Assembly: GCA_030390025.1 (NCBI GenBank)
Contig: CM059425.1
Span: forward strand, 260,338,001-260,402,000
DNA: 64,000 nt
Reading direction: 5' to 3'
Source of the DNA: Squalus acanthias
Taxonomy: Eukaryota
A program made the translations under genes and the position numbers. Below are positions 1-64,000 of the stretch, piece by piece. Within the stretch, counting starts at the first letter, position 1; every line of letters begins with the position of its first letter. The notes beneath the pieces were generated by a model, which worked only from the letters and a program-made list of their open reading frames with translations, was not told the origin of the DNA and did no database searches.

Positions 1-152
1 CCTAACAGCACTGTGGGAGTACCTTCACCACACGGACTGCAGAGGTTCAAGAAGGTGGCTCACCACCACCTTCTTAAGGGCAACTAGGGATGGGCAATAA
101 ATGCTGGCCTTGCCAGCGACGCCCACAGACCAGAATAGAAAAAAATAATTAC

Positions 153-224
153 CTGTCTCAGCTTGCTGTGACTCCGTAAAATTAACAACACTGTAAACAC
201 CATCACTTCCAAGTTCTTGTGGAT
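153..224 (-). CDS. Gene A tail exon T5 (recent duplicate of T2): DPQELGSDGVYSVVNFTESQQAET
   Basis: tgtgtctttgacag|AT...ACAG|gtaatt, 72 nt. Flank 147-905 is nearly identical to about 15593-16350. Confidence 0.75.
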
Positions 225-3200
225 CTGTCAAAGACACAAAAATGTAAGAAAATATGGAACATGGATTTTTTTGACTGGAGTAACATAGGTGAAAGGACCA
301 CCATACAGGACCCCATCGAGGCTGGAAAAATAGAGGAGAAAATGAGCTGAATCACAAAGTAATGATTCGGGAAACGCCAAACTGAGCTTTTAAAAACTCT
401 CGGAAAACTCTTAGCTTTTGAGTTTTGCATCTTATCCGTGGCTCAGTTGGTAGCACTCTCACCTCAATGTCGGAAGACCATGGGCTCAAGTCCCACTCCA
501 GAGATTTGAGCACATAATCCAGACCGACATCCCCAGTGCAGTGCTGAGGGAGTGCTGCACTGTCGGAGGTGCCGTCTTTCGGATGAGACTTAAATTGAGG
601 CCCCGCCTGCTCTCTCAGGTGGAGGTAACAGATCCCATGGCCACTATATTGAAGAAGAGCAGGGGAGTTCTCCCAGGTGTCCTGGCCGATATACATTTCT
701 CAAACCGAAAACAGATTATCTGGTCATTATCACATTGCTGTTTGTGGGAGCTTGCTGTGCGCAAATTGGCTGCCACGTTTCCCACATTACAACAGTGACT
801 CCACTTCAAAAGTCATTCATTGTATATGAAGCGTTTTGTGAAATCCTGAGGTTGTGAAAGGTGCGACAGAAATACAAGTTCTTTCTTTAAAAGCCTGTAG
901 ATTGTAGGACGGGCCGACTCGGGGGGGGGACGGGTCGACTCGGGGGAGACGGGACGACTCGGGGGGGACGGGTGGACTCGGGGGGGGCGGGGGAGGGACA
1001 ACTCGGGGGGGGACGGGACGACTCGGGGGGGACGGGTGGACTCGGGAAGGCGGGGGGGGGGACAACTCGGGGGGGACGGGACGACTCGGGGGGGACGGGT
1101 GGACTCGGGGGGGGCGGGGGGGAAACTCGGGGGGGACGGGTGGACTCGGGGGGGACGGGTGGACTCGGGTAGGACGGGTGGACTCGGGGGGGACGGGACG
1201 ACTCGGGTGGGACGGGAGGACTCGGGGGGGACGGGACGACTCGGGGGGGACGGGTGGACTCGGGGGGGACGGGTGGACTCGGGGGGGACGGGTGGACTCG
1301 GGGGGGACGGGTGGACTCGGGTAGGACGGGTGGACTCGGGGGGGACGGGACGACTCGGGTGGGACGGGACGACTCGGGTGGGACGGGAGGACTCGGGGGG
1401 GACGGGACGACTCGGGGGGGACGGGTGGACTCGGGGGGGACGGGTGGACTCGGGGGGGACGGGAGGACTCGGGGGGGACGGGACGACTCGGGGGGGACGG
1501 GTGGACTCGGGGGGGACGGGAGGACTCGGGGGGGGACTGGACGACTCGGGGGGGACGGGACGACTCGGGGGGGACGGGACGACTCGGGGGGGACGGGACG
1601 ACTCGGGGGGGACGGGACGACTCGGGGGGGGACGGGACGACTCGGGTGGGACGGGAGGACTCGGGGGGGACGGGACGACTCGGGGGGGACGGGACGACTC
1701 GGGTAGGACGGGTGGACTCGGGGGGGACGGGTGGACTCGGGGGGGACGGGAGGACTCGGGGGGGACTGGACGACTCGGGGGGGACGGAACGACTCGGGGG
1801 GGACGGAACGACTCGGGTAGGACGGGACGACTCGGGGTGGCCGGGACGACTCGGGGGGGACGGGTGGACTCGGGGGGGACGGGTGGACTCGGGGGGGACG
1901 GGTGGACTCGGGGGGGACGGGTGGACTCGGGGGGGACGGGTGGACTCGGGGGGGACGGGTGGACTCGGGGGGGACGGGACGACTCGGGGGGAACGGGACG
2001 ACTCGGGGGGGACGGGACGACTCGGGTAGGACGGGACGGATGGACTCGTGGGGGGATGGGACGACTCGGGGGGGACGGGACGACTCGGGGGGGACGGGTG
2101 GACTTGGGTAGGACGGGACGGGTGGACTCGGGGGGGACGGGACGACTCGAGGGGGACGGGTGGACTCGGGGGGGACGGGTGGACTCGGGGGGGACGGGTG
2201 GACTCGGGGGGGACGGGTGGACTCGGGGGGGACGGGACGACTCGGGGGGGACGGGACGACTCGGGTGGGACGGGTGGACTCGGGGGGGACGGGTGGACTC
2301 GGGGGGGACGGGTGGACTCGGGGGGGACGGGTGGACTCGGGGGGGACGGGACGACTCGGGTGGGACGGGTGGACTCGGGTAGGACGGGTGGACTCGGGGG
2401 GGACGGGTGGACTCGGGGGGGACGGGTGGACTCGGGGGGGACGGGACGACTCGGGGGGGGACGGGACGACTCGGGTGGGACGGGTGGACTCGGGGGGGGA
2501 CGGGTGGACTCGGGGGGGACGAGACGACGCGGGGGGGACGGGACGACTCGGGTGGGACGGGACGACTCGGGGGGGACGGGACGACTCGGGGGGGACGGGA
2601 CGACTGGGGGGGGACGGGAGGACTCGGGGGGGACGGGGGGACTCGGGGGGGACGGGTGGACTCAGGTAGGACGGGTGGACTCGGGGGGGACGGGTGGACT
2701 CGGGGGGGACGGGACGACTCGGGGGGGACGGGACGACTCGGGGGGGGACGGGTGGACTCGGGGGGGACGGGACGACTCGGGGGGGACGGGTGGACTCGGG
2801 GGGGGACGGGTGGACTCACGGGGGACGGGTGGACTCGTGGGGGACGGGACGACTCGGGGGGGACGGGACGACTCGGCGGGGACGGGAGGACTCGGGGGGG
2901 ACGGGAAGACTCGGGGGGGACGGGACGACTCGGGGGGGACGGGACGACTCGGCGGGGACGGGAGGACTCGGGGGGGACGGGAAGACTCGGGGGGGACGGG
3001 ACGACTCGGGGGGGACGGGACGACTCGGGGGGGACGGGTGGACTCGGGGGGGACGGGTGGACTCGGGGGGGACGGGACGACTCGGGTAGGACGGGACGGG
3101 TGGACTCGGGGGGGGACGGGACGTCTCGGGGGGGACGGGACGACTCGGGGGGGACGGGAGGACTCGGGGGGGACTGGACGACTCGGGTGGGACGAGAGGA

Positions 3201-6200
3201 CTCGGGGGGGACGGGACGACTCGGGGGGGACGGGACGACTCGGGGGGGACGGGACGACTCGGGGGGGACGGGACGACTCGGGGGGGACGGGACGACTCGG
3301 GGGGGACGGGAGGACTCGGGGGGGACGGGACGACTCGGGGGGGACGGGTGGACTCGGGGGGGACGGGTGGACTCGGGTAGGACGGGAGGACTGGGGGGGG
3401 ACGGGACGACTCGGGGGGGACGGGAGGACTCGGGGGGGACGGAACGACTCGGGGTGGCCGGGACGACTCGGGGGGGACGGGTGGACTCGGGGGGGACGGG
3501 TGGACTCGGGGGGGGACGGGTGGACTCGGGGGGGACGGGTGGACTCGGGGGGGACGGGTGGACTCGGGGGGGACGGGTGGACTCGGGGGGGACGGGTGGA
3601 CTCGGGGGGGACGGGTGGACTCGGGGGGGACGGGTGGACTCGGGGGGGACGGGTGGACTCGGGGGGGACGGGACGACTCGGGTGGGACGGGTGGACTCGT
3701 GGGGGACGGGACGACTCGGGGGGAACGGGACGACTCGGGGGGGACGGGACGACTGGGGTAGGACGGGACGGGTGGACTCGGGGGGGACGGGACGACTCGA
3801 GGGGGACGGGTGGACTCGGGGGGGACGGGACGACTCGGGGGGGACGGGTGGACTCGGGGGGGACGGGACGACTCGGGGGGGACGGGTGGACTCGGGTTGG
3901 ACGGGTGGACTCGGGGGGGACGGGTGGACTCGGGGGGGACGGGAGGACTCGGGGGGGACGGGACGACTCGGGGGGGACCGGACGACTCGGGGGGGGGACG
4001 GGACGACTCGGGGGGACGGGAGGACTCGGGGGGGGGGACGGGACGACTCGGGGGGGACGGGAGGACTCGGGTGGGACGGGACGACTCGGGGGGGACGGGT
4101 GGACTCGGGGGGGGACGGGTGGACTCACGGGGGACGGGTGGACTCGCGGGGGACGGGACGACTCGGGGGGGACGGGTGGACTCGGGTGTGACGGGTGGAC
4201 TCGGGGGGGACGGGACGACTCGGGGGGGACGGGACGACTCGGGGGGGACGGGACGACTCGGGGGGGACGGGACGACTCGGGGGCGACGGGACGACTCGGG
4301 GGCGACGGGACGACTCGGGGGGGACGGGACGACTCGGGGGGGACGGGACGACTCGGGGGGGACGGGACGACTCGGGGGGGACGGGACGACTCGGGGGGGA
4401 CGGGTGGACTCGGCGGGGACGGGTGGACTCGGCGGGGACGGGAGGACTCGGGGGGGACGGGTGGACTCGGGGGGGACGGGTGGACTCGGGGGGGACGGGA
4501 CGACTCGGGTAGGACGGGACGGGTGGACTCGGGGGGGGGACGGGACGACTCGGGTAGGATGGGTGGACTCGGGGGGGACGGGACGACTCGGGGGGGACGG
4601 GTGGACTCGGGTAGGATGGGACGACTCGGGGGGGACGGGTGGACTCGGGGGGGATGGGACGACTCGTGGGGGACGGGTGGACTCGGGGGGGATGGGACGA
4701 CTCGGGGGGGACGGGACGACTCGGGTGGGACGGGACGGGTGGATTTGGGTAGGACGGGACGACTCGGGTAGGACGGGACGACTCGGGGGGGACGGGTGGA
4801 CTCGGGGGGGACGGGACGACTCGGGGGGGACGGGTGGACTCGGGTAGGACGGGAGGACTCGGGTGGGACGGGACGACTCGGGGGGGACGGGTGGACTCGG
4901 GGGGGACGGGACGACTCGGGGGGGACAAGTGGACTCGGGGGGGACGGGACGACTCGGGTAGGACGGGAGGACTCGGGGGGGACGGGACGACTCGGGTGGG
5001 ACGGGACGACTCGGGTAGGACGTGTGGACTCGGGGGGGACGGGTGGACTCGGGTGGGACGGGACGCCTCGGGTGGGACGGGACGACTCGGGGGGGACGTG
5101 TGGACTCGGGGGGGATGGGACGACTCGGGGGGGACGGGTGGACTGGGGGGATGGGACGACTCGGGGGGGACGGGTGGACTCGGGGGGGATGGGACGACTC
5201 GGGGGGGACGGGTGGACTCGGGGGGGGATGGGACGACTCGGGGGGGACGGGACGGGTGGACTCGGGTAGGACGGGACGGGTGGACTCGGGGGGGACGGGA
5301 CGACTCGGGGGGGACGGGACGAGTCGGGGGGGACGGGACGACTCGGGGGGGACGGGACGACTCGGGGGGGACGGGACGACTCGGGGGGGATGGGTGGACT
5401 CGGGGGGGACGGGACGACTCGGGGGGGATGGGACGACTCGGGGGGAACGGGACGACTCCGGGGGGGACGGGTGGACTCGGGGGGGACGGGACGACTCGGG
5501 GGGGATGGGACGACTCGGGGGGAACGGGACGACTCCGGGGGGGACGGGTGGACTCGGGGGGGACGGGTGGACTCACGGGGGACGGGTGGACTCGCGGGGG
5601 ACGGGAGGACTCGGGGGGGGACGGGTGGACTCGGGTAGGACGGGTGGACTCGGGTGGGACGGGTGGACTCGGGTTGGACGGGACGACTCGGGTGGGACGG
5701 GTGGACTCGGGTGGGACGGGTGGACTCGGGGGGGACGGGTGGACTCGGGGGGGACGGGTGGACTCGGGGGGGATGGGTGGACTCGGGTTGGACGGGACGA
5801 CTCGGGTTGGACGGGTGGACTCGGGTTGGACGGGACGACTCGGGTTGGACGGGTGGACTCGGGTAGGACGGGTGGACTCGGGGGGGACGGGACGACTCGG
5901 GGGGGACGGGACGACTCGGGTGGGACGGGTGGACTCGGCGGGGACTGGAGGACTCGGGGGGGACGGGAGGACTCGGGGGGGACGGGACGACTCGGGGGGG
6001 ACGGGACGACTCGGGGGGGACGGGTGGACTCGGGGGGGGACGGGTGGACTCGGGGGGGGGGACGGGACGACTCGGGGGGGACGGGAGGACTCGGGTGGGA
6101 CGGGACGACTCGGGGGGGACGGGACGACTCGGGGGGGACGGGTGGACTCGGGGGGGACGGGTGGACTCACGGGGGACGGGTGGACTCGCGGGGGACGGGA

Positions 6201-9200
6201 CGACTCGGGGGGGACGGGTGGACTCGGGTGTGACGGGTGGACTCGGGGGGGACGGGACGACTCGGGGGGGACGGGACGACTCGGGGGCGACGGGACGACT
6301 CGGGGGCGACGGGACGACTCGGGGGCGACGGGACGACTCGGGGGGGACGGGACGACTCGGGGGGGACGGGACGACTCGGGGGGGACGGGACGACTCGGGG
6401 GGGACGGGTGGACTCGGGGGGGACGGGACGACTCGGGTAGGACGGGAGGACTCGGGGGGGACGGGACGACTCGGGGGGGACGGGTGGACTCGGGGGGGAT
6501 GGGACGACTCGGGGGGGACGGGACGACTCGGGTGGGACGGGACGGGTGGATTTGGATAGGACGGGACGACTCGGGTAGGACGGGACGACTCGGGGGGGAC
6601 GGGTGGACTCGGGGGGGACGGGACGACTCGGGGGGGACGGGTGGACTCGGGTAGGACGGGAGGACTCGGGTGGGACGGGACGACTCGGGGGGGACGGGTG
6701 GACTCGGGGGGGACGGGACGACTCGGGGGGGGACAGGTGGACTCGGGTAGGATGGGACGACTCGGGGGGGACGGGACGACTCGGGGGGGACGGGACGAGT
6801 CGGGGGGGACGGGACGACTCGGGGGGGACGGGACGACTCGGGGGGGACGGGACGACTCGGGGGGGATGGGTGGACTCGGGGGGGACGGGACGACTCGGGG
6901 GGGACGGGTGGACTCGGGGGGGACGGGTGGACTCGGGGGGGGGACGGGACGACTCGGGGGGGACGGGAGGACTCGGGTGGGACGGGACGACTCGGGGGGG
7001 ACGGGACGACTCGGGGGGGACGGGTGGACTCGGGGGGGACGGGTGGACTCACGGGGGACGGGTGGACTCGCGGGGGACGGGACGACTCGGGGGGGACGGG
7101 TGGACTCGGGTGTGACGGGTGGACTCGGGGGGGACGGGACGACTCGGGGGGGACGGGACGACTCGGGGGCGACGGGACGACTCGGGGGCGACGGGACGAC
7201 TCGGGGGGGACGGGACGACTCGGGGGGGACGGGACGACTCGGGGGGGACGGGACGACTCGGGGGGGACGGGACGACTCGGGTGGGACGGGTGGACTCGGC
7301 GGGGACGGGACGACTCGGGGGGGGACGGGACGAATCGGGGGGGACGGGACGAATCGGGGGGGACGGGTGGACTCGGGGGGGACGGGTGGACTCGGGGGGG
7401 ACGGGACGACTCGGGTAGGACGGGACGGGTGGACTCGGGGGGGGACGGGACGACTCGGGGGGGACGGGTGGACTCGGGTAGGATGGGACGACTCGGGGGG
7501 GACGGGTGGACTCGGGGGGGATGGGACGACTCGGGGGGGACGGGACGACTCGGGTGGGACGGGACGGGTGGATTTGGATAGGACGGGACGACTCGGGGGG
7601 GACGGGTGGACTCGGGGGGGACGGGACGACTCGGGGGGGACGGGTGGACTCGGGTAGGACGGGAGGACTCGGGTGGGACGGGACGACTCGGGGGGGACGG
7701 GTGGACTCGGGGGGGACGGGACGACTCGGGGGGGACAGGTGGACTCGGGGGGGACGGGACGACTCGGGTAGGACGTGTGGACTCGGGGGGGACGGGTGGA
7801 CTCGGGTGGGACGGGACGCCTCGGGTGGGACGGGACGACTCGGGGGGGACGTGTGGACTCGGGGGGGACGGGTGGACTAGGGGGGGATGGGACGACTCGG
7901 GGGGGACGGGTGGACTCGGGGGGGATGGGACGACTCGGGGGGGACGGGTGGACTCGGGGGGGGATGGGACGACTCGGGGGGGACGGGACGGGTGGACTCG
8001 GGTAGGACGGGACGGGTGGACTCGGGTAGGACGGGACGACTCGGGGGGGACGGGACGACTCGGGGGGGACGGGACGAGTCGGGGGGGACGGGACGACTCG
8101 GGGGGGACGGGACGACTCGGGGGGGACGGGACGACTCGGGGGGGATGGGTGGACTCGGGGGGGACGGGACGACTCGGGGGGGATGGGACGACTCGGGGGG
8201 AACGGGACGACTCCGGGGGGACGGGACGACACGGGTAGAACGGGACAGGTGGACTCGGGGGGGACGGGAGGTCTCGGGTGGGACGGGTGGACTCGGGTTG
8301 GACGGGACGACTCGGGTGGGACGGGTGGACTCGGGGGGGACGGGTGGACTCGGGTAGGACAGGAGGACTCGGGGGGGACGGGTGGACTCGGGGGGGATGG
8401 GTGGACTCGGGGGGAACGGGAGGACTCGGGGGGGACGGAGGACTCGGGGGGAACGGGTGGACTCGGGTAGGACGGGTGGACTCGGGGCGGACGGGTGGAC
8501 TCGGGGGGGACGGGAGGACTCGGGTGGGACAGGTGGACTCGGGTAGGACGGGTGGACTCAGGGAAGACGGGTGGACTCGGGGGGGACGGGTGGACTCGGG
8601 TAGGACGGGTGGACTCGGGTGGGACGGGTGGACTCGGGGGGGACGGGTGGACTCGGGTAGGGCGGGTGGACTCGGGGGAGACGGGTGGACTCGGGGGAGA
8701 CGGGTGGACTCGGGTAGGACGGGATGGGACGGCTCGGGTTGGACGGGATGACTCGGGTGCCAAGGCCCTCAGCTCTGGAATTCCCTCCCTAAACCTCTCA
8801 GCCTCTCTTTCCTCCTTTAAGACGCTCCTTAAAACCTAACTCTTTGATCAAGCTTTTGGTCATCTGCCCTAATATCTCCTTGTGTGGCTCGGTGTCAAAT
8901 TTTTTTTTAGAGCGCTCCTGTGAAGCGTCTTGGGAGGTTTTACTACATTAAAGGCGCTATATAAAAGCAAGTTGTTGTTGTTGAGGGAGAAGATTGTCGG
9001 TTCAAGTCCTGCTCCAGCACTTGAGCACACAAGCCTAGGAATCCCAGCCTCACACTGGGCCATTGGGAGTGCGCTGGATCAGAACTTTCAGCCTCCACTT
9101 TAACCTCCCCATGACCACACCACAAATCCTGGAGCCGTGGACTCCCTACATTACAACAGTGCCCACACTTGAAAAAGCACGCCATTGGCTGTCAGGCGCT

Positions 9201-12200
9201 TTGGGACATCCTGAGGACGTGATAGGCGCTGTCGAAATGCAAGTCTTTCTTTCCATCGTAGGGATAGGTTCCTGTCTCTGTAGCCGAGGCTTGCCAACCC
9301 TCCAGCATTGTCCGGGAGTCTCCAGGAATGAGAAACTAATCTCCAGGACATCGCTGCAAGAAACTCAGGAGACCGATCACCGGGGCATTCAAAAACACTT
9401 CTTCAAAAAAATAATTCTTTGGAGGCTTTAGTTATAACAGTATCGGAGTATCGGAAACCATCGGTGCCAAGTCACCTGTTCCTCCCGAGCTCGCTACCCT
9501 CACCACACGTTACCTCTCAAATTACTCACATACTGCATCCCAAAATATCATTTTCTGTCAGAAATCCATCTAATTTGTATTTGAATGAATCAACACTAAC
9601 CACTTCCACCGTCTCCCGAGGGAACCTGTTCCATGGATTGGCCACTCGCTCACTGAAATATTGGCCTCGATTTTAAACCCCCCACGACAGGTGGGAGAGG
9701 GTCGGGGGCGGAGTCTAACACGTCGCGCACGGCAGCGGATATTGGTGCGTCCAAGTGTCCCGCCGCGGGGAGGCGGGTCACCTTCATTAACATATTTAAA
9801 TCCGGCTCTCACCGCAATTGGGAGCCCGATTTAAAACTCACAGCTGCGGCGTGGGGTTCCCGGGGTTGGGAAACCCGGCAGTGAAAGGGAGGCGGGATCT
9901 ACCGGCCCCACAAGGCAAGTGACTTTTACAGCACTGCTTGTGGGCCAGGAGGAGCAGGAGTGCTCCCCGCTCCCCCCGGCCCCACAAGGAAGCCTTTGGC
10001 CTCCCCCGACGATCGAGGGCACCTCCTCCTCCCTGCCGACCTCTCTCTCCCCCCCCAGTCCCAATGGCCTCTCTCTCTCTCCCCCCCCAGTCCCAATGGC
10101 CTCTCTCTCCCCCCCAGTCCCAATGGCCTCTCTCTCTCCCCCAGTCCCAATGGCCTCTCTCTCCCCCAGTCCCAATGGCCTCTCTCTCTCCCCCAGTCCC
10201 AATGGCCTCTCTCTCCCCCAGTCCCAATGGCCTCTCTCTCTCTCTCCCCCCCAGTCCAATGGCCTCTCTCCCCCCCAGTCCCAATGGCCTCTCTCCCCCC
10301 CCAGTCCCAATGGCCTCTCTCTCTCCCCCACAGTCCCAATGGCCTCTCTCCCCCCCAGTCCCAATGGCCTCTCTCTCTCCCCCACAGTCCCAATGGCCTC
10401 TCTCCCCCCCCAGTCCCAATGGCCTCTCTCTCTCTCTCCCCCAGTCCCAATGGCCTCTCTCCCCCCCCAGTCCCAATGGCCCTCTCTCCCCCCCCAGTCC
10501 CAATGGCCTCTCACTCTCTCTCTCCCCCCCAGTCCCAATGGCCTCTCTCTCTCTCCCCCCAGTGCCAATGGCCTCTCTCTCTCTCTCCCCCAGTCCCAAT
10601 GGCCTCTCTCTCTCTCTCTCCCACCCAGTCCCAATGGCCTCTCTCTCTCTCTCCCCCCCCCCCCCCCCCCCCCCCCCCCCAGTCCCAATGGCCTCTCTCT
10701 CTCTCTCTCTCCCAGCCCCTTTCTCTTTCCCTCGGTCTCGATCTCTCTGCTCGGAATCTGGGTTGGAAATAGAATGAAAAAATGAGAATGAGGAGCTGCC
10801 ATTAAATGCAGCAGGACCTCTGTCCCCGGCCTTGCCGGGTTCTTCAGCCGTGTTCAGCCTCCCCCCCACCCCATAAATATCGGGGCCATTGTTTCCGCAG
10901 ATTAGTTTTGTATTTACCCCCATTGAAGCTCAGGCCGTGTCCTCTGGGTCGACTGTTCTGGACACGGTGAAACAGCTCGTCACAGGTATCTACTTCCTTC
11001 AGAATGCTAAAATGAGGAATTGTATCACCCCTCAACCTTCTCTGTCCCAGTGAGAACTTGCCCCATTTACATCATCACTCCTCATAATCCAACCCCTCAT
11101 TCATTCCATGTACTAGGCTGTAATTGACCAACACTGAGTGATGGCACAATGTAAGAACGTTCAAGGGCCATTCTTGTTGTCTTACCCGTCTGTTGTGCTT
11201 GAGGTGGTTTGGGATTGTTGACAGTGCTATAGAGAACATCTTCTCCCTCCTGCGCATCTATCAAGACACAATCCATTATCTCCATAGCTGCGTCATAGAC
11301 AATAGAATTAGGAAACCAAATGCTCCGTTACTGACAATCTGTTCCATTGAACTGATGATTACATGACAGGCTAGATCCCAGTCAGGACAATCCCATTGTC
11401 TGATCAACCCGAAGGCCATTTAACACAAGAGCAACAAAATGTGCTCAGCAATGACCTTTTAAGACAAAGAGTCAGGATTTTGTGTTTTTAAAACAAACTT
11501 GGGAGATGGGGCAGAATTTCTCCGGGATTTGATCCCCGCAATTTCACCGGGATCGCTCCCGTCGGTGACCTCTGCCACTGACCCCCACCGGAGTGTGCAG
11601 GGTGAGTGGGAGGTCATGTGTGTTCCACATATCACCACTATGGGTAGCCCCGTACACTGCCAGTCTATAAAAGGCACGCTGTCATGCCAATTGTAGATAT
11701 GTGAAAGGTTTACTCTTTAATTCAAGGTAAGAATCATGTTTGGCTGCTAGCTTTTTGCTGCTTGCTCTGTATTCACCATTCCTTACCTGTCACTGCTTGG
11801 TGGGGTCTTAGACATTTAACAGTGCTGTAGACAGGGAGACTCTCAGACTCCTGTGGATCTGTAAAGGACACAGGCAGTTACTTCCTTCTTACATCCTCAT
11901 CGGCAAAACTTTGATTCAGTTTAATGGTATAATAATAATGAATTCAACAACAACTTGTATTTATATTGTGCCTTAACGTTCTTAGTTCTTTGAGGAGGTA
12001 ACGAGCAGGGTGGATAAGGGTTAAACAGTGGATGTGGTGTATTTGGATTTCCAGAAGGCATTCGATAAGGTGCCACATAAAAGGTTACTGCATAAGATAA
12101 GAGCTCACGGAATTGGGAGTAATATATTAGCATGGATAGAGAATTGGCTAACTAACAGAAAGCAGAGAGTCGGGATAAATGGGTCATTTTCCGGTTGGCA

Positions 12201-15200
12201 AAGGGTAACTAGTGGGGTGCCACAGGGATCGGTGCTGGGGCCTCAACTATTTACAATCTACATTAATGACTTGGATGAAGGGACCGAGTGTAATGTAGCC
12301 AAGTTTGCGGATGATACAAAGATGGGTGGGAAAGCAAGTTGTGCAGAGGACTCAAAGGGGGAAAAATTCAGCTGCTTGCGCCTCCCGTTAGCGCCTTAAG
12401 AGGGCGCTAATGGGGCGTAAAGCAGCTAACGCCCGGGCGCAGCGCCGCCCACGCCTCCCGAAAAATTTAGTGGGAGGTTAGCGGCGGCGGCAGCCGGTAG
12501 CGCCCTGTGGCGCTGCGCCGCCGGCGATGACGTCATCGCCGTGCGCAGCACCCCGCTCGCGCCCCGGCCGTGATCTTCAGTCGCGCCCCCTGATTTACCG
12601 CCAGATGCTATGTCCGACGGGTTCAGGGAGGCGTACGTGCGGCCGGGGCGGCGATATTTAAAGGGGAGGTGGCAGGCGGCCATTTTTGTTGCTGGCCGCC
12701 TGCCAGCACCTGCCCCCGGCCCCCGTGAAGCCCCCCCACCGTGAAGTGCCGGCTGCGCTCCAAGAGCCCGACACTTCTCTTGAGTGCCGGGCTCTTTTGC
12801 CGGCACTCCCGATCCCTGGGGGCCCAGCTGGGCCCCGGTTCGCGCTGCGCAGGGTCCCTCCCCTTTAAGAAGGGGAGGAAGGCCTGCAATACCGCGGCGC
12901 GACGTGCCGCAGTGCATGGCGCTGCGGCACGTAGCGCCAGGATATTCACTCGCAGCGCCCCAAGAGGGATGCGGGCTGCTTCCAGTTGCGCCCCGCTTCC
13001 CTCTTGGGGCGCAACCACTGAAGTTCCGGCGCGGGGCCGCTAATTTTTTCGGGGCGCTAAAAGTCGCGCCCCGGCGAGGTTAGCGCCCCAAATGGGGCGC
13101 GACTCAATTTTTACCCCAAAGAACCTGCAAAGGGATTTAGACAGGCTAAGTGAGTGGGCAAACATTTGGCAGATGGAGTATAATGTGGGAAAGTGTGAGG
13201 TTATACACTTTGGCAGGAAAAATTAAAAAGCAAATTATTATTTAAATGGAGAGAGATTACAAAATGCTACAGTTCAGAGGGACCTGGGGGTCCTTGTGCA
13301 TGAAACACAAAAAGTTAGCATGCAGGTACAGCAAGTAATTAGGAAGGCAAATGGAATGTTGGCCTTTATTGCAAAGGGGCTGGAGTATAAAAGCAGGGAA
13401 GTCCTGCTACAACTGTACAGGGTATTGGTGAGACCACACCTTGAGTACTGCGTACAGTTTTGGTCTCCTTATTTAAGGAAGGATATACTTGCATTGGAGG
13501 CAGTTCAGAGATGATTCACTAGGTTGATTCCTGAGATGAGGGGGTTAACTTATGAGGAAAGGTTGAGTAGGCTGTGCCTATACGCATTGGAATTTAGAAG
13601 AATGAGAGGGGATCTTATTGAAACATATAAGATACTGAGGGGGCTCGACAAGGTAGATGCAGAGAGGATGTTTCCCCTCGTGGGGAAATCTAGATCTCGG
13701 GGGCACAGTTTTAGAATAAAGCGTCGCCCTTTTAGAACTGAGATGAGGAGGAATTTCTTCTCTCAGAGGGTCATAAACCTTTGGAATCCTCTGCCCCAGA
13801 GAGCTGTGGAGGCTGGGTCATTAAATACATTTAAGGTGGAGATAGACAGATTTTTGCAAGATAAGGGAGTGAAGGGTTATGGGGAGCGGGCGGGGGAGTG
13901 GCTTTGAGCCCAAGATCAGCCATGATCTTATTGAATGGCGGAGCAGGCTCGAGGGGCCAAGTGGCCGATTCCTGCCCCTATTTCTTATGTTAGTTTAGTA
14001 AAACGTCCCAAGGCGCTTCACAGGAGCGATTATCAAACAAAATTTGACACCGAGCCACATAAGGAGAAATTAGAAAATTGGTCAGACATGCAGGTTTTAA
14101 GGAGCATCTTCAAGGAGGAGAGAGGCGGAGAGGTTTTGGGAGGGAATTCCGGGCCGAGGCAGCTGAAGGCACAGCCGCCAATGGTGCAGCGATGAATTTC
14201 GGGGATGCGCAAGAGGCCAGATTTGGAGGAGCGCAGAGATCCTTATTGTTGGAAATTGCTATATTCTTTGCTGTTTCATTAGTTAAAGCTAGTAGACAGG
14301 AACAAAAAGCCATCACACAAAGGCTAATGGAATCTGGAGCACTCGTTCAGTCCTGGGCACCGCACCTCAGGAAGGATATACTGGCCCTTGGAGGGGGAGC
14401 AGCGCAGATTCACCAGAATGATACTGGGGATTAGAGCGTTAAATTACGAGGTCAACTTGTATAAAAGTGGTTTTTATTCCCTTGACTATAGAAGGTTGAG
14501 GAGTGACCTCATCAAGGTGCTTGAAATGATGAAGGGATTCGATAGGATAGATACAGAGGAACAATTTCCACTGATGGGGGAGTCAAGAACGCGAGTATAT
14601 AATCTGAAAATGATGGCTAGACCATTTAGGAGGGAAATCAGGAAGCACGTTTCCACACAATGGGGAGTGGGAATCTGGAATTCTGGCCCCAATAAGGCTG
14701 TGGATGCTGGGACAGCTGGAGCTTTCCAGACTGAGATTGCTAGATTTCTGTTTGGTCAGGGTATCAAGAGATCTGGAACTAAGGCGGGTGAATGGAGTTA
14801 AGGTACAGAAGACTCTCCTGAATTCCCGATTGGATTTATTAGTGACTATCTCTTATTTATATTTTTGTATTCATTCACGGGATGTGGGCGTCGCCGGCAA
14901 GGCCAGCATTTATTGCCCATCCCTAATCGCTGAGAAGGTGGTGGTGGTGGTGAGCCCCCTTCTTGAATACATGAGTGGCTTTCAGAGGGCAGTTTAGAGT
15001 CAACCACGTTGCTGTGGGTCTGGAGTCAAATATAGGCCAGACCAGGTAAGGACGGCAGATTTCCTTCCCCTAAAGGACATTAGTGAACCAGATGGGTTTT
15101 TATGACAATCCGGTAGTTTCAGGGTCACTATTACTGATACTAGCTTTTTATTCCAGATTTATTTAATTGAATTTAAATTCCCCAGCTGCCGTGGTGGGAT

Positions 15201-18200
15201 TCAAACTCACGTCTCCGGATCATTAGGCCTCTGGATTACTAGTCTAGTGACATAACCACTATGCTACCGTACCCGATTTATGGCTCCTAGTTCTTGTCTC
15301 TCCCACAAATGGAAACATCTCCTTTATCACGATCCTATCAAACCCTTTCACAATGTTCAAGTATCAGGTCACCACCCAGTCTTCTTTCTTCCAATGAAAA
15401 GAGCCCCAGCCTGTTCAATCTTTCCTGATGGGTAGAACCCCTCAGTTCTGGTATCATTCCAGCAAATCTTTTTTTGTGCTTCCGATTCCCGAGTCCAAAT
15501 TGTTTCTGTAACTTGTGAGCAACAGTGGTCCCAGCACCGCTCCTTAACCGCTGCGCTATTTGCTGTGTTGTAGTTGCTTGTGGAGTCGCCTCATTACCTG
15601 TCTCAGCTTGCTGTGACTCCCTAAAATTAACAACACTGTAAACACCACCACTTCCAAGTTCTTGTGGATCTGTCAAAGACACAAAAATGTAAGAAAATAT
15701 GGAACATGGATTTTTTTGACTGGAGTAAAATAGGTGAAAGGACCATCGTACATGACCCCATCAAGGCTGGAAAAATAGAGGAGAAAATGAGCTGAATCAC
15801 AAAGTAATGATTTGGGGATCGCCAAACTGAGCTTTTAAAAACTCTCGGAAAACTCTTAGCTTTTGAGTTTTGCGGCTTATCCGTGGCTCAGTTGGTAGCA
15901 CTCTCACCTCAATGTCTGAAGACCATGGGCTCAAGTCCCACTCCAGAGATTTGAGCACATAATCCAGACCGACATCCCCAGTGCAGTGCTGAGGGAGTGC
16001 TGCACTGTCGGAGGTGCCGTCTTTCGGATGAGACTTAAATTGAGGCCCCACCTGCTCTCTCAGGTGGACGTAACAGATCCCATGACCACGATATTGAAGA
16101 AGAGCAGGGGAGTTCTCCCAGGTGTCCTGGCCGATATACATTTCTCAAACCGAAAACAGATTATCTGGTCATTATCACATTGCTGTTTGTGGGACCTTGC
16201 TGTGCGCAAATTGGCTGCCACGTTTCCCACATTACAACAGTGACTCCACTTCAAAAGTCATTCATTGTATATGAAGCGTTTTGTGAAATCCTGAGGTTGT
16301 GAAAGGTGCGACAGAAATACAAGTTCTTTCTTTAAAAGCCTGTAGATTGGAGGACGGGTGGACTCGTGGAGGACGGGTGGACTCGGGTAGGACGGGTGGA
16401 CTCGGGGGGCTGGGGGGACGGGACGACTCGGGTAGGACGGGTGGACTCGGGTAGGACGGGTGGACTCGGGGGGGCTGGGGGGACGGGACGACTCGGGTAG
16501 GACGGGTGGACTCGGGTAGGACGGGTGGACTCGGGTAGGACGGGACGACTCGGGTAGGACGGGTGGACTCGGGGGGGACGGGTGGACTCGGTGGGGATGG
16601 GTCGACTCGGGGGGGACGGGTGGACTCGGTGGGGACGGGTCGACTTGGGGGGGGGACGACTCGGGGGGGGACGACTCGGGGGTGGGGGGGGACGGGTGGA
16701 CTCGGGGCGGGGGATGGGTGGACTTGGGGGGACGGGACGGGTGGACTTGGGGGGGGGGGGGGACGGGTGGACTCGGGGGGGGAGAGGGGGGGACGGGTGG
16801 ACTTGGGGGGGGACGACTCAGGGGGGGAGGGTGGGACGGGACGACTCAGGGGGGGGACGGGTGGACTCGGGGGGGGGACGGGGGGACGGGACGACTCGGG
16901 GGGGGATGACTCGGGGGGGGGGGGAATATGACTCGGGGGGGGGGGGACGACTCGGGGGGGACGGGACGACTTGGGTAGACAATAAGTTCCATATTTTTGT
17001 TGTTTAGGAAACGAACGGGATCGATTTCCATCCCTGTTTTCGGGTGGGAACAGGGCCGTAGACAGATCAAAATTGGAGTGCAGAACACAGCGCCCCATTT
17101 CAACCGTCGTTCCACCGGCCGCTATTTAGATTGGGGCCTTCAGGTAGGCTGTCGAGGCTCGTGCCCGAAACAGGTGGGAGCCTCATTATACAAAGTAAAT
17201 CGAGGGTCCTCTGATGTCTCGGAAACCTCGATGCACCTTTCAAGTAGCAATGGGTCAGGACATCGATCAGCCTAACGGTCTGAAAGGGACCGCCGGAGGC
17301 TGCTCCAAAACCAGGGCAGTTAGAGTTTTATATCAGCATTAATGTTCCTCCTGGCCCCACAAAGATCAGCCCACCCAATGCCCTGTCGCCCTGTCGCCCT
17401 CCCCCGGGATCGCCCCCTTCCCCCGCTCCCCTACCAGGTCCCCACTTGCTCTGCTCCGTGGAGGAGCCGCTCCATTTCCCGATTGGCCAGTTGCTCCGAT
17501 CGGGCGGGCAACTCCTCTCAAATATGCGAATCTGGCCCGACCATCAAAATGGTTCAGTCCTCCGACCGCTTTCATTGGGCGGGAGGGCAGCGGGCTCGCT
17601 CCGACTACCCCCTGCCCAATGAAAGGGCTCGCACCAAAGTCGGCCCCAATGGGTTAGAATGGGAGACCAATCTTAGTTCCAACACAGGGATGGTGAAGGG
17701 AGGGTGGGGGGGGGAAGAGGTTAGAGAATGATGGGCCGAGACCAGGAGGAGTGGGCCTGGTGGGACCACAGCGAGAGCGGAGCAGTTAAAAGCAACAGTC
17801 CCGAGCGGCAGGAGCCCGAGACCGGGAGGAGTGGGCCTGGTGGGACCGCAGCGAGAGCGGAGCAGTTAAAAGCAACAGTCCCGAGCGGCAGGAGCCCGAG
17901 ACCGGGAGGAGTGGGCCTGGTGGGACCGCAGCGAGAGCGGAGCAGTTAAAAGGAGCAGTCCCGAGCGACAGGAGCCCGAGACCGGGAGGAGTGGGCCTGG
18001 TGGGACCGCAGCGAGAGCGGAGCAGTTAAAAGCAACAGTCCCGAGCGGCAGGAGCCCGAGACCGGGAGGAGTGGGCCTGGTGGGACCGCAGCGAGAGCGG
18101 AGCAGTTAAAAGGAGCGGCAGCAACTCAACAGAGGCAGCTTTTGAAAAAGTGACGTCAGAGTAAAAAAAGTGACGTCGGCACAAGGGAAGGAGCTGATTG

Positions 18201-21200
18201 GCGAGTAGCTGGTGAGTGTATTTTTTAAATAATTTTTTTGAGTTTATATGTTTATTTCTGCTAAGTTAGTTAATAGCCTATTAAATAGTGGGAAAGAGCT
18301 GTTTGGTGAGCAGCTGGGGAGTGTATTTTTTAAGTTTTAAGTTTATTTCTGCTGGGTTAGTTCTTAGTCTATTAAATAGAGGCATGGCAGGGCCGCTCAG
18401 TCCCGTGGAGGGCACATCCTGTGCCATGTGGGGAGTCCTGGACGCTTCGCGGAGCCTGGACGACCACATGTGCAGGAAGTGTCGCCAGCTACAGCAACTC
18501 GAGCTCTGGGTTTCGGAGCTTGAGCGGCGGCTGGAGTCACTGTGGTGCATCCGCGAGGCTGAGAGTTACGTGGATGGCACGTTTCAGGAGGTGGTCACCC
18601 TGCAGCTAAGGAGTGTGCAGGCAGAGAGGGAATGGGTGACCGCCAGACAGAAGAGGAGGACCAGGCAGGTAGTGCAGGAGTCCCCGGAGTGCATCGTGCT
18701 CTCCAACCAGTATTCTGTTCTGAGTACTGGTGAGGGCGATGGTTCCTCTGGGGAGTGCAGCCAGAGTCAAGTCCATGGCACCACGGGTGGCTCAGCTGCA
18801 CAGGGGTGGGGGGACGGGAGGAAGAAGAGTGGAAGAGCAATAGTGGTAGGAGATTCGATAGTTAGGGGAGCAGACAGACGTTTCTGTGGCCGTAGATGTG
18901 ACTCCAGGATGGTATGTTGCCTCCCTGGTGCCAGGGTCAAGGATGTCACTGAGCGGCTGCAGGACATTCTGAGGAGGGAGGGTGAACAGCCAGAGGTCGT
19001 TGTCCATATCGGTACCGACGATATAGGCAGAAAGAGGGATGAGGTCCTGCAAGCAGAGTTTAGTGAGCTAGGAGAGAGATTAAAAAGCAGGACCTCAAAA
19101 GGTAGTAATCTCCAGATTACTCCCGGTGCCACGTGCTAGTGAGTACAGGAATAGGAGGATAGAACAGATGAATCGGCTGGAGAGATGGTGTAGGAGAGAG
19201 GGCTTTAGATTCCTGAGGCATTGGGACCGTTTCTGGGGAAGGTGGGACCTGTACAAGCCGGATGGTTTACACCTCAACAGAGCCGGGACCAATATTCTTG
19301 CGGGGAAGTTTGTTAGTGCTGTTGGGGAGGGTTTAAACCAGCTTGGCAGGGGGATGGGCACCAGCATATAGGAGTAGAACAGAGGAACAAGGTGCATAAA
19401 AGAGTGAGTGTGTTGCATAGTACTAGAGAAGATAGTACTAGGGGCGGTAGTAGTACCATATTAGATAGGAGCAGACTAAGAAAGACTACGAAAAATTCAA
19501 AAATGGGTTTAGAATGCATGTACGTAAATGCATAAAGTGTGGTGAATAAGGTTGGTGAGCTACAAGCACAATTAGCCGGGTGGCAATATGATGTGGCAAT
19601 AACGGAAACGTGGCTTAAAAACGATGAGGACTGGGCACTTAATATTCAAAGGTACAAGGTGTTCAGAAAAGATAGGGAAGGAAAAAAGGGAGGTGGGGTG
19701 GCAGTGCTGATTAAGGAAGACATTGTAGTGTTGGAAAGGAAGGATGTTCTTGAGGGGACAAGGACAGAATCCATTTGGTTAGAGTTGAGGAGCAAAAAGG
19801 GCATGATCAAGCTATTGGGGGTATTCTACAGGCCTCCAAATAGTGAGAGGGAGGTAGAGGAGAAAATCTGCAAGGAAATCGCCGAAATATGCAAGAGCTA
19901 TAGAGTGGTGATATTTGGGGACTTTAATTACCCAAATGTCGATTGGGATAATGCTAGAGTAAAGGGAAAGGAGGGGGAGGAATTTCTGAAATGTGTTCAG
20001 GAGAATTCCCTTGACCAGTATGTTCTTGGCCCAACTAGGAAGGAGGCATTGCTGGATCTGGTGCTGGGGAATGAGGTGGGTCAGGTTGTCCAAGTGTCTG
20101 TGGGAGAACACTTGTGTACGAGTGATCATCGTATCATTAGATTTAGATTAGCAATGGAGAGGAGCAAGGACCAATCTAGAGTGGAACTTCTAAACTGGAA
20201 TAGGGCTAACTTCAATGGGATGCGAAAGGATCTAGCCAGTGTATAATGGAACCAAAGACTGACAGGAAAACTGTAACGGAACAATGGGTGATCTTTAAGG
20301 AGGAGATGTTCCAAGTACAGGCTAGGTACATTCCAACAAGAGGGAAGGGTAAGGGAACCAAAGCAAGGACTCCTTGGATGATGAGGGAGATAGAGAAGAT
20401 GATGAAACAAAAAAGGTGTATGATGCATGTCAGGTGAATTCTTCAAAGGAGAACCAGACCAAATACAATAAGTTGAGAGGGGAAGTGAAGATGAAAATAA
20501 CATTGGCAAAGAGAGAATATGAGAGTAGAATGGCGGTTAACATAAAAGGGAACCCAAAAATATTCTACCGGCATGTAAACAGTAAGCAGGTAGTAAGCGG
20601 CAGGGTGGGACCTATTAGAGACAAAGAAGGTGATAAATGCTTAGAGGCGCAGGGCAAGGCTAGAATACTCGATGAGTACTTTGTATCGGTGTTTACTGAG
20701 GAGGTGGATGCTGACAAAATATCGGTAGAAGTGGAAAAAGTAGAAGCAATGGAAGCGGTGAAAAGTGATAGACAGGATGTACTAGAAAGGATGGGTATGC
20801 TTAGAGTGGACAAGTTGCCTGGTCCAGATGGCTTGCATCCCAGGTTGCTAAGGGAATTGGGGGATGAGATAGCGGAAGGGCTTGGCATAATTTTCCAATC
20901 TTCCCTAGATGCGGGGGAGGTGCCCAAGGATTGGAAAGTGGCAAATGTGACACCATTGTTCAAGAAAGGATGTAGAGACAATCCTAGTAACTGCAGGCTG
21001 GTCAGTTTAACATCAGTGGTGGGTAAAGTTTTAGAAACAATAATCAAAGAAAAAATTAACGGGCACTTGGAGAGGTTTAAGCTAATTAAGGAGAGACAAC
21101 ACAGATTTGTAAAAGGCAGATTGTGTTTGACTAATCTAAGTGAATTTTTTGATGAAGTAACAGAGAGGATTGATGCAATGGATGTTGTTTACATGGATTT

Positions 21201-24200
21201 TCGGAAGGCGTTTGACAAGTACCACATAGAAGGCTCGTTAACAAAATTGAGGCTCATGGAATAGGTGGGTCAGTGGCAGATTGGATAAGGAATTGGCTTA
21301 AGGACAGAAAACAATGAGTTGTGGTAAATGGCTGTTTTTCAGACTGGAGGATGGTAGACAGTGGTGTTCCCCAAGGGTCAGTACTGGGGCCACTGCTTTT
21401 TTTGATATATATAAATGACTTGGATATTGGAATACAGAGTAGAATTTCTAAATTTGCCGATGACACCAAACTTGGCGGTGTGGCAAACAGTGAGGATGAT
21501 ATCAATCGACTGCAACAGGACATAGAAAGGCTAGCAGAATGGGCAGACAAGTGGCAGATGGAATTTAATACAGAGAAGTGTGAGGTGATGCATTTTGGCA
21601 GAAGGAACAGGGAGAGGCAATAGACACTTAATGGCACAGTTTTAAAGAGTGTGCAGGGACAAAGGGACCTGGAAGTTAATGTGCATAGGTCCCTGAACGT
21701 GGCAGGACATATTGAGAAAGTGGTTAGCAAAGCATATGGGATCTTGGGCTTCATAAATAGAGGTATTGAGTACAAAAGCAGAGAAGTTATGCTGAACCTT
21801 TATAAAGCGCTGGTTAGGCCACAACTGGAGTATTGCGTCCAGTTCTGGTCACCACACTTTAGGAAGGATGTGAAGTCCCTTGAGAGGGTGCAGAGGGGAT
21901 TTACCAGAATGGTTCCGGGGATGGGGGATCTTAGCTACAAGGATAGGTTGGTGAAGCTGGATTTGTTTTCATTAGAGCAAAGGAGGTTGAGGGGTGATTT
22001 GATAGAGGTGTACAAGATTATGACGGGTTTCGATAGGCTAGACGGGGAAAGGCTGTTCCCACTAGTTGATGGTACAAGGACTAGGGGACACAGATTTAAG
22101 GTTTTGGCCAAGAGATACAGGGGGGAACGTGGTCAAAAACTTTACGCAGCGAGTGGTGAGGACCTGGAATTCGCTGCCGATGGAAGTGGTGGAAGCGGAG
22201 ACACTCAGGGGGAAAAATTCAGCTGCTTGCGCCTCCCGTTAGCGCCTTAAGAGGGCGCTAATGGGGCGTAAAGCAGCTAACGCCCGGGCGCAGCGCCGCC
22301 CACGCCTCCCGAAAAATTTAGTGGGAGGTTAGCGGCGGCGGCAGCCGGTAGCGCCCTGTGGCGCTGCGCCGCCGGCGATGACGTCATCGCCGTGCGCAGC
22401 ACCCCGCTCGCGCCCCGGCCGTGATCTTCAGTCGCGCCCCCTGATTTACCACCAGACGCTATGTCCGACGGGTTCAGGGAGGCGTACGTGCGGCCGGGGC
22501 GGCGATATTTAAAGGGGAGGTGGCAGGCGGCCATTTTTGTTGCTGGCCGCCTGCCAGCACCTGCCCCCGTTGCTGTCCCCGGCCCCCGTGAAGCCCCCCC
22601 ACCGTGAAGTGCCGGCTGCGCTCCAAGAGCCCGGCACTTCTCTTGAGTGCCGGGCTCTTTTGCCGGCACTCCCGATCCCTGGGGGCCCAGATGGGCCCCG
22701 GTTCGCGCTGCGCAGGGTCCCTCCCCTTTAAGAAGGGGAGGAAGGCCTGCAATACCGCGGCGCGACGTGCCGCAGCGCGTGGTGCTGCGGCACGTAGCGC
22801 CAGGATATTCACTCGCAGCGCCCCAAGAGGGATGCGGGGTGCTTCCAGTGGCACCCCGCTTCCCTCTTGGGGCGCAACCACTGAAGTTCCGGCGCGGGGC
22901 CGCTAATTTTTTCGGGGCGCTAAAAGTCGCGCCCCGGCGAGGTTAGCGCCCCAAATGGGGCGCGACTCAATTTTTACCCCTCAATGTTTTCAAGGGGAGA
23001 CTGGATAGGCACTTGAGGGAAATAAACTTGCAGGGCTACGGGGATAGAGCGGGGGAATGGGACTGACTGGATTGCTCTACAGAGAGCCGGCATGGACTCG
23101 ATGGGCTGAATGGCCTCCTTCTGTGCTGTTATGACTCTATGGGGGAGAAATTCAGTATTGCCCCATTTGGGGCGCAATTATCGGCCGGGCGCAAAGATTA
23201 GCGCCTGGCGCTAATTATCGCCACCGACTGCAAACTTGACTTTTATCGCCCCTGGAGGTGATTGCAGCGCTAAATCAGGCGCTACACACCTGTCTTAAGG
23301 CGCAAAGGCCGAGGAGCGAGGCGCTACCTCAGAGCGCTGGCGAAGCTCATGTAATATCAGTCAGCAATGGAACACACACACAATGGCACGGGCCAGTTCT
23401 TAAAGGGGATGGTTAATCTTGCTTTCCATCCACATCCTGCTCATTGCAGCCTTGAATCTCGGCCTGGAGAGACCTGCACATCAAATGTGCTGGAAAGAAC
23501 AATGGAGAGTACCAGGCAAAGAGCTCAGAGTGCAGCCCCCACAGTCTCTGCTAAATCGATACAAGGAATGGCAAATCAAAATGAACCTGCAAAGTGCTGC
23601 TCAGTACCCAAAACTCCTTCACACAATGTTGAATCTCTCCAGAAGTCTCTCCCTCTCTCTCTCAGAATGCGTAGTTCAAAAATGGCACCAACAATAAAAG
23701 GCAGGAAGCGGTCACCTTTAAATAGCGCTCCCCCTTTCCCTTCATGACTGCAGAACGCTCCCCTCAACCTGTCATTGCTAGCATCAGGTGGTAAGGCAGG
23801 GGGCGCCACTCAATATCCGCTCCGGGGCGATACCGGGGCGTTGCGCACTTGAGTGACGTCATGATCTGCCGGCGCAGGAGATCGTGGCGGTAGTGTTTAG
23901 CGCCGCCGCAAAATGTCTCGTTAATTTCGCGAGCGGCGCAAACTTCGCCGCGCCTGGGCGCTAGATGCTTTGCGCCCCATTAGCGCCCTCTTAAGGCGCT
24001 AACGGGAGGCGCAACCAACTGAATTTTTCCCCCTATGACTCTATTAATCTATGACTATTTGCAGCTTAGGAGGAACAAGAGGACTGCAGGTCTTAGCAGT
24101 ATTGAAAAAAAAGAGACAAGAAAGTTTGCAATAGAGAGAGAGATATTAGAGGCTACAAGTGAGAGTGGGAGAGTCTAGAACTAGGTAGCATAGTCTCCAG

Positions 24201-27200
24201 GTGAAGGGGTCGGCCATTTAGGACTGAGATGAGGAGAAATTTCTTCACTCAGGGGGTTGTGAATCTTTGGAATTTTCTGCCCCAGAGGGCTGTGAATGCT
24301 GAGTCTTTTATATATTCAAGGCTGAGATCAATAGATTTTGGGACTCTTGGGGAATCAAGGGATATGGGGATCGGGCGGGAAAGTGGAGTTGAGGTCGAAG
24401 ATCAGCCATGATCTTATTGAATGGCGGAGCAGGCTCGAGGGGCCATATGGCCTCCTCCTGCTCCTAATTCTTATGTTCTTGCGTATCAATTTGTTTAACT
24501 TGTGTGTCCTATCCTTGGGCACGAGAGGTGTTACAAGAGTCTCCCCAGATATGGGAGCAGTATTGAAAAATCTTGGATGGATTAGGCTTCACAAAGAGTG
24601 AAGAGTTGTCGAGGGGAAAAGAAGCATGGAGAAAGAATCCAACCCGCTGAGAGGCAACGTCAGTGATGGAGGGGTTGTAGGCATTCCATTTAATTTTACA
24701 GGAGATAATCAGGCCAAAATGGCATTAAATGAAGAAGGATGAAGGGTGGATCCATCAAAGACTGGAAGTAGTAGCAGATGGTGGAACTCGAGGGACAAAG
24801 GAGGGTATTTTCACCTTCACCACTTGGGCAGTAAACTGGTGAAGAGAATCACCCACCCGTTATAGAACCCGCTCAGACTGAGATCGATAGGCTTTTGTTG
24901 GGTAAGGGTACCAGGGGACAAGGAGTCAAGGCGGGTAAATGCTGAGGTACAGATCAGCCATGATCTGATCGAATAGTGGAACAGGCTCGAGGGGCTGAAT
25001 GGCCTTTTGAACACGGGTTTTAAGCTTAAGTGTGTATTTCAAAGAATGTTCTCAATGCAAAGCGGGAGTTGTGAGTGGATTTGTCTCATTACCTGTCTCT
25101 GCTTGCTGTGACACCGTATCATTAGCAACACTGTTAACAGGAACACCTCCAGGTTCTCGTGGATCTATCAAAGACACAGAAACATAAGAAAGTATTTCTG
25201 TAGAAATCAATCGAAATGATAATCAGGCGGGCGGGCTCTATAACGGGTGGGTGATCTGCTCCACCAGTTTACCGTCCAAGGAATACCCTCCACACTCCCC
25301 CCACCCTGAGTAGATCTAGCGATCCAGCTATTGTGCTGTGCGTGGAATTGCGACCGTGTTCCAGCCCGACAAACCTCCGAGATCTCTGTGCTCCTCCAAT
25401 TCTGACCTCTTGCGCGTTCCCGATTTCCATCGTTCCACCATTGGCGGCCGTTCCTTCAGCCGCCTGGGCCTGAAACTCTGGAATTCCCTCCCTAAACCTC
25501 TCCGCCTCTCTACCTCTCACTCCTCCTTTAAGCGGAGATGCCGGTGTTGGACTGGGGTGGACAAAAGTGAGAAGTCGCACAACACCAGGTTATAGACTTC
25601 ACCTGACGAAGGAGCAGCGCTCCGAAAGCTTGTGATTTCAAATAAAGCTGTTGGACTATAACCTGGTGTTGTGCGACTTCTCACATTTGTCCTCCTTTAA
25701 GACCCTCCTTAAAACCTACCTCTTTGATCAATCTTTCCTAATATCTCATTATGTGGCTCAGTGTCAAATATTGTTTGATAATCGCTCCTGTGAAGGGTCT
25801 TGGGATGTTTTACTACGTTAAAGGTGCTATATAAATACAAGTTGTTGTTGTTTTGTGCACTCGGAATGTGTGAGCTGAAGGGACCTGTAGAGGAGAATTA
25901 ACAGAAAAAGAGTTGGACAGGGTTTGGGTGATAAGTGGAAGAGAGGACTGATTTGGGGAAAGAACAAAGTGGGAAAGGTTCTTGGGTTGAAGGGACAAGA
26001 CTCTGAAGATGAGCCCTCATCTACCGCATGGAGCAATGTCTGGGAAACTAGATAGCCATGAACGTGACTGTGGTGGAAGACCTCATGCCCCAACAACCTG
26101 CGCCCTGTCCAATGAGGCGCCATGCCAGGACCTTTGGCTCATCTCTTTCCCCTTGACTCTCAGTGCTATGTATTGAGACTCTGCTGGCTGTAGTTTCTGC
26201 TGCTAGCTCTGCATTCTTCAGTCTTGCCCGCCTCTGCTAGGTGGGGCACTTGCCCAGTAACGGTGGGGCAGGGAGCAACACTTCCAGGGCTGGGTTCTAC
26301 TGCTCAGGGCGGAGGTCTGGTGGGACGGGAGTTCCGACCGCTCTCCCCCTCTCCGACCCGTTTCCTCAGGTCAGAGTTCGTTTGATACGCACGACAGGCT
26401 TTTAAAATATTAATTCTGAGGATATGGGCGACGCTGGCAAGGCCGGCATTGATTGCCCATCCCGACAAGGTGCTGATACATCTGATGGCCTGTGGCTGAT
26501 GGAATTCAATGTCGGGAAGTGTGAGGTCATCCACTGTGGACCTAAGAAAGATAGATCAGAGTATTTTATAAATCACACAAGAACTGCGGAGGAGCAGAGA
26601 GATTTGGGGTCCTGGGAAAGAAATCACTAAAAGCTGGTGGACAGGGACAAAAATTAACGAGAAAGGCCAATGGGATGTTGGCCTTTATCTGGAGGAGTCC
26701 GGATTACAAAGGGGTTACAGTTGTATAAAGCTCTGGTTAGACAACATCTGGAGTAACTGCGTCCAGTCCTGGGCACCGCACCTCAGGAAGAATATAGTGA
26801 CCTCGGAGGGGGAGCAGCTCAGATTTAACCAGAATGATACCAGGGCTACAAGGTTAAATTATGAGGACAGGTCACACAGACTCGGCTTGTATTCCCTTGA
26901 ATATGGAAGATTAAGAGGTGATCTAATTGAGGTGTTTAAGATGATTAAAGGAGTTGAAAGGGTAGATAGAGAGAAACTATTTCCTCTGGTGGGGGTAGTC
27001 CAGCATAAGGGGGGCATAACCTTAAAATTAGAGCCAGGCCGTTCAGGGGTGATGCCAGGAAGCACTTCTTTGCATAAAGGGCAGTGGAAATCTGGAACTC
27101 TCTCCCCCCAAAAAGCTGTTGAGGCTGGGGGGTCAATTGAAAACTTCAAAATTCAAGATTGATTGATTTTTGTTAGGCAAGTGTATTAAGGGTTAGGGAA

Positions 27201-30200
27201 CCAATATGGGTAGTTGGAGTTAAGATACAGATCAGCCATGATTGAATTGAATGGCGAAATAGTCTCGCGGGGCTGAAAGGCCTCCTCCAGTTCCTATGTT
27301 CTTCCTATGTAATCTAGAAGAAGCCCACAGTTCTAACATGATGTCCCACACCAGTAGAGCTTCTATTGTGACGCTTACCTCTCTTCAACCTCCAGATAGT
27401 AAAACCAATTAAAAGAAAGAAGATCATTAAAATGGCGGGCCCACTGTAGAGGGCGATGTTCAACTTGTCCTTGTCATCAGCGGGGAAGTGGATCTGACGG
27501 ACGTCACTCCCGTGTTCATTTACAGCCACACAGCTGTAGTTCCCTCTCAGCGTTGGGTTCAGAATCTCTCCCACAGTTTGATGTTTGTCCGGCACTCGTG
27601 TGACTGTCGTGCTACTGCTGTCCACGGGCAGTGCGCTGTTTTCAGGGTCGATCAATGCGATGTTTGCGGGTGGCTCCCCTTCAACCTTGCACACGATGGT
27701 GTCTCCAGTTATATTGTCGGTCACAACCGACAGCTCCAGGATGGTGGCTGGGGCTTGGGGAGGAAAGAGACAATGAGTTAACTCAATCTAATTAATCTTT
27801 ATTAAACGGTCCGTGGTGACAACGTCCATTACGTGGCACTGAGAAACACGTGAGCATGGAGAGGTGACACCCAACAGGAGATTGGATTGAAATATTCAGA
27901 GAGCAAGTGGACTCTGATTGGAAAGGGACATGAGTTTGATGTTAACGGAGGAGGCGGATGGAATTAGCCTGAGTGAGTGGATCTGAACAACACAGCGGCC
28001 AGGAAATTGGGCTGCCTAAATGCCCTCCTAAACTGTTACAGGCGTCTCTCAGGTCTCAGCTCCTCACTGGGAGCGAATTTGCTCTTGTGTTTGTTCAACG
28101 TGATTTTATCACCTTCACCATATCATTGAGGTAGATGTTTCCTTACCAACAACCTGTAGTCTCATCACATCCTGAGTCACGTTTTCTCTTCGCTCATTCT
28201 CGATGTGCACGTGACAGAAGTAGTCGCTGGTGTCGTTCAGCCCCAGGTCCCTCATCCTTATGGAGGCGTCTCCTTGGGTTGTGTTTCCGATCAGCTCATA
28301 TCGATCTCCTTGATTTACACTAACTGTGTCAGTATAGTGAGAACCAGCGGCGAGGGAACGAGTGTGATTAAAAACAGTGGACTCTTGGCATGGATTCTCC
28401 TTCATCCAGAGGACAGTGATGGAGCTCGGATACCGGCCAGGGGGACTGAAGGTGCAGGGCAGTGTGGCAGAATCTCCCTTCTTCCCAGTCACTGGCCGGT
28501 TATTGTTCTTATCAGCTGAGGTAGAGAAGGGTTTTAAAGAATGGACATTATTCATTAGCACAGAGCATTAAACACAGTTTATACAACATATATGTCCCCT
28601 GTGCACTGTGAGGTTTGCTCTGACGGCAGTGCAGGCAGACAACAGCAGCTTACATTTAAACAGCGACTTTAAGACAGTAAAACATTTCCTTCCTATTCAC
28701 TCTCTCAAAACCCTTCATAATTTTGACAACCTCTACTAATTCTCCCCATAACATTCTCTGCTCTGAGGAGAACAATCTCAGTTTCTCCAGTTTCTCCACA
28801 CAACAGAAGTGCCTCATCACTGGAACCATTCTAGTAAATCTCCTCTGCACCCTCTCCAAGGCCTTGACATCCTTCCTAAAGAGTCCGGAATCGGACACAA
28901 CACTCCAGCTAGGGCCTAACCTGTATTTTATAAAGGTTTAGCATAACTTCCTTGCTTTTGTACTCTAAACAGCTCTTCACAATCATCAACCTCACTCATT
29001 AATAATTCTCTTTATCCTACTCCAGTCCCACACCATTCTGATTGACTCTTAACTGCTCTCTGAAGTGGCTCAGTTGTATCAGCGCCTTCTCAGGGCAACG
29101 AGGGAAGGGCAATAAATGTCGGCCTTGGCAGCAACGCCCACATCACCAGAACGAGTAAAACAAATACACACGGTTGTGATTGGATTATTTTACAGCACAA
29201 CCTTATTTCTAGTTTGAATTATTCCTTACTTCTTATCTCGAGAACTCCATGGTTGAGTTGAAATTTTCCTTCTTTATCGTCCTTGAAATCCACACGACAA
29301 ATGTACGTTTTCTTTGTGTCCGCTTTGTTCAGCTGTTTGATGATGATAGAAGCGTCGTTCTCCCTCGGGTTTCCCAACACTCGGTAGCGCTCGTCTACAT
29401 TCAGGTGGATCTGATTCTTAAACCCATTGCTCTGCGAGTTTAGCGACGGATAATTTGTGTAATTATAAACCACTCCTTTCCGAGTTCTGTTCCAGGTGAC
29501 GGTGATGTTGCCTTTATATCCAGGGTGAGGGTGAGTGAACTTGCAGAATAGAACAGTAGGCTTCCCTTCCCTAGCCATCACCCTATCTGGGGTCTCCATG
29601 CTCCAGTTATTCACACTGTGACCTGTGAGGACACACAGATGTCATGTTAACACTTGACTGAGCCCAAGAGTCAGACACTCCATGGAGGAAGCACGACACA
29701 CCCTGTACTTTCTGACATTCTAATGTCTATCTGAAACTGTGCTGAATTATGGCCAGTTGTGTGCTGTGTGTCCACACTCAATAGGAAGTGGGTTGGAGTG
29801 CCTCCAGCCCATTGCACAGAGACTAAAGAAATAGAACCGGAGAGGCCTGCAGCACCGGAGGTCGTTCCACACCCCCTGTCTAAGCCTGCTCTTTCCTGGA
29901 GCCATCTTATCCCATCAGAGTATTCTGCCTTTAATACAAAAGAAAAGAAAGACTTGCATTTATATAGCATCTTTCACGACCTCAGCCTGTCCCAAAGCCC
30001 TTTACAACCAATGAGGGGTCTGGACAGAGTAGACAGAGAGACACTGTTCCAGTTGGCGGAAGGGTTGAGAACCAGAGGACACAGATTTAAAGTGATTGGC
30101 AAAAGAACCAAAGGCGACGAAAGAAAAAACTATTTTACGCAGCGAGCGGTTAAGATGGGGAATGCACTGCCTGAAAGGGTGGTGGAGGCAGACTCAATCA

Positions 30201-30677
30201 CATCTTTCAAAAGGGAGTTGGATAATTATCTGAAGGAAAACATTTTGCAGGTCTACGGGGAAAGGGCGGGGGAGTGGGACTCGATCAGAGCCAGCACGGG
30301 CTCGACGGGCCGAAAGGCCTTCTTCCGTGCTGTAACCATTCTATGATTCTATGATTCGATGATTCTCTGATTCTGAGTATTTATTGAAGTGGAGTCCCTG
30401 TTGTAATGTAGGAAACACGGCAGCCAATTTGTGCACAGCAAGCTCCCACAAACAGCAATGAAATAAATGGCCATGTCACCAGTTTTAGGTGTTGGTTGAG
30501 GGATAAATATCGTGCCTGTGCCAACTCTTTGAAATACCTCTCTAATTATTTCCACTCCCCTGCTCTTTCCCCATAGCCCAGAAGAAAGAAAGAAAATGGG
30601 TTCCTGCCTCCTCTTGGTGAATACGTACGTTCTGCTGAGATGGCCAGGGCGAGTGCACAAACCAAAATGCACAGCAT
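153..30677 (-). CDS. siglec15-like: Gene A: Siglec-15-like receptor (leader-V-V-C2-TM plus multi-tyrosine-motif tail), putative inhibitory form, 3'-partial. Exons 30629-30677, 29230-29622, 28147-28515, 27379-27753, 25093-25164, 15598-15669, 11787-11858, 11186-11257, 153-224
   Basis: All nine exons have GT donors and the eight internal ones have AG acceptors. They join in phase 1 with no stops (49, 393, 369, 375 and 5x72 nt). V1 motifs WSM..P..V, CKFTHPH, RYRVLGNPRENDAS, YICRVDF and HGVL resemble Siglec-15 as I recall it. No stop codon is reached in the window. Confidence 0.85.
436..888 (+). mobile_element. tRNA-derived SINE (SacSINE1/DeuSINE-like)
   Basis: A-box gtggctcagttgg, B-box-like ctcaagtcc, L2-like tail. 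Family name is from recall. Confidence 0.75.
910..8757. repeat. G-rich ~20-bp minisatellite (GACTCGGGGGGGACGGGTG/GAC variants), about 7.8 kb
   Basis: Visible periodicity. Explains the GGTGRLGGD and PPESSRPP ORFs in multiple frames. Confidence 0.97.
8757..8985 (+). mobile_element. L2-like LINE 3' fragment
   Basis: ctctggaattccctccctaaacctctc...aaaaccta, ending in (gtt)n. Similar pieces at 13990-14240(-), 25365-25850(+) and 33200-33296/44902-45465(-). Confidence 0.65.
9663..10887. mobile_element. Non-autonomous PIF/Harbinger-type DNA transposon inserted in a minus-strand CR1 fragment
   Basis: Imperfect TIRs ggcctcgatttta / taaatatcggggcc, 3-bp TSD ATT. Removing it restores CR1 KTNLRKQYFSERVANPWN. 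Confidence 0.75.
10038..10715. repeat. Minisatellite (CCCCAGTCCCAATGGCCTCTCTCT)n inside the MITE
   Basis: Visible tandem unit with variable CT and C tracts. Confidence 0.95.
11186..11257 (-). CDS. Gene A tail exon T4: DAQEGEDVLYSTVNNPKPPQAQQT (canonical ITIM VLYSTV)
   Basis: tgtgtcttgatag|AT...ACGG|gtaaga, 72 nt. Matches [ILVS]xYxx[ILV]. Confidence 0.82.
11787..11858 (-). CDS. Gene A tail exon T3: DPQESESLPVYSTVKCLRPHQAVT (YxxV)
   Basis: tgtgtcctttacag|AT...ACAG|gtaagg, 72 nt. Not in the ORF track. Confidence 0.8.
12000..13990 (+). mobile_element. 5'-truncated CR1 LINE, RT region, interrupted by a MITE
   Basis: [28 protein letters not shown]; in-frame stops; CR1 3' tail. Confidence 0.93.
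12357..13117. mobile_element. GC-rich Harbinger-type MITE, family 1
   Basis: TIR GGGGGAAAAATT / AATTTTTACCCC, TSD AAA. Near-identical to 22208-22980. Confidence 0.85.
14340..14800 (+). mobile_element. Degenerate CR1 3' fragment
   Basis: VQSWAPHLRKDILAL and RRLRSDLI. Similar fragments at 24170-24480, 26485-27313, 28680-28970(-) and 30010-30370. Confidence 0.8.
14870..15275 (-). mobile_element. tRNA-derived SINE
   Basis: Minus-strand head ggtagcatagtgg...gtttgaatccc. Tail gggcaataaatgctggcct is shared with 60-130. Confidence 0.65.
15598..15669 (-). CDS. Gene A tail exon T2: DPQELGSGGVYSVVNFRESQQAET (YxxV)
   Basis: tgtgtctttgacag|AT...ACAG|gtaatg, 72 nt. Confidence 0.8.
15881..16333 (+). mobile_element. 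Duplicate of the SINE at 436-888
   Basis: Near-identical sequence at offset about 15445. Confidence 0.75.
16350..16975. repeat. Short, more degenerate copy of the same G-rich minisatellite
   Basis: Same unit at the paralogous position after the duplicated SINE. Confidence 0.93.
17730..23140 (+). mobile_element. Full-length decayed CR1 LINE: 5' 80-bp tandem monomers (17735-18117), ORF1 from 18384 (Zn-finger plus SGNH/GDS esterase), ORF2 APE-RT with stops and frameshifts
   Basis: Cys-rich N-terminus and VGDSIVRG in ORF1; ITETW, GDFN and FADD in ORF2; (tatgactc) tail. Confidence 0.93.
22208..22980. mobile_element. Harbinger-type MITE, family 1, second copy
   Basis: Same TIRs, TSD TCA, within CR1. 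Confidence 0.85.
23141..24033. mobile_element. Harbinger-type MITE, family 2
   Basis: TIR GGGGGAGAAATTCAG / CTGAATTTTTCCCCC, TSD TAT, inserted in a CR1 microsatellite tail. Confidence 0.85.
25093..25164 (-). CDS. Gene A tail exon T1: DPREPGGVPVNSVANDTVSQQAET (Asn at the Tyr position)
   Basis: tgtgtctttgatag|AT...ACAG|gtaatg, 72 nt, homologous to the other tail exons. Confidence 0.75.
25533..25689 (+). mobile_element. Penelope-like mini-insertion with inverted terminal arrangement
   Basis: 12-bp duplication tcctcctttaag (25521-25532 and 25690-25701). Perfect 29-bp inverted repeat at 25567-25595 and 25656-25684. Contains a hammerhead motif. Confidence 0.75.
25598..25636 (+). ncRNA. Minimal type-I hammerhead ribozyme motif (Penelope-type)
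   Basis: tcac-CTGACGA-a-ggagc-agc-gctcc-GAAA-gc-TT-gtga: core boxes, stem II, stem I tcac/gtga and palindromic AAGCTT stem III. Confidence 0.65.
27379..27753 (-). CDS. Gene A exon 4: C2-set Ig domain plus uncharged TM (IALYSGPAILMIFFLLIGFTIW-RLKR)
   Basis: Acceptor tcctccccaag, donor AGAG|gtaagc, 375 nt. Motifs CKVEGEPP and GNYSCVAVNEHG. Confidence 0.9.
28147..28515 (-). CDS. Gene A exon 3: second V-set Ig domain (His in place of the Siglec Arg)
   Basis: Acceptor ctacctcag, donor gtaagg, 369 nt. Motifs GDSATLPCTF, ITVLW, RYELIGN..QGDASI, DTSDYFCHV. Confidence 0.92.
29230..29622 (-). CDS. Gene A exon 2: Siglec-type V-set Ig domain 1 with essential Arg (CRVDF)
   Basis: Acceptor ctcacag, donor gtaagg, 393 nt. 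B-strand Cys, core Trp, YxC followed by Arg (codon 29294-29296). Confidence 0.92.
30629..30677 (-). CDS. Gene A exon 1: signal peptide MLCILVCALALAISAE
   Basis: ATG at 30677, 16 mostly hydrophobic codons plus 1 nt, donor GTACGT. Splices in frame to exon 2 (C+GT=Arg). Not in the ORF track. Confidence 0.85.
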
Positions 30678-30714
30678 TCTCTTCACTCCTTCAGCGCCCA
30701 GATCTCTCTGACGG

Positions 30715-30845
30715 CCGACCACAGACTGTGGAACTGCGACGGATCCTCGCTATTTCTTGTTACTTCCTTCTTGAATCTGGGATTGCCAAAGAAAATAAAA
30801 ATACTTGTGATATTTACCAGCCAGCTTCAGATGAGGAAGTCTCTT
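30715..30845 (-). promoter_or_regulatory. Putative proximal promoter/5'UTR of gene A with ETS/PU.1-like GGAA sites and a RUNX-like TGTGGT; paralogous region about 52465-52590
   Basis: GAGGAAGT near 30833, ACTTCCT near 30762 and GACCACA at 30717, present in both paralogs. These are short motifs, so support is weak. Confidence 0.3.
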
Positions 30846-33800
30846 TTGCTCCCTCCCCAGTCAGCTCAGTGTCTGCACAGTGCCCCCATGTCTGGGAGCA
30901 ACTGGCCTGCGCAGAAGACTTGAAGTCAGACATAAGTTCTTCAGCACCTGCCATACCACCCCCTGTAGACGTCTGCAACTTGAAACAACTATGAAGGCAC
31001 CAAACACTTGTAGAATTGCAGCGACAGTCAGAAGGAATCATCCAGCCACTGACCTGTAGGTAGTTGATGATCCTTTGAATCGCGCTGGTGGGGGGGTCCT
31101 TCCTGCTGCTTAAAGCGCGTTCAGCTGTGCGAGCTTAATAGAGGGCGTTGGCTCGAGGGTGGAGCTTCAGAACGGCAGCGCTGACGTCAGTATGGTCTGT
31201 CTGCTCTGCATACTTCCGGCGGACCTTAGCTGCGCACGGGCTGACGCCTTCACCAAGTTGGCCTCCAGCGTCATTCACGGCAGAAGTGTGCGCGCCTGCA
31301 GCAGACGCCATTTTGGTCCCCGAACGACCCCCATAGCGCCCAAACCACGGGAGCTACCGAGCCCAATTTCCTGCCCCATGTCTTTACATTTAGTGTTGCA
31401 ACTGGGCTAAATAGAAGGAAGGAGTTAATTATTTCTTGGAAAGCCCTTGGGTAAAAAAGCAGAAGTGGGTGGAGTCAGTCACCACATCACCAGTTTCAGA
31501 CTTGCTGCACGCAAATAGATAAAAAAACAATCATTTGAAAATGTTCAAATTGATTTGAAACTAGACATCATCCTGGAACTGAACCATGTGATTCTCCAAA
31601 GCTCACATTTAACTCCTTCATTTAACAGTGGGACAGTGTATCCTGTGGAGTTACAAATCTTACAATCAATTTAACTTCAAATAAAACTTGCTCCATGATC
31701 ATCAGTCAATGATTCAATTTAATCCAGCACATCCAGGCTGAATTCATTGTTCTCATTTACTTAACAATACAACAAACCGAATGAGACAAAGTAGGACTTC
31801 CTTAAATTGGTGTATGGGAGGGGTGCAGCGACACAGAGTACAGGGGGAGGGTGCGCTGGAGAACCAGGCGAGAGTCACAGTCCCATTCTCGGTTCCTGAA
31901 CCATTACAACCACCTCTCTCTCTGCTGATTCCAACCCTGCAACCCCCATTCCACATTCCTTCCCACCATCTTTCCACCACTCACATTTCTGCTTCTCACT
32001 GAGCAGCTCATCCTCAGTTTTGAGACGGTCCCTTTCTGCAAACTTTAAGAGCTTCTGAGCAAGTTACTGCTGCTGCTTGTTGCTCAACAATCTTATCTTT
32101 AAGTGCCTGGATTTCACTCTCCATTGCTTGCACCTCTAACTGTTTCTGTATCAGCTTCTCGTTCTTTGCACTTTCCTTTTAGTTCTTTCAGAGTCTTCTC
32201 GTCCTGTTTGTTTAATTTCTTTTACTCTCCTTTCTGAGACCCCCAAACAGCCTGGGTTACAACCTTAGCCCCTGCGAGCAATCCTTGTACCGTAACCTCG
32301 GTCGTGGCCTCTGTCGGGGTGTGTGGAAAGTCAGCTTTCGACATCTGGGCTCATTGACTCAAAGGATCTGCCTCTCCCAGCAGGACACTAACCTTTAAAG
32401 ATGTCCCGCCATGTCTCTCCGATTATGCATCGATATATTCACCTGTGAGATTACTGTCCTCTCTTCAGAATACAAAAGATGTCAAGCGAGACGCTGTAGT
32501 TGTTATCTAACTTTAAAGAATTTAATTTGACCCACAGTTTGTACCAGAAAGAAAGCAGTAACTTTTCATACAACCTTTTCCTTTTCTAGCGAGTGCAACT
32601 CAGGACAAAGAATTGATCGGATTCTTTGTCTCGGGCAGAAAACAAATCTTCCTTTCCTTTGGCGTCTTGTTCCAATGTCTTACGTGGTTCTCTTGATAAA
32701 CCCCGTGTAGAATGAACCGTTTTATGTGGTTTCCTCTCCAAAATCTGCTGCTTAATTATCAAAGGATCTCTTAACAGTTTGCAGACCTTGCTTCCTTATC
32801 TCTGCAACCGTCCGCATTGTTTCTTCCCGTCAGTTACCTCAGGTATAATCTTACCAAGGCTCTGTTTCATCCTGGCTAACACAGACGTATCTCTCACTCA
32901 GCATCCTGGACAATATGCATCCTGACTTCAGTCAATGTGACAGCGGAGTTCTTGACCAAGAAAGCAAAGGCTTCACCACAAGTCCATTATTTTAGTCTTC
33001 CTTAAAACATGTATCAAAAGTCCTCCACACCAGATCGTCCACATTTCAACAAAACCAACAACTTGTTTTCACACAGCACCTTTAATTTCCCACATTACAA
33101 CAGTGACTCCGCTTTAAAAGTACTTCATTGGCTGTAAAGCACTTTGAGACGTCCGGTGGTCGTGAAAGGTGCTATATAAACACAAGTCTTTCTTTCTTTC
33201 TTAATGTAGTAAAATGTCCCAAGGTGCTTCACAGGAGTATTAAAAGAGAAAACTTTGACACCGAGCCACATAAGGAGATATTAGGGCAGGTGACCAGATG
33301 ACGGAGTGCAGATCGGAACAGAGTGTTAAGCTGCGAGTTTGGTTTGGGCAGGGCTAAGCAAGCTCTGTGCTGGAGAGCAGGTGAGAGTAATTAATTAATT
33401 AAGTGGTCTAATCTGGTTCTGTAACTGCCAGAGAGCTCACTTATTTAAATCTCAGCAGTATAAATAAGGGAGGCTAGAGTGCAGTTTGTCACGGAGTGCA
33501 GATCGGAATAGAGTGTTAAGCTGCGAGTTTGGTGAGTGAGGGAGTAAATCTTAAAGGTTAATCTCTTATTTTTAGAAATTCTAGTCTTGTGTGCTTACAA
33601 TTAGCATTTAAATTTACTGTTTCAAGTTTTAAGTTTCTTCCAGGCTTGCGCAGGGCTAAGCAAGCTCTGTGCTGAAGAGCAGGTGAGAGTAATTAATTAA
33701 TTAAGTGGTCTAATCTGGTTCTGTAACTGCCAGAGAGCTCACTTATTTAAATCTCAGTAGTATAAATAAGGGAGTCTAGAGTGCAGTTTGTCATGGAGTG

Positions 33801-35413
33801 CAGATCGGAACAGAGTGTTAAGCTGCGAGTTTGGTGAGTGAGGGAGTTCGGGGAGGGAGGTGTTCCTTTCTTTTTCCATCTTTGTCAGCTTCCAGGAGAG
33901 CAGGAGCTAAAAAGCTGCACAAGAGGGGACAGAGAACCAGCGGTGAGTATTTCTACAGTATTTCTACATTCCAGTCATTAAAGTAAAAGTAAGGTCTCTA
34001 GTTTAGAGTAAGTAGTGTTTAAAGGGAAGTAAGATCCCTAGTGTATTTAATATTGTTGAATTTAAAGGGAGCAAATTAAGGATAGGACATGGCAGGGCAG
34101 CTCGGCAGCATGGAGTGCTCCTCCTGTGCTATGTTGGAAGTCAGGGACACTATAGGTGTCCAAGGTGAACACATGTGCAGGAAGTGTCTCCAGCTGCAGC
34201 TACTCGAAATCCGCATTTCGGAGCTGGAGCTGCGACTGGAGTCACTGTGGAGCATCCGCGAAGCTGAGATCTTCATGGATAGCATGTTTAACAAGGTGGT
34301 CACACCGCAAGTAAAGAGTGCACAGGCAGACAGGGAATGGGTGACCACCAGACAGAGTAAAAGAACTAGGAAGGTAGTGCAGAAGCCCCCTGGGTCAATC
34401 TCCCTCTCCGACAGATTTTCCGTTTTGGATACTGATGGGGGAGATGGTTTCTCAGGGGAATGCAGCAAGAGCCAAGTCCGTGGCACTACGAGTGGCTCAG
34501 CTGCACAGGACGGGAGGAAAAAGAGTGGGAGAGCAATAGTGATAGGGGATTCTATCGTAAGGGGAACAGATAGACGTTTCTGTGGCCGCAGACGTGACTC
34601 CAGGATAGTATGTTGCCTCCCTGGTGCCAGGGTCAAGGATGTCACTGAACGGCTGCAGGGCATTCTGAAGGGGGAGGGCGAACAGTCAGAGGTCGTGGTT
34701 CACATTGGCACCAACGACATGGGTAGAAAGAGGGATGAGGTCATGCAACAAGAATTTAGGGAGCTAGGTAGCAGATTAAAAAGCAGGACCTCAAAGGTTG
34801 TAATCTCTGGATTATTCCCGGTGCCACATGCTAGTGAGTATAGGAATAAAAGGATAGAGCAGATGAATGCGTGGCTAAAGAGTTGGTGCAGGAGGGAGGG
34901 CTTTAGTTTTCCTGGATCACTGGGTCGGCTTCTGGGGAAGGTGGGACCTGTACAAGTCGGACGGGTTGCACCTGAACCGAAACTGGACCAACATCCTTGC
35001 GGGGAGGTTTGCTAGTACTGTTGGGGGGGGGTTAAACTAACTTGGCAGGGGGATGGGATACGGAGTGGAGCTATAGCAGGGGGTGATGCACAGCCAAATA
35101 CAGAGGAAAAAACAAGTCAGCCTGGAAGGCAGAGCAAATATGTAACGGCACAAAGGAGTATGGCAAGGCTGGATGGCATTTATTTTAATGCAAGGAGTCT
35201 TGCGAGTAAGGCAGATGAATTGAAGGTGTTGATGAACACATGGGAGTATGATATTGTTTCTATCACAGAGACATGATTGAGGGAGGGGCAGGACTGGCAG
35301 CTCAATATTCCGGGGTATAGAATCTTCAGGCGAGACAGAAGTGGGTGTAAAAGAGGAGGGGGTGTTGCAATATTAATCAAGGAGTCAATTACTGCTGTAA
35401 GGAGGGATAATAT

Positions 35414-38400
35414 ACATAGATACATAGATACATAGAAGATAGGAGCAGGAGTAGGCCATCCGGCCCTTCGAGCCTGCTGCGCCATTTAATGAGATCATGG
35501 CTGATCCTCCAATTCAGTATCCCGTCCCCGCCTTCTCTCCATAACCCTTAACCCCTTTTGCCTGTAGAAATATATCTAATTCCCTCTTAAATATATTTAA
35601 TGAGCTGGCGTACACTGCCCTCTGTGGCAATGAGTTCCACAGGTTCACCACCCTCTGAGTGAAGAAATTCCCCCTCATTTCTGTCCTAAATGGTTTAGCC
35701 CTTATCCTTAAATTATGTCATCTAGTTCTGTTCTCACCCGCCAAGGGAAACATTCCTTCTGCATCTAGTCTGTCTAGACCTGTCAGAATTTTATACACTT
35801 CTATGAGTTCCCCTCTCAATCTTCTAAACTCCAGTGTGTACATCCCTAAACTACATAGTCTCTCCTCATAGGTCAATCCCGCCATTCCTGGTATCAGCCT
35901 GGTGAATCGCCGCTGCACCCCCTCCATGGCAAGAACATCTTTCCTCAGATGAGGCGACCAAAACTGTACACAGTACTCGAGGTGTGGTCTCACCAGTGCC
36001 CTGTACAGCTGCAGCAAGGTATCCATGTTCCTGTATTCCAACACTTTTGCTATGAAGGCCAGCATACCGTTTGCCTTCTTGACCGCCTGTTGCACCTGCA
36101 TGCTCGCCTTCAGTGACTGGTGTACAAGAACACCCAGGTCTCTCTGTACTTCCCCCTCTCCCAATTTATTGCCATTTAAATAATAATTTGCCCTCCCGTT
36201 CCTGCACCCAAGGTGGATAACTTCGCACTTGTCCACATTATAGTGCATCTGCCATTTATCCGCCCAATCACCCAGTCTGTCCAAATCGCTCTGGAGCTTC
36301 CTGGTCTCCTCCTCTGAGCCCACCCCCCCCTCCTAGTTTAGTGTCGTCTGCAAATTTGGAAATGCTGCATCCGACTCCCTGATCCAGGTCATTAATGTAA
36401 ATTGTGAACAGCTGGGGACCCAGGACAGATCCCTGTGGTACCCCACTTGTTACTGGCTGCCATTCAGAAAATGAGCCGTTTATTCCAACTCTCTGTTTTC
36501 TATCTGACAGCCAGTTCTCTATCCACGTCAATACTTTCCCCTTTATCCCATGAGCTTCAATTTTCCATGCTAATCTTTTATGTGGGACCTTGTCGAAGGC
36601 CTTTTGGAAGTCCAGGTACACCACATCTACTGGCTCTCCCCCATCTATTTTACCAGTTACTCCCTCAAAAAATTCCAATAGATTAGTCAAGCACGATTTA
36701 CCCTTTGTAAATCCATGTTGACTCTGTCCTATCCTGTCCCCATTTGCTAAGTGCTCCGCTATTTCATCCTTAATGATGGACTCCAGCATTTTGCCCACAA
36801 CTGATGTAAGGCTTACAGGTCTGTAATTACCTGCTTTTTCCCTACCCCCCTTTTTGAATAGTGGGGTAACGTTAGCTACCCTCGAATCCATGGGCACTGT
36901 TCCCGAGTCTAATGAATTCTGAAAAATCATACTTAGTGCATCCGCTATCTCTAGGGCCACCTCCTTCAGCACCCTAGGATGCATGTTATCAGGCCCTGGG
37001 GATTTGTCCGCCTTCAATCCCTTTAGCTTCCTTAACACCATATCCTTAGAGATATTGATTTGCGTCAGTTCCTCCTTTGCCAATGTCCCTATTTTTCCCG
37101 ATATCCCAGGGAGGTTTTTTGTGTTTTCCTTCGTAAAGACTGACCCAAAGTATGCATTTAGTTGGTCTGCCATTTCCTTATTTCCCGTTATATATTCCCC
37201 CGTATCTGACTGCAATGGACCAACTTTGGTTTTCACCAGTCTTTTCCTCTTGATATACTTATAAAAGCTTTTGGAGTTAGTTTTTATATTTTCCGCCAGC
37301 TTGCTTTCGTAAGCTATTTTGCCCCTCTTGATTAAGCCCTTTGTCCTCCTTTGCTCTATCTTAAACTGTTCCCAATCTTCCGCTCTGGCGCTTTTTTTGG
37401 CTATTTTATACGCCCTATCTTTGGATTTTATGCTGTCTCTAATTTCCCCTGTTATCCACGGTTGAGTCACCTTTTTAGATTTCCTTTTATGCCAGATTGG
37501 TATAAACAATTTTTGCAATTTTGTCATTCTATCTTTAAATGCTTGCCATTGTTTATCTACCTCCAGTCCTCCCAGGAACGTTGTCCAATCAGACCTACTC
37601 AGTTCCCGTCTAATGGCATCATAATTCCCCTTGTTTAAATTCAGGACCTTAGTCTCTGAGTCAATTTCTTCGCTCTCCATTTCGAGTGAGAAATCGATCA
37701 TGTTATGATCGCTCTGACCCAAGGGTCCCCGTACAACAAGATTACTAATTAGTCCCTTCTCATTGCACAGTACCCAGTCCAATATAGCCTGTTCCCGAGT
37801 TGGTTCCTCGACATATTGATCCAGATAACCATCCCTTAAACACTCAAGGAATTCCTCCTCCTCATTATTTTTACTGATTAGGCTAGTCCAATCTATATGT
37901 AAGTTAAAGTCACCTATGATGACAGCTGTGCTCTTATTGCACGCTTCTCTAATTTCCCTCGTGATGCCCTCCCCAACCTCTATTTTACTATTTGGAGGCC
38001 TATATACCACTCCTATTAATGTTTTTCGCCCCTCGCTATTTCTTAGCTCCACCCATATAGATTCTGTATTAACTGAGTTAATATCCTTCCTTTCAATTGC
38101 ATTTATCCCCTCTTTTACCAGCAATGCTACCCCTCCTCCCTTTCTTTTTTGTCGATCCTTCCTAAATACTGAATACCCCTGTATGTTAAGCTCCCAGCCC
38201 TGCTCACCCTGCAACCATGTTTCCGTAATCCCAATTAGATCATAATTATTAACCTCTATTTCCACAGCTAATTCATCTACCTTGTTCCTGATGCTTCTCG
38301 CATTAAGGTATAAAACCCTCAGGCTTTTTTTATGCTCACATTTTTTATGAATTAGTTTGGCCCTTTGTTTTTTGTTCCTCACCCTTTTACCATTTATTTC

Positions 38401-40375
38401 TGTCTGCCTTTCACTTTCCTCTATTTCACTACATAGGTTTCTAGCCCCCTGCCATACTAGTTTAAATGCTCCCGAACTGCTTTATCAAAAATTACCCCGA
38501 GAACATCAGTTCCATCTTTGCACAGGTGTAGACCGTCCCTTTTGTATAGGTCACACCTACCACAAAACTGGTTCCAATGCCTCAAAAATTTAAAACCCTC
38601 CCTCTTACACCACTGCTCAAGCCACGTATTTAGCCTAACTATCCTGTTCTCTGTACTCTTACTAGCACGTGGCACTGGTAGTAATCCAGAGATTACTACC
38701 TTCGAGGTCCTACTTTTTAGCTTGGCTCCTAACTCCCTAAATTCTACTTGTAGGACCTCTTCCCTTTTTTTAGCTACGTCGTTGGTACCAACATGTATCA
38801 CGACAACTGGCTGTTCCCCCTCCCCCTCCAGAATGTTCTGCACCCGCGCCGAGACATCCTTGACCCTTGCACCAGGGAGGCAACATACCATCCTGGAGTC
38901 TCGGTCGCGACCACAGAAACCCCTATCTATTCCCCTTACAATCGAATCCCCTATTACTATAGCCCTGCCACTCTTTTTCCCTCCCTTCTTTGCAACAGAG
39001 CCAGTCATGGTGCCATGAGCCTGGCTGCTGGTGCCTTCCCCCGATGAGTCATCCCCCCCGACAACAGCACCTAAGGCGGTGAACCTGTTGCTAAGGGAGA
39101 CAACCCCAGGGGATTTCTGCACTACCTTCCTGCCCTTGCTCTGCCTTTTGGTCACCCATGTACTATCTACGCTGGCCTTAACCTGCGGTGTGACCAACTC
39201 ACTAAATGTGCTATCCACAACCCTCTCAGAATCGTGGATGCTCCAAAGTGAGTCCATCCGCAGCTCAAGGGCCGTCATGCGGTCCCACATGAGCTGCAGC
39301 TGGACACACTTCCCGCACACATGGTTGTCAGGGACACAGGAAGCGTCCCTGATTTCCCACATGTTACAGGAGGAGCATGACACAGGTCCGAGCTCTACTG
39401 CCATGACTTAACCCTTATATTACTTTTTAATTTTCTAGTTTTAGTTTATTTATTGACTTTTGTTTTCCCGAAGCTTACTTCGACCAATGTATACTGTACT
39501 CCTCTTATTCCTTTTTAAACTAACCAAATCCCACTAGTTTTAGTTTTACTTTCTAGGAAGGTTTGAGGAAAGTACTTACCAGTTAAGCCACCACCCTCCT
39601 TAAATGCCGTTCACCTGGGTGCTTCCCACCTGGTCCGCTTCCGGTCTCGTCTCTCCCGACAACAGCCTGTGAAAGAAAAGCCCGCGAAAGTGAGTTCAAA
39701 TACTCACAGGACCTCCGGTCTCGTCGCTCCCGACAACAGCCTGTGAAGAAAAGCCCGCGAAAGTGAGTTCAAATACTCACAGCACCTCACAGCACCTCCG
39801 GTCTCGTCGCTCCCGACAACAGCCTGTGAAGAAAAGCCCGCGAAAGTGAGTTCAAATACTCACAGCACCTCACAGCACCTCCGGTCTCATCGCTCCCGAC
39901 AACAGCCTGTGAAGAAAAGCCCGTGAAAGTGAGTTCAAATACTCACAGCACCTCACAGCACCTCCGGTCTCGTCGCTCCCGACAACAGCCTGTGAAGAAA
40001 AGCCCGCGAAAGTGAGTTCAAATACTCACAGCACCTCACAGCACCTCCGGTCTCGTCGCTCCCGACAACAGCCTGTGAAGAAAAGCCCGCGAAAGTGAGT
40101 TCAAATACTCACAGCACCTCACAGCACCTCCGGTCTCGTCGCTCCCGACAACAGCCTGTGAAGAAAAGCCCGCGAAAGTGAGTTCAAATACGCACAGCAC
40201 TTCACAGCACCTCCGGTCTCGTCGCTCCCGACAACAGCCTGTGAAGAAAAGCCCGCGAAAGTGAGTTCAAATACTCACAGCACCTCCGGTCTCGTCGCTC
40301 CCGACAACAGCCTGTGAAGAAAAGCCTGCGAAAGTGAGTTCAAATACTCACAGCACCTCACAGCACCTCCGGTCT
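35414..40375 (-). mobile_element. Young full-length CR1: about nine 83-bp 5' monomers (39640-40375), intact ORF1 38457-39404, ORF2 frameshifted at a G-run near 36323
   Basis: 315-aa ORF1 with GDS motif, 704-aa plus 201-aa ORF2 pieces, (tctatgta) tail. Confidence 0.95.
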
Positions 40376-41100
40376 ATCTTAGCAGGTTCCTCTAATGAGG
40401 CCATATGGGTAGAACTTAAAAACAAAAAGGGGGCAAGTACTTTGCTGGGAGTGTACTATAGGCCCCAAACAGTCAGCGGGAGATAGAGGAACAGATATGT
40501 AGGCAAATTTCAGAGAAGTGTAGAAATAATAGGGTAATAATAGGAGGGGATTTCAACTTCCCCAATATTAACTGGGATAGTCAGAGTGTGAAAGGCTTAG
40601 AGGGTGCGCAATTCTTAAAGTGCATCCAGGAGAGCTTTTTGAGCCAGCATGTAGAAAGTCCATCAAGAGAGGGGGCGGTACTGGACCTAATTCTAGGGAA
40701 TGTAGCCGGGCAAGTGGTAGAAGTGTTAGTAGGAGAGCATTTTGGTGACAGTGACCATAATTCGGTGAGATTTAAGGTAGTCATGGAAAAGGACAAAGAT
40801 GGACCGGAAATAAAGGTTCTAAATTGGGGGAAGGCCGATTTTAACATGATAAGGCAGGATCTGGCCAAAGTGGACTGGGATCAGCTTTTTGTAGGAAAAT
40901 CCATATCAGAGCAGTGGGAGTCTTTCAGAAAGGAAATAGAGAGAGTACAACGGCAGCATGTTCCCGTAAAGGTCAAGGGTGGGACCAACAAGTCCAGGGA
41001 ACCCTGGGTGTCAAGGGATATACGAGAATGGATTAGGAAAAAAAGGAAGGCTTTTGGCAGATACAAAGGACTAAAAACAGTGGAAGCCCTAGAGGAGTAT

Positions 41101-42975
41101 TAATCATGGGAAACATGGAGATGGCAAAAATGCTGAACAAATATTTTGTTTCAGTCTTTATGGTAGAGGACACTAAGAATATCCCAACACTGGACAAACA
41201 GGGGGCTCTAGTGGGGGAGGAGCTAAATACGATTAAAATCACTAAGGAATTGGTACTCAGTAAAATAATGGGACTCAAGGCGGATAAATCCCCTGGACCT
41301 GATGGCTTACATCCTAGGGTCTTGAGGGAAATGGTAGTAGGAATTGTGGATGCTTTGGTAATAATTTTCCAAAACTCCCTGAACTCAGCAAAGGTCCCAG
41401 CAGATTGGAAAACTGCTAATGTAACACCCTTATTTAAAAAGGGTTGTAGGCAGAAGGCTGGAAATTATAGACCAGTTAGCCTAACATCTGTGGTGGGTAA
41501 AATTTTGGAGTCTATTATTAAGGAGACAGTAACGGAACATTTAGATAAACATAATTTAATAGGACAAAGTCAGCATGGCTTTATGAAGGGGAAGTCATGT
41601 CTGACAAATTTGCTCGAGTTCTTTGAGGACATAACGTACAGGGTGGATAAAGGGGAACCAGTGGATGTAGTGTATTTAGACTTCCAGAAGGCATTCGACA
41701 AGGTGCCACATAAAAGATTATTACTTAAGATAAAAAATCACTGGATTGGGGGTAATATTCTGGCATGGGTGGAGGATTGGTTATCTAACAGGAAGCAGAG
41801 AGTTGGGATAAATGGTTCATTCTCGGACTGGCAACCAGTAGCCAGTGGTGTTCCGCAGGGGTCGGTGCTGGGTCCCCAACTTTTTACAATCTATATTAAC
41901 GATTTGGAGGAGGGGACCGAGTGTAACATATCAAAGTTTGCAGATGATACAAAGATGGGAGGGAAAGTAGAGAGTGAGGAGGACATAAAAAACCTACAAG
42001 GGGATATAGACAGGCTGGGTGAGTGGGCAGAGATTTGGCAGATGCAATACAATATTGGAAAATGTGAGGTTATGCACTTTGGCAGGAAAAATCAGAGAGC
42101 AAGTTATTATCTTAATGGCGAGAAACTGGAAAGTACTGGAGTACAAAGGGATCTGGGGGTCTTGGTGCAAGAAAATCAAAAAGTTAGTATGCAGGTGCAG
42201 CAGGTGATCAAGAAAGCCAATGGAATGTTGGCTTTTATTGCTAGGGGGATAGAATATAAAAACAGGGAGGTATTGCTGCAGTTGTATAGGGTATTGGTGA
42301 GACCGCACCTGGAGTACTGCATACAGTTTTGGTGTCCATACTTAAGAAAAGACATACTTGCTCTCGAGGCAGTACAAAGAAGGTTCACTCGGTTAATTCC
42401 GGGGATGAGGGGGTGGACATATGAGGAGAGGTTGAGTAGATTGGGACTCTACTCATTGGAGTTCAGAAGAATGAGAGGCGATCTTATTGAAACATATAAG
42501 ATTGTGAAGGGGTTGGATCGGGTGGACGCGGTGAGGATGCTCCCAATGATGGGTGAAACTAGAACTAGGGGACATAATCTTAGAATAAGGGGCTGCTTTT
42601 TCAAAACTGAGATGAGGAGAAACTTTTTCACTCAGAGGGTAGTGGGTCTGTGGAATTTGCTACCCCAGGAAGCCGTGGAAGCTACTTCATTAAATAAATT
42701 TAAAACAGAAATAGACCGTTTCCTAGAAGTAAAGGGAATTAGGGGTTACGGGGAGCGGGCTGGAAATTGGACGTGAGTTTGAGTTCGGATCGGTCAAGGC
42801 CCTGTGGGTGGCAGAGCGGGCCCAGTGGCCGAGTGGCCGGGTCCTGCTCCTACTTCTTGTGTTCTTTAGAGTTGAGGTTGGATCAGATCAGCCATGATCT
42901 CATTGAATGGCGGAGCAGGCTCGAGGGGCCGATTGGTCTACTCCTGCTCCTATTTCTTATGTTCTTATGTTCTTA
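41101..42975 (+). mobile_element. 5'-truncated CR1 with intact RT ORF (41106-42776), nested in the outer CR1
   Basis: Interrupts EALEEY|RKCRG, has a (ttcttatg)n tail, and is the same subfamily as 61760-64000. Confidence 0.93.
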
Positions 42976-45900
42976 TGTATAGAAAGTGCAGGGGGGTACT
43001 TAAAAAAGAAATTAGGAGAGCGAAGAGGGGGAATGAAATAACACTGGCGGGCAAAATAAAGGAAAATCCCAAGGTGTTTTATAAGTATATTAAGGGCAAG
43101 AGGATAACCAGGGCAAGAGTAGGGCCCATTAGGGACCAAAGTGGCAATCTGTGTGTAGAGCCAGAAGATGTAGGTGGGGTTTTAAATGAATATTTTACAT
43201 CTGTGTTCACTATGGAGAAGGACGATGTAGGCATAGAAATCAGGCAGGGGGACTGTGATATACTTGAACAAATTAGTATTGAGAGGGAGGAGGTACTAGC
43301 GGTTTTAGTGGGCTTAAAAGTGGATAAATCCCCAGGACCAGACGAGATGTATCCCAGGCTGCTGTGTGAGGCAAGGGAAGAGATTGCAGGGGCTCTGACA
43401 CAAATTTTCAGAACCTCCCTGGCCACAGGGGAGGTGCCAGAGGACTGGAGGACAACTAACGTAGTACCATTATTCAAGAAGGGTAGTAGGGATAAACCAG
43501 GGGATTAAAGGCCATTGAGCCTAACATCAGTGGTAGGGAAATTATTGGAAAAAATTCTGAGGGACAGAATTAGTCTCCACTTGGAGAGGCAAGGATTAAT
43601 CAAGGATAGTCAGCATTGCTTTGTCAGGGGGAGATCATGTCTGACCAAATTGATTGAATTTTTCGAGGGGGTGACTAGGTGTGTGGATGAGGGTAGTGCA
43701 GTTGATGTGGTCTACATGGACTTCAGTAAGGCTTTTGACAAAGTCCCGCATGGGAGACTGGTCAAGAAGGTAAGAGCCCATGGGATCCAGGGCAACTTGG
43801 CACATTGGATCCAAAATTGGCTTAGTGGCAGGAGGCAGAGGGTGATGGTCGAAGGTTGTTTTTGTGACTGGAGGCCTGTGTCCAGTGGTGTACCGCAGGG
43901 ATCGGTGCTGGGTCCTTTGCTGTTTGTAGTGTACATTAATGATTTAGATATGAATGTAGGAGTTATGATCAGTAAGTTTGCAGATGACACGAAAATTGAT
44001 GGGGTGGTAAATAGCGAGGAGTGAAGCCTCAGGCTACAGGACGATATAGACGGGTTGGTCAGATGGGCAGAACAGTGGCAAATGGAATTTAAACCTGAAA
44101 AGTGTGAGGTGATGCATTTTGGGAGGACTAACAAGGCAAGGGAATACACAATGAATGGTAGGACCCTAGGAAGGACAGAGGAATAGAGGGACCTTGGTGT
44201 GCATGTACATAGATCCCTGAAGGCAGCAGGATAGGTAGATAAGGTGCTTAAAAAGGCATATGGGATGCTTGCCTTCATTTGCCGAGGCATAGAATATAAG
44301 AGCAGAGAGGTTATGACGGAGCTGTACAAAACAATAGTTAGGCCACAGCTGGAATACTGTGTGCAGTTCTGGCCGCCACACTATAGGAAGGATGTGATTG
44401 CATTGGAGAGGGTGCAGAGGAGATTCACCAGGATGTTACCTGGGCTGCAGCGCTTCAGCTATGAAGAGAGACTGGACCGGCTGGGGTTGTTTTCCTTAGA
44501 GCAGAGAAGGCTGAGAGGGGACCTGATTGAAGTGTACAAAATTATGAGGGGCATAGATAGGGTAGATAGAAAGGAACTTTTCCCCTTAGTAGAGGGGTCA
44601 ATAACCAGGGAGTACAGTTTCAAGGTAAGGGGCAGGAGGTTTAGAGGGGATTTGAGGAAAACTTTTTCACCCAGAGGGTGGTTGGAATCTGGAACTCACT
44701 GCCTGAAAGGGTGGTAGAGGCAGGAACCCTCACAACATTCAAGAAGCATTTAGATGAGCTCTTGAAACGCCATAGCATACAAGGCTACGGACCAAGTGCT
44801 GGAAAATGGGATTAGAATAGACAGGGCTTGATGGCCGGCGCGGACACGATGGGCCGAAGGGCCTCTTTCTGTGCTGTATAACTCTATGACTCTATGATTC
44901 TGTGACCAAACGCTTGGTCAAAGAGGTAGGTTTTAAGGAGCGTCTTATAGGAGGATTGAGTGGCAGAAAGACAGAAAGGTTTAGGGAGGGAATTCCAAAG
45001 CTTAAGGCCTTGGCAGCTGAAGGCACGACTACCAATGGTTGAGCGATTATAATCAGGAATGTTCAAGAGGCCAGAATTAGAAGAGTGCATATTACAGAGA
45101 TAGAGAAGGGCGAGGCCATTGAGGGATTTAAAACAAGGATGAGAATTTTAAAATCGAGGCATTGCTTAACCGGGAGCCAATGTAGGTCAGCGAGCACAGG
45201 GGTGATTGGTGAAGGGTACTTGGCTTCGGTCTTCCCAATATTTAGTTGGTGGAAATTTCTACTCATACTGTACTGGATGTCGGACAAACAGTCTGACAAT
45301 TTAGAGACAGTGGAGGGGTTGAGAGATGGTGGTGAGGCAGAGCTGGATGCCCGTCAGCGTACGTGAGTAATCTAACGCTGTGATTATGGACGATGTCGCC
45401 GAGGAGCAGCATGTAGATGAGAAATAGGAGGGGTCAAGGATAGATCCTTGGGGGATACCAGAGGTTTCCTGAATCTGCTGTGCAGTGAGTTTATCTACCT
45501 TACAGATGGCCAGTCCCCAACTAGATGCTCAACTTAAAAACACTCAAACTGTTGTTTTAAACAATCTTCTGTTGTTCACTTGAGTAGTAATGAATTCCGT
45601 GTTCGGGTTATAATCTCTTTATTTTTTTCTACTTCAACATAAAAATCTATCTATAATTTCTGCAGAGTATAAAACAATTTACAAGCGGAGTTTTGTCAGC
45701 AGATTTGAACGTAGGCATGCGCTCATCCTTCTACACTTCTTCCTTCTCAAACATTAACAGAAAAACTTCTTTTTTTATACACTGTTTCTTCCTTATCAAA
45801 CTGGAAATGGCATTGCCTTTTATGGTAGTCTCCGGTCAATGCACCGTCTTTCAGCCGATTCTTACGCACACAAGTTTATATTTCTCTACAACATACGTAC

Positions 45901-46779
45901 ATCAACACCCTTTCGTGTAGGTTGCAGTAATATGTAGTGGAATGTTTATAGTATGGCACTACTATAAACATCCCAAGGCTTTACGTCAATCTTGAACATT
46001 GGCTATTGCTAGGGTGATCTGTAATTCTTTCTCTCTCTCTTTCTCTTTCCAATGATGTCAATCACGTTTTTTGCTCTCCATTGTAAGCTTTTTATTTCGA
46101 CTGGCATTAAATTGACAGCAAGACCAAATCTTTTGAAACAATTTTGAATAAGCTTATTAAACACTCACACTCATGCACATCAAAACACTAGCCTACTGAT
46201 ATCCTATGGACTCTGCTCGATGACAACAGGTAAGGTAATGGGTTAGATTTAAACAGACTAGTACTTCCCTGAGTCAAGCAATGCACGCGGCCTTTTTCCT
46301 TGGTGAGTTTCGATGGTGAGTTTCGATGGGTTTTCGATGCTGTCTCTGTGGGGGTTATCCTGTTATGCAGGTTTCCTTTGTTAAGTTTCGCGCCGTTGCC
46401 TTAAGCTCCGCTCCCAGGGAGATCCATACCCATCAAATTAATCTTTATTACATTCATCTTATATTAATAGTCTCGAGTCCATCACACATAGAAAACATAT
46501 ATTTTTATTCTTACACCATTGAATGAGCAAAACACAAACACTTTTCAGAAGCTGAATTTGCCGAGTTCCCTGTACCAACAAAACCCTCCATTGTCTCAAT
46601 CGTCAATGATGAAACTTTCCACCGATCCTCCGCCAATGTTATGGCAGGAGATGAATTCCCATCACTCTCTCCTTGATCATTTGATGCTGTATTACGAGGG
46701 GCTCTCAAACACAGAAGTCTCGATTGGAATTTCAATTGAGCACTAAGAATGAGAAATGCCTTATCTTTTCTTTCAGAAG

Positions 46780-47261
46780 TTACTTTACCTGTTCCGCATC
46801 ATCAGAACCAGCAGCTGAAAACATTACTATCTGTGAAGATGCCACAGTATTACCATGATGTCCCACGCCAGTAGAGCTTCCATTGTGAATCTTCAACCTC
46901 CAGATAGTCAAAGCAATTGAAAGAAAGAAGATAATTGAAATGGAGGTTCGAATGTAGAGGTCGATGTTCAACTTGTCCTTGTCATCAGCGGGGAAGTGGA
47001 TCTGACGGATGTCACTCCCGTGTTCATTTACAGCCACACAGCTGTAGTTTCCTCTCAGCGTTGGGTTAAGAATCTCTCCCACAGTTTGATGTTTGTCTGG
47101 CACTCGTGTGACTGTCGTGCTACTGCTGTCCACGGGCAGTGCGCTGTTTTCAGGGTCGATCCATGTGATGTTTGCGGGTGGCTCCCCTTCAACCTTGCAC
47201 ACGATGGTGTCTCCAGTTATATTGTCGGTCACAACCGATAGATCCAGGGTGGTGGCTGGGG
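46780..47261 (-). CDS. Gene B exon 4: C2-set domain, TM LYIRTSISIIFFLSIALTIW, Tyr-free tail
   Basis: Same acceptor as gene A. Arg codon at 46948-46950. 3' end uncertain because of possible cryptic donors near 46853 and 46788. Confidence 0.82.
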
Positions 47262-50200
47262 CTTGGGGAGGAAAGAGACAATGAGTTAACTCAATCTAAT
47301 TAATCTTTATTAAATGGGCCGTGGTGACAACGGCCATTACGTGGCACTGAGAAACACGTGAGCATGGAGAGGTGACACCCAACAGGAGATTGGATTGAAA
47401 TATTCAGAGAGCAAGTGGACTGGCTCCTGATTGTAAAGGGAAATGAGTTTGATGTAAACGGAGGAGGCGGATGGAATTAGCCTGAGTGAGTGGATCTGAA
47501 CAACACAGCGGCCTGGAAATTGGGCTGCCTAAATGCCCTCCTAAACTGTTACAGGCGTCTCTCAGGTCTCAGCTCCTCACTGGGAGCAAATTTGCTCTTG
47601 TGTTTGTTCAACGTGATTTTATCACCTTCACCATTGTAGGGGGTGATGGTTTGTGTCAGCTTCACCTCTGACTTCTGAGCGGTTTGAATCGCTCCCACTC
47701 CCTTGGTTCTAGACCTTGGACTTATTTGGGGGTTGTGATAAAAAGTGCAGCAGACAACTGAGTTTGATGCAAGAACTTTGATCTTTATTTAAGAAAGTAA
47801 AACACAACACAAACACTCTTAACACTCTAAAAGTGGGGAACACTTCGGTACAAGCGAGGGAAATAACATAAGGAGAATACTTCACCCCTCCCAATCCCAC
47901 TTCACTGGCTAGGTTGGACTCCAGAGGACCAGGGATGATACTCACCAGAATCCTTGACAGTTGGGTTAGTTGGCGGTTTTGGGGTTCACTCTATATGTCG
48001 GTTGGTGTCTGCTGTACCCCGTACGCGGTAGACGACTTCAACTGTGTATCTGGTCAGTCTTCGCGAGTCCGCTGATGCGGTAGGGTGCGTATTGGATCTA
48101 TCAGGTGAGTACCCACTTTTCTTTGGTTTAGAAGTAGGGTTTAGAGGTTTTTAAGGGAAAATCTTACCCAGGGGTAAATCAGGAGTAGATTGTAGAGTGG
48201 AAACTTTGTGGATCTTCGGGTTTTCTTCGAGTTGGTTTTCTTTGGTCGCGGTGGCCCAAATATTGGTACTTGGTGTTCGGTTGGTTGTTTCGTGAGGGCC
48301 TTGTTGCCGCGAGGTGTCCGATGGTCACTGAGGCGGTCGTTCTGGTTTCTTCACGTGTCGGCCTACTTTGTTGGATGGTCTGGCCTTCGAGCTGTCGACC
48401 TCCTGGCTGGACATGGAACGCTGAACGGTGGTGTTGTAGGACTGTGTTGCGGAGAATGCCTCTGTGGATGTCTTCTTGTTCTTCCTTCCTCTTCTTCTTT
48501 TTCAGGTTGAGAACGGGCCTTCAATTATACCCATTTAAGCTCCCTTATCTGCGCGCCAAATCAGGTCCCGGTCTTTGTTAGATTTTGGCGGGCTCGTTAA
48601 CGGTAACTGGTTTGTTAAGGTGTGAAGTGGTTCCGGGATGGCCCCATCCTGTCGATTTGCCACTTAATCAGAGATGATTGTCCTCATGTTTTGGGTTTCT
48701 TGACTGGGCCTAGGATTTCTATAGAGTAGGCCGAAGTAATCTGTTTTATGCATGTTTTAATGGGCTCTGTAACTTGGGGTGGAGACTGTTTTTCCTTGGG
48801 TTTATTGTAAGGATGTTAATGTCTGACAGGGGCCGATTTACACTCCCAGCGAGGTCATGCGGTTCCCCAGACAGTTCCCAATAGCTCCAATACCCAAACT
48901 GTTTTTACAGAGGTTGAGCCCACCTCCCTTTACAGCCTTTTCTCCCTTACAAGTCCAGACATGTCTTTTAAAATACCAAATCTTGGGTTTTGCTCTAAAA
49001 CGTCCTTCGGTTAAGCCCAATGCATTTCACCACCCTGTAATAGTTAGAAAAGAGTCCAAAGTCTTTTTCCTTAGGGTTTGTCTTCGAGTTTTGGGGGATC
49101 TGTGAATTTTGAGAATCTTACACCATATCATTGACATAGATGTTTCCTTACCGACAAGCTGTAGTCTCATCACATCCTGAATCACGTTTTCCCCTTGTTC
49201 ATTCTCGATGTGTACGTGACAGAAGTAGTCGCTGGTGTCGTTCAGCCCCAGGTCCCTCATCCTTATGGAGGCGTCTCCTTGGGTTGGGTTTCCGATCAGC
49301 TCATATCGATCTCCTTGATTTACACTAACTGTGTCAGTATAGTGAGAACCAGCGGCGAGGGAACGAGTGTGATTAAAAACAGTGGACTCTTGGCATGGAT
49401 TCTCCTTCATCCAGAGGACAGTGATGTTGTTCAGATACCGGCCAGGGGGACTGAAGGTGCAGGGCAGTGTGGCAGAATCTCTCTTCATCCCAGTCACTGG
49501 CCGGGTATTGTTCTCATCAGCTGAGGTAGAGAAGAGTTTTAAAGAATGGACATTATTCATTAGCACAGAGCATTAAACACAGTTTATACAACAAATATGT
49601 CCCCTGTGCACTGTGAGGTTTGCTCTGACGGCAGTGCAGGCAGACAACAGCAGCTTCCATTTAAACAGCGACTTTAACACAGTAAAACATTTCCTTCCTA
49701 TTCACTCTCTCAAAACCCTTCATAATTTTGACAACCTCTACTAATTCTCCCCATAACATTCTCTGCTCTGAGGAGAACAATCTCAGTTTCTCCAGTTTCT
49801 CCACACAACAGAAGTGCCTCATCACTGGAACCATTCTAGTAAATCTCCTCTGCACCCTCTCCAAGGCCTTGACATCCTTCCTAAAGAGTCCGGAATCGGA
49901 CACAACACTCCAGCTAGGGCCTAACCTGTATTTTATAAAGGTTTAGCATAACTTCCTTGCTTTTGTACTCTTAACAGCTCTTCACAATCATCAACCTCAC
50001 TCATTAATAATTCTCTTTATCCTACTCCAGTCCCACACCATCCTGATTGACTCTTAACTGCTCTCTGAAGTGGCTCAGTTGTATCAGCGCCTTCTCAGGG
50101 CAACGAGGGAAGGGCAATAAATGTCGGCCTTGGCAGCAACGCCCACATCACCAGAACGAGTAAAACAAATACACACGGTTGTGATTGGATTATTTTACAG

Positions 50201-52426
50201 CACAATCTTATTTCTAGTTTGAATTGTTGCTTACCAGTTATCTCGAGAACTCCATGCTCGAGTTCAAATATTCCTCCCTTTACGTCCTTGAAATCCACAC
50301 GACAAATGTACATCTTGTCTGTATCCCCTTTCCTCAGCTGTTTGATGATGATAGAAGCGTCGTTCTCCCTCGGGTTTCCCATCACTCGGTAGCGCTCGTC
50401 TACATTCAGGTGGATCTGATTCTTAAACCCATTGCTCTGCGAGTTTAGCGACGGATAATTTGTGTAATTATAAACCACTCCTTTCCGAGTTCTGTTCCAG
50501 GTGACGGTGATGTTGCCTTTATATCCAGGGTGAGGGTGAGTGAACTTGCAGAACAGAACAGTAGGCTTCCCTTCCCTAGCCGTCACCCTATCTGGGGTCT
50601 CCATGCTCCAGTTATTCACACTGAGACCTGTGAGGAAACACAGATGTCATGTTAACACTTGACTGAGCGCAACAGTCAGACACTCCATGGGGGAACCACG
50701 ACACACCCTGTACTTTCTGACATTCTAATGTCTATCTGAAACTGTGCTGAATTATGGCCAGTTGTGTGCTGTGTGTCCACACTCAATAGGAAGTGGGTTG
50801 GAGTGCCTCCAGCCCACTGCACAGAGACTAAAGAAATAGAACCGGAGAGGCCTGCAGCACCGGAGGTCGTTCCACACCCCCTGTCTAAGCCTGCTCTTTC
50901 CTGGAGCCATCTTATCCCATCAGAGTATTCTGCCTTTAATACCAGATAACAGGAACTTGCATTTCTGCAGTGTCTTTCACAGCCTCAGCACATCCCAAAA
51001 ACTATTTTACGCAGCGAGCGGTTAAGATGGGGAATGCACTGCCTGAAAGGGTGGTGGAGGCAGACTCAATCACATCTTTCAAAAGGGAGTTGGATCAGTA
51101 TTTGAAGGGAAAAAAATTGGCAGGTCTATGGGGAAAGGGCGGGGGAGTGGGACTGGATCAGAGCCAGCACGGGCTCGACGGGCTGAAAGGCCTTCTTCCG
51201 AGCTGCAACCATTCTATGACCCTATGGGGGAAAAATTCAGTATCGCCCCGTTTGCGGCGTAATTATCGGCTGGGCGCAAAGATTAGCGTCTGGCGCTAAT
51301 TATCACCACCGACTGCAAACTTGATTTTTATCGCCCCTGCAGGTGATTGGAGCGCGAAATCAGGCGCTTCACACATGTCTTAAGGCACAAAGGCCGAGGA
51401 GCGAGGCGCTAACTCAGAGCGCTGGCGAAGCTCATGTGATGTCAGTCAGCAATGGAACACACACACAATGGCCCCGGCCAGTTCTTAAAGGGGAGGGTTG
51501 ATCTTGCTCTCCATCCACACCCTGCTCATTGCAGCCTTGAATCTCAGCCTGGAGAGACCTGTACATCAAATCTGCTGGAAAGAACAATGGAGAGGACCAG
51601 GGAAAGAGCTCAGAGTGCAACCCCCCACAGTCTCTTCTAAATCGATACAAGGAAGGGCAAATAAAAATGAACCTGCAAAGTGCTGCTCAGTACCCAAAAC
51701 TCCTTCACACAGCATTGAATCTCTCCAGAAGTCTCTGTCTCTCTCTCTCAGAATGCATGGTTCAAAAATGTCACCAACAAAAAACAGCAGGAAGTGGTCG
51801 CCTTTAAATAGCGCTCCCCCAGTCCCTGCCTGACTGCAAAACGCTCCCCTCAACCTGTCGTTACTAGTGGCAGGCGGTAAGGCAGGGGGCACTACTCAAT
51901 ATCTGCTCCGGGGTGCTACCGGGGCGTTGCGCACTCGACTGACGTCACGATCTGCCGGTGCAGGAGATCGTGGCGGCAGTGTTTAGCGCCGCCGCAAAAT
52001 GTCTAGTTAATTTCGCGCGTCCGGGCGCTAGTTGCTTTGCGCCTCATTAGCGCCCTCTTAAGGCGCTAACTGGAGGCGCCCCCAACTGAATTTTTCCCCT
52101 ATGATTCTATGATTCTCTGATTCTAAGTATTTTTGAAGTGGAGTCCCTGTTGTAATGTAGGAAACGCGGCAGCCAATTTATGCACAGCAAGCTCCCACAA
52201 ACAGCAATGAAATAAATGGCCATGTCACCAGTTTTAGGTGTTGGTTGAGGGATAAATATCGTGCCTGTGCCAACTCTTTGAAATACCTCTCTAATTATTA
52301 CCACTCCCCTGCTCTTTCCCCATAGCCCAGAAGAAACAAAGAAAATGGGTTCCTGCCTCCTCTTGGGGAATACATACGTTCTGCCGAGATGGCCAGGGTG
52401 AGTGCACAAACCAAAATGCACAGCAT
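46780..52426 (-). CDS. siglec15-like: Gene B: Siglec-15-like receptor (leader-V-V-C2-TM with Arg, short tail), putative activating paralog. Exons 52378-52426, 50235-50627, 49152-49520, 46780-47261
   Basis: Exons 1-3 match gene A in size (49, 393, 369 nt), phase and splice sites, and there are no stops. Exon 4 reads through the deleted donor to TAA at 46780-46782. Confidence 0.85.
47635..49122 (-). mobile_element. Solo LTR (about 1.49 kb) in gene B intron 3
   Basis: TG...CA ends, 4-bp TSD CCAT, empty site in gene A near 28118. AATAAA on the minus strand at 47784-47789. Confidence 0.88.
49152..49520 (-). CDS. Gene B exon 3: V-set domain 2
   Basis: ctacctcag|...|gtaagg, 369 nt. Confidence 0.92.
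50235..50627 (-). CDS. Gene B exon 2: V-set domain 1 with essential Arg
   Basis: ctcacag|...|gtaagc, 393 nt, YICRVDF retained. Confidence 0.92.
51226..52099. mobile_element. Harbinger-type MITE, family 2, in gene B intron 1
   Basis: TIRs and TSD TAT. Absent from the paralogous gene A site near 30345. Confidence 0.85.
52378..52426 (-). CDS. Gene B exon 1: signal peptide MLCILVCALTLAISAE
   Basis: ATG at 52426, donor GTATGT, paralog of 30629-30677. Confidence 0.85.
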
Positions 52427-53193
52427 TCTCTTCACTCCTTCAGCGCCCAGATCTCTCTGACAGCCGACCACAGACTGTGGAACTGCGACGGTTCCTCGCT
52501 GTTTCTTGTTACTTCCTTCTTGAATCTGGGGGTAACGAAGAAAAAAAAATACTTGTGATATTTACCAGCCAGCTTCAGATGAGGAAGTCTCTTTTGCTCC
52601 CTCCCCAGTCAGCTCAGTGTCTGCACAGTGCCCCCATGTCTGGGAGCAACTGGCCTGCGCAGAAGCCTTGAAGTCAGACATAAGTTCTTCAGCACCTGCC
52701 ATACCACCCCCTGTAGACGTCTGCAACTTGAAACAACTGTGGAAGGCACCAAACACTTGTAGAATTGCAGCGACAGTCAGAAGGAATCATCCAACCACTG
52801 ACCTGTAGGTAGTTGATGATCCTTTGAATCGCGCTGGTGGGGGGTCCTTCCTGCTGCTTAAAGCGCGTTCAGCTGTGCGAGCTTAATAGAGGGCGTTGGC
52901 TCGAGGGTGGAGCTTCAGAACGGCAGCGCTGACGTCAGTATGGTCTGTCTGCTCTGCATACTTCCGGCGGACCTTAGCTGCGCACGGGCTGACGCCTTCA
53001 CCAAGTTGGCCTCCGGCGTCATTCACGGCAGAAGTGTGCGCGCCTGCAGGAGACGCCATTGTGGTCCCCGAACGGCCCCCATAGCGCCCAAACCACGGGA
53101 GCTACTGAGCCCAATTTCGTGCCCCATGTCTTTACATTTAGTGTTGCAACTGGGCTAAATAGAAGGAAGGAGTTAATTGTTTCTTGGAAAACC

Positions 53194-54680
53194 TGTAAGA
53201 TTCTCAAAATTCACAGATTCCCCTAAACTCTAAGGAAAACGCTGAGGAAAAAGACTTTGGACTCTTTTCTAACTATTACAGGGTAGTGAAATGCATTGGG
53301 CTTAACCGAAGGACGTTTTAGAGCAAAACCCAAGATTTGGTAATTTAAAAGACATGTCTGGACTTGTAAGGGAGAAAAGGCTGTAAAGGGAGGTGGGCTC
53401 AACCTCTGTAAAAACAGTTTGAGTATTGGAGCTAATGGGAACTGTCTGGGGAACCGCATGACCTCGCTGGGAGTGTAAATCGGCCCCTGTCAGACATTAA
53501 CATCCTTACAATAAACCCAAGGAAAAACAGTCTCCACCCCAAGTTACAGAGCCCATTAAAACATGCATAAAACAGATTACTTCGGCTTACTCTATAGAAA
53601 TCCTAGGCCCAGTCAAGAAACCCAAAACATGAGGACAATCATCTCTGATTAAGTGGCAAATCGACAGGATGGGGCCATCCCGGAACCACGTCACACCTTA
53701 ACAAACAAGTTACCGTTAACGAGCCCGCCAAAATCTAACAAAGACCGGGATCTGATTTGGCACGCAGATAAGGGAGCTTCAATGGGTATAATTGAAGGCC
53801 CGTTCTCAACCTGAAAAAGAAGAAGAGGAAGGAAGAACAAGAAGACATCCACGGAGGCATTCTCCGCAACACAGTCCTACAACACCACCGTTCAGCGTTC
53901 CGTGTCCAGCCAGGAGGTCGACAGCTCGAAGGCCAGACCATCCAACAAAGTAGGCTGACACGAGAAGAACCCAGAACGACCGCCTCAGTGACCATCGGAC
54001 ACCTCGCGGCAACAAGGCCCTCAAGAAACAATCAACCAAACACCAAGTACCAGTATTCGGGCCACCGCGACCAAAGAAAACCAACTCGAAGAAAACCCGA
54101 ACAACCGCGAAGTTTCCACTCTACAATCTACTCCTGACTTATCCCTGGGTAAGATTTTCCCTTAAAAAACTCTAAACCCTACTTCTAAACTAAAGAAAGT
54201 GGGTACTCACCTGATAAATCTAATACGCACCTACTGCATCAGCGGACTCACGAAGACTGACCAGATACGCAGTTGAAGTCCTCTATCGCGCACGGGGTAC
54301 AGCAGACACCAACCGACATAGAGAGTGAACCCCAAAACCGCGAACTAACCTAACCTGTCAAGGATTCTGGTGAGTATCATCCCTGGTCCTCTGGAGTCCA
54401 AACTAGCCAGTGAAGTGGGATTGGGAGGGGTGAAGTATTCTCCTAATGTTATTTCCCTCGCTTGTACCGAAGTGTTCCCCACTTTTAGAGTGTTAAGAGT
54501 GTTTGTGTTGTGTTTTACTTTCTTAAATAAAGATCAAAGTTCTTGCATCAAACTCAGTTGTCTGCTGCACTTTTTATCACAACCTCCAAATAAGTCCAAG
54601 GTTTAGAACCAAGGGGGTGGGAGCGATTCGAACCGCTCAGAAGTCAGAGGTGAAGCTGACACAAACCACCACCCACTACA
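53194..54680 (+). mobile_element. Solo LTR of the same family, opposite orientation, upstream of gene B
   Basis: TG...CA ends, imperfect TSD AACC/ACCC, AATAAA at 54526, empty site in gene A near 31443. Confidence 0.87.
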
Positions 54681-56751
54681 ACCCTTGGGGGGACAAAACA
54701 GAAGTGGGTGGAGTCAGTCACCACATCACCAGTTTCAGACTTGCTGTACGCAAATAAATAAAAAAACAATCATTTGAAAATGTTCAAATTGATTTAAAAC
54801 TAGACATCATCCTGTAACTGAACCATGAGATTCTCCAAAGCTTGCTTTTAACTCCTTCATTGAACAGTGGTACGGTGTATCCTGTGGAGTTACAAATCTT
54901 ACAATCAATTTAACTTTAAATAAAACTTGCACAATGATCATAAGAACATAAGCAATAGGAGCAGGAATAGGCCACTTGGCCCCTCGAGCCTGCTCCGCCA
55001 TTCAATAAGATCATGGCTGATCTTGGGCTCAAAGCCACTTCACTGCCCGCTCCCCATAACCCTTCACTCCCTTATCTTGCAAAAATCTGTCTATCTCCAC
55101 CTTAAATGTATTTAATGACCCAGCCTCCACGGCTCTCTGGGGCAGAGAATTCCACAGATTTACGACCCTCTGAGAGAAGAAATTCCTCCTCATCTCAGTT
55201 CTAAAAGGGCGACCCTTTATTCTGAAACTATGCCCCCGCGTTCTAGATTTCCCCACGAGGGGAAACATCCTCTCTGCATCTACCTTGTCGAGCCCCCTCA
55301 GTATCTTATATGTTTCAATAAGATAACCTCTCATTCTTCTAAATTCCAATGAGTATAGGCCCAACCTGCTCAACCTTTCTTCATAAGTCAACCCCCTCAT
55401 CTCAGGAATCAACCGAGTGAATCGTCTCTGAACTGCCTCCAATGCAAGTATATCCTTCCTTAAATAAGGAGACCAAAATTGTACGCAGTACTCAAGGTGT
55501 GGTCTCACCAATACCCTGTACAGTTGTAGCAGGACTTCCCTGCTTTTATACTCCATCCCCCTTGCAATAAAGGCCAACATTCCATTTGCCTTTTTGATTA
55601 CTTGCTGTACCTGCATGCTAACTGTTTGTGTTTCATGCACAAGGACCCCCAGGTCCTTCTGAACTGTAGCATTTTGTAATCTCTCCATTTAAATAATAAT
55701 TTGCTTTTTTATTTTTCCTGCCAAAGTGTATAACCTCGCACTTTCCCACATTATACTCTATCTGCCAAATGTTTGCCCACTCACTTAGCCTGTCTATATC
55801 CCTTTGCAGATTCTTTGAGTCCTCTACACAACTTGCTTTCCCTCCCATCTTTGTATCATCCGCAAACTTGGCTACATTACACTCGGTCCCTTCATCCAAG
55901 TCATTAATGTAGATTGTAAATAGTTGAGGCCCCAGCACTGATCCCTGTGGCACCCCACTAGTTACTGTTTGCCAATCAGAAAATGACCCATTTATCCCGA
56001 CTCTCTGCTTTCTGTTAGTTAGCCGATTCTCTATCCATGCTAATATATTACCCCCAACTCCGTGAGCTCTTATCTTATGCAGTAACCTTTTATGTGGCAC
56101 CTTATCGAGTGCCTTCTGGAAATCCAAATACACCACATACACTGGCTCACCCTTATCCAACCTGCTCGTTACATCCTCAAAGAACTCCAGCAAATTTGTT
56201 AAACATGATTTCCCTTTCATAAAAGCATGCTGACTCTGCTTGACTGCATTATGATTTTCCAAATGCCCTGCTACTGCTTCCTTAATGAAGGACTCCAGCA
56301 TTTTCCCGACGACAGATGTTAGGCTAACTGGTCTATAGTTTCCTGCTTTCTGTCTCCCTCCTTTCTTAAATAGGGGTGTTACATTTGCGGTTTTCCAATC
56401 CACTGGGACCTCTCCAGAGTCCAGGGAATTTTGGTATATTGCAACCAATGCATCCACTATCTCTGCAGCCACTTCTTTTAAGATGCTGGATTGCAGGCCA
56501 GGGAACTTGTCGTCTTTTAGTCCCATTATTTTTCCAAGTACTTTTTCCTTAGTGATAGTGATTGTCTTTAGTTCGCCCCTCCCTGTGGCCGCTTGATTAT
56601 CCATTATTGGGATGTTGTTTGTGTCTTCTACAGTGAAGACAGATACAAAATATTTGTTCAGAGTCTCTGCCATTTCCCCGTTCCCTATTATTAATTCCCC
56701 ATTCTCATCCTCTAAGGGACCAACGTTTACTTTAGCTACTCTCTTCCTTTT

Positions 56752-57180
56752 TAGAAACATAGAATCTAGGAGCAGGAGTAGGCCATTCGGCCCATCGAGC
56801 CTGCTCCACCATTCAATACGATCATGGCTGATCATCCAAATCCAGTACCCTGTCCCTGCTTTAATCCCCACAGTACACATATCCCACCCTACCCCCGTAA
56901 CCCCACGTATTTAATTCCCCCTAACATATCCCATCCTATCCCCATAACCCCACATATTTAATCCCCCCCTAACACTAAGGGTCAATTTATCATAGCCAAA
57001 TCAACCTAACCCGCACATTTTTGGACTGTGGGAGGAAACCGGAGCACCCGGAGGAAACCCACGCAGACACAGGGAGAATGTGCAAACTCCACACAGACAG
57101 TCACCCGAGGTCAGATTCGAACCCGGCTCCCTGGCGCTGTGAGGCACCAGTGCTAACCACTATGCCACCGTGTTGCACAC
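56752..57180 (-). mobile_element. HE1-like V-SINE (tRNA head, V-domain, CR1-type tail)
   Basis: ggtggcatagtggttagcac...ggttcgaatc head and tgtggagtttgcacattctccc...gggtttcctccgggtgctccggtttcctcccaca core. Confidence 0.85.
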
Positions 57181-57485
57181 GTTTTTATATACCTGTAGAA
57201 GCTCTTACTTTCTGTGTTAATATTTCTTGCCAGTTTACTCTCATCATTCATCTTCTCTCTCTTTATTATTTTTTTAGTTATCCTTTGCTGGTTTTTAAAA
57301 ATTTCCCAATCCTCTGGCCTCCCACCAATCTTGGCAACATTGTATGCCTTCGTTTTGAATTTGATACCATCTTTTACTTCCTTAGTTAGCCACGGATAGC
57401 GCTCCCTTCTCTTAAAATCTTTCTTTCTCACTGGAATATATTTTTGTTGAGAGTTATGAAATATCTCCGTAAACGTCCACCACTG

Positions 57486-60208
57486 GAGGAGGGGTAGCAT
57501 TGCTGGTAAAAGAGGGGATAAATGCAATTGAAAGGAAGGATATTAACTCAGTTAATACAGAATCTATATGGGTGGAGCTAAGAAATAGCGAGGGGCGAAA
57601 AACATTAATAGGAGTGGTATATAGGCCTCCAAATAGTAAAATAGAGGTTGGGGAGGGCATCACGAGGGAAATTAGAGAAGCATGCAATAAGAGCACAGCC
57701 GTCATCATAGGTGACTTTAACTTACATATAGATTGGAATAGCCTAATCAGTAAAAATAATGAGGAGGAGGAATTCCTTGAGTGTTTAAGGGATGGTTATC
57801 TGGATCAATATGTCGAGGAACCAACTCGGGAACAGGCTATATTGGACTGGGTACTGTGCAATGAGAAGGGACTAATTAGTAATCTTGTTGTACGGGGACC
57901 CTTGGGTCAGAGCGATCATAACATGATCGATTTCTCACTCGAAATGGAGAGCGAAGAAATTGACTCAGAGACTAAGGTCCTGAATTTAAACAAGGGGAAT
58001 TATGATGCCATTAGACGGGAACTGAGTAGGTCTGATTGGACAACGTTCCTGGGAGGACTGGAGGTAGATAAACAATGGCAAGCATTTAAAGATAGAATGA
58101 CAAAATTGCAAAAATTGTTTATACCAATCTGGCATAAAAGGAAATCTAAAAAGGTGACTCAACCGTGGATAACAGGGGAAATTAGAGACAGCATAAAATC
58201 CAAAGATAGGGCATATAAAATAGCCAAAAAAAGCGCCAGAGCGGAAGATTGGGAACAGTTTAAGATAGAGCAAAGGAGGACAAAGGGCTTAATCAAGAGG
58301 GGCAAAATAGCTTACGAAAGCAAGCTGGCGGAAAATATAAAAACTAACTCCAAAAGCTTTTATAAGTATATCAAGAGGAAAAGACTGGTGAAAACCAAAG
58401 TTGGTCCATTGCAGTCAGATACGGGGGAATATATAACGGGAAATAAGGAAATGGCAGACCAACTAAATGCATACTTTGGGTCAGTCTTTACGAAGGAAGA
58501 CACAAAAAACCTCCCTGGGATATCGGGAAAAATAGGGACATTGGCAAAGGAGGAACTGACGCAAATCAATATCTCTAAGGATATGGTGTTAAGGAAGCTA
58601 AAGGGATTGAAGGCGGACAAATCCCCAGGGCCTGATAACATGCATCCTAGGGTACTGAAGGAGGTGGCCCTAGAGATAGCGGATGCACTAAGTATGATTT
58701 TTCAGAATTCATTAGACTCGGGAACAGTGCCCATGGATTGGAGGGTAGCTAACGTTACCCCACTATTCAAAAAGGGGGGTAGGGAAAAAGCAGGTAATTA
58801 CAGACCTGTAAGCCTTACATCAGTTGTGGGCAATATGCTGGAGTCCATCATTAAGGATGAAATAGCGGAGCACTTAGCAAATGGGGACAGGATAGGACAG
58901 AGTCAACATGGATTTACAAAGGGTAAATCGTGCTTGACTAATCTATTGGAATTTTTTGAGGGAGTAACTGGTAAAATAGATGGGGGAGAGCCAGTAGATG
59001 TGGTGTACCTGGACTTCCAAAAGGCCTTCGATAAGGTCCCACATAAAAGATTAGCATGGAAAATTGAAGCTCATGGGATAAAGGGGAAAGTATTGACGTG
59101 GATAGAGAACTGGCTGTCAGATAGAAAACAGAGAGTTGGAATAAACGGCTCATTTTCTGAATGGCAGGCAGTAACAAGTGGGGTACCACAGGGATCTGTC
59201 CTGGGTCCCCAGCTGTTCACAATTTACATTAATGACCTGGATCAGGGAGTCGGATGCAGCATTTCCAAATTTGCAGACGACACTAAACTAGGAGGGGGGG
59301 TGGGCTCAGAGGAGGAGACCAGGAAGCTCCAGAGCGATTTGGACAGACTGGGTGATTGGGCGGATAAATGGCAGATGCACTATAATGTGGACAAGTGCGA
59401 AGTTATCCACCTTGGGTGCAGGAACGGGAGGGCAAATTATTATTTAAATGGCAATAAATTGGGAGAGGGGGAAGTACAGAGAGACCTGGGTGTTCTTGTA
59501 CACCAGTCACTGAAGGCGAGCATGCAGGTGCAACAGGCGGTCAAGAAGGCAAACGGTATGCTGGCCTTCATAGCAAAAGGGTTGGAATACAGGAACAGGG
59601 ATACCTTGCTGCAGCTGTACAGGGCACTGGTGAGACCACACCTCGAGTACTGTGTACAGTTTTGGTCGCCTCATCTGAGGAAAGATGTTCTTGCCATGGA
59701 GGGGGTGCAGCGGCGATTCACCAGGCTGATACCAGGAATGGTGGGATTGACCTATGAGGAGAGACTATGTAGTTTAGGGATGTACACACTGGAGTTTAGA
59801 AGATTGAGAGGGGACCTCATAGAAGTGTATAAAATTCTGACAGGTCTAGACAGACTAGATGCAGAAGGAATGTTTCCCTTGGCGGGTGAGAACAGAACTA
59901 GAGGACATAATTTAAGGATAAGGGCTAAACCATTTAGGACAGAAATGAGGGGGAATTTCTTCACTCAGAGGGTGGTGAACCTGTGGAACTCATTGCCACA
60001 GAGGGCAGTGTACGCCAGCTCATTAAATATATTTAAGAGGGAAATAGATATATTTCTACAGGCAAAAGGGGTTAAGGGTTACGGAGAGAAGGCGGGGACG
60101 GGATACTGAATTGGAGGATCAGCCATGATCTCATTAAATGGCGGAGCAGGCTCGAAGGGCCGGATGGCCTACTCCTGCTCCTATCTTCTATGTATCTATG
60201 TATCTATG
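57486..60208 (+). mobile_element. Young 5'-truncated CR1 with uninterrupted 869-aa ORF2 segment
   Basis: ORF 57500-60109, nearly identical to the inverse of 35414-38140. Confidence 0.95.
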
Positions 60209-60619
60209 TAACTGTCTTACCTTTTAATTTATTTTTCCAGTCCACTTTAGCCAGTTTTGCCCTCATGCCATTGTAATTGCCTTTGTTTAAGATCAGGACA
60301 CTGGTTTGAGATACAACATTCTCACCCTCCAACTGAATTTGAAATTCAACCATGTTATGATCACTCTTTCCTAGAGGATCCTTTACTATCATTTATTAAT
60401 TCTGTCTCTTTATACAGTACCAGATCCAAGATAGCCTGCTCCCTGGTTGGTTCCATTACATACTGTTTTAGGAAACCATCCCGGATACACTCTATGAACT
60501 CCTCCTCAAGGCTACCATGGCCAATTTGAATTGTCCAATCAATATGGAGATTAAAATCACCCATGATTATTACCGTACCTTTTTTACAGGCCTCAATTAT
60601 TTGTTGATTTATACTCTGT

Positions 60620-61649
60620 TGAAGAGATCGCAAAGTCTCTGTTTGAAGAATGGACTCAGTCAAGAATATTTTGTGGACTTTACGGGATTTTTCTGAGGGT
60701 ATTTTCCTGTGATGGGATCACCCTGTGCAGATATGTGAAAAACTGGCTTGTTAAAACTCCAGTGAACGCATGGCAGTTGGCTGTGACAAAAGAACTGTCA
60801 GTCATCCAGAATATGCAAAAGCACTTCTCACCTCCATCTCAGAAGAGAAGCAGAACAATGAACCCACTGGCCTAGCCAGCCGGAGAGGAGCCAGTTTTTT
60901 CCCAACACAAAGACCGAAATATGTCCCAGACTAAGGGCCATTAGTCCAATCACAGAGTACACATGGGTCTGATGATGACCCATCACTGATTAAGCACCGG
61001 AGTGCTTAGAAACAAAAGGATTTTAAAGATTGGCAGGAAAGATAGGGGTAGCAAGACTGCTATAAAAATAGACCCTTTCCCACCATTCTCTCTCTCTCTC
61101 GCTCTCGCTGCACCAAGATCGACCTAACAAGAAGACCAGAGGAAGAAGCAGCTAAGCGGAGCGATCGAGACCGACTGCATGTGGGGGTAAGCATGGCCTC
61201 GAGTGTCCCAAGCCGGTAACCAGAGGGCTCAGGGTTTTTCTCAGAAGTGAAGCTTTTGGGCTCTTCCGAGGGTGGGAGCTTCGTTTGGTTCAGCCAGGCG
61301 AAGGGGCTTATGCGACTGGGTAATTCGTTGGTAGGGGTGGAATTAGAGTCCACCATAGCAACAAGGGAATTACTGCTTGTCATATTCCTCAGTTGTGTAC
61401 TGTATGTATGTTGTTTGTAACCTGGATTTTATTCTCCACAGAGACAGTGATTTTGTTTAGCAGTGCATGTTTTAGCCAGTGTATGTTAGACCAAATAAAT
61501 ATAAGTTTGATTTTTCGCCGAAGCATTCCTGTCCGTGACTTATTTCATTTGCACTCTGAATAATAATTCCCGGGTATAGAACTTTCGTAAGGCGAGGGCG
61601 ATTCGAACATTCCGTCTAGCAATTGGGCTAGGATCAAAAATCGCTTACA
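60620..61649 (+). mobile_element. Solo LTR (1030 bp), different family
   Basis: TG...CA ends, TSD CTGT, TATAAAA at 61061, AATAAA near 61494. Splits CR1 NTVGQ|SINQQ. Confidence 0.85.
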
Positions 61650-61759
61650 CTGTCCAACAGTATTGCTACTCTTCGGGGGCCTGTAGACTACGCCCACCAG
61701 GGACTTTTTCCCCTTATTATTTTTTATCTCCACCCAAACCAATTCTACATCTTGATCTT

Positions 61760-64000
61760 ACATGAGAACATAAGAACATAAGAAATAGGAGCAGGAGTAG
61801 ACCAATCGGCCCCTCGAGCCTGCTCCGCCATTCAATAAGATCATGGCTGATCTGATCCTAACCTCAAATCTAAAGAACACAAGAAGTAGGAGCAGGACCC
61901 GGCCACTCAGCCCCTGGGCCCACTCCACCACCCACAGGGCCTTGTCCGATCCGAACAGCCTCATGTCCAATTTCCTGCCCGCTCACCGTAACCCCTAATT
62001 CCCTTTACCTCTAGGAAACTATCTATTTCTGTTTTAAATTTATTTAATGATGTAGATTCCACAGCTTCCTGGGGCAGCAAATTCCACAGACCTACTACCC
62101 TCTGTGTGAAGAAGTTTCTCCTCATCTCAGTTTTGAAAGAGCAGCCCCTTATTCTAAGATTATGCCCCCTAGTTCTAGTTTCACCCATTCTTGGGAACAT
62201 CCTTAGCGCATCCACCCGATCAAGCCCCTTCACAATCTTATATGTTTCAATAAGATCGCCTCTCATTCTTCTGAACTCCAATGAGTAGAGTCCCAATCTA
62301 CTCAACCTCTCCTCATATGTCCACCCCTTCATCCCCGGGATTAACCGAGTGAACCTTCTTTGTACTGCCTCGAGAGCAAGTATGTCTTTTATTAAGTATG
62401 GACACCAAAACTGTATGCAGTATTCCAGGTGCGGTCTCACCAATACCTTATATAACTGCAGCAATACCTCCCTGTTTTTACAATCTATCCCCCTAGCAAT
62501 AAAAGCCAACATTCCGTTGGCCTTCTTCATCACCTGCTGCACCTGCATACTAACTTTTTGATTTTCTTGCACCAAGACCCCCAGATCCCTTTGTACTGCA
62601 GTACTTTCCAGTTTCTCGCCATTAAGATAATAACTTGCTCTCTGATTTTTCCTGCCAAAAGTGCATAACCTCACATTTTCCAATATTGTATTGCATCTGC
62701 CAAATCTCTGCCCACTCACCCAGCCTGTCTATATCCCCTTGTAGGTTTTTTATGTCCTCCTCACTTTCTACTTCCCCTCCCATCTTTGTATCATCTGCAA
62801 ACTTTGATATGTTACACTCGGTCCCCTCCTACAAATCGTTAATATAGATTGTAAAGAGTTGGGGACCCAGCACCGACCCCTGCGGAACACCACTGGCTAC
62901 TGGTTGCCAGTCCGAAAATGAACCATTTATCCCAACTCTCTGCTTCCTGTTAGATAACCAATCCTCCACCCATGCCAGAATATTACCCCCAATCCAGTGA
63001 TTTTTTATCTTGAGCAATAATCTTTTATGTGGCACCTTGTCGAATGCCTTCTGGAAGTCTAAATACACTACGTCCACTGGTTCCCCTTTATCCACCCTAT
63101 ACGTTATGTCCTCGAAGAACTCAAGCAAATTTGTCAGACATGACTTCCCCTTCATAAAGCCATGCTGACTTTGTCCTATTAAATTATGTTTATCTAAATG
63201 TTCCGTTACTGTCTCCTTAATAATAGACTCCAAAATTTTACCCACCACAGATGTTAGGCTAACTGGTCTATAATTTCCAGCCTTCTGCCTACAACCCTTT
63301 TTAAATAAGGGTGTTGCATTAGCAGTTTTCCAATCTGCCGGGACCTTTGCTGAGTCCAGGGAATTTTGGAAAATTATTACCAAAGTATCCACAATCCCTA
63401 CTGCCACTTCCCTGAAGACCCTAGGATGTAAGCCATCAGGTCCAGGGGATTTATCCGCCTTGAGTCCCATTATTTTACTGAGTACCAATTCCTTAGTGAT
63501 TTTAATCGTATTTAGCTCCTCCCCCCCTAGAGCCCCCTGTTTGTCCAGTTTTGGGATATTCTTAGTGTCCTCTACCGTAAAGACTGAAACAAAATATTTG
63601 TTCAGCATTTTTGCCATCTCCATGTTTCCCACCATTAATTTCCTGGTCTCATCCTCTAAGGGACCAACGTTTGCCTTAGCCACCCTTTTTCTTTTTATAT
63701 AACTATAGAAACTCTTGCTATATATTTTTATATTTTTTGCTAATTTATTTTCATAATCTATCTTCCCTTTCTTAATCAATCCTTTAGTTACTTTTTGCTG
63801 TCTTTTGAAGACTTCCCAATCTTCTATCCTCCCACGAAGTTTGGCTACCTTACATGTCCTTGTTTTTAGTCGGATACTATCCTTAATATCTTTACTTAGC
63901 CACGGATGGCTGTCATTTCTTTTACACCCTTTTTTCCTCAGTGGAATATATTTCTTTTGAAAGTTGTAAAATAACTCCTTAAATGAACACCACTGCTCAT
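61760..64000 (-). mobile_element. CR1 LINE 3' part, continues beyond the window
   Basis: RT motifs in ORFs 62829-63779 and 61961-62719, with the same double 3' end as 41101-42975. Confidence 0.93.

Follow-up and report, generated by a model that had tools for sequence, protein, structure and literature searches.

Can a pair of inhibitory and activating receptors arise on a Siglec-15 backbone? Mammalian Siglec-15 consists of a V and a C2 domain, has a lysine in its transmembrane segment (TM) and a short tail, and is coupled to DAP12/DAP10. Paired primate Siglecs are neighbouring genes whose ligand-binding exons are almost identical; one member carries an ITIM, and its partner combines a charged TM with a short tail (PMC6288428). 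The question is raised by a 64,000-nucleotide stretch of Squalus acanthias DNA (GCA_030390025.1 CM059425.1:260338001-260402000; hereafter the window), in which two minus-strand Siglec-15-like genes, A and B, lie in tandem, head to tail. We consider it somewhat probable that they are an inhibitory-type gene (A) and a tail-less gene with an arginine in its TM (B), two members of a multigene family derived from Siglec-15.

Two tandem genes within a duplicated block

Leader, V1, V2 and C2+TM exons are common to both genes. Gene A spans 30677 down to 153 (minus strand), continuing past the left window edge, and gene B spans 52426-46780 (minus strand); the window otherwise contains only repeats. Self-BLAST aligns A 31705-27317 with B 54944-46835 in five pieces of 92.7-97.1% identity, confirming the original prediction of tandem genes with near-identical leader, V1, V2, C2 and introns. 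Three insertions (about 47635-49116, 51227-52098 and 53194-54694) are present only in the gene B block. Phase-1 AG/GT borders flank the four shared exons of gene A, its five tail exons and the exons of gene B, with the sole exception of the TM-exon donor of gene B, which has been removed by a 9-nt deletion.

The high identity of the blocks (93-97%) might be taken to mean that a single gene has been duplicated by the assembly, or is represented by two haplotypes. This is very improbable, as both copies lie 19.5-21.7 kb apart within one gap-free window (no N), have unlike insertions and 3′ flanks, and differ by 172 substitutions in 4251 aligned columns, including two patches of 18-19% divergence; two transcript classes are also present (see below).

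Gene A and its tail of repeated mini-exons

XP_067838218.1 (P0003), a 536-aa model from Heptranchias perlo annotated as "sialic acid-binding Ig-like lectin 12 isoform X3", served as the reference for the exon order of gene A.

30629..30677, minus strand: leader exon, MLCILVCALALAISAE; donor C/GTACGT, phase 1; located by tblastn with P0003 and splice sites
29230..29622, minus strand: V1 exon, V-set; F-strand Arg in YICRVDF; Pfam E 1.1e-09; 7zoz E 3.6e-19
28147..28515, minus strand: V2 exon, second V-set; His at the Arg position; Pfam E 1e-15; 7zoz E 5.2e-12
27379..27753, minus strand: C2 and uncharged TM exon; donor AG/GTAAGC, phase 1
25093..25164, minus strand: tail exon T1, 72 nt, DPREPGGVPVNSVANDTVSQQAET, no Tyr; P0003 residues 391-414, tblastn E 3.5e-06; acceptor tag/AT, donor GTAAT
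15598..15669, minus strand: tail exon T2, 72 nt, GVYSVV
11787..11858, minus strand: tail exon T3, 72 nt, PVYSTV; P0003 residues 438-463, tblastn E 7e-05
11186..11257, minus strand: tail exon T4, 72 nt, canonical ITIM VLYSTV
153..224, minus strand: tail exon T5, 72 nt, GVYSVV; duplicate of T2

Gene A shares its exon order and domain set with XP_067838218.1, as well as 24-residue tail modules of the DPQE...VYS... type, and the two are 69% identical in V1, 70% in V2 and 78% in C2+TM. All gene A exons, T1-T5 included, are collinear with this protein, and all tail exons are 72 nt long and in phase 1; it is by collinearity and homology with P0003, not by gene A reads, that T1-T5 are assigned to gene A as its probable tail. 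A second possible acceptor (cgcag) lies about 30 nt upstream of T4. XP_067838218.1 comes from another species or is a paralogue, and its residues 487-498 and 523-536 have no tblastn match within the window; gene A is thus incomplete here, and one or more further exons lie beyond the window edge after T5. The name "Siglec-12" is an automatic label; its V domains have far better matches to Siglec-15 than to CD33-type Siglecs.

The TM of gene A, IALYSGPAILMIFFLLIGF, is uncharged, and one of the four tail tyrosine motifs is a canonical ITIM (T4), those of T2, T3 and T5 being YxxV. This agrees with the uncharged TM and long YxxV/ITIM tail that had been predicted, and collinearity with P0003 supports an inhibitory-type architecture for gene A.

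Gene B: an arginine in the TM, a lost donor and a short tail

52378..52426, minus strand: leader exon; RNA joint 50625 to 52376 (cut +2) in X1, X3 and X6
50235..50627, minus strand: V1 exon; F-strand Arg retained; last 99 nt are a 19% patch against A 29230-29328
49152..49520, minus strand: V2 exon; RNA joints 47261 to 49152 and 49522 to 50237
46780..47261, minus strand: C2 and TM exon with read-through; stop codon 46780-46782; read-through contigs
46948..46950, minus strand: TM Arg codon CGA, outer TM; gene A counterpart GGG (Gly)
46889..46891, minus strand: site of the 9-nt deletion relative to A by alignment; missing GAGGTAAGC, including the TM-exon splice donor
46444..46779, minus strand: gene B-specific 3′ region; AATAAA at 46509 and 46449; contigs reach at least 46600

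The TM of gene B reads LYIRTSISIIFFLSIALTI, with the segment LYIRTSIS..., and places the arginine three to five residues inside the outer TM end; in a 19-residue hydropathy window it scores 1.91 including the arginine, against 2.24 for gene A. After WRLK follows a tail of 36 residues with no tyrosine, in agreement with the predicted Arg-containing TM and short Tyr-free tail, and a tail-less, Arg-TM architecture of gene B is supported. Being near the membrane edge, the arginine could be tolerated without a partner. The region 46444..46779, of which the window holds no second copy, is probably the 3′ UTR of gene B. Between B and A, tblastn with P0003 found no tail-like exons.

Is gene B a receptor at all? 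It could be what a partial tandem duplication left behind in truncated form, either a young pseudogene or a tail-less or decoy receptor that does not signal, with the TM arginine and the donor deletion as decay, and with A and Lys-TM paralogues elsewhere as the working receptors. We regard this as rather unlikely. All splice sites of gene B but the deleted donor are intact, and its exons contain no stop or frameshift, but the intact frame is weakly informative: with 31 random substitutions the probability of no stop is 0.34 and that of no frameshift about 0.25, jointly about 0.08, so that finding such a frame in a young pseudogene would not be improbable. The three insertions in B that are absent from A also fit decay.

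Kinship with Siglec-15

From which Siglec lineage do A and B derive? Their V1 domains exceed the Pfam V-set cut-off of 26 bits (38.9 bits in A, 35.9 in B), and the best solved-structure match for the V domains of both genes is Siglec-15 (7zoz; E 3.6e-19 for A V1, 1.1e-17 for B V1 and 5.2e-12 for V2), followed by CD33 at 1e-05 to 1e-06 (1.4e-05 for A V1). In V1 of both genes the arginine of YICRVDF aligns with those of YFCRVEF in Siglec-15 and YFFRM in CD33, the essential arginine of these two proteins; V2 has a histidine at this F-strand place. Besides the V1 F-strand arginine, the motifs THPH...GN(I/L)T, GNPR.ND and Y.CRV(E/D)F are shared with Siglec-15. The nearest database proteins, from chimaera, rays, sharks and lungfish, are annotated as Siglec-15 or Siglec-12-like, and matches named Siglec-15 come from chimaera, rays, lungfish, birds and mammals. 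In a V-domain tree of 96 rows, A V1, B V1 and P0003 form one set (SH-aLRT 95), nested in a chondrichthyan set of 13 rows (SH-aLRT 98) to which the Lys-TM proteins P0006 and P0008 also belong. The proteins thus group with Siglec-15-type Siglecs, and the structure match, the database relatives and the tree together support the putative Siglec-15-like ancestry proposed at the outset.

A and B nevertheless depart from mammalian Siglec-15. The latter is V-C2, whereas A and B are V-V-C2 like the Siglec-15-type proteins of chimaera, ray and lungfish, so the second V domain is not peculiar to this pair. The mid-TM lysine is absent from both: the TM of A bears no charge and is followed by ITIM/YxxV exons, and that of B has its arginine near the outer end.

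Transcripts of both types

RNA evidence comes from contigs in four RNA-type runs (X1, X2, X3 and X6), which are possibly chimeric across paralogues sharing 31-mers and whose depth cannot rank expression. The joints 47261 to 49152, 49522 to 50237 and 50625 to 52376 (cut +2) coincide with predicted exon borders. In record 1 of X1 (1107 nt), V1, V2, C2 and TM are joined, and the sequence then runs unspliced through to 46634, extending 200 nt past the point where A/B homology stops; X2, X3 and X6 (two studies) contain this read-through piece as well. Long-tail contigs co-occur with read-through contigs in X3 and X6, and both classes differ from A and B at about 3-5% of aligned letters. Spliced mRNAs of the long-tail and of the read-through (B) type both exist.

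Do these transcripts come from gene B itself? Compared with B, the read-through contigs differ at 19-28 letters in 381-628 nt (about 4-5% of those aligned) and in addition carry 18 letters that B lacks, which points to a paralogue or a related species as their source. In the four runs no contig matches gene B itself, and the best share of its sampled words in any run is 0.28, with no holder on record as RNA, a result that favours a pseudogene or decoy. As to the transcription of gene B that a working pair implies, the B-type mRNA form is present in public contigs, but the exact gene B is not among the contigs of the four runs. No change is listed at 46947-46953 (Ile-Arg-Thr) in the read-through contigs, and since record 7 of X2 has one unlisted difference only, the Arg codon there is not the two-step A-type GGG. 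Against decay of gene B, B-type mRNA with spliced upstream introns, the B-specific 3′ end and no listed change at the Arg codon thus occurs in two studies, which indicates that one or more other genes or species retain this form.

Mosaic divergence of A and B

A and B differ at 2/49 nt in the leader, 23/393 in V1, 17/369 in V2 and 20/372 in C2+TM (plus the 9-nt deletion), and at 110/3068 non-coding positions (3.6%). Outside two patches, 130 of 4024 sites differ (3.2%). One patch covers the V1 F-G region, with 19 of 99 sites differing (19%); the other is as follows.

A 27317..27453, B 46835-46961, minus strand: patch that begins in the TM and runs until homology stops, 23/128 aligned sites differing (18%)

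In 2000 permutations, the highest count for a 100-column window always stayed below the observed one. At the protein level, 13/130 residues differ in V1, 12/122 in V2 and 7/99 in pre-TM C2.

These differences bear on decay of gene B in both directions. The A/B dN/dS of 0.88 (46 non-synonymous to 15 synonymous) is compatible with neutrality, and in the C2+TM exon there are nine derived amino-acid changes in B versus three in A, several of those in B being from hydrophobic residues to Ser/Thr. On the other hand, with P0003 as outgroup the derived changes in V1+V2 are symmetric (eight in A, seven in B), the ectodomain of gene B showing no excess decay, and the differences are clustered in two patches rather than even.

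How did the patches arise? One explanation is that A and B are products of a recent duplication (about 3% divergence), whose V1 F-G and TM patches were copied from other paralogues or positively selected, rather than an old pair homogenised by gene conversion. The patches are indeed short, at 99 and 128 columns, with abrupt boundaries, and the last 102 letters of V1 in the long-tail contigs are too divergent to place on B, which indicates that the V1 end is hypervariable among paralogues. We nevertheless find a recent origin doubtful: the two patches are equally divergent (18-19%), as expected from one older split, and the unique 3′ region of B is about 96% alike in expressed B-like contigs, so that the B-type end is older than the 3% divergence suggests. 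An old pair, in which gene conversion would keep the ectodomain exons alike but leave V1 F-G and the TM distinct, is the reading followed below.

A candidate inhibitory and activating pair among its relatives

The two genes have the features of paired receptors, namely similar ectodomains, an ITIM in A, and a basic TM residue with a short motif-free tail in B. Gene A would be an inhibitory-type receptor with a leader, a V1 carrying the sialic-acid arginine, V2, C2 and an uncharged TM, its tail apparently assembled from repeated 24-residue mini-exons with one canonical ITIM and several YxxV motifs; through the ITIM it may recruit SHP-type phosphatases. Gene B would be a copy of the promoter-to-TM part alone: it is devoid of tail exons, its TM-exon donor has been lost, and its short Tyr-free tail is followed by a 3′ UTR of its own. 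Its signalling would need an Asp-bearing ITAM adaptor, presumably of the FcR-gamma or DAP12 class given the position of the arginine, and through V1 the two proteins may see similar ligands. A literature search and passages of PMC4016189 yielded nothing on such adaptors in cartilaginous fish.

The patchy A/B similarity is of the kind that gene conversion produces, as in Siglec-5/14 and Siglec-11/16 (on these pairs, PMC6288428; see also PMC5701461 and PMC4042635). Those pairs are CD33-related whereas A and B are Siglec-15-like; here, moreover, the activating-type member comes from a copy without the tail exons and the TM-exon donor, and the high-identity tract runs through the C2 and TM exon as far as the TM codons.

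Is the pair an isolated invention? Lys-TM relatives (P0006, P0008, P0009 and P0134) are known, the Siglec-15 lysine being retained in Callorhinchus, Mobula and Pristiophorus, and ITIM-tailed forms occur in Callorhinchus, Narcine and Heptranchias; inhibitory and activating flavours thus already coexist across cartilaginous fishes. The V-V-C2 ectodomain of A and B is shared by Callorhinchus LOC103174418 and LOC103188796, Mobula hypostoma Siglec-15, Pristiophorus japonicus UPI00398E5146 and Narcine XP_069798446.1. The original prediction of an independently evolved pair from a Siglec-15-like ancestor hence holds for the ancestry and the two architectures but not for an isolated invention. The activating-type relatives keep the ancestral mid-TM lysine, whereas gene B has an arginine elsewhere in the TM, on an inhibitory-type backbone.

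The Siglec-15 lineage is otherwise single-copy and conserved. Tentatively, and with less confidence than in the architectures of A and B, we propose that it may have expanded in cartilaginous fishes into a large family of three signalling flavours (the ancestral Lys-TM, ITIM-tailed and Arg-TM tail-less), inhibitory genes repeatedly spawning activating partners by promoter-to-TM partial duplication, and gene conversion then keeping the ectodomains similar apart from the ligand-contact V1 F-G region. If this is right, the logic of an inhibitory receptor with an activating counter-trap, known from primate Siglec-5/14 and 11/16, would have arisen independently within the Siglec family more than 400 million years earlier, from another Siglec backbone and along a route whose steps can still be seen. 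Among the relatives, P0134 is 82% identical to the C2 region of gene B, and P0135 has the TM-proximal IIWRVKRG and the VIYSVV motifs in common with the A/B family.

Locus layout and exon structure

The window contains no N and many repeats, and both receptor genes lie on its minus strand. Self-BLAST delimits a duplicated block (A 31705-27317, B 54944-46835) that aligns in five pieces at 92.7-97.1% identity and is broken in B by three insertions (about 47635-49116, 51227-52098 and 53194-54694). By six-frame ORFs and Pfam, each copy has three large exons of Ig type: a first V-set domain (V1; 38.9 bits in A and 35.9 in B, cut-off 26), a second one (V2; 58.3 and 51.7 bits, same cut-off) and a C2-type exon (C2) that includes the transmembrane segment (TM). 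The last reaches 26.2 bits as an I-set in B (cut-off 23.7), and in A every Ig-family Pfam match of this exon is under its cut-off.

Exons of gene A and gene B; all borders were read by eye, and for the gene A leader tblastn of XP_067838218.1 (P0003, an automatically annotated protein of Heptranchias perlo) was also used
30677-30629, minus strand, gene A leader
29622-29230, minus strand, gene A V1
28515-28147, minus strand, gene A V2
27753-27379, minus strand, gene A C2 and TM
52426-52378, minus strand, gene B leader
50627-50235, minus strand, gene B V1
49520-49152, minus strand, gene B V2
starting at 47261, minus strand, gene B C2 and TM

In both genes every border is canonical (AG acceptor, GT donor) and in phase 1, with the donor of the B TM exon as the sole exception. 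As an alternative leader of gene A, MAIYFIAVCGSLLC at about 30474 was rejected because it lacks a usable donor and because P0003 puts the leader at the listed position. A search for A/B homology past 27317/46835 found none, and A has a repeat-like insertion at that point. The anatomy of the two genes is firm.

Kinship with Siglec-15

Among solved structures, V1 of gene A matches Siglec-15 (7zoz) with an E-value of 3.6e-19, followed by CD33 at 1.4e-05; V1 of gene B and V2 of gene A match 7zoz at 1.1e-17 and 5.2e-12, respectively. The Arg of YICRVDF in V1 of both genes aligns with that of YFCRVEF in Siglec-15 and of YFFRM in CD33, which we take to be the sialic-acid-binding Arg. In the 7zoz alignment, V2 has His at this position.

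Used as a HMMER query against 1.84 billion representatives, V1 of gene A gave 123 proteins at E <=1e-3, 35 at <=1e-10 and 9 at <=1e-30. Among the 20 of the 123 whose names were looked up, "sialic acid-binding Ig-like lectin 15" occurs in Callorhinchus, Mobula, Amblyraja, Protopterus, birds and mammals; P0003, named "sialic acid-binding Ig-like lectin 12 isoform X3", has 57% identity across both V stretches. A quick maximum-likelihood tree was built from 96 V-domain rows and 128 columns, the rows being envelopes with a coverage of 95 or more query residues, taken from 62 proteins (the first 60 matches plus P0134 and P0136). In this tree V1 of A, B and P0003 form a set (SH-aLRT 95) nested in a 13-row chondrichthyan set (SH-aLRT 98), which includes two members with a TM Lys, P0006 (Callorhinchus) and P0008 (Mobula), and one with an ITIM tail, P0005 (Narcine). 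The V2 domains join that of P0003 at 93, and the deeper forks are not resolved because the columns are few. By these sequence comparisons the Siglec-15 kinship of both genes is firm. The original prediction of two tandem genes with near-identical exons and introns, derived from a Siglec-15-like ancestor, is thus borne out by the self-BLAST identity and matching exon borders on the one hand, and by the 7zoz matches, the named HMMER relatives and the V-domain tree on the other.

The predicted cytoplasmic tail of gene A

By tblastn, gene A is collinear with P0003 in the window, and five exons of 72 nt each follow the TM exon.

Predicted tail exons of gene A
25164-25093, minus strand, T1, no Tyr
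15669-15598, minus strand, T2, GVYSVV
11858-11787, minus strand, T3, PVYSTV
11257-11186, minus strand, T4, VLYSTV, a canonical ITIM
224-153, minus strand, T5, GVYSVV

They share a pyrimidine-rich acceptor, (c/t)ag/AT (the bar marks the exon start), and the donor ACxG/GTAA; being symmetric in phase 1, they behave as modules. T2 and T5 are part of an 88% duplicate (148-1569 and 15593-16975). Since residues 487-498 and 523-536 of P0003 have no tblastn match in the window, gene A probably ends past its left edge. It is by homology that T1-T5 are assigned to gene A, and with them a putative inhibitory-type receptor is a reasonable reading of this gene.

Thirty ITIM-pattern matches occur in the window, and VLYSTV (11237) is the only one within a tail exon. 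ICYLHL (633) and ICYVHL (16078) sit in 114-aa ORFs (352-696 and 15797-16141, upstream of T5 and T2) that are not collinear with P0003 and presumably resemble a SINE, and are likely to be false motif matches; the remaining matches outside the tail exons are in repeats or out of order. Rfam gave 0 matches over the whole window.

Donor skipping at the gene A TM exon (27379-27317) would give a short Tyr-free tail, KRHNRSSTGVGHHVRTVGFF, and then a stop, so that intronic termination could conceivably yield a tail-less form of A. Neither AATAAA nor ATTAAA was found in 27385-26900.

The transmembrane segment and 3' end of gene B

A 9-nt deletion in B relative to A (GAGGTAAGC) takes out the donor of the TM exon, and translation therefore reads on from WRLK for 36 more residues, with no Tyr, to a stop at 46782-46780. 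A new donor candidate just 5' of this stop, CAG/GTAAAG, is not supported: the RNA contigs described below cross it without splicing. Between B and A, tblastn of P0003 found no tail-like exon. The B 3' region (45100-46835) has no second copy in the window and carries AATAAA at 46509 and 46449.

In the TM of B an Arg codon, CGA (46950-46948), stands opposite GGG in A. The best 19-residue hydropathy window scores 1.91 in B with the Arg included (LYIRTSISIIFFLSIALTI), against 2.24 in A. Both tails agree with what had been predicted: the long tail with YxxV/ITIM motifs of gene A by homology, through the collinearity with P0003 and the motifs of T2-T5, and the Arg-containing TM and short Tyr-free tail of gene B through the CGA codon and the 36-residue extension.

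RNA contigs

A run search with the B TM exon (503 nt, 54 sampled words) found 10 runs from 3 studies, with best shares of 0.28 and 0.26; for none of these 10 runs with TM-exon words is an RNA type on record. Logan contigs of four runs, X1 and X6 from study P1 plus X2 and X3 from study P2, were aligned to 46600-52500 at 90% likeness. Contig joints 47261->49152, 49522->50237 and 50625->52376 (cut +2) lie at predicted exon borders, the second being a canonical junction with one mismatch, and their ends read CT..AC, that is, GT..AG on the minus strand. The contigs therefore derive from spliced RNA.

Two classes can be told apart. In the read-through class, X1 record 1 (1107 nt) spans 90 nt of V1, then V2, C2 and TM, and runs without a joint to 46634, past the B stop and 200 nt beyond the end of A/B likeness. 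The same read-through piece is present in X2 record 7 (46602-46982), X3 record 14 (46600-47023) and X6 record 20 (46681-46893). These pieces differ from B at 19-28 letters and are longer by 18 (by 9 in X6 record 20); a 9-letter block of this extra sequence probably lies at the site of the B deletion. Translated by hand on the B frame, the listed changes in or near the TM are Asp->Ala, Ser->Thr, Ile->Phe, Ser->Leu, Phe->Leu, a further Ser->Leu, Ile->Ser, Ala->Gly, Leu->Phe and, in the cytoplasmic WRLK, Arg->Lys. The read-through contigs have no listed change at 46947-46953 (Ile-Arg-Thr), and as 18 of the 19 differences of X2 record 7 are listed, its Arg codon cannot be the GGG of A.

The long-tail class comprises X6 record 21 (2180 nt) and X3 record 15 (977 nt), both with V1, V2 and C2; the last 102 letters of their V1 are too divergent to align to B. 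The alignment of the former stops at 46980, with more than 1 kb of unaligned sequence beyond, and that of the latter within C2, at 47147. No contig in X1, X2, X3 or X6 is identical to A or B, which indicates paralogues or related species as the source; the contigs may also be chimeric, and their depth is no measure for ranking expression. The RNA check attached to the original prediction was thus answered in part: spliced and read-through contigs were found, a match to the exact A or B copy was not.

We infer that gene B would encode an activating-type receptor, since the outer third of its TM holds a basic residue and all Tyr motifs are lost, and since expressed relatives keep the read-through form with no listed change of the Arg codon. 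A basic residue in the TM outer third is also found in the FcR-gamma-coupled receptors Fc-alpha-RI, LILRA and GPVI.

Divergence between the two genes

Substitutions are slightly more frequent in exons (62/1183) than in non-coding sequence (110/3068). The dN/dS ratio is 0.90 in V1, 0.95 in V2, 0.90 in C2 plus TM and 0.88 overall (46 non-synonymous and 15 synonymous changes). When the 40 amino-acid differences are polarised with P0003, A has 11 derived states and B has 16, with 13 ambiguous (p = 0.44); derived changes number 8 in A and 7 in B for V1 plus V2, and 3 and 9 for C2 plus TM. The intact frame of B is weak evidence; at 31 random substitutions the probability of no stop is 0.34, and that of no frameshift is about 0.25.

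Differences are concentrated in two patches, the limits of which were set post hoc. One patch is the last 99 nt of V1 (A 29230-29328, B 50235-50333), which cover the F strand and its Arg, the F-G loop and the G strand, with 19/99 columns different; the other starts at the first TM codons and extends to where homology ends, with 23/128. Outside both patches the figure is 130/4024 (3.2%). In a permutation scan, which was not post hoc, 0/2000 permutations matched the observed maximum of 19 per 100-column window. Given the 19/99 differences and the failure of the same 102 letters to align in the long-tail RNA contigs, the end of V1 is a putative hypervariable ligand-contact patch of the family. 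The mosaic of A/B similarity fits gene conversion, which is described for Siglec-11/16 (PMC5701461); the definition of Siglec paired receptors used here follows PMC6288428.

Relatives and the evolution of paired receptors

Protein searches were limited to proteins of 0.55-1.75x the query length. With C2, TM and tail of B, 2 proteins were found among 22 candidates; with TM and tail (80 aa) there was no candidate, full-length relatives being out of range. P0134 (Pristiophorus japonicus) has 82% identity over 62% of the query and a Siglec-15-type Lys-TM, and P0135 (Callorhinchus) combines an uncharged TM with two VIYSVV motifs. P0006, P0008 and P0009 are V-V-C2 proteins with Lys in the TM, and P0003 and P0005 have ITIM-like tails, so that both forms coexist across cartilaginous fishes. 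Unlike the Lys-TM relatives, gene B is an Arg-TM form on an inhibitory backbone. Related gene models are already present in automatic annotations; Siglec-15-like paired receptors of cartilaginous fishes were not found in the open-access literature searched.

Siglec-15 is regarded as purely DAP12-coupled and as belonging to the small number of Siglecs that are conserved and single-copy. A family in sharks that joins the same ectodomain to ITIM tails and has an Arg-TM, tail-less twin adjacent to the inhibitory form, the independently evolved pair of the original prediction, would make paired-receptor evolution recurrent among Siglecs and much older than the primate cases. Such evolution usually reflects pathogen exploitation of an inhibitory receptor. 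At the locus the steps towards gene B can be seen one by one: a partial copy with loss of the tail exons, loss of the TM-exon splice donor, replacement of Gly by Arg in the TM, and a patch of divergence about the sialic-acid Arg of V1. They would supply concrete constructs for adaptor-coupling work in a basal jawed vertebrate.

Repeats and other elements

The T4-T5 intron holds a 7.8-kb G-rich minisatellite (923-8724; period 19, about 405 copies, 87% matches, consensus GGGGGGGACGGGAGGACTC) that yields long spurious ORFs on both strands; the paralogous stretch by T2 (about 16262-16975) is much shorter. Within the long T1-T2/T3 introns lies a GC-rich direct duplicate of about 770 nt (12356-13117 and 22207-22980, 97% identical) with LINE fragments on either side.

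A 1.49-kb element occurs in gene B only, in two copies of opposite orientation that are 96% identical, one in the V2/C2 intron (47635-49122) and one upstream of the leader (53194-54681). It has short inverted ends (TGTAGG...CTTACA) and short target duplications, and the many RNA-type contigs stacking on it mark it as a repeated, transcribed element. An inverted LINE pair (35413-38139 and 57485-60210) is 99.3% identical over 2727 nt, which points to a very recent putative insertion or duplication; it has long reverse-transcriptase ORFs (704 and 869 aa), and several older copies of its family are scattered through the window. Tandem arrays lie at 39703-40375 (period 83), 17736-18112 (period 80) and 10040-10701 (period 27), the last being CT-rich and producing long low-complexity ORFs.

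What the first reader, a model, noticed from the sequence alone, without database searches (positions are those of the whole stretch)
153..25164. Cytoplasmic tail assembled from a tandem array of 72-nt phase-1 tyrosine-motif cassette exons
Seen: five homologous 72-nt exons (25093-25164, 15598-15669, 11787-11858, 11186-11257, 153-224). Each has a tgtgtc-(t/c)tt..ag acceptor, begins with (G)AT=Asp and ends ..AC(A/G)G|gtaa. Motifs in order: PVNSVA (no Tyr), GVYSVV, PVYSTV, VLYSTV (canonical ITIM), GVYSVV. No stop codon is reached in the window. Inference: symmetric exons let alternative splicing or copy-number change set the number of SH2-docking motifs. The regular ~24-residue spacing could suit tandem-SH2 phosphatases. 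Typical Siglec tails carry about two motifs.
Basis: partly seen in the sequence, partly recalled or inferred. Interest (0 to 1): 0.85.

Follow-up and report, generated by a model that had tools for sequence, protein, structure and literature searches.

The report
Shark Siglec-15-like receptor's modular tyrosine tail
Five related 72-base exons on the minus strand each add one 24-residue module, most with a tyrosine motif, to the tail of a shark Siglec-15-like immune receptor, a real but familiar way of building an inhibitory receptor tail.

Summary
Five homologous 72-nt phase-1 exons lie at the stated coordinates, with AG acceptors and GTAA donors. A profile search finds no others in the window.

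They follow the signal, V, V and Ig+TM exons of a Siglec-15-like gene. All of those exons are phase 1 too.

A RefSeq model from the shark Heptranchias perlo has the same module order, including a fifth module that copies the second. Its isoforms X1 and X2 differ by exactly one 24-residue module.

Contigs of three RNA-like runs cover cassettes 3 and 4 exactly and leave the intron between them empty. No junction row was displayed.

- Only cassette 4 is a canonical ITIM.
- Cassettes 2, 3 and 5 carry YSxV with G or P at position -2.
- Cassette 1 has no tyrosine.
- Cassettes 2 and 5 sit in a young duplication: the unique intron is 97.6% identical, and it ends in a 19-nt minisatellite.

This design is already known from PECAM-1, which has many short, alternatively spliced tail exons. 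I rate it a new member of a known kind, of moderate interest. The joins 27379→25164 and into cassette 5, any isoforms in this genome, and SH2 binding remain untested.

The parts
30629..30677 (-). Signal-peptide exon of gene A. ATG at 30677, donor AAC|gtacgt, phase 1.
   Evidence: tblastn match to the N-terminus of the H. perlo protein. Sequence and phase read.
29230..29622 (-). V1 exon (393 nt, phase 1-1). V-set domain with a CRVDF motif.
   Evidence: Pfam V-set E 1.4e-9. Best PDB match is human Siglec-15, 7zoz_A, E 1.9e-19, with CRVdF aligned to CRVeF. Boundaries.
28147..28515 (-). V2 exon (369 nt, phase 1-1). Second V-set domain, with CHVHI where V1 has CRVDF.
   Evidence: Pfam V-set E 1e-15. 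Boundaries. Aligned to the H. perlo V2.
27379..27753 (-). Ig (C2/I-like) plus transmembrane exon (375 nt, phase 1-1). The TM segment has no charged residue. The exon ends ..RLKR + G before gtaagc.
   Evidence: phmmer shows 79-80% identity to the shark proteins P0001 and P0002.
27314..27378 (-). Read-through of the 27379 donor. It would add about 21 residues and a TAG stop, giving a possible short-tail isoform.
   Evidence: ORF. The peptide resembles the terminal peptides of short-tailed relatives P0004 and P0013 and of gene B.
25093..25164 (-). Tail cassette 1 (72 nt, phase 1-1). Motif PVNSVA, no tyrosine.
   Evidence: 75% identical to module 1 of H. perlo, which carries His at the same place.
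15598..15669 (-). Tail cassette 2. Motif GGVYSVV, with Gly at Y-2.
   Evidence: Matches H. perlo module 2. The X2 contig covers about 44 of the exon's 46 bases that lie in the last bin, which cannot be told apart from cassette 5.
11787..11858 (-). Tail cassette 3. Motif LPVYSTV, with Pro at Y-2.
   Evidence: 69% identical to H. perlo module 3. RNA-like contigs cover exactly 72 bases in this bin.
11186..11257 (-). Tail cassette 4. Motif DVLYSTV, a canonical ITIM (VxYxxV).
   Evidence: 64% identical to H. perlo module 4. Contig coverage starts and stops at the exon ends in X2 and X3.
153..224 (-). Tail cassette 5. Motif DGVYSVV. A young copy of cassette 2, 70 of 72 nt identical.
   Evidence: The H. 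perlo model also has a fifth module that copies its second.
148..1569 (-). Duplicated segment paired with 15593-16975. It holds the cassette, 5 nt of its donor and the upstream intron, running into the minisatellite.
   Evidence: Self-BLAST gives 88% over 1.4 kb. The unique intron part, 225-900 against 15670-16345, is 660 of 676 identical with no gaps.
923..8724 (.). 19-nt G+C-rich minisatellite (about 405 copies) in the intron upstream of cassette 5. The sister copy at 16352-16875 has about 26 copies.
   Evidence: Tandem Repeats Finder. GC 0.76-0.77 and GC skew +0.52.

Best explanation
The five exons are genuine cytoplasmic-tail cassettes of a minus-strand type I membrane receptor gene (gene A). 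Its exon order is signal peptide, V-set, V-set, Ig+TM, then at least five 24-residue tail modules. The gene continues beyond the left edge of the window.

The ectodomain is Siglec-15-like. The transmembrane segment is uncharged.

The tail was built by repeated duplication of one symmetric phase-1 72-nt exon that encodes an acidic lead-in, an xVYSxV-type tyrosine motif and a QQAET-like end.

Because every cassette is phase 1-1, any of them can be skipped or duplicated without breaking the frame. The number of phosphotyrosine docking sites can therefore change, both by splicing and over evolution.

Inferred, not shown: once phosphorylated, the tyrosines, spaced 23-25 residues apart, recruit SH2-domain phosphatases and make this the inhibitory partner of the short-tailed paralog with a charged TM (gene B) 20 kb upstream.
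For: Sequence: five homologous exons with intact splice signals and one shared open frame. All upstream exons are phase 1 and the 27379 donor is AG|GTAAGC.

Domains: V-set, V-set, then Ig_2/Ig_3. V1's best solved relative is human Siglec-15, E 1.9e-19, with CRVdF aligned to CRVeF.

Relatives:
- Of 120 representative proteins with E<=0.001, the two best are shark RefSeq proteins with 79-80% identity.
- H. perlo XP_067838218 has modules in the same order as here. Modules 1, 3 and 4 match one-to-one at 75%, 69% and 64%. Its module 5 copies its module 2. A 12-residue VYENC.. piece and a terminal AAIYAAV piece follow.
- Its isoforms X1 (656 aa) and X2 (632 aa) differ only by module 2, which is 24 residues.
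- Heterodontus, Mobula and Callorhinchus relatives carry 3, 4 and 1-2 such modules.

RNA: in runs X2 and X3 the binned depths equal one contig's depth (6.21 and 3.46) multiplied by 70+2 bases over 11186-11257 and by 72 bases in the bin holding 11787-11858. Depth is 0 across 11412-11723. The DNA-like run X9 covers the intron evenly.

Known parallel: PECAM-1 has ITIMs at Y663 and Y686, eight alternatively spliced cytoplasmic exons, and loses SHP-2 binding without exon 14 (passages read).
Against: No junction row for any cassette was displayed. Repeats filled the joint table, with 800 rows not shown. Splicing of cassettes 3 and 4 is therefore inferred from depth arithmetic.

The joins 27379→25164, 25093→15669 and 11186→224 were not tested. 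The runs are only guessed to be RNA.

X3 has no coverage over cassette 2's bin. X1's depth there is not interpretable.

Only cassette 4 fits the ITIM signature [I/V/L/S]xYxx[L/V] (signature quoted). Cassettes 2, 3 and 5 have G, P and G at Y-2. Cassette 1 lacks tyrosine.

The cassette 2/5 exon is no better conserved than its intron (2 of 72 against 16 of 676 differences, P=0.76). That comparison therefore gives no sign of selection.

No protein of this species was found in the databases. The H. perlo isoforms are automatic RefSeq models, and I could not see their RNA support.
Confidence: 0.85

Rival explanations
1. One or both members of the cassette 2/5 pair are unused by-products of a recent segmental duplication, or of an assembly error around the minisatellite. 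The working tail would then have fewer modules than five.
For: The two copies and 676 nt of intron are about 97.5% identical. The duplication ends only 5 nt past the donor, in unrelated repeat sequence. X3 shows no coverage over cassette 2's bin although cassettes 3 and 4 are covered. Cassettes 1, 2 and 5 have GTAAT donors lacking the consensus G at +5.
Against: Both copies keep the open frame, the acceptor and the GTAAT donor. The H. perlo RefSeq model includes both a second and a fifth, identical module. The X2 contig depth fits about 44 of the exon's 46 bases in cassette 2's bin.
Confidence: 0.12
2. The main product of gene A is a short-tailed protein made by reading through the 27379 donor to the TAG at 27314-27316. 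The cassette tail would be a minor isoform.
For: The read-through is open for about 21 codons. It resembles the terminal peptides of the short-tailed relatives P0004 and P0013 and of gene B.
Against: The donor AG|GTAAGC is close to consensus. The closest relatives, H. perlo and Heterodontus, are modelled as splicing right after the equivalent KK/KR. Cassettes 3 and 4 are present in RNA-like contigs of three runs from two studies.
Confidence: 0.15
3. The YSxV motifs act mainly as YxxΦ sorting or endocytosis signals, or bind other SH2 adaptors, rather than as phosphatase-recruiting ITIMs. More modules would then tune trafficking rather than inhibition.
For: Three of the four tyrosine modules lack the hydrophobic or Ser residue at Y-2 that the ITIM signature requires (signature). 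YSVV and YSTV fit YxxΦ (recalled consensus). Relatives also carry a VYxN piece, which resembles a Grb2-type motif (recalled).
Against: Cassette 4, and the terminal VIYATV/VIYAVV pieces of relatives, are canonical ITIMs. The 23-25 residue spacing equals that of the PECAM-1 ITIM pair. A paralog with a charged TM sits next door, as is usual for inhibitory/activating pairs.
Confidence: 0.2

Closest known systems
[quoted passage not shown]
   Same: The Ig+TM exon is 79% identical. The tail modules run in the same order: a module without tyrosine, three modules with tyrosine, then a copy of module 2. X1 and X2 differ by one 24-residue module.
   Different: X1 and X2 have an extra copy of the V2 domain. 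A 12-residue VYENC.. piece and a terminal AAIYAAV piece are present there but not found in this window. These are automatic models with no published study found. Whether the gene is an ortholog or a paralog of gene A is not settled.
Siglec-15 (human, PDB 7ZOZ)
   Same: It is the best solved relative of V1, E 1.9e-19, including the CRV(E/D)F stretch. That stretch holds the arginine needed for sialic acid binding: R143 is named in the passage read, but its place in this motif is recalled. Both have a V-set domain followed by an Ig domain and one TM.
   Different: Siglec-15 is an activating receptor with a TM lysine that pairs with DAP10/DAP12, and it has no ITIM. Gene A has a second V domain, an uncharged TM and a long multi-tyrosine tail.
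PECAM-1 (CD31)
   Same: Its cytoplasmic domain is split over eight short, alternatively spliced exons. It has two ITIMs 23 residues apart (Y663, Y686). Skipping one exon (exon 14) removes SHP-2 binding (passages). This is the same design logic.
   Different: PECAM-1 did not appear among the 120 hits of the Ig+TM exon search (no direct comparison was made). Its ectodomain has six Ig domains. Its tail exons are not copies of one another (recalled).
CD22 (Siglec-2) and teleost leukocyte immune-type receptors
   Same: They are Ig-superfamily inhibitory receptors whose tails carry several tyrosine motifs rather than the usual one or two (recalled; for LITRs I saw only a search listing, PMC4810170).
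   Different: Their ectodomains and motif sequences differ. Neither was compared here by any tool.

Membership tests
Siglec family, Siglec-15-like branch | N-terminal V-set domain most similar to Siglec V-sets | tested here: met
   Pfam V-set E 1.4e-9. The top PDB hit is Siglec-15 at E 1.9e-19, followed by CD33, Siglec-8, Siglec-10 and Siglec-5.
Siglec family, Siglec-15-like branch | Conserved arginine needed for sialic acid binding (R143 in human Siglec-15) | tested here: met
   CRVdF in V1 aligns to CRVeF of 7zoz_A. That this Arg is R143 rests on recall plus the passage. V2 has His at the same place.
Siglec family, Siglec-15-like branch | Transmembrane lysine that pairs with DAP10/DAP12 (activating type) | tested here: not met
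   The TM of gene A has no charged residue. The paralog gene B has an Arg near the start of its TM. Gene A is therefore not a Siglec-15 ortholog in the functional sense.
Siglec family, Siglec-15-like branch | Binding of sialylated glycans | not testable with these tools
   Needs a glycan array or binding assay.
ITIM-bearing inhibitory immunoreceptors | Type I membrane protein with an uncharged TM and at least one [I/V/L/S]xYxx[L/V] motif in the tail | tested here: met
   Cassette 4 has VLYSTV with Val at Y-2. The signature is quoted. Cassettes 2, 3 and 5 fail at Y-2, and cassette 1 has no tyrosine.
ITIM-bearing inhibitory immunoreceptors | Tyrosine phosphorylation and recruitment of SHP-1, SHP-2 or SHIP | not testable with these tools
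   Inference only. The 23-25 residue spacing equals that of the PECAM-1 ITIM pair.
Receptors with modular, alternatively spliced cytoplasmic exons (PECAM-1 type design) | Tail encoded by several short frame-symmetric exons | tested here: met
   Five 72-nt phase 1-1 exons.
Receptors with modular, alternatively spliced cytoplasmic exons (PECAM-1 type design) | Isoforms that include or skip single tail exons | tested here: inconclusive
   Seen in RefSeq models of a related shark, where X1 and X2 differ by 24 residues. In this genome only exon-exact coverage of cassettes 3 and 4 was seen, with no isoform evidence.

The most novel reading that the evidence does not exclude
Cassettes 2 and 5 are kept nearly identical within each species by gene conversion or unequal exchange seeded by the 19-nt minisatellite in their upstream introns.

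In this window the exon pair shares 70 of 72 nt and the adjoining intron is 97.6% identical. In H. perlo the two modules are identical in protein. Between the two species the module differs at about a third of its residues.

If this is right, the number of tyrosine modules, and so the inhibitory strength of the receptor, would vary in copy number within shark populations and also be adjustable by splicing.
Probability: 0.2. Interest if true: 0.6.

Novelty: new member of a known kind. Interest (0 to 1): 0.4.

Why it matters
Siglec-15 is described as an ancient, purely activating Siglec (passages read). These shark genes show the same kind of ectodomain paired with a long inhibitory-type tail, next to a short-tailed copy with a charged TM. 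That would make the Siglec-15 lineage a paired-receptor family in cartilaginous fishes.

The tail gives a clean example of how symmetric-exon duplication builds and resizes a signalling tail. Orthologous modules are shared between distant sharks, and one module has been duplicated recently.

The practical value is for annotation. Automatic pipelines name these genes inconsistently: relatives are called Siglec-12, Siglec-15, CXADR-like, kalirin-like and MXRA5-like. Small cassettes separated by 10-kb repeat-filled introns are also easy to miss.

The design itself is not new to immunologists.

Tried and rejected
More cassettes. An nhmmer profile run with --max on both strands found only the five. 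The weak hit at 26287-26221 (E 0.15) was viewed and dropped. Gene B has none.

Missing tail pieces. I searched the six-frame translation for motifs resembling the relatives' terminal IYAxV exon and their VYxN exon, and found none. I also scanned 225-11185 for AG..GT phase-1 units of 24-60 nt with a Y.N motif. That gave 7 candidates: 6 inside the minisatellite and 1 without similarity. I conclude those pieces lie left of the window or are absent.

Selection test on the cassette 2/5 pair. The exon is no more conserved than the intron (P=0.76), so the test says nothing about constraint.

Junction evidence. My single read-laying run on 11100-15750 was swamped by LINE and SINE repeats. The joint, loose-end and piece tables showed only repeat rows, so I fell back on arithmetic from the binned depths. 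In hindsight, a stretch without 11900-15550 would have been cleaner.

Proteins of this species. None appeared in the representative search, in the tail-region search with P0002 (3 hits, candidates 295-938 aa), or in the Ig+TM ORF search (4 hits, candidates 86-275 aa). These searches are blind outside their length ranges.

H. perlo locus DNA was needed to test conversion against independent duplication.

A transposable-element origin for the cassettes is rejected. There are five copies, all in one gene and one orientation, and they are conserved as protein modules in other sharks.

Literature. Four searches listed no paper on shark or chimaera Siglec-15-like receptors with multi-tyrosine tails. 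In PMC7226832 I read only passages, and it does not mention cartilaginous fishes. Subscription journals and supplements were not visible.

Exons were searched singly.

Full report
**1. Observation**

- Each follows a pyrimidine-rich ..tgtgtc..ag acceptor, begins with AT, and ends AC(A/G)G before gtaa.
- The phase-1 frame is open in 5 of 5. The other frames are open in 4 of 5 and 0 of 5.
- That frame gives 24-residue modules with PVNSVA, GVYSVV, PVYSTV, VLYSTV and GVYSVV.
- A profile of the five finds them at E 6e-18 to 1e-26. The next hit on either strand has E 0.15, and on viewing it I saw no homologous exon-like unit.
- Pairwise nucleotide identity runs from 39 of 75 to 70 of 72.

**2. The gene**

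The exons upstream on the same strand are as follows:

| Exon | Coordinates | Length |
|---|---|---|
| Signal peptide | 30677-30629 | 49 nt |
| V1 (V-set) | 29622-29230 | 393 nt |
| V2 (V-set) | 28515-28147 | 369 nt |
| Ig + transmembrane | 27753-27379 | 375 nt |

- All of them are phase 1. The last ends AGAG|gtaagc, so its final G plus the AT of a cassette makes Asp.
- Pfam gives V-set, V-set and Ig_2/Ig_3.
- V1's best solved relative is human Siglec-15 (7zoz_A, E 1.9e-19), with CRVdF aligned to CRVeF. CD33 and other Siglecs follow.
- The transmembrane segment of this gene (gene A) has no charged residue.

A paralog, gene B, lies at 46.8-52.4 kb and is 94-97% identical over several kb.
- It has lost the 27379-type donor through a small deletion.
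- It reads on into a short tail.
- It has an Arg near the start of its TM.
- It has no cassettes.

Exons were searched one at a time.

**3. Relatives**

The Ig+TM exon was scored against 1.84 billion representative proteins. It gave 120 hits at E<=0.001. The two best are RefSeq proteins:
- Heterodontus francisci, XP_067884866, 80% identical.

After its TM, the H. perlo protein has these pieces in order:
- a module without tyrosine (PVHSVV);
- a PVYSII module;
- an ILYSSV module;
- a TLYSTV module;
- a 12-residue VYENC.. piece;
- a second PVYSII module identical to the first;
- a terminal AAIYAAV piece.

tblastn against the window pairs its modules with the window's cassettes:

| H. perlo module | Window cassette | Identity |
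|---|---|---|
| 1 | 1 | 75% |
| 2 | 5 and 2 | 68% and 64% |
| 3 | 3 | 69% |
| 4 | 4 | 64% |

So the series of at least four modules is shared between two shark lineages and appears to be old. Whether the two genes are orthologs is not settled.

In H. perlo the first residue of a module is Asn after an exon ending in A and Asp after one ending in G. This is what a phase-1 split codon predicts.

Isoforms X1 (656 aa) and X2 (632 aa) of the same gene differ only by module 2, exactly 24 residues. Cassette skipping is therefore already modelled in a relative. I could not see the RNA support for those automatic models.

Module numbers in other relatives:
- Heterodontus has three modules, only one with tyrosine, plus a terminal VIYATV.
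- Mobula birostris has four modules plus AAIYATV.
- Callorhinchus has one or two VIYSVV modules, a VYANS.. piece and a terminal VIYAVV.

**4. Expression**

No run on record as RNA holds the stretch. Eight small runs guessed to be RNA hold 8-18% of its sampled words. My one read-laying run used 11100-15750 with X1, X2, X3 and X9.
- LINE and SINE repeats filled the joint, loose-end and piece tables. No joint between cassettes was displayed, and 800 rows were not shown.
- The binned depths are still informative. In X2 they equal one contig's depth (6.21) multiplied by 70 bases in bin 11100-11255, 2 bases in bin 11256-11411, and 72 bases in bin 11724-11879.
- In X3 the same holds, with depth 3.46.
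- Depth is 0 in all three RNA-like runs across 11412-11723.
- The distances from variant positions to the piece ends (10 at 11195, 22 at 11236) place the ends at 11186 and 11257.
- X9 behaves like DNA of a relative. It covers exon and intron evenly at 20-30.

Cassettes 3 and 4 are therefore present, without their intron, in RNA-like contigs of three runs from two studies. This is an inference from arithmetic, not a displayed junction.

For cassette 2, X2's depth fits about 44 of the exon's 46 bases in that bin. X3 has none and X1 is not interpretable. The joins 27379→25164 and 11186→224 were not tested.

**5. The cassette 2/5 pair**

- Segment 148-1569 matches 15593-16975.
- The unique part of the upstream intron is 660 of 676 identical with no gaps, and the exons are 70 of 72 identical. 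The exon is not better kept than the intron (P=0.76).
- Homology stops 5 nt after the donor.
- Upstream, both copies run into a 19-nt G+C-rich minisatellite. One copy has about 26 units and the other about 405.
- Because H. perlo also has a fifth module identical to its second, there are two possibilities. Either an old duplication is kept alike within each species by conversion, or the duplication happened twice.

**6. Mechanism**

Shown: a type I receptor whose tail is built from frame-symmetric homologous exons, with module number differing among relatives and between isoforms of one relative.

Inferred:
- The tyrosines sit 24, 23 and 25 residues apart. This is the same spacing as the PECAM-1 ITIM pair Y663/Y686.
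- PECAM-1's eight cytoplasmic exons are alternatively spliced, and loss of exon 14 removes SHP-2 binding.
- By analogy, the tail would recruit tandem-SH2 phosphatases, and gene A would be the inhibitory partner of gene B.

Against a simple reading:
- Only cassette 4 fits the ITIM signature [I/V/L/S]xYxx[L/V] (signature quoted).
- Cassettes 2, 3 and 5 have G, P and G at Y-2.
- Cassette 1 has Asn where the others have Tyr. H. perlo has His there, and the Heterodontus module also lacks tyrosine. It looks like a conserved spacer without tyrosine.
- YSxV also fits a sorting signal (recalled consensus).
- A short-tail isoform by read-through of 27379 is possible.

**7. Known or new**

- Siglec-15 is described as activating, with a TM lysine conserved from fish to mammals and no ITIM (passages read). 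Gene A fails that feature, so I class it as Siglec-15-like and not as a Siglec-15 ortholog.
- Four literature searches listed no paper on such receptors in cartilaginous fishes.
- RefSeq already holds automatic models of them under inconsistent names.
- A modular, alternatively spliced ITIM tail is a known design.

I rate this a new member of a known kind, interest 0.4.

The bolder reading is minisatellite-linked conversion or copy-number variation of the tyrosine modules. It is not excluded, and I give it a probability of about 0.2.

Supplements of papers were closed. None was needed for a claim made here.

Noticed in passing
window 46783-52426 (minus strand): Gene B is a paralog of gene A with the same signal, V1, V2 and Ig+TM exons. 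A small deletion removes the 27379-type donor, so the frame runs on into a short tail ending ..AAGSDDAEQVK. The TM start carries an Arg. The tail end resembles that of a Pristis pectinata relative, P0005 (..TAGSGDVGQVK). This suggests an old, conserved activating-type tail.
   Followed up: partly
window 923-8724 and 16352-16975: A 19-nt G+C-rich minisatellite (consensus unit) has about 405 copies in one intron and about 26 in its duplicated sister intron. GC is about 0.77 and GC skew about +0.52 on the plus strand. The G-rich strand is therefore the template strand of this gene. Any effect on transcription or splicing is unknown.
   Followed up: partly
window 27314-27378: Read-through of the Ig+TM donor is open for about 21 codons. 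It is similar to the C-terminal peptides of short-tailed relatives (KRGxxHxxxSxxG..). The donor may therefore lie inside what was once a terminal coding exon.
   Followed up: partly
window 28147-28515 versus 29230-29622: V2 has His (CHVHI) where V1 has the Siglec-type Arg (CRVDF). Only V1 looks able to bind sialic acid in the usual way.
   Followed up: partly
window 35413-38139 and 57485-60210: A 2.7-kb inverted pair is 99.3% identical and has reverse-transcriptase-like ORFs. Many other LINE-like fragments are present, for example 11981-14000, 41099-42983 and 61756-63639. Their very high depth in the RNA-like runs suggests transcribed or abundant repeats.
   Followed up: no
window 47634-49122 and 53194-54681: A 1.5-kb inverted repeat (96% identical) lies around gene B's upstream exons. 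It has no counterpart at the matching place in gene A.
   Followed up: no
window 10040-10701, 17736-18112, 39703-40375: Three further tandem arrays were found, with periods of 27, 80 and 83 nt. The first two lie in introns of the tail region and the third lies between the two genes.
   Followed up: no
proteins P0001, P0005, P0134: Relatives of this family are named inconsistently by automatic annotation: CXADR-like membrane protein, matrix-remodeling-associated protein 5-like, kalirin-like, and Siglec-12 or Siglec-15.
   Followed up: no

Follow-up and report, generated by a model that had tools for sequence, protein, structure and literature searches.

Tandem Siglec-15-like genes in Squalus acanthias: a receptor with an ITIM-type tail and a short-tailed copy whose transmembrane arginine may recruit an activating adaptor

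Among KIR and Ly49 receptors, inhibitory forms have given rise again and again to activating ones, in some cases by no more than 5-7 nucleotide changes (Abi-Rached and Parham 2005, PMC2213150, sections available), and together with the paired mammalian Siglecs they establish that inhibitory receptors can become activating by few changes. Known activating Siglecs signal through DAP12, according to excerpts of PMC6288428, PMC13358205 and PMC7226832, and the last of these describes fish genomes as lacking CD33-related inhibitory Siglecs. Receptors that pair with FcR-gamma through an arginine near the outer end of the transmembrane segment (TM) have an NxxR motif in common, along with further conserved features (PMC2413239 and PMC6557307, in part). 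The arginines of NKp30 and NKp46 pair with CD3-zeta or FcR-gamma (PMC6514059, in part), which makes CD3-zeta an alternative adaptor for the gene called B below. A 2014 survey of the old assemblies reports finding no FcR-gamma in shark genomes (excerpt of PMC4016189). The accessible portions of PMC10529500, PMC6795676 and one supplement of PMC3964593 held nothing useful on adaptors or Siglecs; other supplements may list adaptors. In the open-licence literature we came across no publication that deals with Siglec-15 paralogues of sharks or rays, no account of a three-class elasmobranch Siglec-15 cluster or of a Siglec with an outer-edge TM arginine, and no published description of the batoid arginine models XP_051876576 and XP_078286866.

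The window analyzed here is a stretch of 64,000 nucleotides from Squalus acanthias. It contains two Siglec-15-like genes, tandem duplicates on the minus strand surrounded by LINE/SINE-like repeats, with B (52426->46780) upstream of A (30677->153); gene A continues past the window end (beyond position 153). Each gene has a leader, two V-type Ig exons and a single exon that encodes the C2 domain, stalk and TM (Table 1). All splice sites are canonical and the frames are open in both genes, and the five-part ORF of B is intact. Domain names are based on a PDB search and on the precomputed domains of database relatives. The best PDB match of A's V1 domain is human Siglec-15 (7zoz, E 2.7e-19), followed by CD33 (1e-5), and the nearest database proteins to A's C2-TM exon are those of the sharks Heterodontus (80%) and Heptranchias (77%). 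The F-strand arginine essential for sialic acid is present in A and is retained in B. No Lys-type Siglec-15 gene was found in the window. A 1.49-kb element occurs in two inverted copies that are 96% identical, one in the third intron of B (47634-49122) and one just upstream of B (53194-54681), and is absent from A.

Table 1. Positions of gene parts and signals in the window, with the basis or salient content of each.
Feature	Position	Strand	Remark
Gene B leader exon	52378..52426	-	ATG, phase-1 donor; open frame into V1
Gene B V-set domain 1, Siglec-15-like	50235..50627	-	Essential sialic-acid Arg codon 50301-50299
Gene B second V-like Ig exon	49152..49520	-	Spliced to C2 exon in related organisms' contigs
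Gene B C2 + stalk + TM + read-through tail, one exon	46780..47261	-	Stop TAA 46782-46780
Gene B TM region, 22 codons	46900..46965	-	Asp codon 46962-46960, Arg codon 46950-46948
Gene B junction without the 9 nt that contain A's splice donor	46888..46893	-	A/B alignment
Gene B 36-residue Tyr-free tail	46783..46890	-	Homologous to sawfish P0023 tail
Weak cryptic donor in B, phase 1	46848..46853	-	Score 5.6 on a donor matrix
Strong-looking cryptic donor in B, phase 0	46783..46788	-	Score 8.4; overlaps last two codons
Candidate poly(A) signal, first AATAAA 3' of B stop	46504..46509	-	Sequence; second AATAAA at 46449-46444
Gene A leader exon	30629..30677	-	Open frame
Gene A V-set domain 1	29230..29622	-	Essential Arg codon 29296-29294; PDB 7zoz match
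Gene A second V-like Ig exon	28147..28515	-	Open frame
Gene A C2 + TM exon	27379..27753	-	Donor GTAAGC starts at 27378
Gene A uncharged TM	27457-27392	-	Gly codon 27442-27440
Gene A cytoplasmic exon 1	25093..25164	-	72 nt, no Tyr; matches Heptranchias and Heterodontus tails
Gene A cytoplasmic exon 2	15598..15669	-	YSVV motif
Gene A cytoplasmic exon 3	11787..11858	-	YSTV motif
Gene A cytoplasmic exon 4	11186..11257	-	VLYSTV, full ITIM consensus
Gene A cytoplasmic exon 5	153..224	-	Recent copy of exon 2

A sequence-only reading of this DNA had proposed that an inhibitory gene A gave rise to an activating gene B. The tyrosine-motif tail expected of A is present: five 72-nt phase-1 exons lie in the window, four of them with a YSxV-type motif (one full ITIM consensus and three ITIM-like). 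The tail of A is thus a repeat of such exons, mostly with one Tyr motif apiece, and they match the tails of the Heptranchias and Heterodontus proteins. The segment 148-1569 is a recent copy of 15593-16975, and the number of motifs in A is therefore still rising by exon duplication. Isoforms of the Heptranchias protein vary by entire 24-residue units. A long, G-rich, degenerate satellite of about 19 bp occupies cytoplasmic introns of A (904-8760 and 16349-16978) and belongs to the duplicated exon unit. In the C strand of its C2 domain A has Ala-Leu at codons 303-304 (~27652-27657, minus strand), where B and nearly all relatives have Thr-Trp; the missing conserved Trp may make the C2 domain of A less stable.

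The two genes differ conspicuously in the membrane segment, as had been noted: 10 of 22 TM residues differ, including Gly->Arg (GGG->CGA, 46950-46948), and the neighboring C2 domain and stalk are nearly unchanged (5/99 residues, 9/297 nt). The 22 codons hold 11 nucleotide differences, 10 nonsynonymous and one synonymous. Over the ectodomain 32/369 residues differ, 13/131 of them in V1. The clustering in the TM exceeds chance relative to C2 (Fisher p=1.4e-4), and a 22-codon window with 10 differences anywhere would have p=0.002 if the 42 differences in 394 codons were evenly scattered. Four non-coding blocks diverge by only 1.3-2.4%, against 11 in 66 nt in the TM (Poisson p<1e-6). The TM is not the sole hot spot: the E-F-G block of V1 has 18 nucleotide differences in 34 codons (pS 0.19), and measured against this background the TM excess is gone (p=0.5). 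In that block, which surrounds the sialic-acid arginine (29230-29330 in A, 50235-50335 in B), 10/34 residues differ, and ligand specificity may, to judge from these residues, differ within the pair. A Lys-type gene as the source of the V1 hot spot in B was ruled out by eye, the F-G strands of Lys types being unlike those of B.

The proposed direction of change, from an A-like state to B, is upheld at about 8 of the 10 differing TM sites, where the A-like state is ancestral. At eight sites B is unlike both shark comparison sequences; two others look derived in A, since at -1 from the arginine B matches all five comparison sequences and at +5 it matches Heterodontus. Among A, B and Heterodontus the TM branch is longest in B (0.52 vs 0.09-0.11, or 0.12-0.13 vs 0.06-0.09 with a shorter alignment). 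The TMs of A and B show little synonymous divergence (1 in 15.2 sites, upper bound 0.37), which favors a recent origin of the TM of B and a parallel gain of its arginine; alternatively, a short TM tract may have been spared from conversion. For positive selection on the TM, raised in the same reading as a possibility, the comparisons are mixed: exon divergence exceeds intron divergence, but dN/dS within the TM does not depart significantly from neutral (p=0.24). Selection on the TM changes is suggested by the former comparison.

The account that we put forward, at somewhat less than an even chance, is that B is an intact copy of A with a Tyr-free tail and a fast-changed membrane helix, and that the arginine at the outer edge of this helix probably serves to recruit an FcR-gamma/CD3-zeta type of ITAM adaptor, which would make B the activating partner of A. 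The arginine lies inside the best 19- and 20-residue hydrophobic windows, which begin three residues before it, and inside the predicted helix, but at the outer edge, and a 17-residue window on the insertion scale begins after it (position weighting approximate). AlphaFold models of the A and B exons each contain one long helix and are silent on membrane depth; in B the helix spans residues 93-126, includes the arginine and is followed by a disordered tail. These predictions would put the arginine of B in the outer helix turn or at the membrane boundary. Sixteen uncharged residues separate it from the cytoplasmic basic stop and an Asp lies four residues before it, and the Asp and Arg together may merely mark the membrane boundary, leaving the 16 uncharged residues as the segment within it. 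A PDB search with the TM and tail of B returned chance matches only (five, at E 0.11-2.1). The FcR-gamma pairing to which the sequence-only reading pointed is weakened by the LxxR of B, which departs from the NxxR motif, and by the 2014 survey that reports no shark FcR-gamma.

The position of the arginine at the edge, 16 residues from the inner boundary, is also what is expected if B is a non-signaling decoy or competitor that binds ligand like A and has no motif, its Arg and Asp setting the outer boundary of a shorter helix. This would agree with the TM of B being the least hydrophobic of the eight scored, with its LxxR in place of NxxR (the Asn replaced by Leu), with the changed TM residues not being clustered on one helix face (p=0.27-0.90), and with the presence of an outer-edge arginine in other ray members. 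A decoy would, however, leave unexplained why an arginine at the same position and a short tail occur together in two ray families and in this shark, and concentrated nonsynonymous change is unnecessary for making one. We regard it as unlikely, though as the most serious competitor of the adaptor-recruiting account.

The relatives used for comparison are 42 chondrichthyan proteins collected by protein searches and scored by TM, with distant Ig matches excluded; all are automatic gene models, and two have no TM. In eighteen of the 42, from sharks and rays, the TM has the canonical Lys at mid-membrane and the tail is very short. In another six an arginine precedes the aligned TM end by exactly 16 residues, the spacing found in B: Pristis (sawfish) P0023 and Rhinoraja (skate) P0041, P0168, P0171, P0173 and P0174. 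An arginine at this position is therefore not confined to B. In five of these models the frame runs on past the TM end, with the three codons absent from B still in place. P0173 is modeled with splicing at the TM donor, and the tail modeled for P0168 is long, doubtful and contains Tyr. Other relatives are uncharged at this site, with Trp in Heterodontus P0002 and Rhinoraja P0035. In three ray proteins (the first unit of P0021, P0047 and P0175) an arginine lies two positions further out, and the two Hemitrygon proteins with this arrangement have an A-type first tail segment. In the Rhinoraja skate the arginine form has expanded: a single contig encodes at least five such models and one Trp variant. 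The sialic-acid arginine is replaced by Leu in 10/12 Lys-type V1 domains scored (P0005, P0006, P0008, P0010, P0011, P0013, P0043, P0176, P0177 and P0180) and is retained in Mustelus P0179 and in P0036; among seven V1 domains of the other types it is retained in four, two differ and one was not parsed.

A tree of 29 C2 domains groups sequences by lineage, regardless of whether the TM is of the Lys, Arg or uncharged type (the uncharged and Lys proteins of Heterodontus, for example, group at 100/96), and in a TM tree all 13 Lys types fall together (99/100). Ectodomains thus evolve in concert over stable TM classes, and on the evidence of these sequences arginine with a short tail is a third TM class of the family, either regained in parallel or ancient. 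If ancient, the Arg/short-tail gene would be a third paralogue older than the split of sharks and rays, overwritten by conversion with A-type sequence while selection spared the arginine; such a paralogue could signal too. Concerted evolution in the C2 tree is what this would produce, and the tails of B and sawfish P0023 align to the same C-terminal three residues (13/32 identical, 0/5000 shuffles), with indels of 9, 9 and 3 nt. Under the AU test both placements of B stand (Arg clade p=0.16-0.23). The best TM tree nevertheless puts B outside the batoid Arg group. With the Arg column excluded, 16 of 25 TM columns agree between B and A and 17 between B and Heterodontus, against only 8-9 between B and batoid Arg types. 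The low synonymous divergence between A and B speaks against great age as well, no other shark model among the 42 has an arginine at the position seen in B, and the likeness of the tails may reflect common intron ancestry, being seen also in the Arg-less catshark P0026 and at the start of A's intron. This alternative therefore seems distinctly improbable.

The junction in B had been attributed to the loss of a splice donor. The strings quoted for it are exact on the minus strand, that of A occurring once (27365-27385; 0 matches in 100 shuffles) and that of B at 46882-46893, and in the A/B alignment the 9-nt loss covers the GT donor, with one G/T difference beside the gap. The exon of B (47261-46780) is one open frame to the TAA and encodes 36 residues after the Lys, none of them Tyr, as claimed. 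That the 9-nt loss created this tail is contradicted by the rays, in which homologous read-through tails keep those three codons, so that the deletion was not the creator of the tail of B. In the A-type relatives (Heterodontus, Heptranchias and Pristis) a separate tail segment directly follows the basic stop, and the donor is thus ancestral.

Contigs of related organisms, about 95-97% alike and not the window's own, bear on how B is spliced. Seven sets from two organisms, their RNA status guessed, each hold 10-30% of the window words; four of the seven were compared with 45400-52500. Among the matches listed, contigs of X1 and X2 join V2 to C2 over the predicted intron. Contig 17 of X4 (1107 nt, depth 19.8) contains V2 and then 47261-46634, with no break at the TM end, at either cryptic donor or at the stop, and the unique part of the intron that it skips has no cover in any of the four sets. 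This single informative spliced contig, from a related organism, agrees with the expectation of read-through and not with use of a cryptic donor at 46853 or 46788. The contigs of X4 and X1 are longer than B by 18 letters; by subtraction between contigs of different sets, nine of these lie in 46777-46872 and nine in 46873-46982, the interval of the A/B indel, and we infer from this that read-through already occurs in the relatives with the 9 nt still present. Among the matches listed, the TM zone has 7-11 mismatches, and the flanks differ at 2-5%. One contig stops at 46486, just behind AATAAA 46509-46504, although contigs cannot show RNA ends.

Were B instead spliced from 46788, or from the weak site at 46853, to a downstream exon, the predicted tail would not be the true C-terminus. 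The donor at 46788 scores like real ones (8.4, within the 4.9-11.5 of 12 real donors), and the C-terminal tripeptide common to B and the sawfish could be conserved donor sequence. Yet, among the matches listed, at least three contigs in three sets run unspliced over 46788 (X1 record 3, X4 record 17, X6 record 24), and between B and A's leader there is no tail-like exon: no Tyr-motif exon was found there, and the tails of eight relatives match only exons of A and B's own tail. Splicing of this kind is very improbable. That B is a decaying duplicate heading to a pseudogene is the least credible reading of all, for although pN is near pS over V1 and V2, Leu->Ser changes weaken the TM and an LTR-like insert sits in intron 3, its ORF and all its splice sites are intact, exons have diverged more than introns, and B retains the conserved C2 Trp lost in A.

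In the adaptor-recruiting account, an A-type gene would have been duplicated recently, or its copy homogenized or kept A-like by conversion. The copy would read past the TM donor into an open stretch, homologous in sharks and rays, and a short Tyr-free tail would end the product, with the mRNA of B probably ending near AATAAA 46509. The TM would then have changed fast, gaining Asp(-4), Arg(0) and several small polar residues, presumably under selection. Read-through would have come first, the in-frame 9-nt deletion later removing the donor for good, and this shark lineage and the batoids would each have acquired the arginine, in parallel. B would bind sialylated ligands like A and would give an ITAM signal if its arginine pairs with an adaptor Asp.

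Elasmobranchs appear, from the sequences compared, to have built an inhibitory/activating set from the Siglec-15 locus, with three membrane-anchor classes on concertedly evolving ectodomains. A bolder proposal, which we consider doubtful, is that an inhibitory Siglec-15-like receptor was converted, at the same codon but separately in sharks and in rays, into an activating form that uses FcR-gamma or CD3-zeta and not DAP12. The reason would be a loss of the sialic-acid arginine from the Lys/DAP12 Siglec-15, as in 10/12 of the Lys-type V1 domains scored, which would leave the Arg-TM form as the activator that senses sialic acid. Signaling by the Arg form would make it a Siglec coupled through an outer arginine outside the NxxR pattern and a clean parallel receptor switch at one codon; if B does not signal, it would be an ordinary short-tailed duplicate. 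With only 11 TM nucleotides between them, A and B offer a simple system for finding which changes make an adaptor interface.

Among described systems, Siglec-15 itself (human 7zoz; elasmobranch Lys-TM models such as XP_067885297) resembles B in its V1 domain, essential arginine, short tail and basic TM residue. It differs in having a mid-membrane Lys for DAP12/DAP10 (PMC7226832, in part), which B lacks; in B an outer-edge arginine sits on a TM that descends from the uncharged type, and there is one more V-like domain. The batoid models XP_051876576 (Pristis) and XP_078286866 with its paralogues (Rhinoraja) share with B the family, the position of the arginine and the read-through tail, but they retain the three donor codons, and their stalk is shorter. 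All are products of automatic annotation, and one is misnamed. The NxxR receptors (LILRA, GPVI, Fc-alpha-RI, NKp46, OSCAR and Xenopus XFL) have an arginine near the N-terminal end of the TM, where that of B is predicted to lie at the very edge, and XFL resembles B further in encoding TM and short tail in one exon (PMC2413239, sections available). Unlike B they have Asn where B has Leu, and B lacks the other features given in the available parts of PMC6557307 and any sign of homology.

The activating KIR and Ly49 receptors parallel B in a switch of few nucleotides, the gain of a charged TM residue and the loss of ITIMs; they belong to another family and use another adaptor, and their function is proven, whereas B is known from sequence. 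The basic TM residue of Siglec-14 is an arginine. In Siglecs 5/14 and 11/16, gene conversion maintains near-identical ectodomains on an ITIM-tailed form and on a form with a short tail and charged TM (PMC6288428 and PMC13358205, in part). Those pairs are CD33-related, mammalian and signal through DAP12, whereas A and B are Siglec-15-related, with C2 and TM in one exon and a read-through tail in B. A and B are nonetheless like such paired receptors in being linked, with near-identical ectodomains, A having an ITIM-type tail and an uncharged TM and B a short motif-free tail and a basic TM residue.
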